Below are positions 1 through 64,000 of a stretch of 64,000 nucleotides of DNA, piece by piece (the stretch's first letter is position 1; each line of letters begins with the position of its first letter). Origin of the DNA: Heptranchias perlo (taxonomy: Eukaryota); assembly GCF_035084215.1 (NCBI RefSeq), contig NC_090332.1:1736001-1800000 (forward strand), in the 5' to 3' direction. The position numbers were made by a program, and so were the translations under genes. The notes beneath the pieces are model-generated. The model made no database searches. It was not told the DNA's origin and saw only the letters and a program-made list of their open reading frames with translations.

Positions 1-1043
1 TAGTGGTTGTTGGAGGCCAATCATCTCAGCCCCAGGGCATTGCTGCAGGAGTTCCTCAGGGCAGTGTCCTAGGCCCGACCATCTTCAGCTGCTTCATCAA
101 TGACCTTCCCTCCATCATAAGGCCAGAAATGGGACTGTTTGCTGATGACTGCACAGTGTTCAGTTCCATTCGCAACCCCTCAGATAATGAAGCAGTCCGA
201 GCCCGCATGCAGCAAGACCTGGACAACATCCAGGCTTGGGCTCATAAGTGGCAAGTAACATTCGCACCAGATAAGTGCCAGGCAATGACCATCTCCAACA
301 AGAGAGAGTCTAACCACCTCCCCTTAACATTCAACGGCATTACCATCGCCGAATCCCCCACCATCAACATCCTGGGGGTCACCATTGACCAGAAACTTAA
401 CTGGACCAGCCATATAAATACTGTGGCTACGAGAGCAGGTCAGAGGCTGGGTATTCTGCGGCGAGTGACTCACCTCCTGACTCCCCAAAGCCTTTCCACC
501 ATCTACAAGGCACAAGTCAGGAGTGTGATGGAATACTGTCCACTTGCCTGGATGAGTGCAGCTCCAACAACACTCAAGAAGCTCGACACCATCCAAGATA
601 AAGCAGCCCGCTTGATTGGCACCCCATCCACCACCCTAAACATTCACTCCCTTCACCACCGGCGCACAGTGGCTGCAGTGTGCACCATCCACAGGATGCA
701 CTGCAGCAACTCGCCAAGGCTTCTTCGACAGCACCTCCCAAACCCGCGACCTCTACCACCTAGAAGGACAAGGGCAGCAGGCACATGGGAACAACATCAC
801 CTGCACGTTCCCCTCCAAGTCACACACCATCCCGACTTGGAAATATATCGCCGTTCCTTCATTGTCGCTGGGTCAAAATCCTGGAACTCCCTTCCTAACA
901 GCACTGTGGGAGAACCGTCACCACACGGACTGCAGCGGTTCAAGAAGGCGGCTCACCACCACCTTCTCAAGGGCAATTAGGGATGGGCAATAAATGCCGG
1001 CCTTGCCAGCGACGCCCACATCCCGTGAACGAATAAAAAAAAA
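1..1043 (+). mobile_element. 3' part of a poly(A)-tailed CR1-group non-LTR retrotransposon ('family 1', ORF2 ending HHHLLKGN)
   Basis: ORF 3-980 has RT motifs GVPQGSVLGP and FADD; the 3' UTR ends gaacgaataaaaaaaaa; near-identical to the copy at 58647-60378. Confidence 0.93.
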
Positions 1044-1044
1044 G

Positions 1045-1392
1045 GTCCATTGGCTGATCCTGTCCTTGCTCAGTATCCAACAGTCAGCAAGGTTCCAGAG
1101 GGTGAAACCATCCAGTTACAATGTGCCATGTACAATGCCAGTGTGAGTGACACTGATGCCCACTGGTACTACCAGAGACCTGGGAACAACAGCAAGTGGC
1201 TGATGAGCCATTTTGTAAATGGCACCATTACCAGATCCCAAGGTTTCCCCGACCGTTTTCAGCCATCCAGGAATGTCACCAGTAACAGTTACATTCTGAC
1301 CATCGTGAATGTGTCACTCAGTGACACTGCTGTCTACAACTGCAGTGTGTGGAGCTACATCTATGGAGCAGGGACCCAGCTCAATGTAACCG
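1045..1392 (+). CDS. Gene A exon: germline-joined VJ-type Ig V-set domain (type A)
   Basis: xPLADPVLAQ...QLQC...HWY...DTAVYNCSVWSYIYGAGTQLNVT; B- and F-strand Cys, C-strand Trp, J-like YGxGTxLxV; 348 nt, phase 1-1, donor G|gtaagt; acceptor ag abuts a LINE poly(A). Confidence 0.9.
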
Positions 1393-1818
1393 GTAAGTCA
1401 ATGTTAAGTAACACTGGTCACAATTTGCATTCAGATAGTGCCTTTCACGTGAAACACATCCCACTTCACAGAGACACAAGGAAAGGAATGGTCCCTGAGC
1501 CAGGGAGGGTTGGTGAGGGGGAGGGGGAGCCGGTCGTGATTCGCAGAAGTTTTGTGGAGCGAGGAAGCTCCTTCCGATCCACAAAAAACACTTTGGAAAT
1601 TCTGGGCCTTTTTTGAGGCCTATTTTTGATCTACCTCCTGCGATCTCTTTAGCATTGCCCCAAACTGCCATACAGATCGGGTGTGGGCCTATGCACTGCT
1701 AAATTGGTTATCTTTGCGCCTGTATTAGGCCCATAAAATGGGCACAACAATGTTAAGGTAAGACCCCTTTATATCTGATGGACTGGTCATTCAAGGCTGT
1801 TAACTTGCCAGATCTAAA

Positions 1819-2005
1819 GGGCCAACTTTAACCTAACCCTCCCATCGGGAAACTGAGGGGATCGGGTGCAACACTGGTTTTAAAACCCGCCCGATTTTAC
1901 TCCCTGTTGGAGTCAGTGAAGCGTAACATTGGGCGGCCTGTGAAACCGACATGCCACCCAATCCCGTCAGTTTCCCGACTGACGGCTTAGGTTAAAATTA
2001 ACCCC
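1819..2005. mobile_element. Palindromic MITE, probably Harbinger-type non-autonomous element
   Basis: Ends gggccaactttaacctaa ... ttaggttaaaattaacccc are imperfect inverted repeats, internal arms also pair; aaa on both flanks. Confidence 0.6.
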
Positions 2006-2098
2006 AAAGACTCTAAACTAATTTTGCTGATTTTATGTCAATCTTGGACATCGGCCATACTGAAGCTGCTATGTGTGTAACATTGTGATATTTTACAG

Positions 2099-2249
2099 AA
2101 GAATCATCCCTCAATAATCCCTGGATGTCAGATCTTATTGTTATTAGCATGGGCACAATCCTGGGCTTTGTTGTCCTGTTCTGCATTGTTCTGGTCACAT
2201 TGTTCCTCGTAAAACAAAGGACCTGCTTGGAAAAGAGCTCAACACAAGG
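2099..2249 (+). CDS. Gene A transmembrane exon
   Basis: ttttacag|..GG|gtaaat, phase 1-2; EESSLNNPWMSDLIVISMGTILGFVVLFCIVLVTLFLVKQRTCLEKSSTQG; hydrophobic stretch then KQR; homologous to 34919-35060. Confidence 0.88.
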
Positions 2250-2333
2250 GTAAATACAATTTCATCTCATGTCTGTTGCTGTTACAGCACAAAGTCATTA
2301 TTTTAAAATTTGCTGATTTTGGTGAGTGAAAGT

Positions 2334-2433
2334 ACTTCCATTGTACGATACAGTTCCATTGTACGACACAGTTCCGTTGTACGGCACGGTTCCGTTGTAC
2401 GGCACGGTTCCGTTGTACGGCACGGTTCTGTTG
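2334..2433 (+). repeat. 18-bp tandem repeat (cggttccgttgtacggca), about 5.5 copies
   Basis: Direct reading. Confidence 0.85.
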
Positions 2434-2759
2434 TAAGTCGTGTGATCTGCTCCTGCTGTGATCATCGCAGGTCCAGATACACAACTGTTGCCACTTCATC
2501 ACAACTCCATCTTGGCATCTCACTTACTCCAGAACCAGCCCAGAGACACCCACTAGTTAGAGTCAGAAGGGTTTTCAATGGATAAAGTACTGAACAGCAC
2601 CCTGCCGAACACCCTGTAGGAGCTGGGCAATTTCCCACCGACCACGACTGACGGGTTGTCTTGGAGTGCAGGTTTGGTGCCTGGCCGCAGGCAAATATGG
2701 CCCAGGCCTCATGGTGGTAAGAACAAGCAGGTGACGGGCACAATCGGCCCAACCAGTCT

Positions 2760-3375
2760 GTGTCGACCCTTACCCTCCACACCAACAAGTAGTCCTAATC
2801 ACATTTACTCACCCTGTTCCCCTTTCCCTTCATCCCCCTATCCAGTCTGATCCTGAACGTTGACAGTTTTTGCCTCAACCACTAACCCTGGGAGTGAATC
2901 CCACGGCCTCACAACTCTCTCTGTGTGAAGGAGTTTCTTCTGCTCTCTGTTCTAAATCTCTTACATTTAATCTTGTTTCTCTGGCCCCTCGTTCTAGATC
3001 CTCAACTACTGGGAACAGTCTGCTTCTATCTACCCTGTCCCAGCCTTTACAAATTTTAAACACTTTGATCGTATCGCCCTGTAATCTGCGTTGTTCTAAT
3101 GGGGGTAAAAACAATTTTCAATACTTCCTTTGTATTTATATTTCCTCATTCCAGGCAGCATCCTGGTGAACCTGTGCTGTCCCCTCTCTAAAGCCTCAAT
3201 ATCCTTCCTATAATGGAGTCCAATACTGCACACAGTACTCTCACTGAGATCTTATTAAAGTTTCTGAAGGCTTGTCATTATCTCTTGGCTTTTATATTCT
3301 GTACCTCATGAAATAAAAGCCCAGAATTCCATTAGCTTTTTTTACAGCCTTATCAACCTGCGGTGCTGCCTTTAA
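2760..3375 (-). mobile_element. Old, degenerate CR1 LINE 3' fragment
   Basis: Remnant translation LEQRRLQGDTIKVFKI matches the CR1 ORF2 C-terminus seen elsewhere in the window. Confidence 0.75.
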
Positions 3376-3441
3376 TGTAAGAAGTAGAGTTTAGACTAAG
3401 ATCATGGAATTCCCAGTGGGAATCCCTCTATTTCTTTGTTA

Positions 3442-3662
3442 TGGAGGAGGAGGAGGAAGAGGAGGTGGATGAGGATGAGGAGGAGGATGAGGAGGTGGAT
3501 GAGGAAGAGGATGAGGATGAGGAGGTGGAAGAGGAGTAGGATGAGGAAGTGGATGGGGAGGTGGAAGAGGAGGAGGATGAGGAGGAGGAGGATGAGGAGG
3601 AGGAGGAGGAGGAGGTGGAAGAGGAGGAGAATGAGGAGGTGGATGGGGAGGTGGAAAAGGGT
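3442..3662 (+). repeat. Imperfect (GAG/GAT/GTG)n purine-rich trinucleotide repeat
   Basis: Direct reading; lies in a gene A intron. Confidence 0.9.
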
Positions 3663-4267
3663 AGAATTAAGAAATTTAGAGTAAGGCATCACAAAAGACA
3701 TTTGTTCCCTACATCCGGATACAATCACCAGGGTTTACAGACCAAGGCAGTCTTGAATAGTCTTCTCTGGACGTCAGTGTGTCAGAAAGCTGTGCATCTC
3801 TCCCCACTCACTTTTGGTCAACTGTTGTCTGAAAATTTGCAGCCCATTCCCACCAGAACACTGTTCCACTGAAAGTCACCACTGCCTTCAATTTCTTTGC
3901 ATCTGGATCCTCCCTCTGTACTCTGTGGACAACAGAAAGCAGAGTTCTGCTCACTGGCACTTAAAAGCACAGGGAGACCTCTGCCAGCACATGTCTGAAG
4001 GCTGATGAGATTTTCATTGTTAGTAAAGGAAGGACGGACTTAGCGGATTTAACTAACAGTAAAAACATAAAGGCATTGCAGCACACCCCCTGAGACCATC
4101 TTCTTAAACTTTAATTTTGAAATTTAAAATGTTGTAGTGAGTGAGAATTCAAAGTATTGTGGAGTCAAAGTAATGGGAATAGACTCAGAGACCAATCAAA
4201 TCCTGAATTCAGGCTGGTTCAGGAGCAGTTATCCTGCACATGCTGAAATCACAGTGAGGGAGACAAT

Positions 4268-4724
4268 CTTTTTTTTTATTCGTTCATGGGATGTGGGCAT
4301 CGCTGGCGAGGCCGGCATTTATTGCCCATCCCTAATTGCCCTTGAGAAGGTGGTGATGAGCCGCCTTCTTGAACCGCTGCAGTCCGTGTGGTGAAGGTTC
4401 TCCCACAGTGCTGTTAGGAAGGGAGTTCCAGGATTTTGACCCAGCGACGATGAAGGAACGGCGATATATTTCCAAGTCGGGATGGTGTGTGACTTGGAGG
4501 GGAACGTCCAGGTGGTGTTGTTCCCATGTGCCTGCTGCCCTAGAGGTCGCGGGTTTGGGAGGTGCTGTCGAAGAAGCCTTGGCGAGTTGCTGCAGTGCTT
4601 CCTGTGGATGGTGCACACTGCAGCCACAGTGCACCGGTGGTGAAGGGAGTGAATGTTTAGGGTGGTGGATGGGGTGCCAATCAAGCGGGCTGCTTTGTCC
4701 TGGATGGTGTCGAGCTTCTCGAGT
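4268..4724 (-). mobile_element. Family 1 CR1-group LINE, 5'-truncated
   Basis: poly(T) at 4268 and ORF end HHHLLKGN. Confidence 0.9.
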
Positions 4725-4752
4725 GTTTATCTGATGTGTGATATTTATTTAG

Positions 4753-4796
4753 GATCCCTGTTGATGACCTGAACATCGTGTATGCAACGTTGAATG
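4753..4796 (+). CDS. Gene A cytoplasmic exon 1 with ITIM IVYATL
   Basis: tttag|...G|gtaagc, phase 2-1, in frame with the TM exon: GIPVDDLNIVYATLN. Confidence 0.82.
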
Positions 4797-4907
4797 GTAA
4801 GCAAACCAATTTATTTATAGGAAACCTACATCACGCAATCCTATCAGAGTGAAGGTGGGAGGAGATTGCTCCTTGGCTTGTAGCTACAGTTTGATGCATC
4901 CTTCCAG

Positions 4908-4962
4908 GCACAGAAAGCTCAGGAAACAACCTCCGGCAGCACATCGAACCACATTGGTGTAG
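4908..4962 (+). CDS. Gene A cytoplasmic exon 2 (putative)
   Basis: ccttccag|...AG|gtctgt, phase 1-2, open: GTESSGNNLRQHIEPHWCR; bridges the phases of the flanking exons. Confidence 0.55.
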
Positions 4963-5199
4963 GTCTGTGATATTGTCACTTCTCAGGGCAACTTTACAAT
5001 AGAGTGCTGCTGTTAGAGAGTGGCCCTCGAGCCTCTCACCAGCTGTCCTCCTATAATATAAAACTGCCCATTGCGATACGGGTGTATTATTTTTAATTAG
5101 ACATCCTTCCAACCAACCAGACAATGTTTAAATATTAAATATGAAATATTACAAATCATTCCTTGTAACAAATGTAATGTGTCTGTGTTATTCAAACAG

Positions 5200-5246
5200 A
5201 TTGAAAGAAAATAATCAAGGATCAGAAGTTCCCAATGAATTATTTG
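5200..5246 (+). CDS. Gene A cytoplasmic exon 3 (putative; alternative donor at 5248)
   Basis: aaacag|A TTG AAA...TTT G|gtgtat: LKENNQGSEVPNELF; the 49-nt version has the same length and phase as gene B exon 30920-30968. Confidence 0.5.
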
Positions 5247-5769
5247 GTGTATTTATTGTCTGACTGCATGTTACATGTACAGAGATTGGCCCCTATTTAC
5301 TATTTCTCGGAAACTCCCTTCCACATTGCTGGATTGAGTCACAGCCATATTGACTTGTGAGGGTTGTGCTGATCTTATTTTCTGAAATTCATCACCCCAT
5401 GGGTCTGTAACCAAAGCTGCCTCATTTGTTAAACACATTTTGGGCATCTTTAAATTCATAGCACCTTCTGTTTGAGAATTCTCGATGCAAACCTACAGCA
5501 TCAGTTGCCATCGTGTTTGTGTGCAGTCTGTGGAAGTTCTATATAGTCTCCCATCTCCATTGTGAACTAAACATCAGGCTGTTCTTTGAAAATGAAGTTC
5601 CTTTTATGGAACTAACAGGTTATCTACAACATGTCCCATTCCATGTAATGTCATCAATTCCTGTAGACTCCTAACTACACTGGAAGAGTTTTCGAACTGT
5701 AGCAGGCTAATTATGTTGTACTTTAAATGTCATAACATTTGTCCATTGTATCAAGTGGAGAACCAATAT

Positions 5770-6712
5770 TACAGAACATGCATGGTTAGTAAGTTTGCAG
5801 ATGACACCAAGATTGGTGGCATTGTGGACAGTGAAGAAGGTTATCTAGGATTGCAACGGGATCTTGATAAATTGGGCCAGTGGGCCGATGAATGGCAGAT
5901 GGAGTTTAATTTAGATAATTGTGAGGTGATGCATTTTGGTAGATCGAATCGGGCCAGGACCTACTCCGTTAATGGTAGGGCGTTGGGGAGAGTTATAGAA
6001 CAAAGAGATCTAGGAGTACAGATTCATAGCTCCTTGAAAGTGGAGTCACAGGTGGATAGGGTGGTGAAGAAGGCATTCAGCATGCTTGGTTTCATTGGTC
6101 AGAACATTGAATGCAGGAGTTGGGATGTCTTGTTGAAGTTGTACAGGGCATTGGTGAGGCCACACTTGGAGTACTGTGTACAGTTCTGGTCACCCTATTA
6201 TAGAAAGGATATTATTAAACTAGAAAGAGTGCAGAAAAGATTTACTAGGATGCTACCGGGACTTGATGGTTTGACTTACAGGGAGAGGTTAGACAGACTG
6301 GGACTTTATTCCCTGGAGAGTAGGAGGTTAAGGGGTGATCTTATAGAAGTCTATAAAATAATGAGGGGCATAGATAAGGTCGATAGTCAAAATCTTTTCC
6401 CAAAGGTAGGGGAGTCTATAACGAGGGGGCACAGATTTAAGGTGAGAGGGGAGAGATACAAAAGGATCCAGAGGGGCAATTTTTTCACTCAAAGGGTGGT
6501 GAGTGTCTGGAACGAGCTGCCAGAGGCAGTAGTAGAGGCGGGTACAATTTTGTCTTTTAAAAAGCATTTGGACAGTTACATGGGGAAGATGGGTATTGAG
6601 GGATATGGGCCAAGTGCAGGCAATTGGGACTAGCTTAGTGGTATAAACTGGGCGACATGGACATGTTGGGCCGAAGGGCCTGTTTCCATGTTGTAACTTC
6701 TATGATTCTATG
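5770..6712 (+). mobile_element. CR1 LINE 3' fragment
   Basis: ORF with FADD ... PSAGNWD, ctatgattctatg tail; same subfamily as 44381-48440. Confidence 0.93.
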
Positions 6713-6980
6713 CAACAGTGAAATGTGTAACCTAGACAGAAAATTAATCAATTTTAAGGAATTTGTGGTTACAATACACAGTTTCAGGTTCCTGCCAGAA
6801 GCAGGAACATACAGACCAGTGTGGTACAGGAAGATTCAATCTCTGGTCCGCACTGAGCTAGCTGATCTCAGTTGGGGTAGTGAAAGGCATCTTATAATTG
6901 GCCTCAGCATCCCAGATTAAGAAGGCAAAATGAGTCAGAGTTCCCATTCATTCCTGATGACTATCCAGCAATACTTAGGT

Positions 6981-7439
6981 GTCAGCCATGGCTCAGTGGG
7001 CAGCACCCTCACCTCTGAATCAGGCGATTGTGGGTTCAAGTCCCACTCCAGAGACTTGTAGTACAAAATCTAGGCTGACACTCCCAGTACAGTACTGAGG
7101 GAGTGTTGCACTGTTGGAGGTGCTGTTTTTCAGATGAGATCTTAAACCGAGGCCCTATCTGCCCTCTTAGGTGGAAGTAAGAGGTCCCACGGCACTATTT
7201 TAAAGAGGAGCAGGGGGAGTTCTCCCCGGTGTCCTGGCCAATATTCATCCCTCAACCAACATCACTAAAAACAGATTATCTGGTCATTATCTCATTGCTG
7301 TTTGTGGGATCTTGCTGTGTGCAAATTGGCTGCTGCATTTCCTACATTACAACAGTGAGTTCATTTCAAAAGTACTTCTTGGCTATAAAGCGTTTTAGGA
7401 TGTCCTGAGGTCATGAAAGGCGCTATAAAAATACAAGTT
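6981..7439 (+). mobile_element. tRNA-derived Deu-domain SINE (SacSINE1-like)
   Basis: Box A tggctcagtgg, box B ggttcaagtccc, Deu-like core ttaaaccgaggccc...gtcctggccaa, L2-like tail aaggcgctataaaaatacaagt. Confidence 0.8.
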
Positions 7440-7801
7440 CCATCCATCCCATTGCATCCAATCCATGTTACCGACTGGACATTGGACGAGGGCAGGACCA
7501 GGCTCACTTGTGATGCTCTCCTCAGTCAAATAGCTAGCCAACACTCATCATTAAAGCTCAAGTGTGAATAATGGCCACCGGAGTGACCAGCACTGATAAA
7601 GGCACATCCCAGCAAGGAGTCAATATCTTCCAGGGACCAGGAAAGGAGCAAAAAGGAAAAAATATTTAGTTTACAACTACTGTAGATGGAACACTGATCG
7701 AATTTTGGATTTATATTTCCTTGGCCAATCTATTCACCAGCAGGCACTCTTTCACCACATGTACGAAATAAACAATGATTGACGTTTTTATTGTATTGCA
7801 G

Positions 7802-7896
7802 TTGGAAGAAAAGAAGAAATCCATTACTCTGAGCTTCAACTCCCACGGCAAAAACTCCAGCCGACAGTGAGAGTCACTCGGGCTATGCTGTTGTGA
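7802..7896 (+). CDS. Gene A terminal coding exon with ITIM IHYSEL
   Basis: ttgtattgcag|, phase 1 reads VGRKEEIHYSELQLPRQKLQPTVRVTRAMLL*; aligns to gene B last exon; ancestral end SGYAVVRRT* (stop 7907) is in another frame. Confidence 0.7.
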
Positions 7897-8031
7897 GACG
7901 CACATAATCACCTGAAGTTATTCAACAGGATGATTTGGTAACTGTGGCAGTTGTCAGACTGGAAGGACGTGCTCAAATATAATAATTACTGATGCTACTG
8001 CACATCTGGACAGTCTCAACTTCCATTAATG

Positions 8032-8709
8032 CCCAGACCCCGATATTACTGGACAGTCAGACACTCCCAGACCCTGATATTACTGGACAGTCAGACACTC
8101 CCAGACCCCGATATTACTGGACAGTCACACACTCCCAGACCCTGATATTACTGGACAGTCAGACACTCCCAGACCCCGATATTACTGGACAGTCACACAC
8201 TCCCAGACCCCAATATTACTGGACAGTCAGACACTCCCAGACCCCGATATTACTGGACAGTCACACACTCCCAGACCCTGATATTACTGGACAGTCACAC
8301 ACTCCCAGACCCTGATATTACTGGACAGTCAGACACTCCCAGACCCCGATATTACTGGACAGTCAGACACGTCCAGACCCCGATATTACTGGACAGTCAG
8401 ACACTCCCAGACCCTGATATTACTGGACAGTCAGACACTCCCAGACCCTGATATTACTGGACAGTCAGACACTCCCAGACCCCGATATTACTGGACAGTC
8501 AGACACGCCCAGACCCTGATATTACTGGACAGTCACACACACCCAGACCCCGATATTACTGGACAGTCAGACACGCCCAGACCCTGATATTACTGGACAG
8601 TCAGACACTCCCAGACCCCGATATTACTGGACAGTCACACACTCCCAGACCCTGATATTACTGGACAGTCAGACACTCCCAGACCCTGATATTACTGGAC
8701 AGTCAGATA
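8032..8709 (+). repeat. 34-bp minisatellite (cccagaccccgatattactggacagtcagacact), about 20 copies
   Basis: Period 34 (gatattact at 8042, 8076, ...). Confidence 0.95.
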
Positions 8710-8849
8710 CAGAATTGAGAGTTAATAGTTGAACTGAACTACAGTGACCATAACTGGGTGATGGACCAGCAGGTTGTCTGGAAACACGAAGAGGAGGTTG
8801 AGTTCTGTTCCGCTCCCGATGTCTTCTTATCAATTGCAAGGCAAGGGAG

Positions 8850-9270
8850 TGTATATTAGAATGGATATCAACCATAAGTAATTAATTAATGTATAACTAT
8901 AGTACTTACTAATTAGTCATAGTATAGTATGGAGGATGCTTTGGAGTAAACATGGTGTCCTTGATAATATCAGGAGGTAACTAGTCATAAGGGGGTTAGA
9001 AGGAGTTGGGAGTCTGAAGTTCTGCCTCTATATAATATAAAGTATGTTCCCATTGTCTAGTAAAAACCAGTGTATAAAAGAGGGTGAGGTTACAAGGTTA
9101 GGTCAGGTAACTGGAGAGAGAGAGAAACTCAATGCTGCCCTCGTACTGTATAGATTGACCACCTATGCTGGATGAATAAAGTCTGTTCCGTACACTCAAC
9201 TGTCAAGTGTCTTGAGTTTACCTGAAGCGAGTCGCCAGAACCATAGAAAGAAGGAGGTTGACTAATAGCT
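8850..9270 (+). mobile_element. Possible solo LTR
   Basis: TATAAAA 9073-9079 followed by AATAAA 9175-9180; tg-initiated; clean TG..CA ends and TSD not established. Confidence 0.3.
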
Positions 9271-10235
9271 AACCAAGAAACACAAGTACTCTGGCCAAGA
9301 TCACTTCATTCAACACAGAGCAGGGATCGAAACTCAGACCCTCTTGGTTTATATCGTCCAAAAGCACATCAAAGAACCACTGGAACTTTGAAAAGAAACA
9401 TTGTGAAAATTGAATGTGAGTGGGATGTTGGGTTTAAAATCTTCTGAACTTGGGGTTGGATTTGTGCTCTCTTCAAGATAAACAGACATGGGAACAGAGT
9501 GGGCACGTAGGATTAGGACACTGCTCCTGTGGAGGATAAACAACACAGACTAGTTGGGCCGAATGGCCTGTTTCCACATTGTAATTTCTATGTAATTTTG
9601 TCTTTTGTTTGGGACAGCTGAGATTCTGACATGACCACACTTCAAGGATAAACCGCTGAGGAATACATAAGTAGAGTCTCTGCCTGATATGGAGGACGCA
9701 CACTCGCCCCATTGGCACAGGCTCATTTACCTAAACAAGGGCAGGTTGGCAAGAATCAAGGTTTAGGGATTCCCAATTGTGTACAGGGTAAATGTTGGAG
9801 TTTAATGGGTAAACACACAGCTTACCGACAGAAAGCACTGGTAAGCTCATCCTGCTCATCCTGCTCGTAGCATCCAGCCTGTTAGAGGACTGGTTTAAAG
9901 GGTAATCTGGAGCTGAGTGAACCAATCCCTAGGGACAGATCTGCCTCTCCAGGTCGCATCAATTAGCCAGGCTGGCTACCTGTGCCCCAAAGTACTGGCG
10001 ACCTGCCTCACAGTGCTGGATTATCCACAAGGCATTGGCATGGTTCAACAATTAGTTGTGTCATCTTAGAGCTAACTCAACCCCAGAGAGACCCCACTTA
10101 CCTTGTCCCAGGGAAGATCATTGGTCATTCGACAACTGACCAACGCAGGTTTGAGCTCTTAGATGGACAGCAGGTACCAGCTGCTCCTGACGAGCAGCAG
10201 GAGAACCAGCACAACTCACCATAAGATGTGAGAGG

Positions 10236-11106
10236 TTTTTTTTCATTTGTTCATGGGATGTGGGCGTCGCTGGCGAGGCCGGCATTTATTGCCCATCCCT
10301 AATTGCCCTTGAGAAGGTGGTGGTGAGCCGCCTTCTTGAACCGTTGCAGTCCATGTGGTGAAGGTTCTCCCACAGTGCTGTTAGGAAGGGAGTTCCAGGA
10401 TTTTGACCCAGCGACAATGAAGGAACAGTGATATATTTCCAAGTCAGGATGGTGTGTGACTTGGAGGGGAACATGCAGGTGGTGGTGTTCCCATGTGCCT
10501 GCTGCCCTTGTCCTTCTAGGTGGTAGAGGTCACGGGTTTGGGAGGTGCTGTCGAAGAAGCCTTGACGAGTTGCTGCAGTGCATCCTGTGGATGGTACACA
10601 CTGCAGCCACAGTGCGCCGGTGGTGAAGGGAGTGAATGTTTAGGGTGGTGGATGGGGTGCCAATCAAGTGGGCTGCTTTGTCCTGGATGGTGTCGAGCTT
10701 CTTGAGTGTTGTTGGAGCTGCACTCATCCAGGCAAGTGGAGAGTATTCCATCACACTCCTGACTTGTGCCTTGTAGATAGTGGAAAGGCTTTGGGGAGTC
10801 AGGAGGTGAGTCACTCGCTGCAGAATACCCAGCCTCTGACCTGCTCTTGTAGCCACAGTATTTATATGGCTGGTCCAGTTAAGTTTCTGGTCAATGGTGA
10901 CACCCAGGATGTTGATGGTGGGGGATTTGGCGATGGTAATGCCGTTGAATGTCAAGGGGAGGTGGTTAGACTCTCTCTTGTTGGAGATGGTCATTGCCTT
11001 GTACTTGTCTGGTGCAAATGTTACTTGCCATTTAAAGCCCAAGCCTGGATGTTGTCCACGTCTTGCTGCATGTGGGCTCGGACTGCTTCATTATCTGAGG
11101 GGTTGC
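10236..11106 (-). mobile_element. Family 1 CR1-group LINE, 5'-truncated
   Basis: poly(T) at 10236; ORF 10530-11042 matches RT C-terminal region. Confidence 0.9.
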
Positions 11107-11209
11107 GTTTGGAGGATGATGCATTGGCACCAACCTGCAAACCACTGCATGGACTCACATCCATCAGAGGATCTCTTCCACATCCCAGTCTCTTTCGTGC
11201 CCCTCCCAC

Positions 11210-11510
11210 CATCAGGAGGGTCGGAAACCAGAGGACACATGTTTAAGATAATTGGCAAAAGATCAGAGGGGAGATGAGGAGACATGTTTACACAACGAGT
11301 TGTGATGATCTGGAATGTGCAGCCTGAAAGGGCGGTGGAAGCAGATTCAATAATAACTTTCAAAAGAGAATTGGATAAATAGTTAAAATGGAAAAATTTG
11401 CAGGGCTATGGGGAAAGAGCAGGGGAGTGGGACTAATTGGATAACTCTTTCAAAGAGCTGGGACGTTGGGTCGAATGGCCTCCTTCTGTGCTGTACGATT
11501 CTATGATTTA
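11210..11510 (+). mobile_element. Short CR1 3' end
   Basis: ggtcgaatggcctccttctgtgctg and gattctatga tail. Confidence 0.8.
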
Positions 11511-12869
11511 ACATGTTCCCTACTTTAACAGTTTCCATGTTTGTCGAAGCAGACCCCACCCTCTCTGAACTGAAACCTGTGCCCATTACTCTCAGGGAGC
11601 CCAGTTAACCACAATCACGCAGTTACTGGAGAACACATGGGATGCCTATTGCACCAGGAGGAGAGAAATGTCACGCTGGGCCATTTGTAGAGGCTTATGG
11701 ACATTTAAAAATCATTGACAAAAGCAAAAAAAAAAACACAAGAAAAACACTAAATAGAGCAATAGTTATAGAATCATTTGACAGCACAGAATGGGGCAAT
11801 TTCAAACATTGGGGTCGATCTTCATCCTCCCGCCCGGCGAAACTGGCAGTTAAAAACGAGCAGGTTACTGACCCGCTCAGAACGCGACAATTTCACGCCA
11901 TCTCCAACCTTAACCTGCAGGCGGATGAGGTGGCCGCCTAAAGCTGATGGGGGCCTCATGAATTTACACAAATTGCAGTCCTATTCCATCAATTTAACTG
12001 GGGTCTGAGCGGGGAAACCGCTGGGGCTTTCTCACCTGATTGACTACTGTCACTCGTGGGTTTCCCAATGTCGGACGTGTCTGGACAAGGACGAGGGTCT
12101 CGTGTGTGATGCCCGGCAGGTCAGGCTGCACAAGAGATGCTCTGTGCCCATCCCTGGGACCTGCATCTTCAGACAGAAACTGCCAACCATTCCTGCAAAC
12201 CCCTGGCACACCTATCAGGCAATGACCCAAGGGGGTCTACTCAGGATCTGGGTCAGCAGGGAGGGCAGCTCCAAAGTTGTACCATCTGCCACATGCAGCA
12301 TGGGCTGGCACATGTAGGGGCAGTAACGGTCCACTGGAGCCTGAATCATGGCAGCACCTCCTTGCAGACAAGCTGCTGATAGGTTGAAATGATTTCTGAG
12401 CCTCTCTATTTTTATCACCCAATGGTAAAACATGCCTTTAATTGTCCCCATCCCTTCAATTTTCCTCTGCGATCAATATTCTTCGACATAGATGTGTCGA
12501 GATTTAAACCTGAAGTTGTACTAATGAGCTGACAGAGAGATTCAGTCTAAGAAGCCCATTTCCAATGCAGCCCTCTAAAACATGAAAGGATTTGTAAAAG
12601 AGTTACATTTAAGATATTGTTTTTTTTAAAACAAAGTGTGTTTGCAGAAGGTTAAAGATGCACTGAGATGAAAGGTGGCTAATATGCTAATTGGGCTAGA
12701 TGTTAAAAATCATTTCCCCAAAGACTAAACAATAAGATATTTGTTAGCCTGTCTTAGTAATCAAGAAACACCTCACACCCGTGATGTGGGGAAGAATCTG
12801 GTCCCAGGTGCTCGGCAGGAGTTGACGGTCAGGCCTTCCCTTCTGGTTAGCTTTTTTTTGGGATTGTGT

Positions 12870-13300
12870 TCGCTGACTTACATTGGCTCCCGGTCCGGCA
12901 ACCCCTCGATTTTAAAATTCTCACCCTTGTTTTCAGATCCCTCCATGGCCCTCGTCCCTCCCTATCCCTGTAACCCCCTCCAGCCCTACAACCCTCTGAG
13001 ATCTCTGCGATCCTCCAATTCTGGCCTCTTGCGCATCCCCGATTTTCATCGCTCCACCATTGGCGGCCGTGCCTTCAGCTGCCTCGGCCCTAAGCTCTGG
13101 AATTCCCTCCATAAACCTCTCGGTCTCTCTACCTCTCTCCCCTCCTTTAAGACGCTCCCTAAAACCTACCGCTTTGACCAAACTGTCCTAATATCTCCTT
13201 ATGCGGCTCGGTGTCAAATTTTGTCTGATAATCACTCCTGTGAGGCACCTTGGGACATTTTACTACGTTAAAGGCGCTATATAAATGCAAGTTGTTGTTG
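12870..13300 (+). mobile_element. L2 LINE 3' fragment
   Basis: LRSSNSGLL..GGRAFS..PKLWNSL..FKT motif; tail aaggcgctatataaatgcaagt(tgt)n. Confidence 0.85.
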
Positions 13301-14020
13301 ACAACACTGGTGAGGCCACATCTATTTTATTGGAGTTAAATAAATGACACACAGCATTTTAAGACGTTTTATTAAGTTAAAATAATTAGAAAATGTTCTT
13401 TATGAGTTGCAGGCAAAGATTCACAACGGATCTGAACACTGCTGATTTTTTTTCAACATCAATACTTTGCATTTTAACACAAAAATACAAACAAGGGGGA
13501 AAGCATAATACAAACAGTTAAATGCACAATAAATTCCACACAGGTTGCTGCGCTGCTTCACGATAAGAGATATGTGAACGTCTCGCCCATTACAGTGGGT
13601 TGTGGTTTGGTCCACACTATCTACAGCACCTAGGCGTTGTGAAATATGATGCCCAATGCCAAAATTAGTTTCCGGCACTGTTTGTTTTTCCATTACAGGC
13701 AGGAAGTGCTCACCCCTTCCTCAGTCTTTGCAAATATCAACCAGTTATCCTTCATAAGCTGCATTTCGATGAAGAAGATCCCTCAACCCACTTAATCCCA
13801 TCCTTCCAGACCACCAGCCCTCATCTCTTCCCATCCAGCTGTTCCTTAAATGAGTCCAGTGGCCTGGAAAAACATTCCAGCTGTTGATTACCCTCTGTAT
13901 GAAAAATAGTTCCTTTTGTCTGTCCTAATGTTACCCTCTGCACTCTGACCCTGCTCCCTCTTTCCTGTTCTGGATTTACTTCTTCTGTCCTGTTAAGTAT
14001 CTTCCACACCTCGATAATAA

Positions 14021-14466
14021 AGAGAGACTTACATTTATACAACACTTTTCACAACTTCAGGGCACTCCAAAGTGCTTCACAGCCAATGAAGTACTTTTCT
14101 AATGTAGGAAATGTAGCAGCCAATTTGCGTACAGCAAGATCCCACAAACAGCAATGAGATAAATGACCAGATAATCTGTTTTAGCAATGTTGGTTGTGGG
14201 ATAAACATTGGCCCAGGACACCAGGGAGAACTCCCCTAATCTTCTTCAAGATAGTGCCTTGGAATCTTTTACATCCACCCAAGAGGGCAGACAGGGCCTC
14301 AGTTTAACATCTCATCTGAAAGACAGCACCCTACTGATAATGCAGTACTCCCTCAGATACTGCACTGGGCATGTCAGCCTGGATTATATACTCGTCTGAG
14401 CTTTAGAACCCATGACCTTCTAAAGCTCAGAGACGAGTGTGCTGCCCACTGAGTCACAGCTGACAC
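14021..14466 (-). mobile_element. Deu-domain tRNA-SINE (SacSINE1-like)
   Basis: Reverse complement aligns with 6981-7439 end to end. Confidence 0.8.
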
Positions 14467-15090
14467 TCTATCGTCAATGTCCCCTTTGAGAGAGCTCTTT
14501 TGGAAGACGATAAGCCCTTGTTTATCAAACCACTCCACAAAACTCTTCCCTCTTGACACAATGGTCCTGCCTTGCATCTCCCTTGGGCACAGTCTCCAGG
14601 GTTTGGATGAACACCCATGTTGTGTACACAGAAATCCAGAGATAACCTGACTTGGGCACTGTAGAGCTTCCCCATGACCTCGGGGGATTTGAAATATTTT
14701 AAATTTAAGTAATGTTTCTCCCAGGAACTTTAGGCCAATCCCTGATTGGTTCAAATCTGGTTCCAAATTATTTTTTAAAATTCAATCAGGACACTAAACT
14801 CCAGCCCATGAAACTGACCAGATATCACTATTATGCAAAAATCAGGTCAATTTATTCTCGACCTGGTAACTCAGAGGAACAGGGAGCTGATCACTGCCAA
14901 AACAAACAGTCTCATTGGCATTGCCTGACTGGTTAATCCTGAGACTGCCAGGTATTTTCTAAAATTGCAGTTCAGACCCCGTGAGACTGAGACCCCTCAC
15001 TATCCCGTGATAATGGGACTCTATGTTTGGCAGATTATTAGCACTGGTATAATTGGGGCTCATTGCAATATTTTTACCACATTTTATGAC

Positions 15091-15880
15091 TTTTTTTATT
15101 CGTTCACGGGATGTGGGCGTTGCTGGCGAGGCCGGCATTTATTGCCCATCCCTAATTGCCCTCGAGAAGGTGGTGGTGAGCCGCTTTCTTGAACCGCTGC
15201 AGTCCGTGTGGTGAAGGTTCTCCCACAGTGCTGTTAGGAAGGGAGTTCCAGGATTTTGACCCAGCGACAATGAAGGAACGGCCGATATATTTCTAAGTCG
15301 GGATGGTGTGTGACTTGGAGGGGAACGTGCAGGTGGTGTTGTTCCCATGTGCCTGCTGCTCTTGTCCTTCTAGGTGGTAGAGGTCACGGGTTTGGGAGGT
15401 GCTGTCGAAGAAGCCTTGGCGAGTTGCTGCAGTGCATCCTGTGGATGGTACACACTGCCGCCACAGTGCGCCGGTGGTGAAGGGAGTGAATGTTTAGGGT
15501 GGTGGATGGGGTGCCAATCAAGCGGGCTGCTTTGTCCTGGATGGTGTCGAGCTTCTTGAATGTTGTTGGAGCTGCACTCATCCAGGCAAGTGGAGAGTAT
15601 TCCATCACACTCCTGACTTGTGCCTTGTAGATGGTGGAAAGGCTTTGGGGAGTCAGGAGGTGAGTCACTCGCCGCAGAATACCCAGGCTCTGACCTGCTC
15701 TTGCAGCCACAGTATTTATATGGCTGGTGCAGTTAAGTTTCTGGTCAATGGTGACCCCCAGGATGTTGATGGTGGGGGATTCGGCGATGGTAATGCCATT
15801 GAATGTCAAGGGGAGGTGGTTAGACTCTCTCTTGTTGGAGATGGTCATTGCCTGGCACTTGTCTGGCATGAATGTTACTT
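15091..15880 (-). mobile_element. Family 1 CR1-group LINE, 5'-truncated
   Basis: poly(T) at 15091; ORF 15384-15869. Confidence 0.9.
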
Positions 15881-16114
15881 GACCTCCCTGCTTCTACCAA
15901 TCATTGACTACAAGTCATCTAGATGCTGTAGCCCATGCCTTCACCCTCACTAAGAGCCACACCTCACCAAACTCCAGTGACTCCAAGACTCTTGTCCTCA
16001 CGTTCAAACCCCACCATGGTTTCTCTGCTCCGTATCTCTGTGATCTCCTTGCAACCTCCTGTCCTCCTGACACCAGCCTACTTCTTGTTAGCTGTTCACT
16101 CTGCTCCACCATCC

Positions 16115-19100
16115 ATAGAACCATAGAAAAGATATAGCACAGAAGGGGGCCATTCAGCCCATCGTGTCCACGCCGGCTCGAAGAACAACCAGGTGCCCAT
16201 TCTAATCCCACCTTCCAGCACCCGGTCCATAGCCCTGCAGCTTACAGCACTTTAGGTGCAGGTCCAGGTACTTTTTAAAAGAGTTGAGGGTCCCTGCCTC
16301 TACCACCAATTCGGGCAGCGAATTCCATACACCCACCACCCTCTGGGTAAAAAAGTTTTCCTCATGTCCCCTCTAATCCTTCCACCAATCAGCTTAAATC
16401 TCTGTCCTCTAGTTCTTGAACTCTCCGCTAGGGGAAACAGGTACTTCCTGTCTACTCTATCTGGGTCCCTCATAATTTTGTACACCTCAATCAAGTCACC
16501 CCTCAGCCTCCTCTGCTCCAAGGAAAACAACCCCAGCCTATCCAATCTCTCCTCGTAGCTGCAATCTTCAATCCCTGGCAACATTCTTGTAAATCTTCTC
16601 TGCACTCTCTCCAGAGCAATTACGTCCTTCCTGTAATGTGGTGACCAGAACTGCGCACAATACTCCAGCTGTGGCCTTACCAGCGTTTTATACAGTTCCA
16701 TCATTACATCCCTGCTTTTGTATTCTGTACCTCGGCTAATAACGGAGAGCATTCCGTATGCCTTCTTCACAACCTTACCTACCTGTACTGCCACTTTCAG
16801 GGACTTGTGCACATGCACTCCAAGGTCTCTCACTTCCTCTACCCCTCTCAATATATTCCCGTTTACTGCATATTCCCTTTTACTGTTTGCCCTCCCTAAG
16901 TGCATTACCTCACACTTCTCCGGGTTGAACTCCATTTGCCACTTTTCCGCCCACTCCACCAACCCATTGATATCTTCTTGGAGTCTACAGCTATCCTCTT
17001 CACTATCAACTACACGGCCAATTTTTGTGTCGTCGGCAAATTTTCCAATCATGCCCCCTACATTCAAGTCCAAATCATTAATAAATACCACAAACAGCAA
17101 GGGACCCAACACTGAGCCCTGTGGCACACCACTGGAAACGGATTTCCATTCGCAAAGACATCCATCGACTTTTACCCTTTGTTTCCTGTTACTGAGCCAA
17201 TTTTGGATCCAATTCGCCACATTTCCCTGTATCCCATGGGCTTTTACCTTTCTGACCAGTCTGCCATGTGGGACCTTGTCAAATGCCTTACTAAAATCCA
17301 TGTAGACAACATCCACTGCACTACCCTCATCAATCCTCCTGGTCACTTCCTCAAAGAATTCAATCAGATTTGTAAGGCATGACCTTCCCTGAATAAATCC
17401 ATGCTGACTATCCCTGATTAAACCATGCCTTTCCAAGTGACAGTTTATCCTCTCTCTCAGTATTGATTCTAATAATTTGCCCACCACCGAGGTAAGACTG
17501 ACCGGCCTATAATTGTTCGGCCTTTCCCTCGTACCCTTTTTAAACAATGGTACTATGTTTGCAGTCTTCCAGTCCTCCGGTACCTCCCCTGTATCGAGTG
17601 AGGATTGGAAAATGATCCTCAGAGCATCCGCTATTTCCTCCCTGGCTTCCTTCAATAGCCTAGGAAACAATCCATCCGGCCCTGGTGACTTATCAACTTT
17701 CAACGATTCCAGTCCCTCTAGTACTTCCTCTCTCGTTATGTTTACTTTATCCAATATTTCACACCTCTGCTCTTGAACTACTACGTCCGGATCATCCCTT
17801 TCCTTTGTGAATACGGAGACAAAATATTCATTTAAAACCCTACCCACATCCTCTGCTTCTACACACAAGTTACCCTTATCATCCCTGATAGGTCCCACCT
17901 TTTCCTTAGCTATCCTCTTGTTCTTAATGTACTGATAAAACATCTTTGGGTTTTCTTTAATCTTACTGGCTAATATTTTTTCATGCCCTCTCTTTGCTTT
18001 CCTTATTTCCTTTTTTATGTCATCCCTGTACTTTCTATACTCCTCTAGGCTTTCTGAGTATTTAGTTTTCTGTGACAGTCATAAGCTTCCTTTTTCTGCT
18101 TTATCTTGCCCCGTATACTTCTGGACAACCAGGGGGCTCTAAATTTGGCAGTGCCACCCTTTTTCTTTGAGGGGACGTGTCTGCATTGTACCTGTAGAAT
18201 TTCACTTTTTAGTGCCTCCCACTGGCTTGCCACTGATTTCTCCTCAAGTAGTTGTGTCCAGTCCACTTCTGCCAAATCACCTCTTGGTTCTGTAAAATTT
18301 GCCTTCCCCCCAATTTAAAACGTTTACTCCTGATTTAACTCTGTCCTTTTCCATAATAATGCTAAAACTAACTGAATTGTGGTCACTATCCCCAATATGG
18401 TCACCCACTGTCACTTCACCCACTTGCCCATCTTCATTTCCCAGGACTAAATCTAGAATTGCCTCCCCTCTTGTTGGGCTTGTCACGTACTGGCGAAAAA
18501 AGTTCTCCTGGACACCGATCAAGAATGTTGCACCCTCTGTGCCCCTCACACTGTTTGAATCCCAGTTGATGTTCGGGTAGTTGAAGTCCCCTACTATTAT
18601 TGCCCTCTTATTTTTGCACTTAGAAATTTGCCTACATATTTGTTCTTCTATCTCCCTTTCACTATTCGGGGGTCTACAGTACACTCCCAGTAGTGTGACT
18701 GCCCCTTTTTTATTTCTTAGCTCAACCCATATGGCCTCGATTGATGATCCATTTAACATATCATCCCTTCTCACAACTGTAATTAATTCTTTAACCAATA
18801 ATGCTACCCCTCCTCATTTTTTATCACCCACTCTATATCCTGCCTGAAAACTCTATATCCAGGGACATTGAGCTGCCAATTATCCCTCTTTAAGCCAGGT
18901 TTCCGTTATAGCAATGATATCATGCTGCCATGTGTCTACCTGTGCCCTTAGCTCATCTGCTTTGTTTGTAATACTCCTTGCATTGAAGTATATACCCTTT
19001 AACCCCGTCAAATTCCTGTGCTGAACACGATTTAACCTTTGCTTCTTTTGCCTTTCTGAGTCGCTAACTACGTCACTAACTGCTTTTCTACTTCCCGTTT

Positions 19101-21807
19101 CCTGGTCTGAATTTGTCCTATCTGTACCTGCCCTTTGGTTCCCACCCCCCTGCCATACTAGTTTAAACCCTCCCCAACAGAACTAGCAAATGTCCCCGCG
19201 AGGATATTGGTCCTGGTTCTGCTTGGGTGCAACCCGTCCAGCTTGTACAGGTCCTGCCTTTCCCAGAATCGGTCCCAATGCCTCAGGAATTTAAACCCCT
19301 CCCTCCTACACCATCTCTCAATCCACGCATTCATCTGGTCTATTCTCCTATTTCTGCTCTCGCTAGCACGTGACACTGGGAGTAATCCTGAAATTACTGA
19401 CTTAGAGGTCCTGCTTTTTAATGTATTTCCTAACTCCCTATATTCTGCTTGCAGGACCTCATCCCTTTTCTTTTACCTATGTCGTTGGTACCAATATGAA
19501 CCAAAACCTCTGGCTGTTCACCCTCCCCCTTCAGAATGTCCTGCAGCCGCTCAGTTACATCCTTGACCCTTGCACCAGGGAGGCAACATACCATCCTGGA
19601 GTCATGTCTGCGGCCGCAGAAACACCTATCTGTTCCCCTTACGATGGAATCCCCTATCACTATTGCTCTCCCGTTCTTTTTCCTCCCCTCCTGTGCAGCT
19701 GAGTCACTCGTGGTGCCACGGTCTTGGCTCTTGCTGCTTTCCCCTGATAAGCCATCTCCCCCAACAATATCCAAAGCGGTATATCTGTTTGAGAGGGAGA
19801 TGGCCCCAGGGGACTCCTGCTCTACCTGCCTAGTCCTTTTACTCTGCCTGGCGGTCACCCATTTCCTTTCTGCCTGTGTAATCTTTACCTGCGGTGTGAC
19901 CACCTCATTGAACGTGCTATCCACAATAATCTCAGCATCGCGGATGCTCCACAGTGAATCCACCCGCAGCTCCAGCTCCAAAATGTGCTTGGTCAGTAGC
20001 TGCAGCTGGACACACTTCCTGCACACATGGTCACCAGGGAGACCGGTAGTGTCCATGACTTCCCACATAGTGCAGGAGGAGCATATCACGGATGCGAGCT
20101 CTGCTGCCATGACTTGCCTTAGATTAAGCTCGTTAGTTACTCCCTTTAAGGAGTTTATTCCTTTAAATTACTCTTAATTTAGAGAATGTAAACTACACTA
20201 GGGACCTTGATTCACTAAAAAATGCTACTTGCTATAACTAAATTAAGATTAGTTTTTTTAAAAAAATTTAGTTTTATTCTATCAGTTACTGAGCCCACAG
20301 TCCTAAGAAAGAAGAAAACAGAAGAGATACTCACCAGTTTTGTTTTGTTGTTGCTGTGACCCGCTCTCAGTACGCCCCTCTCCCCTCTCCGCGCGCCCCT
20401 CTCCCCTCTCGGTGCGCCCCTCTCCCCTCTCGGTGCGCCCCTCTCCCCTCTCCGCGCGCCCCTCTCCCCTCTCGGTGCGCCCCTCTCCCCTCTCGGTGCG
20501 CCCCTCTCCCCTCTCGGTACGCCCCTCTCCCCTCTCGGTGCGCCCCTCTCCCCTCTCGGTGCGCCCCTCTCCCCTCTCGGTGCGCCCCTCTCCCCTCTCG
20601 GTGCGCCCCTCTCCCCTCTCGGTGCGCCCCTCCCCCCTCTCGGTACGCCCCTCCCCCCTCTCGGTGCGCCCCTCCCCCCTCTCGGTACGCCCCTCTCCCC
20701 TCTCGGTACGCCCCTCTCCCCTCTCGGTGCGCCCCTCTCCCCTCTCGGTGCGCCCCTCTCCCCTCTCGGTGCGCCCCTCTCCCCTCTCGGTGCGCCCCTC
20801 TCCCCTCTCGGTGCGCCCCTCTCCCCTCTCGGTACGCCCCTCTCCCCTCTCGGTACGCCCCTCTCCCCTCGGTACGCCCCTCCCCCCTCTCGGTACGCCC
20901 CTCTCCCCTCTCGGTGCGCCCCTCTCCCCTCTCGGTACGCCCCTCTCCCCTCTCGTTGCGCTCCTCTCCCCTCTCGGTACGCCCCTCTCCCCTCTCGGTG
21001 CGCCCCTCTCCCCTCTCGGTGCGCCCCTCTCCCCTCTCGGTACGCCCCTCTCCCCTCGGTACGCCCCTCCCCCCTCTCGGTGCGCCCCTCCCCCCTCTCG
21101 GTACGCCCCTCCCCCCTCTCGGTACGCCCCTCTCCCCTCTCGGTGCGCCCCTCTCCGCTCTCGGTACGCCCCTCCCCCCTCTCGGTACGCCCCTCCCCCC
21201 TCTCGGTGCGCCCCTCCCCCCTCTCGGTGCGCCCCTCCCCCCTCTCGGTGCGCCCCTCTCCCCTCGGTACGCCCCTCCCCCCTCTCGGTACGCCCCTCCC
21301 CCCTCTCGGTGCGCCCCTCTCCCCTCTCGGTACGCCCCTCTCCCCTCTCGGTGCGCCCCTCTCCCCTCTCGGTACGCCCCTCCCCCCTCTCGGTGCGCCC
21401 CTCTCCCCTCTCGGTGCGCCCCTCTCCCCTCTCGGTACGCCCCTCCCCCCTCTCGGTACGCCCCTCCCCCCTCTCGGTGCGCCCCTCCCCCCTCTCGGTA
21501 CGCCCCTCCCCCCTCTCGGTACGCCCCTCTCCCCTCTCGGTGCGCCCCTCTCCCCTCTCGGTACGCCCCTCTCTGCTGTCTAAACAAATGCACCTCACCC
21601 CTTCCTGCACCGAATCCCCTCACTCACCAAATTCCCAATTACACACTCTGTCGAAACCAGACTCTGTCGATAGCTGCCACTCTGTGCTCCCTCACTCCGT
21701 GCGTTGGCAAAACCCTTCTGAATTTATGCTCGCTGGAATGCCAATTACCTGAGTCAGTCCCAGCTGACAGTAGATTACCAGTTCTAACCAGTCACCTAAT
21801 TAACTAG
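16115..21807 (-). mobile_element. Full-length but frameshifted CR1 LINE (ORF1 zinc-finger + SGNH esterase; ORF2 APE + RT) inserted into an old L2 fragment
   Basis: ORF1 pieces 19430-20110/19158-19376 (CxxC, GDSIVRG, GTND, DGLH); ORF2 pieces 18277-18798, 18045-18275, 16300-17943; L2 sequence resumes on both sides (gctccaccatc | gtgaccaactgccacttcag). Confidence 0.9.
20362..21574 (+). repeat. 21-bp GC-rich minisatellite (ctctcggtgcgcccctctccc), about 58 copies, within the CR1 5' UTR
   Basis: Direct reading; lies between ORF1 start and element 5' end. Confidence 0.95.
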
Positions 21808-22254
21808 GTGACCAACTGCCACTTCAGTAACATCGCTCCCGCTCTCTGGAACGCCCTTTCCCCAGGATCTCTGCCTTGTTACCTCCCTCATTGCTTCAAA
21901 AACCTCCTCCTGGACAATGGCCTTGCCCATTCTGACCTTGTTTGTCTTCCCTTTCTCCCACATGCACTCTCCCATACTTGCTATCTATCGCCACGGAGAG
22001 TGTTCTGAGCTGTCGCTCTCTGTACGTATCGAGCACTATAGATTATAAGATGTTGATGTATTACATGTTGAGCTGGGTGACAGCTTATATTGTGGTATGT
22101 TACAGTCTGTGGCCCATTTTAAATAAATAACATTTTATTTACATTAAAAAAAAGAAAAAAAGGAGACTTCAAGATCACTGAATGTGTCCTGATGTTTGAA
22201 CTCTTTACCACACTGAATAATCTGTCCACATCATCGTATCAATTCCCTTAATAT

Positions 22255-22415
22255 ATTCAAGGCTGAGAGCGATAGATTTTTGGACTCTGGGGGAATCAAG
22301 GGATATGGGGATCGGGCGGGAAAGTGGAGTTGAGGTCAAAGATCAGCCATGATCTTATTGAATGGCGGAGCAGGCTCGAGGGGCCGAATGGCCTACTCCT
22401 GCTCCTATTTCTTGT
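22255..22415 (+). mobile_element. Short CR1 3' end
   Basis: gggccgaatggcctactcctgctcctatttctt tail. Confidence 0.8.
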
Positions 22416-22587
22416 GGTCTTAAAGATCTTGAAAACTTCAGCTCGATCACCTCAAAGTCTCTTTTCCAACAAAACGAAACCCAACTGCTTCAACCTTTCC
22501 TCATAACTTTACTTCCTGGTACAATAGCTGGTGCCATCTTCGTTACTCTCAATAGTACCCTGCCTGCAAATATCTCACCAAAACAAA

Positions 22588-23172
22588 AGAAAGAATTTGC
22601 ATTTATATAGCGCCTTTCCTGACCTCAGCATGTCCCAAAGTGCTTTACAGCCACTGAAACACCTTTGAAGTCTAGTCACTGTTGTAATTTAGGAAACGTA
22701 GCAGCCAATTTGTACACAGCAAGATCCCACAAACAGCAATGAAATAAATAAGAACATAAGAAATGTTTCCCGCCCGATCCCCATATCCCTTGATTCCCCT
22801 AGAGTCCAAAAATCTATTGATCTCAGCCTTGAATATATTAAGGGAATTGATACGATGATGTGGACAGATTATTCAGTGTGGTAAAGAGTTCAAACACCAG
22901 AATGACCAGACAATCAGCTTCACTGATAATTATTGCTCAGGACACCAGGAGAGCCACCCCCCCTGCTCTTACTTCAAACAGTGTCATGGGCTCTTTTATA
23001 TCCACCTGAGAGAGCAGTTGGGGCATTGGTTTAATGTCTCATCTGAAAGATGGCACCTCCAACAATGCAGCATTCCAAGTGTAAATGATGTGTTTAAGTC
23101 TCTGGAGTGGGACTTGAACTTCTGATACTTTGACTCAGAGGCAAGACTGCTGCCCACTGAGCCACAGCTAAC
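22588..23172 (-). mobile_element. Deu-domain tRNA-SINE interrupted by an inserted inverted duplication
   Basis: Tail at 22588-22745, body/head at 22900-23172. Confidence 0.75.
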
Positions 23173-23620
23173 ACCCGCTAAAACAACACACAGTTCTCCG
23201 GAGGCAGTCTGACCAGCGCCTTATACAGCAACAATACAGCCAGTTCGAGCTTGTACCCAGTTCCTCAGCTAACGTTGCTGTTTATAACTACCTGACAGCA
23301 CAAGTCAATACACATCTGTAATGTGTGCCCAAGAGGGTACACCAGATGTGCAAACTGGGCTGTCCCAGTTTCCTCTGAGACCAGACTGCCTAACTGCGAT
23401 GCACGTATGGGGTGTATGTAACTGCAGATGGGGGCGGGGGGTATCAGAGAAAACTAGTGAGCCAAGTAAGGGAGATTCAGCACTCCCACACTCTCAGCAG
23501 AAAGCCAAGCTTCGAGGTAGAATACAGCCTTGTCTCTGACGTAAGCTCCCAGCTGGAAGCTGTGAATTTACCTTAGGCTGTGCAGCAAATTCAGGTACGT
23601 TCGACACTGTTAGACACAAG

Positions 23621-25580
23621 ACGTGAGAGAGGCAGGTGTCCTGTATCATTAACGTGAGAGAGGCAGGTGTCCTGAATCATTAACGTGAGAGAGGCAGGTG
23701 TCCTGAATCATTAACGTGAGAGAGGCAGGTGTCCTGAATCATTAACGTGAGAGAGGCAGGTGTCCTGAATCATTAACGTGAGAGAGGCAGGTGTCCTGTA
23801 TCATTAATGTGAGAGAGGCAGGTGTCCTGAATCATTAACGTGAGAGAGGCAGGTGTCCTGAATCATTAACGTGAGAGAGGCAGGTGTCCTGTATCATTAA
23901 TGTGAGAGAGGCAGGTGTCCTGAATCATTAACGTGAGAGAGGCAGGTGTCCTGAATCATTAACGTGAGAGAGGCAGGTGTCCTGAATCATTAACGTGAGA
24001 GAGGCAGGTGTCCTGTATCATTAATGTGAGAGAGGCAGGTGTCCTGAATCATTAACGTGAGAGAGGCAGGTGTCCTGAATCATTAACGTGAGAGAGGCAG
24101 GTGTCCTGAATCATTAACGTGAGAGAGGCAGGTGTCCTGTATCATTAATGTGAGAGAGGCAGGTGTCCTGAATCATTAACGTGAGAGAGGCAGGTGTCCT
24201 GAATCATTAACGTGAGAGAGGCAGGTGTCCTGAATCATTAACGTGAGAGAGGCAGGTGTCCTGAATCATTAACGTGAGAGAGGCAGGTGTCCTGTATCAT
24301 TAATGTGAGAGAGGCAGGTGTCCTGAATCATTAACGTGAGAGAGGCAGGTGTCCTGAATCATTAACGTGAGAGAGGCAGGTGTCCTGAATCATTAACGTG
24401 AGAGAGGCAGGTGTCCTGTATCATTAACGTGAGAGAGGCAGGTGTCCTGAATCATTACCGTGAGAGAGGCAGGTGTCCTGAATCATTAACGTGAGAGAGG
24501 CAGGTGTCCTGAATCATTAACGTGAGAGAGGCAGGTGTCCTGAATCATTACCGTGAGAGAGGCAGGTGTCCTGTATCATTAACGTGAGAGAGGCAGGTGT
24601 CCTGTATCATTAATGTGAGAGAGGCAGGTGTCCTGAATCATTAACGTGAGAGAGGCAGGTGTCCTGAATCATTAACGTGAGAGAGGCAGGTGTCCTGTAT
24701 CATTAACGTGAGAGAGGCAGGTGTCCTGAATCATTAACGTGAGAGAGGCAGGTGTCCTGAATCATTAACGTGAGAGAGGCAGGTGTCCTGAATCATTAAC
24801 GTGAGAGAGGCAGGTGTCCTGAATCATTAACGTGAGAGAGGCAGGTGTCCTGAATCATTAACGTGAGAGAGGCAGGTGTCCTGTATCATTACCGTGAGAG
24901 AGGCAGGTGTCCTGAATCATTAACGTGAGAGAGGCAGGTGTCCTGTATCATTAACGTGAGAGAGGCAGGTGTCCTGAATCATTACCGTGAGAGAGGCAGG
25001 TGTCCTGTATCATTACCGTGAGAGAGGCAGGTGTCCTGAATCATTAACGTGAGAGAGGCAGGTGTCCTGTATCATTAACGTGAGAGAGGCAGGTGTCCTG
25101 TATCATTACCGTGAGAGAGGCAGGTGTCCTGTATCATTAACGTGAGAGAGGCAGGTGTCCTGAATCATTACCGTGAGAGAGGCAGGTGTCCTGTATCATT
25201 ACCGTGAGAGAGGCAGGTGTCCTGAATCATTAACGTGAGAGAGGCAGGTGTCCTGAATCATTAACGTGAGAGAGGCAGGTGTCCTGTATCATTAACGTGA
25301 GAGAGGCAGGTGTCCTGTATCATTACCGTGAGAGAGGCAGGTGTCCTGTATCATTAACGTGAGAGAGGCAGGTGTCCTGTATCATTAACGTGAGAGAGGC
25401 AGGTGTCCTGTATCATTACCGTGAGAGAGGCAGGTGTCCTGAATCATTAACGTGAGAGAGGCAGGTGTCCTGAATCATTAACGTGGGAGAGGCAGGTGTC
25501 CTGAATCATTAACGTGAGAGAGGCAGGTGTCCTGAATCATTAACGTGAGAGAGGCAGGTGTCCTGAATCATTAACGTGAG
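23621..25580 (+). repeat. 31-bp minisatellite (acgtgagagaggcaggtgtcctgaatcatta), about 63 copies
   Basis: Period 31 (acgtg at 23621, 23652, ...); variants gaatc/gtatc and taac/taat/tacc. Confidence 0.97.
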
Positions 25581-25687
25581 CCCAGTTGAACCTGTTAGTG
25601 GGAGAATGTATAAGGGAGAACCAGGCTCGCGTTCCCAGAATTCCTATCGATAAGCATGCTGGGACAGTTATCAAACGTTAATTTTTC

Positions 25688-25693
25688 TTTATT
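25688..25693 (-). promoter_or_regulatory. Candidate poly(A) signal of gene B (another at 26179-26184)
   Basis: AATAAA on the minus strand downstream of the stop codon. Confidence 0.35.
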
Positions 25694-26193
25694 CGATGTT
25701 AATAATAGGGAAACTCCTCTGATGGTTTGGTGGAAAAATGCAGTGTGTGGTGTGATACTGAGCTGGACAGACAGCACTGAGCTCACTATCCTGAGACAGG
25801 GTATAGTGAAAGTGCAAACATTCACCTCAGTATTACATGGGTTAGGGAGCAGGGGGGGTTTCCAGCTTCTGATCACAACCTAGTGATCTCCTGACGGAAT
25901 GTGTGGGCACTGCGTGAGGACAGAATGATGCCCCCCATAGTCGAGTAGCCTGCTTAGACTCACGCGTGAAGAACGGGACACTTGGGGCGAGGTACTGGAG
26001 TGAAACTGGGACCTATGGGACTACAGTCTGCGCCTTCAGGTGAGGAAATCCAACAATAATTGTTAAACAGAAATACCGATATCCAGTGAGCATCTGTGGG
26101 GTCCCCGGTCCCCTGGTGGGTGCCAGTTAACAGCGACGAACGCTGTCCTCCACCAAATTACATGCAATTGCTAAAGAATTTATTTCCCCGTTA

Positions 26194-26310
26194 TTATGCG
26201 CGTTTGATGGCAGCATACTCAGTCGTCTCCTCGCTGATTATTAATGTCGGCCCTCCGGTGTTCTGTCGCAAGAACTGAATGTCGGCGTAATACATTTCTC
26301 CTTCCTCCGA
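26194..26310 (-). CDS. Gene B terminal coding exon with ITIM-like MYYADI and ITSM TEYAAI
   Basis: gtgttttcag|, phase 0: SEEGEMYYADIQFLRQNTGGPTLIISEETTEYAAIKRA*. Confidence 0.85.
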   Translation of the reverse strand, partial: SEEGEMYYADIQFLRQNTGGPTLIISEETTEYAAIKRA

Positions 26311-27739
26311 CTGAAAACACAATGAAATAATAAATACACAGGAGTTTACAACATGGGAACAGGCCACTCTGCCCAACCCAAGCCTACAGCACAAACCTGT
26401 GCACAGACATCAGAGGCAAAGGCTGGATCCCGTCTCATTAACTACATTGTCGCGGTTCCTTCAGTATTCTCCTAAAGGCACTGAGCCTTAGTACAGCTCC
26501 AGGGGCCCTCCGGTACTTTGACTCTCAGGCCTTTGCTCACGCCTGACCTTAGACCGTAAAGGGCCAATTTTAATCAGGAAAGAAAAAAAATTTGCAGGGG
26601 AAAAGGCGGGGGAGCAGCACTAGCTGGATTGCTTTGCGTAGAGCTGGCATGGACTCGATGGGCTGAATGGCCTCCTTGCTCTGATTCTAATTCCCGGGTA
26701 ACATCTGCATAGGCCCCGTCAGTCTCCTGCCCAAACACAGCGGGAAGCACTAGCTGGCAGGTAGATGTGAGTGGGATTTCGGGAGGCAGGAGGCTGCAGC
26801 CAGTGGTTGGGATGGGGGTCGGGAAGGAATCGCAGTCAGGGGAGGGGGAGGAAAGCCTAGGGCCCACAAGAAAAAATTCTACTCTTTTCATCTACCTAAG
26901 CAAGTCTCTTCGTCATTTCAAACCCTTTGATTAAATCACCCTTCAACCCCCTAAACTCAAGAGAATACAAGACAACTTTATGCAACCTGTCCCCTTAATT
27001 TAACCCTTTAAGCCGTGACCAAGCACTCAGACAGGCTTCCTGCCCTTTTAAAGCTTACAATCCATGGCCCTCCTGCAGCAGGGACAGACTCTGGCTGCAA
27101 TCTGTCACTGAAACTGTCGACACGCCCACAAATTATAAAGAGTTTCACAGACAAAAAAACTTCCAACAAAACCTAGCAGTGTGTCAGGTGCTCACACAAA
27201 CCAATAATCTGCTGACACTCCCAGCATCACAACGACCCTCTTCCTGCAGACTTAACAAAAGAGAGGAAGCCAGAACTGGAGGAGGGGTCCACAACCATAA
27301 ACTTTGGAGCGGACCACCTTGGAAATGATCGGGACTGAGAGCGTCGAGGGATTGGGACAGGATGAAGCTGGAGGCCTCCCACTCGCTCAGGGTTGGTAGC
27401 ACCTTGTGTTATTCCTTCTCTCCCTATCGACTCCCTGACTCACTGTCACCCAGGCTTCAAGCCAGGCCCAACCCCATGGCTCGGTGTGTTGCCACACAGG
27501 TAATACTGAGGACGTAAATCGGACCCCAATTGCCATCTCAGGTTGGAACTGATGAGACCCTGTGCTGAGCTTGCTCCGGCCAGCTCTAGGAGCGATAGAA
27601 TCAAAGATTCTATCACAGGGAGGGCAGGGGGCTTTCACCACCGGAATGGTCACCCAACCAGCACGCTCCTCCGGTCACTTCCCCGAAAGTCAAACTACAC
27701 CTTAAGAAAGTCAGGTGAGCTCAGAATCAGGCTCGGTCT

Positions 27740-28340
27740 AAGAACATAAGAAATAGGAGCAGGACTAGGCCATACGGCCCCTCGAGCCTGCTCCGCCTTT
27801 CAATCAGATCATGGCTGATCTTCAACCTCAACTCTACTTTCCCGCCCGATCCCCATATCCCTTGATTCCTTTAGTGACCGAAAATCTATCCATCTCACTC
27901 TTGAATATATTCAACGACTGAGCATCCACAGCCCTCTGGGGTAGAGAATTCCAAAGATTCACAACCCTCTAGGCGAAGAAATTTTTCCTTATCTCAGTCC
28001 TAAATGCCCGACCCCTTATCCTGAGACTATACCCACTATGGGAAACAATTTCCCAGCATCCCCTGTCAAGCCCCCTCAGAATGAGATCACCTCTCATTCT
28101 TCTAAATGCCAGAGAGTATCGGCCCATTTTACTCAATCTCTCCTCACAGGACAACCCTCTCATCCCAGGAATTAATCTAGTGAACCTTCGTTGCACCGCC
28201 TCTAAGGAGATCATAACTGTACACAGCACTCCAGGTGTGGTCTCACCAGAGCCCTGTACAATTGTAGCAAGACCTCCTTACTCTTATACTCCAACCCCCT
28301 TGCAATAAAGGCCAACATACCATTCGCTTTCCTAATTGCT
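27740..28340 (-). mobile_element. CR1 3' fragment with internal deletions
   Basis: Tail aagaacataagaaataggagcagg; ORF remnant LEAVQRRFTRLIPG. Confidence 0.85.
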
Positions 28341-28344
28341 ATTC

Positions 28345-29662
28345 TTAGGGAGAGAGTGACTGAGCACTTGGACAAAGATGAGCTGATCAGAGAGAGCCAG
28401 CATGGATTTGTAAAGGGTAAGTCATGTCTAACGAATCTAGTTGAATATTTTGAGGCGGTAACTAACGTGGTAGATAAGGGAGTGTCTATGGATATTATTT
28501 ATATGGACTTCCAGAAGGCATTCGACAAGGTTCCACATAAGAGACTGTTAACAAAAATGAGAACGGATGGAATTGGAGGCAACCTATTGACTTGGGAGGG
28601 AATTGGTTCGGAGACAGGAGACAGAGAGTAGGGATAATGGGCATGTACTCAAATTGGCAGGATGTGACTTTGGTGTCCCCCAGGGATCTGTACTGGGGCC
28701 TCAGCTTTTCACTATATTTATCAATGACTCTGATGAAGGAACAGAGAGCCATATATCCAAGTTTGCTGATAACGCTAAGTTAGGTGGCACAGTAGTGTCG
28801 ATGGGAGCAGAAAGTTGCAAAGGGACATTAATAGATTCAGTGAGTGGGCAAAACTGCGGCAGATGGAGTTCAATGTGGGGAAATGTAAGATCATCCACTT
28901 TGGACCCAAGAAAGAGATCAGAGTATTTTCTGAATGGTGAGATGCCAGGAACTGTGGAGGAGCAGAGAGATTATGGGGTCCAAGTACAGAAATCACTAAA
29001 AGCCAGTGGACAGATACAAAAAGTACTTAAAAAGGTCAATGGAATGTTGGTCTTTATCTGAAGAGGACTGGAATACAAAGGGGGGCAAGTTATGTTAGAG
29101 CTGTACAGAGCACTGGTTAGACCCCATTTACAGTTCTGGGCACCGCATCTCTGGAAGGATATATTGGCCTTGCAGGGGGTGCAGCACAGATTCACCAGAA
29201 TGATACGGGGATAAAAGGGTTAAATTACGAGGACAGATTGCATAGACTAGGCTTGTATTCCCTTGAGTATAGAAGATTAAGGGGTGATCTAATTGAGGTG
29301 TTTGAGGTGATTAAAGGATTTGATAGGGTAGATAGAGAGAAACCATTTCCTCTGGTGGGGGAATCAAGCACAAGGGGGCATAACTTTAAAATTAGAGCTC
29401 GGCCGTTCAGGGGTGATGTCGGGAAGCACTTCTTCACACAAAGGGGAGTGGAAATCTGGAAAACTCTCCCCCAAAAAGCTGTTGAGGCTGGGGGTCAATT
29501 GAAAATTTCAAAACTGAGATTGATAGATTTTTTTAGGCACGGATATTAAGGGTCACTGAACCAAGGTGGGTAGATGGAGTTAGGATACAGATCAGCCATG
29601 ATCTAATTAAATGGTGGAGCAGGCTCGAGGGGCTGAATGGCCTCCTCCTGTTCCTATGTTCC
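28345..29662 (+). mobile_element. CR1 3' portion, frameshifted
   Basis: QHGFVKGKSCLTNL, YMDFQKAFDKVPH, GVPQGSVLGP remnants; CR1 tail. Confidence 0.9.
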
Positions 29663-30142
29663 CTCTCCCCCCCATTGTTAATGTACTGTCCAAACATGAG
29701 AAACAGTGGCTTGTTGTGATATTGGGAGGGGTTGCTGGCATTTGTGAACTGAATCCCAGCAAGAGCCAGCTCCTTTAGAAGAGAGCTGCTGATAAGTAAA
29801 AGGGGCAAACTATAGCATACAGGCTTAAAGAGGAAGTAATAGTATGTTTTTAACAGCACGTATAAAAGCTGCTGCCCAGTACTTACTGCAGTAGAGATTG
29901 CTGCTGCCTGTTTATTAGTCCGGGTTTCAACTGAAATAAAATAAGAACCTGGTTGAGTTTATTATAGCTGTCATGTGTGTGACTGATAACCACAGTGAAA
30001 TCACAGTGTGATCAAAAACTTCGAGCCAATGCTGTTCACTTCTAGTTAGATTGTGTCCCACTCAACGACCTGCAGCAAACCATGAGCATGGAGATAAGCT
30101 GCATACTCTTAGTCAGTGCTCTACGTATGCACACCACGAGAA

Positions 30143-30730
30143 TCAGTCACGGCTCAGTGGCAGCCCTCTTGCCCCTGAGTCAGAAGGTTGTGGGTTCGAT
30201 TTCCCCGCCAAAGACTTGAGCATATGTCTAGGCTGATGCTCCCAGTGCAGAACTGAGGGAGTGCTGCACTGTTGGAGGTGCTGTTGACCTCAAACCAAGG
30301 CCCTATCTGCCCTCTCAGGCGGATATAAAAGATCCCATGGCATCATTCAAAGCAGATCAGGAAAGTTCTCCCTGGTGTTTTGCCCAACATTTATCCCTCA
30401 ATCAATATCACCGAAACAGATTATTTGGTCATTGTTACATTGCTGCTTGTGGGATCTTGCTGTGCGCAAATTGACTGCAGTGCTTCCTACATTGCCATAG
30501 TGACTACACTTCAAAAGTACTTCATTGGCTGTGAAGCATTTTGGCCAACCCTTTCACTTCATTGAAATAGTGTCATGGGATCTTTTACATCCACCTGAGA
30601 GGGCAGAGGGGGCCTCAGTTTAACATCTCATCCAAAAGTCAGCACCTCCAACAGTGCAGCACTCCCTCAGTACAGCACTGGAGCGTCAGCCTAGATTATG
30701 TGCTCAAGTCTCTGGAGTGGGACTTGAACT
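30143..30730. mobile_element. Two Deu-domain SINE pieces in opposite orientation (+ 30143-30545; - 30550-30730)
   Basis: Alignment by eye to 6981-7439. Confidence 0.75.
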
Positions 30731-30919
30731 AGAAGGCCGAGCAGGAGCTTGTATGTTTTATGACATACCCCGCGCCCCACCCCATGCACCCACGGCCCAC
30801 ATACCCCGCGCCCCACCCCATGTCCCACTCCATGTACCCCGTGCCCCACTCCACCTACACTACATCATGAATTCACGAAGTACGGTATCTGTAGTATGAC
30901 CGCAGCATTAAATATTTAC

Positions 30920-30954
30920 ATAGTAAATATCCTGATCTGTGTTCATTGCTTCAT
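30920..30954 (-). CDS. Gene B cytoplasmic exon (putative; upstream alternative acceptor at 30968)
   Basis: ctgttcccag|AT GAA...TAC TAT|gtaaat, phase 1-0: DEAMNTDQDIYY; joins the flanking exons in frame. Confidence 0.5.
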
Positions 30955-31505
30955 CTGGGAACAGTGAGCTGCAACACATCTACACAACGTCAAATGAAAG
31001 AGTTGAGGATCCAAGATTAAAATTCCAATGCGGGGTAACTGAAGTGTGTCTGTTCACCAGTGGGAACTGGGTTTGAATTCAGCCAAGACGGGAGGGATGA
31101 AACTTCTGTCTGTCTGCTGGCTGAAATGCATTTGGCCGGTCTCAACATTGTCTCAACTGACCTCAGTACAACACCCTCCCTAATTTGGCACTAATCTGCA
31201 GCCTGGTTCAGTGAGGCTGCAAGAATTGAAATATAAATTGTTACAGTGGTGGGCTCCCTTCCAAGTCGGAGGATGAGGCACATTAGTGGTCATGGCAGTG
31301 GGAGTTTTACTCTATAGCTGGCCGGCCTATATCTTAGCCGGCTTGATGCCGATGTTGAATGCTTGAAATCGGAGAATGTTCCATTTTTCAGAGATAACAA
31401 TGATGAGTACAAAATTCATCCAATTGATTTCTAGAAATGTACTCACTAAACAATAAACATCACTCGGGATAATCAGCAGTATGAGTTCTGAATTAGTTTC
31501 CTTAC

Positions 31506-31546
31506 CATTGACTGATGCATCCACATTAACGTCTTCAGTACGAGTC
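31506..31546 (-). CDS. Gene B cytoplasmic exon 1 (ITIM Tyr replaced by Asp)
   Basis: tttacctag|...G|gtaagg, phase 2-1: GTRTEDVNVDASVN; positional homolog of 4753-4796. Confidence 0.78.
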
Positions 31547-32619
31547 CTAGGTAAATGGTGCAGAAGTTAATTTACATGATAAATATCAGTGAATGTTTCT
31601 GTAGAACAACTTAACACTTGGTCTGCTACAAGCAGGAAAGAGCACAGAAACCTCAAAGAACATCTCTTTTCCTTTATAATGAAACCCCGAACAAGTTGTG
31701 ATTGTTTGATTGGTGTTAAATCAATGACTTGCTCGAATTGGGTTCTGTTTCTCTCCTATATGTAACTGAGCAAAGCCGCCAACCAGAGACATACCACCCC
31801 AAGGACTGAGGTTAGGATGGACTATTTGCAGACTATTCTACACTGCTCAGCTCCATTCACCATTCCTGTAATAATGAAGCAGCCCCTACAGCGAGCTTTG
31901 GATAAGACCCAGGCTTGGGGCTGACACATGTACACGTATAGGTACCCGGTCACATGTGGAAAAAAAATCATTTTTTAATCTTTCAAAAGACTCCAAGGAC
32001 TCAGAAGTGATTTCTCAGACTTTTGAAAGCCCACACAAAGAAAACAAATGGATAACAACACAAACGTAGAGGCAGGAAGCAAAACGTATGGGCAAGTGAT
32101 GCAGTGGTAGAGTACCCGACCTCCTGTTTAACGGCTGGTGAAGCAGACTTGATGCTGCATGAGGTGAGTGTGAGGAGGGTTATCATGTTTGGCACTCCAG
32201 GGCACTGCCCCCCAAGCAGATGTAGAAGAAGATCGTGCACCTTAAGAGAACAACCAAGATAAGACCGCCATTAACCAGATAGATGGCCAAAATGTACATG
32301 CTACAAAAGTGTTGCTTGTCACTCTGTCCCACCTTTATTGCTGAGTATGCTAAGCCTACGACTCTTTTATTGCTTATTGTGTGTCGCCACACACTCCAGC
32401 AGGACACATATTCAAGCTGCAAGAGACTCCCACTGGTGGCATTTTCACTAACTGCTGTCACTAGGGGAACTAGAATAAGTCCTAGGTTCAGCTCTAGAAC
32501 ACACGTCTCATTCACTGTCACTGAGGGGAGGCAATTGTGACCAGTTTCCTAGTAGTGCAGAATTAGGTATTAGCAGAGTAAAGGCAGGGCATCTGCTGTG
32601 GTTGAGTTAGTGCAGAGGC

Positions 32620-33000
32620 CAATGGTGGTAAGGTTGTATTGGGCCACTGGACTATAAGTGCATTGGTGCAGCTTGGAGATTAATGATCCTAGAGACTGCA
32701 AGCATCTTGTTGTCACAATGATGTCATGAACCAGGGCTCAGAGGACAGCATTTGCCTCTCAGGAGCCATCATTCCAGACTGCCTTTCTCCTTCCAAGAAC
32801 TTAGGCACAAAGCATTGTCTTAAAATGATGGGATCAGGACATTCACCTGCATGATCTGCTGGTCACTGGTCAGCACATTTAGGGGATTAGAAGCCCCTGG
32901 AGTTCACGAAGGCCGTGGTGGAATGTGTGGGGGGCAAGGTGGGCACATGGTGCCATCAATAATGCCTGGGACCTTGGCGAATCCTGGCATGTGGAAAAAT
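32620..33000 (-). mobile_element. Degenerate PIF/Harbinger DDE transposase fragment
   Basis: Broken-frame motifs PGFAKVPGIIDGT, FVNSRGF, QIMQVN, PWFMT resemble HARBI1-type transposases. Confidence 0.6.
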
Positions 33001-33239
33001 TGCAATGCAATGCATCACAACTAATAAAACAAAACTGCAGTTTTAAAAGAGAGAGAGAGAGAGCGCCAAACACGGATCTATATAAATGGGTATAAGGTAA
33101 ACCATTTAGTGGAAGGCAACCCTTATAGTATTGTGGGGGAAATCCTCAACCAGGTTATTGCCAATGACACTTGTTGCCATTGGAAACATCCTTGTAATAT
33201 AAATGTGGCATCACACTCTCTGGTCCCATTATGAACCAT

Positions 33240-33470
33240 AAGTGAGTTGTTATGATCTGGAATGCGTTGCCTAAAAGGGCGGTGGAAGCAGATTCAATAA
33301 TAACTTTCAAAAAGGGAATTGGATAAATACTTGAAGGGGAAAAATTTTGCAGGGTTATGGGGGAAAAGCAGGAGAGTGAGTCTGATTGGATAGCTCTTTT
33401 AAAGAGCCGGCACAGGCACGATGGGCTGAATGGCCCCCTCCTGTGCTGGATTATTCTATTCTATGATTCT
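33240..33470 (+). mobile_element. Short CR1 3' end
   Basis: Tail attctattctatgattct. Confidence 0.8.
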
Positions 33471-33799
33471 AAAGACAACAATCACCAGCTCAGCTCTCGA
33501 AAATCTCTAAATTATCATAAAACGCTCCTGTGAAAAAGCCCGAAACCCTTTAAGAACTCACCTGCTGAAAGCACTGGCTCATTTTATATGGGTGAGCTGA
33601 GCACATTGGTCATTGCTCATGAGAAAACCGGGGAATCATGCTAGTTATCATTGGCATTCATTTCCACGGATTACAATGTGTAAAATTAGCTCTTGCACAT
33701 TTTCTACACAAGCACGTTAGAGTCTAATCAGGAATCCCGCCCAATTTCCTGGCCCATGTTCCATTCCGTTATGACCCACTGATTGGGACGTCTGTCCCC

Positions 33800-34262
33800 A
33801 GATATTACTATCAGATTTACCAGTGTGATACCAGGGACCAGGGGTCTGAGTTACGAGGACAGGCTAGAGCACTGGGACTGAATTCTCTTGAAACAGGAAG
33901 ATTGAGGGAGAATTTAATAGAGATGTTCAAAGTGATGAAAGGTACACACAGGTGGACTGTTTCCATCGGCAGGTATATGGGAGACACAAGGCCACGGTCT
34001 CTATTTAAGCACCAGGTACGTAGAGGCGGAGATTAGAAGAAACATTTTCACGTAGAATTATTGGAATGTGGAATGCTTTGCCACAAGTGGTGATCACAAT
34101 ATTGCAAAAGGTAATGGATGATTCAGGGAAAATATAAAAGGGAATGAGGGGAAAGCAGGTAAATGTGACTGTGTAAAATCAGTCCTCAAAAAAGGCCTAA
34201 CTTCAACAGGCAAAAAGGGCCAAATGGCCTCTTTCTGTGCTACAATTTCTATGTTCCTATGT
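33800..34262 (+). mobile_element. Old CR1 3' fragment
   Basis: Degenerate ORF2 C-terminus and gggccaaatggcct...ttctatgttcctatg tail. Confidence 0.7.
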
Positions 34263-34433
34263 TATTTAGCTCCTCTCCATTACTGTTATTAATGTCAAGT
34301 TAGGCTATAAACACATCTGATAAAACTTTTCAGGGATGACAGTGAATGTCATAAAGTTTTATTACAATGGTTCACTGATGTCTACTTGAGTTATAAAGTT
34401 TCAACGGTGCAGAGAGCGGAAGAAACAGAGAAG

Positions 34434-34537
34434 GAGAAAGAAACAGAGAGAAAGAGATGTTGGCAAGAGAAAGAGAGAACACAGTAAAGACAGTGCAGTA
34501 CAGAGAGATACAGAAGGACAAAAAGAGAAAGCGAGGG
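34434..34537 (+). repeat. 104-bp GA-rich direct repeat, copy 1 (copy 2 at 36011-36114)
   Basis: Three mismatches between the copies by eye. Confidence 0.9.
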
Positions 34538-34918
34538 CCAGATAAAGATACAGAGAGAAATGGAGAAAACAGGTAGGATAAAGAGAGTGTGTAGCAGAGC
34601 AAGAGAGAGAGAGAGAGCGGGACAGAGAGGCAGAAAGAGAACGAGCGAAACATTGAAAGAGAAGGAAAAGAGGGGTGAACAATAGAAATAATCGTCACAT
34701 TTTGCAATACAAAACTCCTTTAATCACCTGAAGAATTGCAGTATATTATTATAACCGGATAATTTAATACAGTTGATGTATTTTCCTTTGCAGGAAGAGA
34801 AAACTGCATTTGGCCCAGGTATTTGAGCCTATCCTGTGGTCGATCTCATCCCCCTGCACCAACCAGTGTTTAATTCAATATTATAATGAAATGAGATATG
34901 AAATTAAATTGTATTTAC

Positions 34919-35060
34919 CCTTCTGGTTTTAATCTGCTTTGAAAACATGCCCATCTTTTCACGTAGAATAATACGGTTATCAGGATGCAGAGTAAGATGA
35001 TTAATACCAGGGCACAGACTGCGATGATGGAGATGATATGCCAGTTCTTTTCAGATCGTT
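34919..35060 (-). CDS. Gene B transmembrane exon
   Basis: attttacag|..GG|gtaaat, phase 1-2: xRSEKNWHIISIIAVCALVLIILLCILITVLFYVKRWACFQSRLKPEG. Confidence 0.88.
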
Positions 35061-35255
35061 CTGTAAAATATTAAAAGTTTATGTATAGTTCAACATCACT
35101 AACATGGATTGAACAAGGATTCAGGTTTAATATAAGAACAATGGAGACAGACAGCCATCACTTGATACAACACTGCTCTCGGGCACTAAGGCAGAACAGC
35201 ACTGTAGTGAGGGATGCACTGCATGTGGAGTTCATACAAAGGGAGAAACACTTGG

Positions 35256-35763
35256 GGGTAGATTTTCAACTTACTGGCTTGGCGTAAAATTGGTGTTGGA
35301 GGTCGTTCCTGCCATAGAATCGTAGGACGATACAGCACAGAAGGAGGCCATTCGGCCCATCGTGCCTGTGCAGACACTTTAAAAGAGCTATCCAATTAAT
35401 CCCACTCCCCTGCTCTTTCCCCAATTGCCCTGCAATAGTTTTCCCTTCAAGTATTTATCCAATTCCCTTTTAAAGTTATTATTGAATCTGTTTCCACCGC
35501 CCTTTCAGGCAGCGCATTCCAGATCAGAACAACTCGTTGGGTAAAAAAATGTTTCCTCATCTCCCCTCTGGCTCTTTTGCCGATCACCTTAAATCCGTGT
35601 CCTCTGGTCACCGACCCTTCCGCCACTGGAAACAGTTTCTCCTTATTTACTCAAATTTTCATTTCCATTGATTTCACTGAAAATGAAATTTGGGCGGTTT
35701 CTCTCACTGACAGTGATCTGCAATGGAAATTTAATCCCGCGCGGCAAGTGGAAAATCTACCCT
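35256..35763. mobile_element. Harbinger-like MITE carrying a nested CR1 3' end (35313-35650, minus)
   Basis: TIRs gggtagattttcaactt ... aagtggaaaatctaccc. Confidence 0.7.
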
Positions 35764-36010
35764 TTGATACTTCTGACACTTGTACACTTCTGACAGAGGC
35801 TCTGAAATTGCATGGGCTGTGATCTCGACAGTTGCGCTGGGATCTCACTAACTGCTGTGTTCCAGCGCCGACCGTGCCAGAGTTGGCAGGGTCTGTGGGA
35901 GGGCATTTCATTGGGTAAGCACTGTCGGAGATCGCAGTGCCCGTCAGCCCCACACTGCTGGAAACACTATGGCCTGTTGTCGATCAGGGAGAGGGAAGGA
36001 CAGAGAGAGA

Positions 36011-36114
36011 GAGAAAGAAACAGAGAGAAAGAGATGTTGGCAAGAGAAAGAGACAAGACAGTAAAGACAGTGCAGTACAGAGAGATACAGAAGGACAAAA
36101 AGAGAAAGGGAGGG
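36011..36114 (+). repeat. 104-bp GA-rich direct repeat, copy 2
   Basis: Matches 34434-34537. Confidence 0.9.
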
Positions 36115-37551
36115 AAAGACTCCCCCCAACCCCCTCACCAGAGAAAAGATTTCTGCCATATCTTTGTAAAGAGGTTGATCATAAATCATTTTTTTTAAAA
36201 ACAAGTTACATGATCTTTGAGGTTCCAGGCACTGCCCTGGCCTAGACCCCTGCCCTTCCTGATGAGACCCAGTTTATACCCTTCTGGGGGCAGGTATGCC
36301 CCATTTTACAGTGTACCAGCCTCCAACATTACACCAAGTACAAATGAGGTCAGGGAAACTCCTCTGCAGGGAGTCCCTACCCTTGGCCCGTGGCACAATT
36401 CAAAGAACAGCAGGGAATTTTTATCCCCCCCAACGGTTGTAGATTTGTGAAGCAGAGTCTCTCTTATTAAACAATTAATTTTGTGCCAAATAACTTTTTT
36501 AAAAGATCTGGGTAGACATCTGGGGGACAAAACCCCACTAGACTTTGTAGGGTCAGGGGGATATCACTGTTTTCCTTGCCCTGCGTGGCTACCTGGACCA
36601 CCAGGGGCATCTCTGGTGCCCACCTACGGGAGGGTGAGGGGGCCCCCTGAAAAGCAGCCACCAGATACCCCTCAGTCCCCTTTGTGAGGGGATTTGATAT
36701 TAAAATGAAATTGCTGTCTTGGGTGCTTGAGACTGCAATCCAAGCCTGGACCACCAGGTGGGCAACAATAGCCATGGAAGCAGCAAGTACACCTGTTCTC
36801 ACTCAGCGTACCAGCTAACAATGATCCACCTGGAGAAATACAGGCCAGAGACATTGGGAGCTCCCAGACTAGGAGTCCTCAGCCCAGGCCCTGCCCTCTC
36901 CAATGTCAGTGCATTTGTTTGGGTTTCTGGAGATGCCCCATTCCCAACAAGAGCCAGAGAAAAATTAGCCGGAAAAATAACCCAGCATTTCCAGATCCCA
37001 ACCCTTCTGTTGCAGGCCCGCTGGAGTTTCCAGCTGCCAGGTTAGAAAAAGGATTGAAAGTAATAAAGATAAATAAAGATGATTGGCTGCTAGGCCGCAC
37101 AGAAATAAAATGTCAAGGAATGCAACTGGTGAACGGCGAATAATGTAGGTTGTAAAGTTGAGCAGGTATTGGAATTCTGCTCGAGTTAGGTCTAGGAAGA
37201 TTTGGAAGATCCTTTCTTCATCAGACAAAATGGATGGGCCAACAGTTCATGACTGACTACCTATCATCTGTGGAAGGAGTTGCTTGATTGGCTGAATACT
37301 TTTTCCTTGTTCTGCACTTTCTTGTACTCTTTCTTGTGAATTCTGTGCCGTGATATTGGCCTATCCAGACAGTGAATCCGTGATTACCCTGGAATTCCAA
37401 ATTCTAATCATATGAAAACTTCTCTGCTTCTTCTAGAAGACACAATTTTAGTCTCAGCCCTTGTCCACTCTGCCCTGTGATGGTTAAACAGGTCCTCAGT
37501 ACGGTGTTGTTACTGTGACTCTGCCCCCAGTGTTAGCTAACATTGAATTAC

Positions 37552-40322
37552 AGGTTACATTGAGCTGGGTTCCGGCTCCATAGATGCAGCTCCACACACT
37601 GTAGTGTGGAATGGATAGAGGATTGGTTAACGGACAGAAAACAGAGAGTAGGAATAAACGGGACATTTTCGGGTTGGCAGGCTGTAACTAGTGGGGTACC
37701 GCAAGGATCGGTCAACTATTTATAATCTTTGTTAATGACTTAGATGAAGGGACCGAGTGTAATGTATCCAAGTTTGCTGAACAATACAAAGCTAGGTGGG
37801 AAAGTAAGCTGTGAGGAGGACACAAAGAGTCTGCAAAGGGATATAGATAGGTTAAGTGAGTGGGCAGGAAGGTGGCAGATGGAGTGTAATGTGGGGAAAT
37901 GTGAGGTTATTCAGTTTGCTGAGAAGAATAGAAAAAGAAAATATTTTTTATATCATAGAATCGTGGAATCACTGAAAGGTTACAGCACGGAAGAAGGCCA
38001 TTCAGCCCATCGAGTCCGTGCCGGCTCTCCGCAAGAGCAATCCAGCGAGACCCACTCCCCTGCCCTTTCCCCATACCCCTGCAATTTTTTTCCTTTCAAG
38101 TACTTATCCAGTTCCCTTTTGAAGGCCATGATTGAATCTGCCTCCACCACCCCCTCGGGCAGTGCATTCCAGATCCTAACCACTCGCTGGGTCAAAAAGT
38201 TTTTCCTCATGTCACCTTTGATTCTTTTGCCAATCACCTTAAATCTATGTCCTCTGGTTCTTGACCCTTCTGCCAATGGGAACGGTTTCTCTCTCTCCAC
38301 TCTGTCTGGACCCTTCATGATTTTGAATACCTCGATCAAATCTCCTCGCAACCTTCTCAGTTCCAAGGAGTACAACCCCAGCTTCTCCAGTCTATCCACA
38401 TAACTAAAGTCCCTCATCCCTGGAATCATTCTAGTAAATCTCTTCTGCACCCTCTCTAAGGCCTTTGCATCTTTCCTGAAGTGCGGTGCCCAGAACTGGA
38501 CACAATACTCCAGTTGTGGCCGAACCAGTGTTTTATAAAGGTTCATCATGACTTCCATACTTTTGTACTCTATGCCTCTATTTATAAAGCCCAGGATCCC
38601 ATATGCTTTTTTAACCACTTTCTCAACCTGCCCTGCCACCTTCAGCGATTTGTGCACATATACCCCCAGATCTCTCTGTTCCTGTACCCCTTTTAGTGTT
38701 GTGCCCTCTAGTTTATTTTGCCTCTCCATGTTCTTCCTACTGAAATATATCACTTCACATTTATCTGCGTTAAATTTCATCTGCCACGTGTCCGCCCATG
38801 CCACCAGCCTGTCTATATCCTCTTGAAGTCCATCACTATCCTCCTCACTGTTTATTACCCTTCCAAGTTTTGTGTCATCTGCAAATTTTGAAATTGTGCC
38901 CTCAAAATCTAAGTCCAAGTCATTAATATATATCAAGAAAAGCAGCGGCCCCAGCACCGACCCCCGGGGAACACCACTGTACACCTCCCTCCAGTCCGAA
39001 AAACAACCGTTCACCACTACTCTCTGTTTCCTGTTACTTAGCCAATTCTGTATCCATGTTGCCACTGCCTCTTTTATTCCATGGGCCGCAATCTTGATGA
39101 TAAGCCTACCCTGCGGCACTTCATCAAATGCCTTTTGAAAGTCCACATACACCACATCAACTGCATTGCCCTCATCTACCCTCTCTGTTATCTCACCAAA
39201 AAACTCTATCAAGTTAGTTAAACACGATTTGCCTTTAACAAATCCGCGCTAGCTTTCCCTAATTAATCCACCCTCATCCAAGTGACTGTTAATTCTGTCC
39301 CAGATTATCGTTTCTAAAAGTTTCCCCACCACCGAGGTTAAACTGAGTGGCCTTTGTTGCTGGGTTTATCCTTACACCCTTTTTTGAACAAGGGTGTAAC
39401 ATTTGCAATTCTCCAGTCCTCCGGCACCACCCCCATATCTATGAGAATAATAAGAAACTATTAAATGTTGGTGTTCAGAGAGATTTGGGTATCCTTGTAC
39501 ACGAAACACAGAAAGTTAACATGCAGGTATGGCAAGCAATTAGGAAGGCAAATGGTATGTTGGCCTTTATTGCAAGGGGGTTGGAGTATAAGAGTAAGGA
39601 AGTCTTGCTACAATTGTACAGGGCTTTGGTGAGACCTCACCTGGAGTACTGTGTACAGTTTTAGTCTCCTTACCTAGGGAAGGATATACTTGCCTTAGAG
39701 GCGGTGCAACAAAGGTTCACTCGGTTGATTCCTGGGATGAGAGGGTTGTTCTATGAGGAGAGATTGAGTAGAATGGGCCTATACTCTCTGGAATTTAGGA
39801 GAATGATAGGTGATCTCATTGAAACATATAAAATTCTGAGAGGGAGAAACAGGGTAGATGCTGAGAGGCTGTTTCCCCTGGCTGGAGAGTCTAGAACTAG
39901 GGGGCATAGTCTCAGGATAAGGGGTCGGCCATTTAGGACTGAGATAAAGAGAAATTTCTTCACTCAGAGGGTTGTAAATCTTTGGAATTCTCTACCCCAG
40001 AGGGCTGTGGAGGCTCAGTCGTTGAGTGTATTCAGGGCTGAGATCGACAGACTTTTGGACTCCAGGGGAATCAAGGGAAATGGGGATCAGACGGGAAAGT
40101 GGAGTTGAGGTCAAAGATCAGCCATGATCTGATTGAATAGCGGAGCAGGATCGAGGGGCCGAATGGCCTCCTCCTGCTCCTATTTCTTATGATTTTATGC
40201 AGGCAGCAGTATCACTGAGTGACACATTCACGATGGTCAGAATGTAACTGTTACTGGTGACATTCCTGGATGGCTGAAAATGGTCGGGGAAACCTTGGGA
40301 TCTGGTAATGGTGCCATTTACA
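37552..40322 (-). pseudogene. Destroyed fifth VJ exon (type A) of gene B; remnants at 37552-37605 and 40198-40322
   Basis: 40198-40322 matches the NGTITRSQGFPD..SDTA segment; 37552-37605 reads YSVWSCIYGAGTQLNVT then gtaatt (F-strand Cys to Tyr); split by nested CR1s; 5' half missing. Confidence 0.88.
37606..40197 (+). mobile_element. CR1 (+; 37606-37950 and 39440-40197) containing a nested minus-strand CR1 (37953-39440)
   Basis: ORFs 37744-, 39347-, 39704- on +; RT ORF 37980-39212 on -. Confidence 0.88.
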
Positions 40323-40515
40323 TGGGCTGTGGGAGGAGATTAAATGGGTGGGTAGAGTCCATGATAGGGGAGAGTGTACATGGGCTGTGGGGGGAGATTA
40401 AATGGGTGGGTGGAGTCCATGATAGGGGAGAGTGTACATGGGCTGTGGGGGGAGATTAAATGGGTGGGTAGAGTCCATGATAGGGGAGAGTGAACATGGG
40501 CTGTGGGAGGAGTGG
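40319..40515 (-). repeat. Inverted copy (about 3 units) of the 58-bp minisatellite at 42250-42795
   Basis: catgggctgtgggaggagattaaatgggtgggtagagtccatgatagggg is its reverse complement. Confidence 0.92.
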
Positions 40516-41300
40516 ACTCAGTTTGCTAAATGGCTTTTTCTCATCGTATACTTTCTTGCATTATGATAATTCAGGAGCTGTTTAAAGTGTACAGTTTTAT
40601 TTTAGTAATATGGAGAAATAAAATGTAAGGAAGTGGCTAAAGATATTGAAACATTCATTCCCATCTCAAATTCAGCACTCTCCAAGTAATGATGGAACTT
40701 CAAACTCTCATTAGTTTCAAATTAACTTTTGAACAGAATTAAATATTTTCTCTTCTGAATCTGAACGTCCCCTCGTTCCATTCCACAGAGATCAGATGCT
40801 GATCTCGTAACGTGTTTTCCAATTAAACTGATGCACATAATTACAAGGCTTGCCTCCTGCTGAATCCGACAGATCTGCTCGTTCTGATCTGGCATTCATC
40901 CACCAATGACACAACAGCACCCAGAACTGCGCTTTCCAAATCTTCAGGCCCACAAGACCGAAAAAGGACAAACCAGCAACTATGAAATATAAACGGCAAT
41001 AAGATTGAGCTGCCAGGGGTCAGGGGTTCTATGTGAGCCACGGGCTACAGTTTGGAGACCCCAGCTCTATAATACTTTGTACTGTGACAAACCAGGCAGG
41101 AAATTTACAAACACCAATTGTGAGGGGCAAGCACGCAAAAGGTCTTCAAAAATAAAAAGTTTAATTTTCTCAGATCTTTCTTAACATTTTAAGCCATTAT
41201 ATAAACTTCTGAAGTAAACTTGAGAAACTGCTCTCCAAGTCCCAGCCGCCCAACAGCTACACCATCGGAGATCAGTTAGTATCACGTAAATTGTACTTAC

Positions 41301-41645
41301 TGGTTATATTGAGCTGGGTTCCATTCCCACTGATATCTCCCCACACTTTACAGTAATAGACGGCAGTGTCATTGGGCTGCACGTTTGTGATTGCCAGAAT
41401 GAAGCTGTTATTGGCGATGTCTCTGGAAGGCTGGAAACGGTCAGTGAACCCTGGGCCCCCTCGTGTGTTGTTCATTACATCGTGTGTTAAAACCCACTCC
41501 ATATCTTGCCCTGGTAGTTGCCGGTACCAGTGGACATCGGTGTCTCTCACTGTGGCCTTCTGTATGGTGCACTGTAACCGGGCTGTCTGACCCTCTGTGA
41601 CACCTTCCAGGCTCGGAGACTGGATAATGACGGGAGCATTTGCAA
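41301..41645 (-). CDS. Gene B VJ exon 4 (type B)
   Basis: cctccaaag|..A|gtaagt, 345 nt, phase 1-1; ANAPVIIQSP..RLQC..HWY..DTAVYYCKVWGDISGNGTQLNIT. Confidence 0.92.
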
Positions 41646-42249
41646 CTTTGGAGGAAAATATCAGTAACATAAGAACCAGTCTGAAGGTTTTAAACTGTCC
41701 TCAATGATTAAGTGGAAAGTTCAGGCAGCAAAGTTTCTGTGCTTAAAAGAAAGAACAGAATCTAACACTATATCAGTAGAGTTGGTTAATTAACACCTTA
41801 TATTAAAAATGTAAATATTTTCTAATGCTCTGAACCCTGACCTCTTTACTATGTGTTCAGCAGTGAGAGAATATTATGTTATCTACACTTGAGATAAAAT
41901 ATAGTGTAGAATGAGATTAAAAACCATTCTAAAAAGAATTTTCCTTGATTGGTAATAATTACTCAGACAGAAAATATGGCTGAAAAGAGGCAAATAAAAT
42001 TGATAACCTAAGAAATAATAAATAACTTTCAAATAACTTAGAAATTGGGTAAATACTTGAGAGGAAAAAAATACAGGGCTTTGGGGAAAGAGCAGGCTAA
42101 TGGGACTAAATGGATAGTTCTTTCAAAGAGCCGGCACAGGCATGATGGGCCGAATGGCCTTCTCCTGTGCTGTACTTACTATGATACTATGAAAGTACTG
42201 AACAATAAAAGAACATTTATTTCATCAAATCCACTCCTCCTACACCCTA

Positions 42250-42795
42250 TCATGGACCACCCACCAATTCTATCTCCTTGCATGCATGTATGCAATCCAT
42301 CATGGACTCTACCCATCCATTTAATCTCCTCCCACAGCCCATGTCCACTCTCCCCTATCATGGACTCTACCCACCCATTTAATCTCCCCCCACAGCCCAT
42401 GTACACTCTCCCCTATCATGGACTCTCCCCACCCATTTAATCTCCTCCCACAGCCCATGTCCACTCTCCCCTATCATGGACTCTCCCCACCCATTTAATC
42501 TCCTCCCACAGCCCATGTACACTCTCCCCTATCATGGACTCTACCCACCCATTTAATCTCCTCCCACAGCCCATGTACACTCTCCCCTATCATGGACTCT
42601 ACCCACCCATTTAATCTCCTCCCACAGCCCATGTCCACTCTCCCCTATCATGGACTCTCCCCACCCATTTAATCTCCTCCCACAGCCCATGTACACTCTC
42701 CCCTATCATGGACTCTACCCACCCATTTAATCTCCTCCCACAGCCCATGTCCACTCTCCTCTATCATGGACTCTACCCACCCATTTAATCTCCTG
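42250..42795 (+). repeat. 58-bp minisatellite (catggactctacccacccatttaatctcctcccacagcccatgtacactctcccctat), about 9 copies
   Basis: Period 58 (catgg at 42301, 42359, ...). Confidence 0.95.
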
Positions 42796-42864
42796 AGGGA
42801 ACGTTCTATATAAATACTGCTCGATCCTCAAAGGTAATCAAGGAAAAATCTGGAATATTCTTAA

Positions 42865-43162
42865 AACGCAAAGAACTGCAGGTGCTGGAAATCCAAAACA
42901 CAAACAGTGTGCTTGATAATATTGCTTCTGCCATTTAACTACGTTCTGTAAGCAGTTTACAGGTCAATCTATTTATTTTCCTATGTGTGTTTTCCCCCAT
43001 TCTCCCTTCCCTTTGTTCTGTTCTTTTTAAAATGCTATTCATCTATAATGTCTTCCAGTTCTGACAAAGGTCCTCACCCAAAACATCAACTCCTCTGTTT
43101 TCGCCACAGAAATGCTGCACAGACTCACTGAGACTTTCCGGTGTTTTCTGTTTTTGTTCCAG
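42865..43162. mobile_element. Degenerate Penelope-like element remnant
   Basis: actgcaggtgctggaaatc and inverted ...tgtttttgttccaga; decayed ctgacaaaggtc..acccaaaac hammerhead-like motif. Confidence 0.45.
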
Positions 43163-43333
43163 AGTATTGATCCATTCTCACATCTCCACTATTCAATTCT
43201 TGCTTTCTGTACTCCACAAATATCTTCCCACTCTCCCTCCCCTGACCACAGCATTACAGGAACCATGGTGTCTGACTGCATATTGCCAGTACTGTTGCTG
43301 TGACCCTGCCAGTGTTAGCTAACATTGACTTAC

Positions 43334-43681
43334 CGGTTACATTGAGCTGGGTCCCTGCTCCATAGATGTAGCTCCACACACTGCAGTTGTAGACAGCAGT
43401 GTCACTGAGTGACACATTCATGATGGTCAGAATGTAACTGTTACTGGTGACATTCCTGGATGGCTGAAAACGGTCGGGGAAACCTTGGGATCTGGTAATG
43501 GTGCCATTTACAAAATGGCTCATCAGCCACTTGCTGTTGTTCCCAGGTCTCTGGTAGTACCAGTGGGCATCAGTGTCACTCACACTGGCATTGTACATGG
43601 CACATTGTAACTGGATGGTTTCACCCTCTGGAACCTTGCTGACTGTTGGATACTGAGCAAGGACAGGATCAGCCAATGGAC
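43334..43681 (-). CDS. Gene B VJ exon 3 (type A)
   Basis: tttcctacgtacag|..G|gtaagt, 348 nt, phase 1-1; 347/348 nt identical to 1045-1392. Confidence 0.93.
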
Positions 43682-43865
43682 CTGTACGTAGGAAATATAT
43701 GGAGCACAATGCAAAATAAAAGAAAAATTTCTCCAGCTTTCAAACTTTAAAAATTTATAAAATTGTGAATTGTTATAAAATGTTATAAAATCTCCTTGAG
43801 CTTAAAATACCAGTTTGCAAACTGAGAGACAGAAAAAGTGGAACTCAATAACACCAAAATTGCCC

Positions 43866-44280
43866 GGTTTGGCTCAGTCGGAACACTCTCACCTCTGAGT
43901 CACAAGACCATGGGTTCCAACCCCACTCCAGACTTTAGCACATATCGAGACACTCCAGTGCTGCACTGAGGGAGTGCTGCACTGTCGGAGGTGCCGTCAT
44001 TGAAATGAGACATTAAACCGAGGCCCCCTCTGCCCTCTCAGGTGGACGTAAAAGATCCCACGGCCACTCTTCGAAGGTTAGCAGGGAAGTTCTCCCTGAT
44101 GTCCTGGCCAATATTTATCCCTAATGATCTGGTCATTTGTCATGGCTGTTTGTGGGATCTTATTGTGTGTTTCCTACATTACAACGGTGACTAAACTTCA
44201 AAAGTACTTCATTGGCTGTGAAGAGCTCTGGGACGTCCTGAGATCGTGAAAGGTGCTATATAAATGCAAACTCTTTCTGT
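43866..44280 (+). mobile_element. Deu-domain tRNA-SINE (SacSINE1-like)
   Basis: tggctcagtcgg box A, ggttccaacccc box B, Deu core, aaggtgctatataaatgcaaa tail. Confidence 0.8.
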
Positions 44281-44380
44281 CTTTTAGTTTCTATCCCTAG
44301 TTACCCTCAAAAGGCCAATGGAAGGCTGGGACGATACATATCCGGGTCCGAGAATAAGTCATAGTCCTCCCACCAGAGAT

Positions 44381-47300
44381 ATAGAATCATAGAAGTTACA
44401 ACATGGAAACAGGCCCTTCGGCCCAACATGTCCATGTCGCCCAGTTTATACCACTAAGCTAGTCCCAGTTGCCTGCACTTGGCCCATATCCCTCTATACC
44501 CATCTTACCCATGTAACTGTCCAAATGCTTTTTAAAAGACATAATTGTACCCGCCTCTACTACTGCCTCTGGCAGTTCGTTCCAGACACTCACCACCCTT
44601 TGAGTGAAAAAATTGCCCCTCTGGACCCTTTTGTATCTCTCCCCTCTCACCTTAAATCTATGCCCCCTCGTTATAGACTCCCCTACCTTTGGGAAAAGAT
44701 TTTGACTATCGACCTTATCTATGCCCCTCATTATTTTATAGACTTCTATAAGATCACCCCTTAACCTCCTACTCTCCAGGGAAAAAAGTCCCAGTCGATC
44801 TAACCTCTCCCTATAAGTCAAACCATCAAGTCCCGGTAGCATCCTAGTAAATCTTTTCTGCACTCTTTCTAGTTTAATAATATCCTTTCTATAATAGGGT
44901 GACCAGAACTGTACACAGCATTCCAAGTGTGGCCTTACTAATGTCTTGTACAACTTCAACAAGACATCCCAACTCCTGTATTCAGTGTTCTGACCAATGA
45001 AACCAAGCATGCCGAATGCCTTCTTCACCACCCTATCCACCTGTGACTCCACTTTCAAGGAGCTATGAACCTGTACTCCTAGATCTCTTTGTTCTATAAC
45101 TCTCCCCAACGCCCTACCATTAACGGAGTAGGTCCTGGCCCGATTCGATCTACCAAAATGCATCACCTCACATTTATCTAAATTAAACTCCATCTGCCAT
45201 TCATCGGCCCACTGGCCCAATTTATCAAGATCCCGTTGCAATCCTAGATAACCTTCTTCACTGTCCACAATGCCACCAATCTTGGTGTCATCTGCAAACT
45301 TACTACCCATGCCTCCTAAATTCTCATCCAAATCATTAATATAAATAACAAATAACAGCGGACCCAGCACCAATCCCTGAGGCACACCGCTGGTCACAGG
45401 CATCCAGTTTGAAAAACAACCCTCTACAACCACCCTCTGTCTTCTGTCGTCAAGCCAATTTTGTATCCAATTGGCTACCTCACCTTGGGTCCCGTGAGAT
45501 TTAACCTTATGTAACAACCTACCATGCGGTACCTTGTCAAAGGCTTTGCTGAAGTCCATGTAGACCACGTCAACTGCACAGCCCTCATCTATCTTCTTGG
45601 TTACCCCTTCAAAAAACTCAATCAAATTTGTGAGACATGATTTTCCTCTCACAAAACCATGCTGACTGTTCCTAATCAGTCCCTGCCTCTCCAAATGCCT
45701 GTAGATCCTGTCCCTCAGAATACCCTCTAACAACTTACCCACTACAGATGTCAGGCTCACCGGTCTGTAGTTCCCAGGCTTTTCCCTGCCGCCCTTCTTA
45801 AACAAAGGCACAACATTTGCACAATAAAGGCACAATCTTCAGGCACCTCACCTGTAGCTGTCAATGATTCAAATATCTCTGCTAGGGGACCTGCAATTTC
45901 CTCCCTAACCTCCCATAATGTCCTGGGATACATTTCATCAGGTCCCGGAGATTTATCTACCTTGATGCGCGTTAAGACTTCCAGCACCTCCCTCTCTGTA
46001 ATATGTACACTCCTCAAGACATCACTATTTATTTCCCCAAGTTCCCTAACATCCATGCCTTTCTCAACCGTAAATACCGATGTGAAATATTCATTCAGGA
46101 TCTCACCCATCTCTTGTGGTTCCGCACATAGATGACCTTGTTGATCCTTAAGAGGCCCTACTCTCTCCCTAGTTACTCTTTTGCCCTTTATGTATTTGTA
46201 GAAGCTCTTTGGATTCTCCTTTGCCTTATCTGCCAAAGCAATCTCATGTCTCCTTTTTGCCCTCCTGATTTCTCTCTTAACTCTACTCCGGCAATCTCTA
46301 TACTCTTCAAGGGATCCACTTGATCCCAGCTGCCTATGCATGTCATATGCCTCCTTCTTCTTTTTGACTAGGGCCTCAATCTCCCGAGTCATCCAAGGTT
46401 CCCTACTTCTACCAGCCTTGCCCTTCACTTTATAAGGAATGTGCTTACCCTGAACCCTGGTTAACACACTTTTGAAAGCCTCCCACTTACCAGACGTCCC
46501 TTTGCCTGCCAACAGACTCTCCCAATCAACTTCTGAAAGTTCCTGTCTAATACCATCAAAATTGGCCTTTCCCCAATTTAGAATTTTAACTTTTGGGCCA
46601 GACCTATCCTTCTCCATAGCTATCTTAAAACTAATGGAATTAATATCACTGGTCCCAAAGTGATCCCTCACTAACACTTCTGTCACCTGCCCTTCCTTAT
46701 TTCCCAAGAGGAGGTCAAGTTTTGTCCCCTCTCTAGTCGGGCCATCCACATACTGAATGAGAAATTCCTCCTGAATACACTCAACAAATTTCTCTCCATC
46801 CAAGCCCCTAATGCTATGGCTGTCCCAGTCAATGTTGGGAAAGTTAAAGTCCCCTACTATTACCACCCTATTTTTCTTGCAGCTGTCTGTAATCTCCTTA
46901 CATATTTGCTCCTCAATTTCCCGTTGACTATTTGGGGGTCTGTAGTACAATCCTATCAACGTGATCTCTCCCTTCTTATTTTTCAGTTCTACCCATATAG
47001 ACTCAGTGGGCGAACCCTCGGATATATCCCCTCTCACTACTGCCGTGATGTTCTCCCTAATCAAGAACGCAACTCCCCCTCCTCTCTTACCTCCTGCTCT
47101 ATCTTTCCTATAGCATCTGTACCCTGGAACATCGAGCTGCCAGTCCTGCCCCTCCCTTAGCCATGTTTCAGTAATAGCTATAACATCCCAGTCCCATGTA
47201 CCCATCCATGTCCTGAGTTCATCTGCCTTGCCCATCAGACTTCTTGCATTGAAATAAATGCAGTTTAATCTAGACTTCCCTTGGTCTTTGCCCTGCTTTC

Positions 47301-48440
47301 TCAGACCATCTGTCCAGTCATGTTTTGTACACTCTCCCTTACTGCCTTTTGTTTCTGTCACCACTTTATTTCCCACTGACTTCCTGCATCGGTTCCCATC
47401 CCCCTGCCACATTAGTTTAAACCCTCCCCAACAGCACTAGCAAACACTCCCCCTAGGACATTGGTTCGAGTCCTGCCCAGATGCAGACCGTCCAATTTGT
47501 ACTGGTCCCACCTCCCCCAGAACCGGTTCCAATGGCCCAGGAATTTGAATCCCTCCCTCTTGCACCATCTCTCAAGCCACGTATTCATCTTAGCTATCCT
47601 GTCATTCCTACTCTGACTAGCCCGTGGCACTGGTAGCAATCCTGAGATTACTACCTTTGAGGTCCTACTTTTTAGTTTAACTCCTAACTCCCTAAATTCA
47701 GCTTGTAGGACCTCATCCCGTTTTTTACCTATATCGTTGGTACCTATATGCACCACGACAACTGGCTGTTCACCCTCCCCCTCCAGAATGTCCTGCAGCC
47801 GCTCCGAGACATCCTTGACCCTTGCATCAGGGAGGCAACATACCATCCTGGAGTCTCGGTTGCGTCCGCAGAAACGCCTGTCTATTCCCCTTACAATCGA
47901 GTCCCCTATCACTATAGCTCTGCCATTCTTTTTCCTGCCCTCCTGTGCAGCAGAGCCAGCCACGGTGCCATGAACCTGGCCGCTGTCACCTTCCCCTGGT
48001 GAGCCATCTCCCCCAACAGCATCCAAAACGGTATACCTGTTTGAGAGGGGGATGGCCACAGGGGACCCCTGCACTACCTGCCTGCACCTCTTACTCTGCC
48101 TGGTGGTCACCCATTCACTTCCTGCCTGTACTCCCTTTACCTGCGGTGTGACCAACTCGCTAAACGTGCTATCCACGAGTTTCTCTGCATCGCGGATGCT
48201 CCACAGTGAATCCACCCGCAGCTCCAGCTCCGAGATACGATCGGTCAGTAGCTGCAGGTGGACACACTTCCTGCACACATGGTCGGCAGGGACACTGGTA
48301 GTGTCCATGACTTCCCACATCTTGCAGGAGGGGCATATCACGGGTGCGAGGTCTGCTGCCATGACTTGCCTTAGCTTAGTTACCCCTTTTAAATTACGTT
48401 GAAATTAGAAAATGTTAACTATACTAGGGACCTAGGTTCA
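44381..48440 (-). mobile_element. Young CR1 LINE with intact ORF1 (47412-48362) and ORF2 broken by one frameshift
   Basis: ORF1 CxxC + SGNH motifs; ORF2 APE (NARS, TETW, GDFN) in 45757-47412 and RT in 44459-45835; CR1 tail at 44381. Confidence 0.95.
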
Positions 48441-48667
48441 CACAGCAGTGTGTCCAAAGGGCTGTGAACTTTTGGCCGCCTTTTCTTTATGGGGCAGTGA
48501 TACATTAGGGAAGGCTCAGAAGTGCAGCACAATTGACTTTGGGCCTATTAATAAGTATGGCGATAGAATTAGATTTGTTCTCACTGGAGCAAAGGTTATT
48601 TCATTGAGAGGGGACACGAACCGGGTTTTTTAAATGCTTAAAATGGACTGGGGTATAGGAGGCCTCG

Positions 48668-50745
48668 AACCATAGAAATTTATGGCACAGATGGAGGTCA
48701 TTTAGCCCATCGTGTCTGTGCTAGCCAATAAAGTTATCCAGCCTAATCCCACTTTCCAGCACTTGGTCTGTAGCCCTGTAGGTTATGGCACTTCAGGTGC
48801 ACATCCAGGTACTTTTTAAATGAGTTGAGGGTTTCTGCCTCTCCCACCCTTTCAGGCAGTGAGTTCCAGACCCCCACCAACCTCTGGGTGAAAACATGTT
48901 TCCTCAGCTCCCCTCTAATCCTTCTACCAATTACTTTAAATCTATGTCTCTGGTCACTGACCCCTCCGCTGAGGGAAATAGGTCCTTCCTATCCACTCCA
49001 TCTAGTCCCGTCTCAATTAAATCTCCCCTCAGCCTCCTTTGTTCCAAAGAAACAACCCCAGCCGATCCAATCTTTTCTCTTAGCAAAAATTCTTTAATCC
49101 TGGGAACATCCTCGTAAATCTCCTCTGCACCCTCTCTAGTGCAATCACATCTTTCCTGTAATGTGGTGACCAGAACTGAACACAGTACTCAAGTTGTGGC
49201 CTAACTAGTGTTTTATATAATTTAAGCATAACCTCCCTGCTCTAATATTCTATACCTCGGCTAATAAAGTAAAGTATCCCATGTGTCTTTTTAACCACCT
49301 GATCTACCTGTCCTGCTACCTTCAGGGATCTGTGGACATGCACTCCAAGGTCCCTCACTTCCTCTACACCTCTCAGTATCCTCCCATTTATTGTGTATTC
49401 CTTTGCCTTGTTTGCTCTCCCCAAATGCATTACCTCACACTTCTCTGGATTGAATTCCATTTGCCACTTTTCTGCCCATCTGCCCAGTCCATTGATATCT
49501 TCCTGCAGTCTACAGCTTTCCTCCTCACTATCAACCACACGGCCAACTTTTGTATCATCTGCAAACTTCTTAATCATGCCTTCTATATTTAAGTCTAAAT
49601 CATTGATACATACCACAAAAAGCAAGGGACCGAGTACTGAGCCCTGAGGATCCCCACTGCAAACAGCCTTCCAGTCACAAAAACACCCGTCAACCATTAC
49701 CCTTTGCTTCCTGCCACTGAGCAACTTGCCACTTTCCCTTGGATTCCATGGGCTTTTACTTTTCTTACCAATCTGTCCTGTGGGACCTCGTCAAAAGCCT
49801 TGCTAAAATCCATGTACACTACATCAAATGCGTAACCCTCATCGACCCTCCATGTTACCTCCTCAAAAAATTCAAACAAGTTAGTCAGACACGATCTTCC
49901 CTGAACAAATCCATGCTGACTGCCGTTGATTAATCCGTGCCTTTCCAACTGATGACTTATGCTGTCCCTCAGAATTGTTTCCAATAATTTGCCCACCACC
50001 GAGGTTCGACTCACTGGCCTGTAGTTACTTGGTCTATCCCTTTCTCCCTTTTTAAACAATGGTACAACGTTAGCAGTCCTCCAGTCCTCCGGCACCACAC
50101 CTGTATCCAGAGAGGATTGGAAAATGATGGTCAGAGCCTCCGCTATTTTCTCCCTTGCTTCTTTTAACAGCCTGGGATACATTTCATCCGGGCCTGGCAA
50201 TTTATCAACTTTTAAAGATGCTAATCCCTTTATTGCTTCCTCTCTCACTATGTTTATCCCATCCAATATTTCACACTCCTCCTCCTTAACTACAATCTCT
50301 GCATTGCCCTCTCTTTTGTGAAGACAGACACAAAGTATTCATTGAGAACCATACCCACATCTTCCGCCTCCACACACAGGTTACCTTTTTGGTCTCTAAT
50401 AGGCCCTACTCTTTCCTTAGTTATCCTCTTGCTCTTTATGTATTTATAAAACATCTTTTGGGTTTGCCTTGATTTTACTTGCCAATATTTTTTCTTGCCC
50501 TCTCTTTGCTTTCCTAATTTCCTTTTTAATTTCACCCTGCACTTTCTATACTCCTCTAGGCTTTCTGCAGTATTGAGCTCTCGGTGTCTGACATAAAATT
50601 CCTTTTTTTGCCTTATCTTACCCTGAATGCTCCTTGACATCCAGGGGGCTCTAGATTTGGGAGTTCCACCCTTTGTCTTTGTGGGAACATATTTGCTCTG
50701 AACCCTCACTATCTCCTCCTTGAATGCCTCCCACTGCTCTGACAC
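48668..50745 (-). mobile_element. CR1 3' half, frameshifted
   Basis: ORF pieces 50290-50745, 49697-50266, 49242-49724. Confidence 0.9.
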
Positions 50746-50749
50746 ATCA

Positions 50750-51525
50750 TTTCAAAGTTTGAAGATGTCATGAAACTTGGAAATGTAGTAAACATTGAGG
50801 AGGATAGTAACAGACTTCAGGAGGACATAGACAGATTGGTGAAATAGACAGATACATGGCAGATTAAATTTAATGCAGGGAAGTGTGAAGTGATACATTT
50901 TGGTAGGAAGAATGAGGAGAGGCAAATATAAACTAAAGGGCACAATTTTAAATGGGGTGCAGGAACAGAGAGACCGGGGGGTGTATGTACACAAATCTTT
51001 GAAGGTGGCAGGACAAGTTGATCAGTCTGTTAAAACAGCATATCGGATCCTTGACATCATTAATAGAGGCAGAGTCCAAAAGGAAGGACGGGGAGATTCA
51101 ATAGAGGTGTTCAAAATCATGAATGGTTTTGACAGAGTAAATGGGGAGAAACTGTTCCCATTGGCAGGAGGGTCAGTAACCAGAGAACACAGATTTAAGG
51201 TAATTAGCAAAAGAGCTGGTGGTGGTGGTGGGTGGGAGGCTTGAGGGGGGGTGGGGGTCGTGGAGTGGGGGGAGGGCGTGGAGTGGGGGGGGAGATGTGG
51301 TGAAATCTTTTTACGCAGCGAGTTGTTATGATCTGGAATGCGCTGCCTGAAAGGGCGGTGGAAGCAGATTCAATAATAACTTTCAAAAGAAAACATTTAC
51401 CTGAGGAAGGAGGAAGTCTCCGAAAGCTTGTGAATTTAAAATAAAATTGCTGGACTATAACTTGGTGTTGTAAAATTGTTTACAACTTTCAAAAGGGAAT
51501 TGGATAAATATTTGAAAAGGAAAAA
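50750..51525 (+). mobile_element. Deleted/degenerate CR1 fragment
   Basis: YKLKGTILNGVQEQRD..VHKSLKVAGQV remnant. Confidence 0.8.
51395..51435 (+). ncRNA. Minimal type I hammerhead ribozyme motif in a short Penelope-like insert (51390-51483)
   Basis: AUUUAC-CUGAGGA-A-GGAG(gaagu)CUCC-GAAA-GC-UU-GUGAAU; insert flanked by duplicated aactttcaaaag. Confidence 0.6.
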
Positions 51526-51645
51526 TCCCAGCCCCAATTCTCCAGCCCATGCTCCCAGTGAGCGTGGCTCTCCACTGGCAGTGTCTGGTTGCAGAATTAC
51601 CCCCAAATGCTAGCGTGAATAAAACTAAATGTAAATTGTACTTAC

Positions 51646-51990
51646 TGGTTATATTGAGCTGGGTTCCATTCCCACTGATATCTCCCCACACTTTACAGTA
51701 ATAGACAGCAGTGTCATTGGGCTGCACGTTTGTGATTGTCAGAATGAAGCTGTTATTGGCGATGTCTCTGGAAGGCTGGAAACGGTCAGTGAACCCTGGG
51801 CCCCCTCGTGTGTTGTTCATTACATCGTGTGTTAAAACCCACTCCATATCTTGCCCTGGTAGTTGCCGGTACCAGTGGACATCGGTGTCTCTCACTGTGG
51901 CCTTCCGCATGGTGCACTGTAACCGGGCTGTCTGACCCTCTGTGACACGTTCCAGGCTCGGAGACTGGATAATGACGGGAGCATTTGCAC
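51646..51990 (-). CDS. Gene B VJ exon 2 (type B)
   Basis: ttcccttaaag|..A|gtaagt, 345 nt, phase 1-1; about 6 nt differences from 41301-41645. Confidence 0.92.
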
Positions 51991-52746
51991 CTTTAAGGGA
52001 AAAATATCAATAATTTAAAAACCAGACTGAATCTTAAGCATTTCAATGAAAAATGCAGGCAGTTCAGGTTTACTTGGGTAAATTCTCAACAAATTCTCAT
52101 CATATGGCCTTATATGAATAGTTCAAGGATTTCTTTACTTGCAAGATTCAGATCATGCAGCTCCCTCTGCTACTCCTTCCCCATTCCCAGCCTCCCTCTG
52201 GTCTTCCTCCCTGATCCCCATCACTGCAGATTCTTCCCAAGCTCCCTCCCATGCCCTCGCCTCACTTATTTCCTAAATGAGATGCACCCCCTGCCCCATT
52301 GATTTCTTCTCCATACACCTCCTGAGCACTCTTCATCCCTTACGAGGCGGCCCACGCCACGAGGCGGCCCGCACTACTAGTGGCTTCCTTTCCTCAGGCA
52401 TTCAAAACCAATGTTCATCAATCCCCTCCTCAAACAAGCCACCTGATGCTCCCTCTACCTGCTGCCCCATCTCTAATCTTCCTTGAATGTGTCTTCTCCT
52501 AAGCTCCGTAACTAACTCTCTCAGAACTCCATGTTCAAATCCGTCCAGTGCAGCTTCCACCCTGCTCACAGCATTGCGGTGGCCCTGCTCAAAGTTACAC
52601 CTCATCATAGAATCATAGAATGATGACAGCACAGAAGGAAACCATTCGGCCCATCGGGCCTGTGCCAGCTTTCTATGAGAGCAATCCAGTTAGTCCTACT
52701 GCCCTGCTCTTTCCCCCATAGCCCTGCAAAATTTTTCCCTTCAAGA

Positions 52747-55490
52747 TTTTTTTTATTCATTCCTGGGATGTGGGTGTCACTGGCAAGGTCGGCATTTATT
52801 GCCCATCCCTAATTGCCCCTTGAGAAGGTGGTGGTGAGCCGCCTTCTTGAACCGCTGCAGTCCGTGTGGTGAAGGTTCTCCCACAGTGCTGTTAGGAAGG
52901 GAGTTCCAGGATTTTGACCCAGCGACGATGAAGGAACGGCCGATATATTTCCAAGTCGGGGTGGTGTGTGACTTGGAGGGGAACGTGCAGGTGGTGTTGT
53001 TCCCATGTGCCTGCTACACTTGTCCTTCTAGGTGGTAGAGGTCGTGGGTTTGGGAGGTGCTGTCGAAGAAGCCTTGGCGAGTTGCTGCAGTGCATCCTGT
53101 GGATGGTACACACTGCAACCACAGTGCGCCGGTGGTGAAGGGAGTGAATGTTTAGGGTGGTGGATGGGGTGCCAATCAAGCGGGCTGCTTTGTCCTGGAT
53201 GGTGTCGAGCTTCTTGAGTGTTGTTGGAGCTGCACTCATCCAGGCAAGTGGAGAGTATTCCATCACACTCCTGTCTTGTGCCTTGTAGATGGTGGAAAGG
53301 CTTTGGGGAGTCAGGAGGTGAGTCACTCACCACAGAATACCCAGCCTCTGACCTGCTCTTGTAGCCACAGTATTTATATGGCTGGTCCAGTTAAGTTTCT
53401 GGTCAATGGTGGCCCCCAGGATGCTGATTGTGGGGGATTCGGCAATGATAATGCCACTGAATGTCAAGGGGAGGTGGTTAGATTCTCTCTTGTTGGATAT
53501 GGTCATTGCCTGGCAGTTGCCTGGCGCGAATGTTACTTGCCACTTATCAGCCCAAGCCTGGATGTTGTCCAGGTCTTGCTGCATGAGGGCACGGACTGCT
53601 TCATTATCTGAGGGGTTGCGAATGGAACTGAACACTGTGCAATCATCAGCGAACATCCCCATTTCTGACCTTATGATGGAGGGAAGGTCATTGATGAAGC
53701 AGCTGAAGATGGTTGGGCCGAGGACACTGCCCTGAGGAACTCCTGCAGCAATGTCCTGGGGCTGAGATGATTGGCCTCCAACAACCACTACCATCTTCCT
53801 TTGTGCCAGGTATGACTCCAGCCACTGGAGAGTTTTCCCCCTGATTCCCATTGACTTCAATTTTACTAGGGCTCCTTGGTGCCACACTCGGTCAAATGCT
53901 GCCTTGATGTCAAGGGCAGTCACTCTCACCTCACCTCTGGAATTCAGCTCTTTTGTCCATGTTTGGACCAAGGCTGTAATGAGGTCTGGAGCTGAGTGGT
54001 CCTGGCGGAACCAAAACTGAGCATCGGTGAGCAGGTTATTGGTGAGTAAGTGCTGCTTGATAGCACTGTCGATGTCACCTTCCATCACTTTACTGATGAT
54101 TGAGAGTAGACTGATGTGGCGGTAATCGGCCGGATTGGATTTGTCCTGCTTTTTGTGGACAGGACATACCTGGGCAATTTTCCACATTGTCGGGTGGATG
54201 CCAGTGTTGTAGCTGTACTGGAACAGCTTGGCTCGAGGCGCGGCTAGTTCTGGAGCACAAGTCTTCAGCACTACAGCCGGGATGCTGTCGTGGCCCATAG
54301 CCTTTGCTGTATCCAGTGCACTCAGGCGTTTCTTGATATCATGTGGAGTGAATCGAATTGGCTGAAGACTGGATTCTGTGATGGTGGGGATATCGGGAGG
54401 AGGCTGAGATGGATCATCTGCTCGGCACTTCTGGCTGAAGATGGTTGCAAACACTTCAGCCTTGTCTTTTGTACTCATGTGCTGGACTCTGCCATCATTG
54501 AGGATGGGGATGTTTACAGAGCCTCCTCCTCCCGTTAGTTGTTTAATTGTCCACCACCATTTACAACTGGATGTGGCAGGACTGCAGAGCTTTGATCTGA
54601 TCCGTTGGTTGTGGAATCGCTTAGCTCTGTCTATAGCATGTTGCTTCCGCTGTTTAGCACGCATGTAGTCCTGAGTTGTAGCTTCACCAGGTTGGCACCT
54701 CATTTTTAGGTACACCTGGTGCTGCTCCTGGCATGCTCTTCTACACTCCTCATTGAACCAGGGTTGATCCCCTGGCTTGTTGGTAATGGTAGAGTGAGGA
54801 ATATGCCGGGCCATGAGGTTACAGATTGTGTTGGAATACAATTCCGCTGCTGCTGATGGCCCACAGCGCCTCATGGATGCCCAGTTTCGAGCTGCTGGAT
54901 CGGTTCCGAATCTATCCCATTTAGCACGGTGATAGCGCCACACAACACGTTGGATGGTGTCCTCAGTGCGAAGACGGGATTTCATCTCCACGAGGACTAT
55001 GCGGCGGTCACTGCTACCAATACTGTTATGGACAGATGCAGCTGCGACAGGTAGATTGGTGAGGACGAGGTCAAGTGGGTTTTTCCCTCGTGTTGGTTCG
55101 CTCACCACCTGCCGCAGGCTCAGTCTAGCAGCTATGTCCTTCAGGACTCGGCCAGCTCGGTCAGTAGTGGTGCTACCGAGCCACTCTTGGTGATGGACAT
55201 TGAAGTCCCCCACCCAGAGTACATTTTGTGCCCTTGCTACCCTCAGTGCTTCCTCTAAGTGGTGCTCAACATGGAGGAGGACTGATTCATCAGCTGAGGG
55301 AGGGCGGTAGGTGGTAATCAGCAGGAGGTTTCCTTGCCCATGTTTGACCTGATGCCATGAGATTTCATGGGGTCCAGAGTCAATGTTGAGGACTCCCAGG
55401 GCCACTCCCTCCTGACTGTATATCACTGTACCGCCACCTCTGGTGGGTCTGTCCTGCCGGTGGGACAGGACATACCCAGGGATGGTGATG
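52747..55490 (-). mobile_element. Family 1 CR1-group LINE, long copy (partial APE + RT), inserted in a CR1 3' end (52605-52745 / 55491-55566)
   Basis: ORF 53327-55576 with YRPP, GDFN, KAAFDRVWH, FADD; poly(T) at 52747. Confidence 0.93.
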
Positions 55491-55566
55491 GAAGTATTTA
55501 TCCAATTCCTTTTTGAAAGCCACGATTGAATCTGCTTCCACCACCCTTTTAGGCAGCGCATTCCAG

Positions 55567-57790
55567 ATAGAATCATAGAATGATCGAAAGGTTACAGCAC
55601 GAAAGGAGGCCATTCAGCCCATCGAGTCCGTGCCGGCTCGATGGAGGGGAATCCAGCTAGTCCCACTCCCCCGCCCTATCCACATAGCCCTGCAAATATT
55701 TTCCTTTCAAGTACTTATCCAGTTCCCTTTTGAAAGCCATGATTGAATCTGCCTCCACCACCCCCTCGGGCAGTGCATTCCAGATCCTAACCACTCGCTG
55801 TGTAAAAAGGTTTTTTCTCATGTCACCTTTGTTTCTTTTGCCAATCACCTTAAATCTATGTCCTCTGGTTCTTGACCCTCCCGCCAATGGGAACAGTTTC
55901 TCTCTATCTGCTCTGGCTCGACCCTTCGTGATTTTGAACACCTCGATCAAATCTCCTCTCAATCTTCTCTGTTCCAAGGAGAACAACCCCAGCTTCTCCA
56001 GTCCATCCACATAACTGAAGTCCCTCATCCCTGGAACCATTCTAGTAAATCTTTTCTGCACCCTCTCTCAGGCCTTCACATCCTTCCTAAAGTGTGGTGC
56101 CTGGAATTGGACACAATTCTCCAGCTGTGGCCAAACCAGTGTTTTATAAAGGTCCAACATAACTGCCTTGCCTTTCTACTCTATGCTCTATTTATAAAGC
56201 CCAGAATCCCGTATACTTTTTTAACCGCTTTCTCAACCTGCCCTACCATCCTCAAAGATTTGTTCGCATATACCCCCAGGTCTCTTTAGAATGTACCATT
56301 TACTTTATATTGCCTCTCCTTTTTCTTACCTTCCTCCAGTCTGAAAAGCAACCGTTCACCACTACTCTCTGTTTCCTGTCACTTCGCCAAGTTTGTATCC
56401 ATGCTGCCACTGCCCCTTTTATTCCATGGGCTTCAACTTTGCTGACAAGCCTATTATGCGGCACTTTATCAAATGCCTTTTGAAAGTCCATATACACCAC
56501 ATCAACCGCATTTCCCTCATCGACCCTCTCTGTTACCTCATCAAAAAGCTCAATCAGGTTAGTTAAACACAATTTGCCTTTAACAAATCCGTGCTGGCTT
56601 TCCCTAATCAATCCACCCTCGTCCAAGTGACTGTTCATTCTGTCCCGGATTAATGTTTCCAAAAGTTTCCCCACCACTGAGGTTAGACTGACTGGCCTAT
56701 AGTTGCTGGGTTTATCCTTAGACCCTTTTTTGAACAAGGGTGCAACATTTGCAATTCTCCAGTCCTCTGGCATCACCCCCATATCTACGGATGTTTGGAA
56801 GATTATGGCCAGTACCTCCGCAATTTCCACCCTTACTTCCCTCAGCAACCTAGGATGCATCCCATCCGGACCAGGTGACTTATCTACTTTAAGTACAGCT
56901 CGCCTTTCCAGTACCTCTTCTTTATCAATTTTTAGCCCATCCAGTATCTCAACTACCTCCCCTTTTACTGTGACTTTGGCAGTATCATCTTCCTTGGTAA
57001 AGACAAATGCAAAGTCCTCATTTAGTACCTCGGCCATGCCCCCCGCCTCCATGCATAGAACTCTTTTATGGTCCCTAATCGGTCCCACCCCTCCTCTTAC
57101 TACCCGTTTACTGTTTACATGGCTGCAGAAGGCTTTTGGATTCCCTTTAATATTGGCTGCCAGTCTATTCTCATACTCTCTCTTTGTCCCTCTTATTTCC
57201 TTTTTCACTTCCCCTCTGAACTTTCAATATTCAGCCTGGTTCTCACTTGTTTTATCAACCTGACATCTGTCATACGCCCCTTTTTTCTGCTTTATCTCAA
57301 TCTCTATCCCTTTTGTCATCCAGGGAGCTCTGGCTTTAGTTGCCCTCCTTTCCCCCTTGTGGGAATGTACCCAGACTGTACCCGATCCATCTCCTCCTTA
57401 AAGACCGCCCATTGTTCGATTACAGTTTTGCCTGCCGATCTTTGATTCCAATTTACCCGGGCCAGATCCGTTCTCATCCCACTGAAATTGGACATTCTCC
57501 AATTAAGTATTTTTACTCTAGATTGTTCCTTGTCCTTTTCCATAACTAATCTAAACCTTATGATACTATGATCACTGTTCCCTAAATGCTCCCCCACTGA
57601 CACTTGCTCCACTTGACCCACCTCATTCCCCAGAACCAGATCCAGCAATGCCTCCTTCCTCATCGGGCCAGAAACATACTGATCAGGAAAGTTCTCCTGA
57701 ACACACTTCAGAAATTCCTCCCCCTCTCTGCCCTTTACACTATTACTATCCCAGTCTATATTAGGATAGTTGAAGTTCCTCATTATCACG
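55567..57790 (-). mobile_element. CR1 LINE, 5'-truncated with internal deletion
   Basis: ORF pieces 57316-57789, 56300-57208, 55657-56061. Confidence 0.9.
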
Positions 57791-57797
57791 ACTCTAT

Positions 57798-60700
57798 GGG
57801 CAGGATTTTAACTGTGTAAAACGGGTGGGTTGCAGGCAGGGGGTTATTGAAAATTGCAACAATTTCAGACCCGCCCTCAACCGCCCATTTCTGGTTATCA
57901 AGCGGCACTTACTCACCAATAACCTGCTCACCGATGCTCAGTTTGGGTTCCGCCGGGATCACTCAGCTCCAGACCTCATTACAGCCTTGGTCCAAACATG
58001 GACAAAAGAGCTGAATTCCAGAGGTGAGCTCGCTGGCGCTGCATCATGGTGGGTTCCACAGGTACGCTGATGGAGGTGACCACCCATTCCATGTTGGAAA
58101 GGATGGGCTCCAAGCTCTGTGCAAAGCCCTGCGCACAGTTGGAGCTGGACTCCTCCATGCCCCTTCTCATTACGCGCAGGCTTTCTGGCAGGCTTTCCAG
58201 TGCCCCAAGCATTTGTTGGTGTACGCCCATCAGCCTTCTTCTGTAGCCTGGCCCATCGAAATCCTCATCTGACTCCTCTGCAGCAGAACTAGTGAGAGAC
58301 CTCGCCCTGCGGCAAGCTGGCACGTGTAAGAGGTGTGTGCTGACAGCATGTGCAGCACGTGAGTCAGAAAGATTATAGGAGGAAGGAGATGTGGGAAAGG
58401 AGAAGGAGCATTAGATATGCAGAGACCTCCTTCATCGGGACCTCCAGCGAGGCACGTTGTCACGGCTGCAGCGACGGCCGGCCCAATGATCTGAAGCACT
58501 GTCTCCTCTGGGGCGGGGGGGGGGTGGGGGGGGAGGACGTGTAAGTGTCACCGTCCACTCTCAGGTCCCTCCTGCTGTCAGCTGTTATGCGCCACCTTCT
58601 CCTGCAAGACAGAGGACAGTGTGTCAGTGAGTGTCCTGCAAGGTGTTGTTTTTTTTATTCGTTAACGGGATGTGGGCGTCACTGGTGAGGCCGGCATTTA
58701 TTGCCCATCCCTAATTGCCCTTGAGAAGGTGGTGGTGAGCCGCCTTCTTGAACCGCTGCAGTCCGTGTGGTGACGGTTCTCCCACAGTGCTGTTAGGAAG
58801 GGAGTTCCAGGATTTTGACACAGTGACGATGAAGGAACGGCGATATATTTCCAAGTCGGGATGGTGTGTGACTTGGAGGGGAACGTGCAGGTGGTGTTGT
58901 TCCCATGTGCCTGCTGCTCTTGTCCTTCTAGGTGGTAGAGGTCGCGGGTTTGGGAGGTGCTGTCGAAGAAGCCTTGGCGAGTTGCTGCAGTGCATCCTGT
59001 GGATGGTGCACACTGCAGCCACAGTGCGCCGGTGGTGAAGGGAGTGAATGTTTAGGGTGGTGGATGGGGTGCCAATCAAGCGGGCTGCTTTATCTTGGAT
59101 GGTGTTGAGCTTCTTGAGTGTTGTTGGAGCTGCACTCATCCAGGCAAGTGGACAGTATTCCATCACACTCCTGACTTGTGCCTTGTAGATGGTGGAAAGG
59201 CTTTGGGGAGTCAGGAGGTGAGTCACTCGCCGCAGAATACCCAGCCTCTGACCTGCTCTCGTAGCCACAGTATTTATATGGCTGGTCCAGTTAAGTTTCT
59301 GGTCAATGGTGACCCCCAGGATGTTGATGGTGGGGGATTCGGTGATGGTAATGTCGTTGAATGTCAGGGGGAGGTGGTTAGACTCTCTCTTGTTGGAGAT
59401 GGTCATTGCCTGGCACTTATCTGGCGCGAATGTTACTTGCCACTTATGAGCCCAAGCCTGGATGTTGTCCAGGTCTTGCTGCATGCGGGCTCGGACTGCT
59501 TCATTATTTGAGGGGTTGCGAATGGAACTGAACACTGTGCAGTCATCAGCGAACATCCCCATTTCTGACCTTATGATGTAGGGAAGGTCATTGATGAAGC
59601 AGCTGAAGATGGTTGGGCCTAGGACACTGCCCTGAGGAACTCCTGCAGCAATGTCCTGGGGCTGAGATGATTGGCCTCCAACAACCATTACCATCTTCCT
59701 TTGTGCAAGGTATGACTCCAGCCACTGGAGAGTTTTCCCCCTGATTCCCATTGACTTCAATTTTACTCGGGCTCCTTGGTGCCACACTCGGTCAAATGCT
59801 GCCTTGATGTCAAGGGCAGTCACTCTCACCTCACCTCTGGAATTCAGCTCTTTTGTCCATGTTTGGACCAACGCTGTAATGAGGTCTGGAGCTGAGTGGT
59901 CCTGGCGGAACCCAAACTGAGCATCGGTGAGCAGGTTATTGGTGAGTAAGTGCCGCTTGATAGCACTGTCGACGACACCTTCCATCACTTTGCTGATGAT
60001 TGAGAGTAGACTGATGGGGCGGTAATTGGCCGGATTGGATTTGTCCTGCTTTTTGTGGACAGGACATACCTGGGCAATTTTCCACATTGTCGGGTAGATG
60101 CCAGTGTTGTAGCTGTACTGGAATAGCTTGGCTAGAGGCGCAGCTAGTTCTGGAGCACAAGTCTTCAGCACTACAGCTGGGATGTTGTCGGGGCCCATAG
60201 CCTTTGCTGTATCCAGTGCACTCAGCCGTTTCTTGATATCACGTAGAGTGAATCGAATTGGCTGAAGACTGGCTTCTGTGATGGTGGGGATATCTGGAGG
60301 AGGCCGAGATGGGTCATCCACTCGACACTTCTGGCTGAAGATGGTTGCAAACACTTCAGCCTTGTCTTTTGCACTCACGTGTGTGGGTGATGTGCCTGTC
60401 GTGGTCGAATAGCTGCCAGTTTGGGTGACCTGAGTGGTGGTTGTGTGGCCTGCAAGTGTGGCACTATGTGCGGGTGCAATGCAGCATGCCGAGTGCAGCA
60501 TTGCGTATGGATGGGCAGTGTTTGTTGGTGGGTGGGTGGGTGACGGGGAGTGTGATGCATGGATCAGTGGTGCAGTTGGTAGGATGTGCCCACTTGACAC
60601 TTGCATTCACTCACCTTGACCACTCGTGTCAAATCACTGAACTTCTTTCGGCACTGCACCCACGTGCGTGGTGCGGTGCTCCTGGCGTTGACTTCCTGCG

Positions 60701-61220
60701 CCACAGCCTCCCAATGCCTGCAGAGCTGCAGTCTGGAGGGTCTCCGGCCACCCTGCAGGTATATGTTGGCCCTCCTTTCATCTACCTCTTCCACCAGAGC
60801 CTCCAGAGCATCTTCGGAGAGGCATGGAGCCCTCTCTCGTGCTGGTCCTGCTATCCTCGTGGCCATCTTTGCCTTCTGTGTACCTGCCATTTGAAATGTG
60901 CACCTGCACCTTTAAGAGGTGCAGGCTGCTGATAACATGCGCTGTGCACGCCCCATTTCCAACTTCCTCATTCTCCGTGCAGCCTCTCAGCAGCGCGGGT
61001 AGCTCAGCGTGGAGATTCCATTGGGCCTTGCCAGTGGTTCCCATGGATTTGGAGGAGGAAGTGGAGTTCGGGGAGGGGGAAGAATGAGTGATGAACTTGT
61101 ACCTCAGGTGTCTGGCAGACACTCAGAATTGGCCCTGTCACTCCTCGTTGCCCACCTCCATGGAGACCTACATTTGCCACTTCCGTTTCACGAGAAAGCC
61201 TGTGACACAGTTACGTGGTT
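57798..61220 (-). mobile_element. Decayed PIF/Harbinger transposon: spliced Myb/SANT-like gene (exons 60615-60866, 58427-58601, ~58030-58290) and divergent transposase remnant (+, ~61090-61215)
   Basis: RERAPCLS..LEALVEEV..WEAVAQEVNA..RTWVQCRKKFSDL trihelix motif, donor AAG|gtgagt; exon 2 has stops; gggcaggatttt TIR-like left end; ICHFRFTRKPVTQL on +. Confidence 0.72.
58647..60378 (-). mobile_element. Family 1 CR1-group LINE with intact RT ORF, nested in the Harbinger Myb-gene intron
   Basis: ORF 58711-60378 uninterrupted to HHHLLKGN; poly(T) at 58647. Confidence 0.93.
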
Positions 61221-61349
61221 ATGTTCTTTGGTCTCTTTCTCTAAATCGTTCAGCTTCTAAATTTTTTGTTTACTCTCATAGGTGAGTTCCCTCGGTCCCA
61301 GCAGCATCTTCACTGGCTCTGATATGCATAGAAGTTACAACACAGGTCA

Positions 61350-61670
61350 CATGTCCTAATATCTCATTATGTGGCTCGGTGTCAAATTTTGTTTGATAAT
61401 CGCTCCTGTGAAGCACCTTGGGACCTTTTACTGTATTAAAGGCGCTATATAAATGCAAGTTGTTGTTGTAGATTGGTGAGGACGAGGTCAAGTCATTCCC
61501 TCGGGTTGGTTCTCTCACCACCTGCCTCAAGCCCAGTCTGGCAGCTGTGTCCTTCAGGGCTTGGCCACCTCGGTCAGTAGTGGTGCTACCGAGCCACTCT
61601 TGGTGATGAATATTGAAGTCCCCCACCCAGAGAACATTCTGTGCCCTTGCTACACTCAGTGCTTCCTCCA
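61350..61670. mobile_element. L2 3' tail (+, 61350-61468) abutting an old family 1-like APE fragment (-, 61470-61670)
   Basis: aaggcgctatataaatgcaagttgttgttg; GDFNIHHQEWLGSTTTD. Confidence 0.75.
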
Positions 61671-62609
61671 GCAGTGTTCACAGGAAGTGTGCACTTGCCT
61701 TTCGAAGTGGTACCTGGCATTGGACACAAGAAAACAACTTCTTTTGCATGTTTTTTTAAGAAGGCAAATGTCCACCTGGGCTTTACACTGCTCTGTATAT
61801 TTAGAGGTAATTTTCCGAGACCAAACCTCTGCAGGGAATTTCGCTGCCAGTGGTTGGACAATCAGGGGCAGCATCTGCTGAATTTTCAATACATTTTTCC
61901 AGTGAGCGAGATTTACAATATTGCTCCTTTACAGTCGCATTCTTGCTTTACATTTGCGTATTTTAAAAAAATCATGCAATTTCATTTTACAGACGTCAGG
62001 CTCCCTACCAGGTTGGCCATGTTCTCCCTCTGGATCGATAACATCCTTTGTATATTGGGCAAATTCCATGCCGACGGAAGAGATTCTCATGGTACTCCAT
62101 TATTAAAGAGTTTGTTGGGCTTCAACTCCAAAAAGAGCCATTCTCCTTTGTCGTCCAGTCATTATGAAAGCCGATTGAGCATTCTTTAATTACATTAGCA
62201 AGCTTAAGGTGATTTATAGCAGCTTGGAAAGTGTCAAGAGATCATTTGTTTGCATTGATGAATGCAGATTTGGTCACTAATGGATGTATTGTTTTATATC
62301 TATATTGATTTATATCCCAGTTAACGTCCTGGTTTAGAGGGTCTCTGCTATTCCTATTATGCAGCACTTTTCCTTCAACTCGTATTTTACCATTGAATTC
62401 TGTGTGAGATTTTATGCTACTCTACGCTCATCTGTTCAAATAAAAACAAACTGAGTTTGGTCCAGATTTTTCCTTCCAATATTTGGTTAAAACTTCTACT
62501 CAGTGTTGTTACTGTAAAAGAAACAGTTTCGATAACATTTATTTAAAGGAGATGATTTTTATAGTAACATTATTAGATATAAAACCAATATAATGTTGAA
62601 AGTACTTAC

Positions 62610-62966
62610 TGGTTACATTCAGCCGGGTTCCAGTTCCAAAGATTTTCCCCCAAATACCACAGATATAGTCAGCAGTGTCACTGAGCCGCACGTCAGTGAT
62701 GGTCAGAATGTAGGCGTTACTGGCAACATCTCTGGCAAGCTGAAATCGCTCAGGGATGCTCCTGGATCGGTAAACTTTGCCATTTACATAAAGACTCATT
62801 AATATATTCTGTTCATTAACCGGTGGGTGGTACCAGTGTACATCAGATTTATCCACACTGTCAGCCACATTGCCGCTCTCCATGACACACCGTGACTGCA
62901 CCGTTTGACCCTCTGACACCTTCACAACCTCTGGAGACTGGATAAGAACCAGATTTGCCTTTAGGC
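62610..62966 (-). CDS. Gene B VJ exon 1 (most 5' V exon in the window; divergent, A-like)
   Basis: ctattcacag|..A|gtaagt, 357 nt, phase 1-1; xLKANLVLIQSP..QSRC..HWY..IPERFQLARD..DTADYICGIWGKIFGTGTRLNVT. Confidence 0.92.
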
Positions 62967-63369
62967 CTGTGAATAGTAAACAATTGGAGATCAGAACAGA
63001 TGAGGAACCACAAGATATAATAATAACCTGTAACCAAAACTATTATAAAATCTCCTGTATGTTTGTGAATGGATATTGCGTATTATCATTTCTTAGTTGT
63101 TTTAAACATATCCTGAGCTTAGCTCTTTCACACTGCACTGACCAACAACCCCACAGTATAAATAGTCCAGCCCAAAAGCACACACACTGCAACTGAACTC
63201 ATAACTCCTGCTCTGGATATGTTTTTTATTGCCAGTAATGATGGAGGTCGGTATTAAAAGCAGCAGAAAATCAGGAGAAAAGCTGCTAGTTTTAGTGATA
63301 TTTCGCGATACCCAGCACAAGATTCTGATGAAGATTCAGATAAAGAAGGCTCATCCTTCCAGAATTACA

Positions 63370-63690
63370 ATCCTACCATTGTCCCATTGCAGCATCCAGC
63401 TATTTTTAAACCTGACCAGTGGTCTGGCCTCGCGTGGTGACCTATTCCAGCTGTAGATTAACATCTTCAAAGAAATATTTCCTGGTATCTGTCCTAACCT
63501 TGGGACTTTCCAATCCTGACCCTGTGCCCTCCTGCCCTGGCTCTATCTCAAATTATTGTTGTGGGTTTGCTTTATCTTCCTCCTCAGCACAGAGTGTGGT
63601 TGTCTCCTATTTTCACTTTCAGTATATGTGGCACCTTGCATTTATTCGTACTGAACTCTCCAATCATCATTAATCAGCCCAGGTGTGAAT
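63370..63690 (-). mobile_element. Old degenerate CR1 fragment
   Basis: Weak similarity to CR1 3' region (aagaaatatttcctg..ctgacc ctgtgccct). Confidence 0.5.
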
Positions 63691-64000
63691 CCTGTTGAGC
63701 CCTCCTTATAAGATCTTGGCTGCATCCTCTGAATCCACAGTCCTCCCCCACAAAGTTGCGTAGCCGTTCAGAACTCGACCCTTTCCCACCGTCTCCGCAA
63801 TTAAGCTGCAGGATTCTGCAGGCGCATGAGGCGGTCGCCTAAAGTAGGCCTTGTGAACTAATGCAATTTCGGGGTCCTGTCGGTATTTTACCCGATGGTA
63901 TTTTACCCGGGGTCTGAGAAGGGGCAGCCGCTGTGGTTCTCCTGCCTGGCTGTAGGTCAGCATCTGGTGGGAGGGACGGGGAGACCCTCCAAGGTAAGTC

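Follow-up and report, generated by a model that had tools for sequence, protein, structure and literature searches.

The window, that is, the whole 64,000-nucleotide stretch of Heptranchias perlo DNA analysed here, contains two convergent (tail-to-tail) immunoglobulin (Ig)-superfamily receptor genes and the fragments of a third A-type variable (V) exon (Table 1). Repeat insertions part the middle of this broken copy from its 3' piece, and it has about 45 intron bases in common with A2, more than A1 has. Gene 1 looks damaged, both at the acceptor of A1 and in its frameshifted last exon, where 59 nt lie between the two tyrosines, compared with 24 codons in all 11 related tails. No convincing candidate for its middle cytoplasmic exon was found in 4800–7790 (best score 14); a direct splice from 4796 to 7802 would leave the second ITIM in frame. 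The long interspersed element (LINE) at the start of the window carries an open reverse-transcriptase reading frame (3–980, 325 aa; Pfam RVT_1, E 1.5e-16), is 97.6% identical to 58649–59690 and has three private differences in 873 columns, the fewest among six copies compared. It took the place of the pyrimidine tract of the A1 acceptor, which now shows 3 pyrimidines in 17 positions, as against 9–13 of 17 in six other scored acceptors. Two presumed-RNA runs cover 1097–1271 and 1101–1264 at a depth of 4–5, compatible with either gene; neither reaches the transmembrane exon of gene 1, which carries no evidential weight. The transmembrane (TM) exon of gene 1 reaches 66.7% over 51 aa against Carcharodon P0027 (tblastn). 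No Heptranchias model with a T1 tail stood among the matches listed (120 of 136 in one search, a weak negative), and none of three candidates matched when this exon was the query, an uninformative outcome given that T1 orthologs exist.

Table 1. Features of the two receptor genes and of neighbouring elements in the window, in order of position.
Feature	Position	Strand	Remarks
3' end of very young LINE retrotransposon	1..1042	+	poly(A) tail abuts acceptor AG of A1
Gene 1, A-type V exon, copy A1	1045..1392	+	VJ in one exon; keeps ancestral Val
Donor and first 25 intron bases common to genes 1 and 2	1393..1417	+	2 mismatches (1407–1408); similarity ends there
Gene 1, TM exon, tail type T1	2099..2249	+	hydrophobic stretch without charged residue; groups with T1 tails
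Gene 1, cytoplasmic exon	4753..4796	+	ITIM-like IVYATL
Gene 1, last exon	7802..7908	+	ITIM-like IHYSEL; terminal ITSM-like GYAVV out of frame
Gene 2, last exon	26194..26310	-	ITIM-like YYADI and ITSM TEYAAI; 100% to P0008/P0016
Gene 2, middle cytoplasmic exon	29887..29930	-	
Gene 2, first cytoplasmic exon	31506..31546	-	
Gene 2, TM exon, tail type T2	34919..35060	-	uncharged
Broken third A exon, 3' piece	37508..37605	-	donor mutated; 93/109 columns vs A2
Broken third A exon, middle piece	40198..40322	-	G at variable site; 121/125 vs A1, 120/125 vs A2
Gene 2, B-type V exon B2	41301..41645	-	
Gene 2, A-type V exon, copy A2	43334..43681	-	intact acceptor; derived Met
Gene 2, B-type V exon B1	51646..51990	-	
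Gene 2, N-terminal C-type V exon	62610..62966	-	

The A exons of the two genes (1045–1392 against 43681–43334) are equal at 347 of 348 bases in an ungapped comparison. The sole difference, G or A at 1305, changes GTG to ATG and Val to Met, and Val stands at this site in 30 of 31 shark A domains; no synonymous difference is present over about 74 synonymous sites. By BLAST the tract runs from 1043 to 1417 (43683–43309; 372/375). In bins of 25 nt, identity is 3–8 before 1045, 24–25 within the exon, 21 at 1395–1419 and 4–9 beyond 1420, with an intron identity that is unbroken for 14 nt past the exon, up to the mismatches at 1407–1408. Thus the near-identity with its single Val/Met change and the decay within about 25 nt of the donor, which a sequence-only reading had described, are both borne out; the two donor sequences that it quoted are correct, and TM and cytoplasmic exons are, as it held, only distantly alignable (TM exons 88/158 columns, last exons 72/128).

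The description of the identity as exon-restricted stands at the 3' edge but not at the 5' edge, since the sharp 5' limit of copy A1 is the poly(A) end of an inserted LINE and no conversion edge is visible there. At the 3' side the flank has diverged, while the 5' side is masked by the LINE and the window edge; B1 and B2 have diverged on both flanks. The 14–25 shared intron bases may be old, because TM exons that were not homogenised likewise retain about 15 identical bases at the donor, and the 3' end of the tract is therefore not finely placeable. Inside the window, genes 1 and 2 have no non-repeat intron similarity, and a 97.5% match between 5780–6711 and 44381–45312 was rejected as part of the tract, being a repeat in non-corresponding introns. 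In the T1 models an A exon lies immediately 5' of the TM exon in 11 of 17, so that A1 is an old exon and not a new insertion. On the strength of this order, and of the absence of poly(A) downstream of 1417, transduction of the exon by the LINE was rejected. The LINE (0.34%) and the exon match (0.29%) are of much the same young age, and these values do not fix the order of insertion and conversion.

Homogenisation is not confined to the A exons. B1 and B2 differ at 5 of 333 nt, four of the changes altering an amino acid, and their identity is centred on the exon, falling to about 70% over 80 nt upstream and to nothing after 13 nt downstream. The order C-B-A-B recurs in 11 models from sharks and rays. 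Within Heptranchias the two B domains pair at 96.4% (support 99), whereas in three myliobatiform rays they are 64–68% alike and group by position; homogenisation is episodic.

Trees of single exons across species came out as the sequence-only reading had predicted, with A domains grouping by species and TM exons by gene type. In the TM tree T1, T2 and T3 each lie on one side of a branch, with 2 label changes against 21.3 in shuffled data, a clustering that is partly circular because the tail labels were set from motifs in the same region; each of the three tail clades extends across several orders. The A-domain tree needs 12 label changes among 40 labelled rows, and a clade of T1 A domains is rejected at the protein level (p-AU 1.15e-64). 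In all five species with both tail types, the best identity of T1 to T2 within the species exceeds the best identity of T1 to T1 in another order (99.1/82.6, 93.9/80.0, 88.7/78.3, 93.9/80.0 and 89.6/78.3%). Public gene models of this cluster can be chimeric (P0066), and a single locus gives rise to both P0045 and P0057, two isoforms that end in different tails. TM exons that follow gene type and A domains that follow species point to recurrent concerted evolution across sharks and rays, of which gene conversion is the most likely cause.

The A exons of genes 1 and 2 are probably near-identical through a recent overwrite by gene conversion, one episode of a recurring, cluster-wide copying among old paralogous receptors. 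Introns filled with different repeats would leave the exons as the only stretches still alike between the genes; repair could then template only on an exon of the same type, and tracts would stop near the exon edge. The donor may have been A2 or another A copy: homogenisation is cluster-wide, as the B exons (5/333) and the broken third A copy indicate, and the donor need not be the partner 42 kb away. Of the earlier proposal of a recent conversion across the 42-kb inverted pair, the homogenisation is thus retained, and the partner as donor is one candidate, in view of the third A copy and a contig depth that hints at more. The Val-to-Met change would postdate the copying and belong to gene 2, and the LINE would have entered the gene 1 acceptor at about the time when the exon was copied, weakening the inclusion of A1.

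That purifying selection alone holds the A exon invariant is the least probable of the alternatives, and homogenisation had rightly been preferred to it from the start. Shark sequences do change slowly, and only 8 of the 122 nt compared in the exon are different in organism B, one of the three changes listed being synonymous; yet A1 has 67–83% amino-acid identity to 11 other T1 A domains as against 99.1% to its own paralog, a cross-species divergence that already refutes invariance, and the lack of synonymous differences at 74 sites has a probability of 0.006 at 6.6% neutral divergence and of 8e-5 at 12%. An assembly artefact, with the two exons collapsed together or one of them polished by reads of the other locus, is also improbable. 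None of the listed contigs bridges the junction of LINE and exon, and contigs drop rare or isolated variants; even so, contigs built from raw reads support both A loci as real. In run X1 a contig covers 1043–1303 with 0 differences; at 1159, 1167 and 1176, which are among the sites listed as 1305 is not, the run has one contig and no alternative letter. The contig breaks at 1303, a second contig (1274–1406) has one difference, as the G/A site predicts, and the gene 1 branch (1377–1879) has none. Over the exon, depth is a multiple of that at a single locus, and independent assemblies show the same grouping by species. Conversion from a cDNA of gene 2 mRNA, made by active LINE machinery, would explain an exon-sized tract in a region where intact young LINEs are present, but neither the 14 unchanged intron nt nor the approximately 45 intron bases common to the third copy and A2 are expected of a spliced template, though both may be old; this route is very improbable.

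Two further rivals deserve more weight, although each is unlikely. Reciprocal exchange, the better placed of the two, would have crossovers at the inverted A exons flip the 42-kb interval, homogenise the exons and swap tails between ectodomains. The geometry suits it, as the A copies lie in opposite orientation and enclose both tails; in 4 of 17 T1 models the T1 tail follows a C-B ectodomain typical of T2 and T3 genes, and ‘gene conversion and reciprocal recombination’ is the wording with which PMC2832619 accounts for the CEACAMs. On the other hand, B1 and B2, direct repeats of one gene, are homogenised as well, and across orders T2 genes keep C-B-A-B while most T1 genes keep D/B...A. A little less likely still is a recent segmental duplication or unequal exchange in which all of gene 1 from its 5' end to just beyond the A donor was exchanged, leaving a longer block behind the LINE. 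All window sequence 5' of 1043 is LINE, and the X1 contig over the exon (556 nt, depth 21.7, against 6.4–7.1 for contigs of gene 1 only) extends 295 nt further, with a depth that hints at more than two copies sharing a flank. In the ITAM paralog P0084 the C domain equals that of gene 2 and the B domain is 97% alike, and tracts of about 3 kb are described for SIGLEC11/16 (PMC5701461). Against such a block, the exon-limited pattern of B1/B2 arises in the absence of any LINE, and the recurrence of A-domain likeness in five species requires repeated events at the same 3' edge. Gene conversion remains the preferred explanation.

Genes 1 and 2 do not form an opposing pair of the Siglec-5/14 type, an analogy drawn earlier, since each has a tail of the inhibitory type, with ITIM-like motifs, and a membrane segment free of charge. 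The 64-kb window yielded no ITAM exon. The ITAM-bearing paralog P0084 lies outside it; against P0008 (ITIM/ITSM), a model matching gene 2, it is identical at 92 of 92 aligned C-domain residues and 97% alike in B. P0008 and P0084 are models of one species, with equal chromosome length, consecutive accessions and motifs assigned by pattern only. Among 98 family models, 22 have an ITAM-pattern tail. The family thus appears, from predicted motifs, to combine ITIM/ITSM receptors with ITAM receptors whose outer domains are near-identical within a species, and the cluster has the predicted layout of a paired inhibitory/activating system. Such a family would act in the manner of paired receptors, its ITIM/ITSM and ITAM members being held by conversion to the same changing ligand, while for the inhibitory–inhibitory pair of genes 1 and 2 the copying may be a neutral by-product.

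The closest parallels are the merohomogenized paired leukocyte receptors (KLRC/NKG2, KLRI, KLRB, Ly49 and PIR), as described in PMC3210942. There, as here, ligand-binding exons group by species and signalling exons by gene, and patches of a few hundred bases are centred on single exons; the same source reports exon-sized conversion patches in rodent Nkg2 genes. Within-species likeness of ectodomains, orthology of signalling exons and synonymous identity, the marks of merohomogenization, are all seen here at the level of sequence. The partners in that account have opposite signals, in contrast to the present inhibitory–inhibitory pair, one of which looks damaged, and they belong to another protein family and lineage. 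Pairs of the CEACAM1/CEACAM3 type (PMC2832619) likewise set ITIM/ITSM receptors beside receptors whose own tail holds an ITAM, and conversion keeps the Ig V-like domains of the two similar; the shark ectodomains differ in that they string together VJ-type V domains that bear a J-like motif, and no CEACAM was among the matches listed. SIGLEC11/16 are also inverted neighbours with repeated conversion in which a non-functional allele can participate, but by the account in PMC5701461 they lie head-to-head 9 kb apart with a 3-kb tract, as against tail-to-tail, 42 kb and a visible tract of about 0.36 kb. Activating Siglecs signal via an adaptor, whereas neither TM segment here is charged. A Siglec has C2-set domains besides a V-set domain that carries the sialic-acid-binding Arg. 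In the window each of the four domains is of the V-set and shows the canonical YxC and a J-like motif, and no Siglec was among the matches listed, so that this identity was rejected.

Teleost NILTs and skate MDIRs, too, are V-domain receptors encoded by clustered multigene families, and their tails carry ITIMs or ITAMs, but they are described as resembling CD300/TREM/pIgR, with an extra CxnC motif (bioRxiv 10.1101/2022.04.21.489081, PMC3031540), where the A, B and C domains contain no more than two cysteines each. An MDIR/NILT/CD300-like identity was rejected, given the lack of CxnC and antibody V domains as closest named relatives; the separation from MDIRs is by description, and none of the 63 and 120 matches listed was named MDIR, though skate members were present. 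Matches in the ESM Atlas were generic V-set clusters only. Shark Ig light-chain V domains (P0125–P0128) are 45–52% identical to A, 53–56% to B and 40–44% to C, and they too join a V to a J-like segment. The receptor genes differ from light chains in that V and J occupy a single germline exon, of which a gene has several ahead of its TM exon and tyrosine-motif tail, and in that the window's models have no constant domain. A rearranging light-chain locus was discarded, because each V shares its exon with the J-like motif and these exons are joined by splicing to TM and tail.

The homogenisation mechanism is already known from mammals, and taken by itself the exon match adds one more tidy case; the wider cluster result is more useful. 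The present family, whose unrearranged VJ exons are 45–56% identical to shark Ig light chains, did not turn up in the literature searched. We tentatively suggest, at slightly under even chances, that sharks and rays have a paired-receptor family not described before, built of unrearranged VJ exons with shark Ig light chains as closest named relatives, whose V-exon modules have been repeatedly recopied, from gene to gene across the ITIM/ITSM and ITAM types as well as among positions in a single gene, since before the shark–ray split. In practice, V-domain trees are unfit for ortholog assignment in this cluster, and tails are needed instead. A cartilaginous-fish receptor cluster that databases file under unrelated automatic names shows concerted evolution at the domain level across sharks and rays, and comparative immunologists gain a defined candidate family for expression and ligand tests. 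The likeness of this family to Ig light-chain V domains is relevant to the origin of antigen-receptor V domains. If the suggestion is true, the family would offer a model, still living, of an antigen-receptor-like gene that does not rearrange, and conversion-maintained receptor pairing would extend to the oldest lineage with adaptive immunity.

The A exons of the two Ig-superfamily receptor genes, A1 in gene 1 and A2 in gene 2, are identical at 347 of 348 bases, and the sole mismatch, G against A at 1305, is the GTG/ATG (Val/Met) difference seen in the sequence-only reading. There are no synonymous differences over about 74 synonymous sites. In self-BLAST, the tract extends over 1043-1417 against 43683-43309 (372/375), and the match is real and far above chance. 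In bins of 25 bases, 24-25 are identical across the exon, 21 at 1395-1419 and only 3-9 on both flanks, as expected from the rapid decay described near the donor. The transmembrane (TM) and last exons are indeed distant (88/158 columns for the TM exons; 72/128 for the last exons), and sensitive BLAST of gene 1 (1393-7950) against 26150-64000 returns repeats and, weakly, the TM exon (61.7%) and first cytoplasmic exon. Since the TM exons, which are not homogenised, likewise share about 15 bases at their donor, the 14-25 intron bases common to A1 and A2 may be old. The Met/Val difference is probably a later change in gene 2, because 30 of 31 shark A domains carry Val and Met is seen in gene 2 only.

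The A exon encodes an Ig V-set domain with a J-like end, and its closest PDB structures are antibody V domains. The A domain (1047-1391) carries seven N-glycosylation sequons in 115 residues and is usually membrane-proximal or mid-chain; it may be a spacer, not a ligand-binding domain. Two H. perlo protein models, P0008 and P0016, match the minus strand at 100% in every exon and represent gene 2, in which B2, the second exon of V type B, is followed by a TM exon and three cytoplasmic exons ending with an ITIM-like motif and an ITSM. At 31506-31546, gene 2 is without the first tail tyrosine of its relatives with tail type T2 (VNVDASV vs LNTVYATV-type motifs). The two genes are convergent, tail to tail, and three long minisatellite arrays lie between and behind them (8031-8710, 20360-21580 and 23621-25580).

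Features of the two receptor genes and their surroundings
Feature	Coordinates	Strand	Basis
LINE 3' end with open reverse-transcriptase frame	1-1042		
Gene 1 A1 exon	1045-1392	+	
Gene 1 TM exon	2099-2249	+	
Gene 1 cytoplasmic exon with IVYATL	4753-4796	+	
Gene 1 last exon with IHYSEL	7802-7908	+	
Gene 2 C-type V exon	62966-62610	-	P0008/P0016 mapping
Gene 2 B1 exon	51990-51646	-	P0008/P0016 mapping
Gene 2 A2 exon	43681-43334	-	P0008/P0016 mapping
Gene 2 B2 exon	41645-41301	-	P0008/P0016 mapping
Broken third A exon, repeat-split, G at variable site	40322-40198 and 37605-37508	-	

The claim that the identity is confined to the exon holds at the diverged 3' flank, but the 5' limit is an insertion point, because the LINE poly(A) tail stops 2 bases short of A1, and the tract may have extended further. 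Of six copies compared, this LINE is the youngest, with 3 private differences over 873 columns. Its age (0.34%) is similar to that of the exon match (0.29%), and it leaves the acceptor AG of A1 without a pyrimidine tract (3/17 vs 9-13/17 in the other acceptors scored). The insertion (1-1044) would promote skipping of the exon and is possibly polymorphic. In the last exon of gene 1, 59 bases separate the tyrosine codons, vs 24 codons in 11/11 related tails, so the ITSM-like motif is out of frame; a middle cytoplasmic exon was looked for in gene 1 and none was found. Splicing 4796 straight to 7802 would leave two ITIM-like motifs in frame, and gene 1 is therefore considered damaged or remodelled, not proven dead. 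Relative to related tails, its last exon has gained 2 bases near the start and lost a net 13 between the tyrosines. The gain would hold the ITIM in frame were the middle exon skipped, and so resembles a compensating change.

Of 207 candidates in a search for longer proteins containing the exon-encoded domain, 63 matched, and all of these are named as shark or ray proteins. Sorted on motifs after the last V domain, they comprise 13 proteins of tail type T1 (gene 1-like), 28 T2 (gene 2-like), 11 T3, 2 T4 and 9 unclassified. These comparisons are at the protein level, on automatic gene models, some of them chimeric (P0066). In a quick TM tree of 50 regions (T4, unclassified and duplicate rows omitted), T1, T2 and T3 each occupy one side of a branch and include several orders, with 2 label changes vs 21.3 when shuffled, a clustering that is partly circular because the labels come from the same region. 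In the A-domain tree (48 rows; 58 with duplicates), on the other hand, grouping is by species or order, the outcome proposed for an exon-by-exon test, and tail labels need 12 changes over the 40 labelled rows. Forcing the 12 T1 A domains together against the 28 others lowers the log-likelihood by 194 units (p-AU 1.15e-64). Pairs from one species with different tails have a median A identity of 89.6% (22 pairs; 89.2% over 20, without two Mobula pairs involving isoforms of one locus), vs 70.4% for 297 same-tail pairs from different species. In each of the five species with T1 as well as T2, the best paralog match exceeds the best T1 match in another order, Heptranchias being the most extreme (99.1% vs 82.6%). 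As A adjoins the T1 TM upstream in 11 of 17 T1 models, A1 appears to be an old exon since overwritten.

Homogenisation is cluster-wide and episodic. The B exons of gene 2, B1 and B2, show 5 differences over 333 bases, with flanks of about 70% over 80 bases upstream and similarity ending 13 bases past the donor. Eleven shark and ray models have the order C-B-A-B. Between B1 and B2, identity reaches 96.4% in Heptranchias and 92.7% in Heterodontus, but it is 64-68% in three myliobatiform rays, whose B exons cluster according to position. A minisatellite lies downstream of A2 (42245-42794), and an inverted copy of it (40319-40512) immediately adjoins the broken third A exon, taking the place of the exon's 5' half; the join falls at a short shared motif, which suggests a local template switch.

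The A1/A2 identity probably results from non-allelic gene conversion between V exons of the same type, the direct observations behind it being near-identity, old tails, species-wise grouping and the diverged 3' flank. Repeat-filled introns would leave exons as the last homologous islands, so conversion tracts would be exon-sized, with A2 or another A copy as donor. The earlier interpretation, recent conversion across the 42-kb inverted pair, thus concerns a real feature and is right in part: species-wise grouping favours homogenisation over purifying selection, but the donor may be another copy, given that a broken third A exon exists. Toggling of the interval by inversion between the two A exons is unlikely, and a longer copied block concealed behind the LINE slightly more so. 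Templating of the conversion by cDNA is highly improbable, and purifying selection almost certainly does not account for the identity.

An assembly artefact is very unlikely in view of contigs from four runs compared over 940-2320. Run X1, DNA by guess, may be the assembly's own sample and so lends no independent biological support. Its contigs cover 1043-1303 with 0 differences (depth 21.7) and 1274-1406 with one (depth 23.4), while the gene-1 branch at 1377-1879 has 0 differences at depth 6.4 and continues as a contig of depth 7.1 (1853-2320). This fits two or more loci with the exon in common, and the exon/gene-1 depth ratio of 3.0-3.7 hints roughly at more than two copies, or at a hemizygous gene 1. 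In favour of an artefact, none of the contigs listed bridges the LINE-exon junction, and a few A1/A2 differences may be hidden because contigs drop rare variants. In run X7, from organism B, 8 of 122 exon bases differ (one of three changes listed is synonymous), and the exon contig has depth 816 vs 142 for the TM1 contig. Cover of the exon by the guessed-RNA runs is partial and shallow, and can be assigned to neither gene.

Comparable processes are known. Ligand-binding exons alone are homogenised in KLRC, KLRI, KLRB, Ly49 and PIR, one tract running from about 50 bases before the exon to about 50 after (PMC3210942); SIGLEC11/16, in head-to-head orientation and separated by 9 kb, share a region of similarity of 3 kb and undergo conversion by an allele that is non-functional (PMC5701461); and ITIM and ITAM CEACAMs are kept alike through conversion and recombination (PMC2832619). 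On these accounts, the shark case works like all of them and belongs to none of those protein families. NILTs and MDIRs are described as CD300/TREM/pIgR-like, a group with CxnC motifs (bioRxiv 10.1101/2022.04.21.489081, PMC3031540), and those descriptions set them apart from the window domains, which have two cysteines. Compared with shark Ig light-chain V domains, A is 45-52% and B 53-56% identical. Across the family, V domains are 40-56% identical to light-chain V domains (P0125-P0128), as close as types A, B and C among themselves (44-54%). Searches of the open literature, a scope largely outside subscription journals, returned no title or abstract describing the receptor family or conversion in it; an earlier description is possible. 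A1/A2 is a fresh instance of a known process, in a receptor family that seems undescribed.

Tails also vary within the family. Four carpet-shark models (P0006, P0014, P0097 and P0103) combine T1-type TM exons with ITAM-pattern tails, other T1 genes having ITIM/ITSM, and would represent tail shuffling. P0045 and P0057, isoforms of one annotated Mobula locus, have one ITIM/ITSM and one ITAM tail, which would reflect a merged model or else a single ectodomain with alternative tails of opposite type. Outside the window, P0084 joins C-B domains to an ITAM-pattern tail (YxxL-x7-YxxL). Its C domain and the window C agree at 92/92 residues, and its B is 97% alike and matches neither window exon. P0084 represents a gene of its own, on a record of equal length and with accessions that are consecutive. 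Among 98 models (63 from the first protein search and 35 chosen from a second), 22 have ITAM and 44 ITSM patterns. The implied Siglec-like pairing of an inhibitory with an activating gene does not apply here, the TMs of genes 1 and 2 being without charged residues and no ITAM exon being found within the window. Judged from these motifs, the family has the layout of a paired system, in which genes 1 and 2 form an inhibitory-inhibitory pair.
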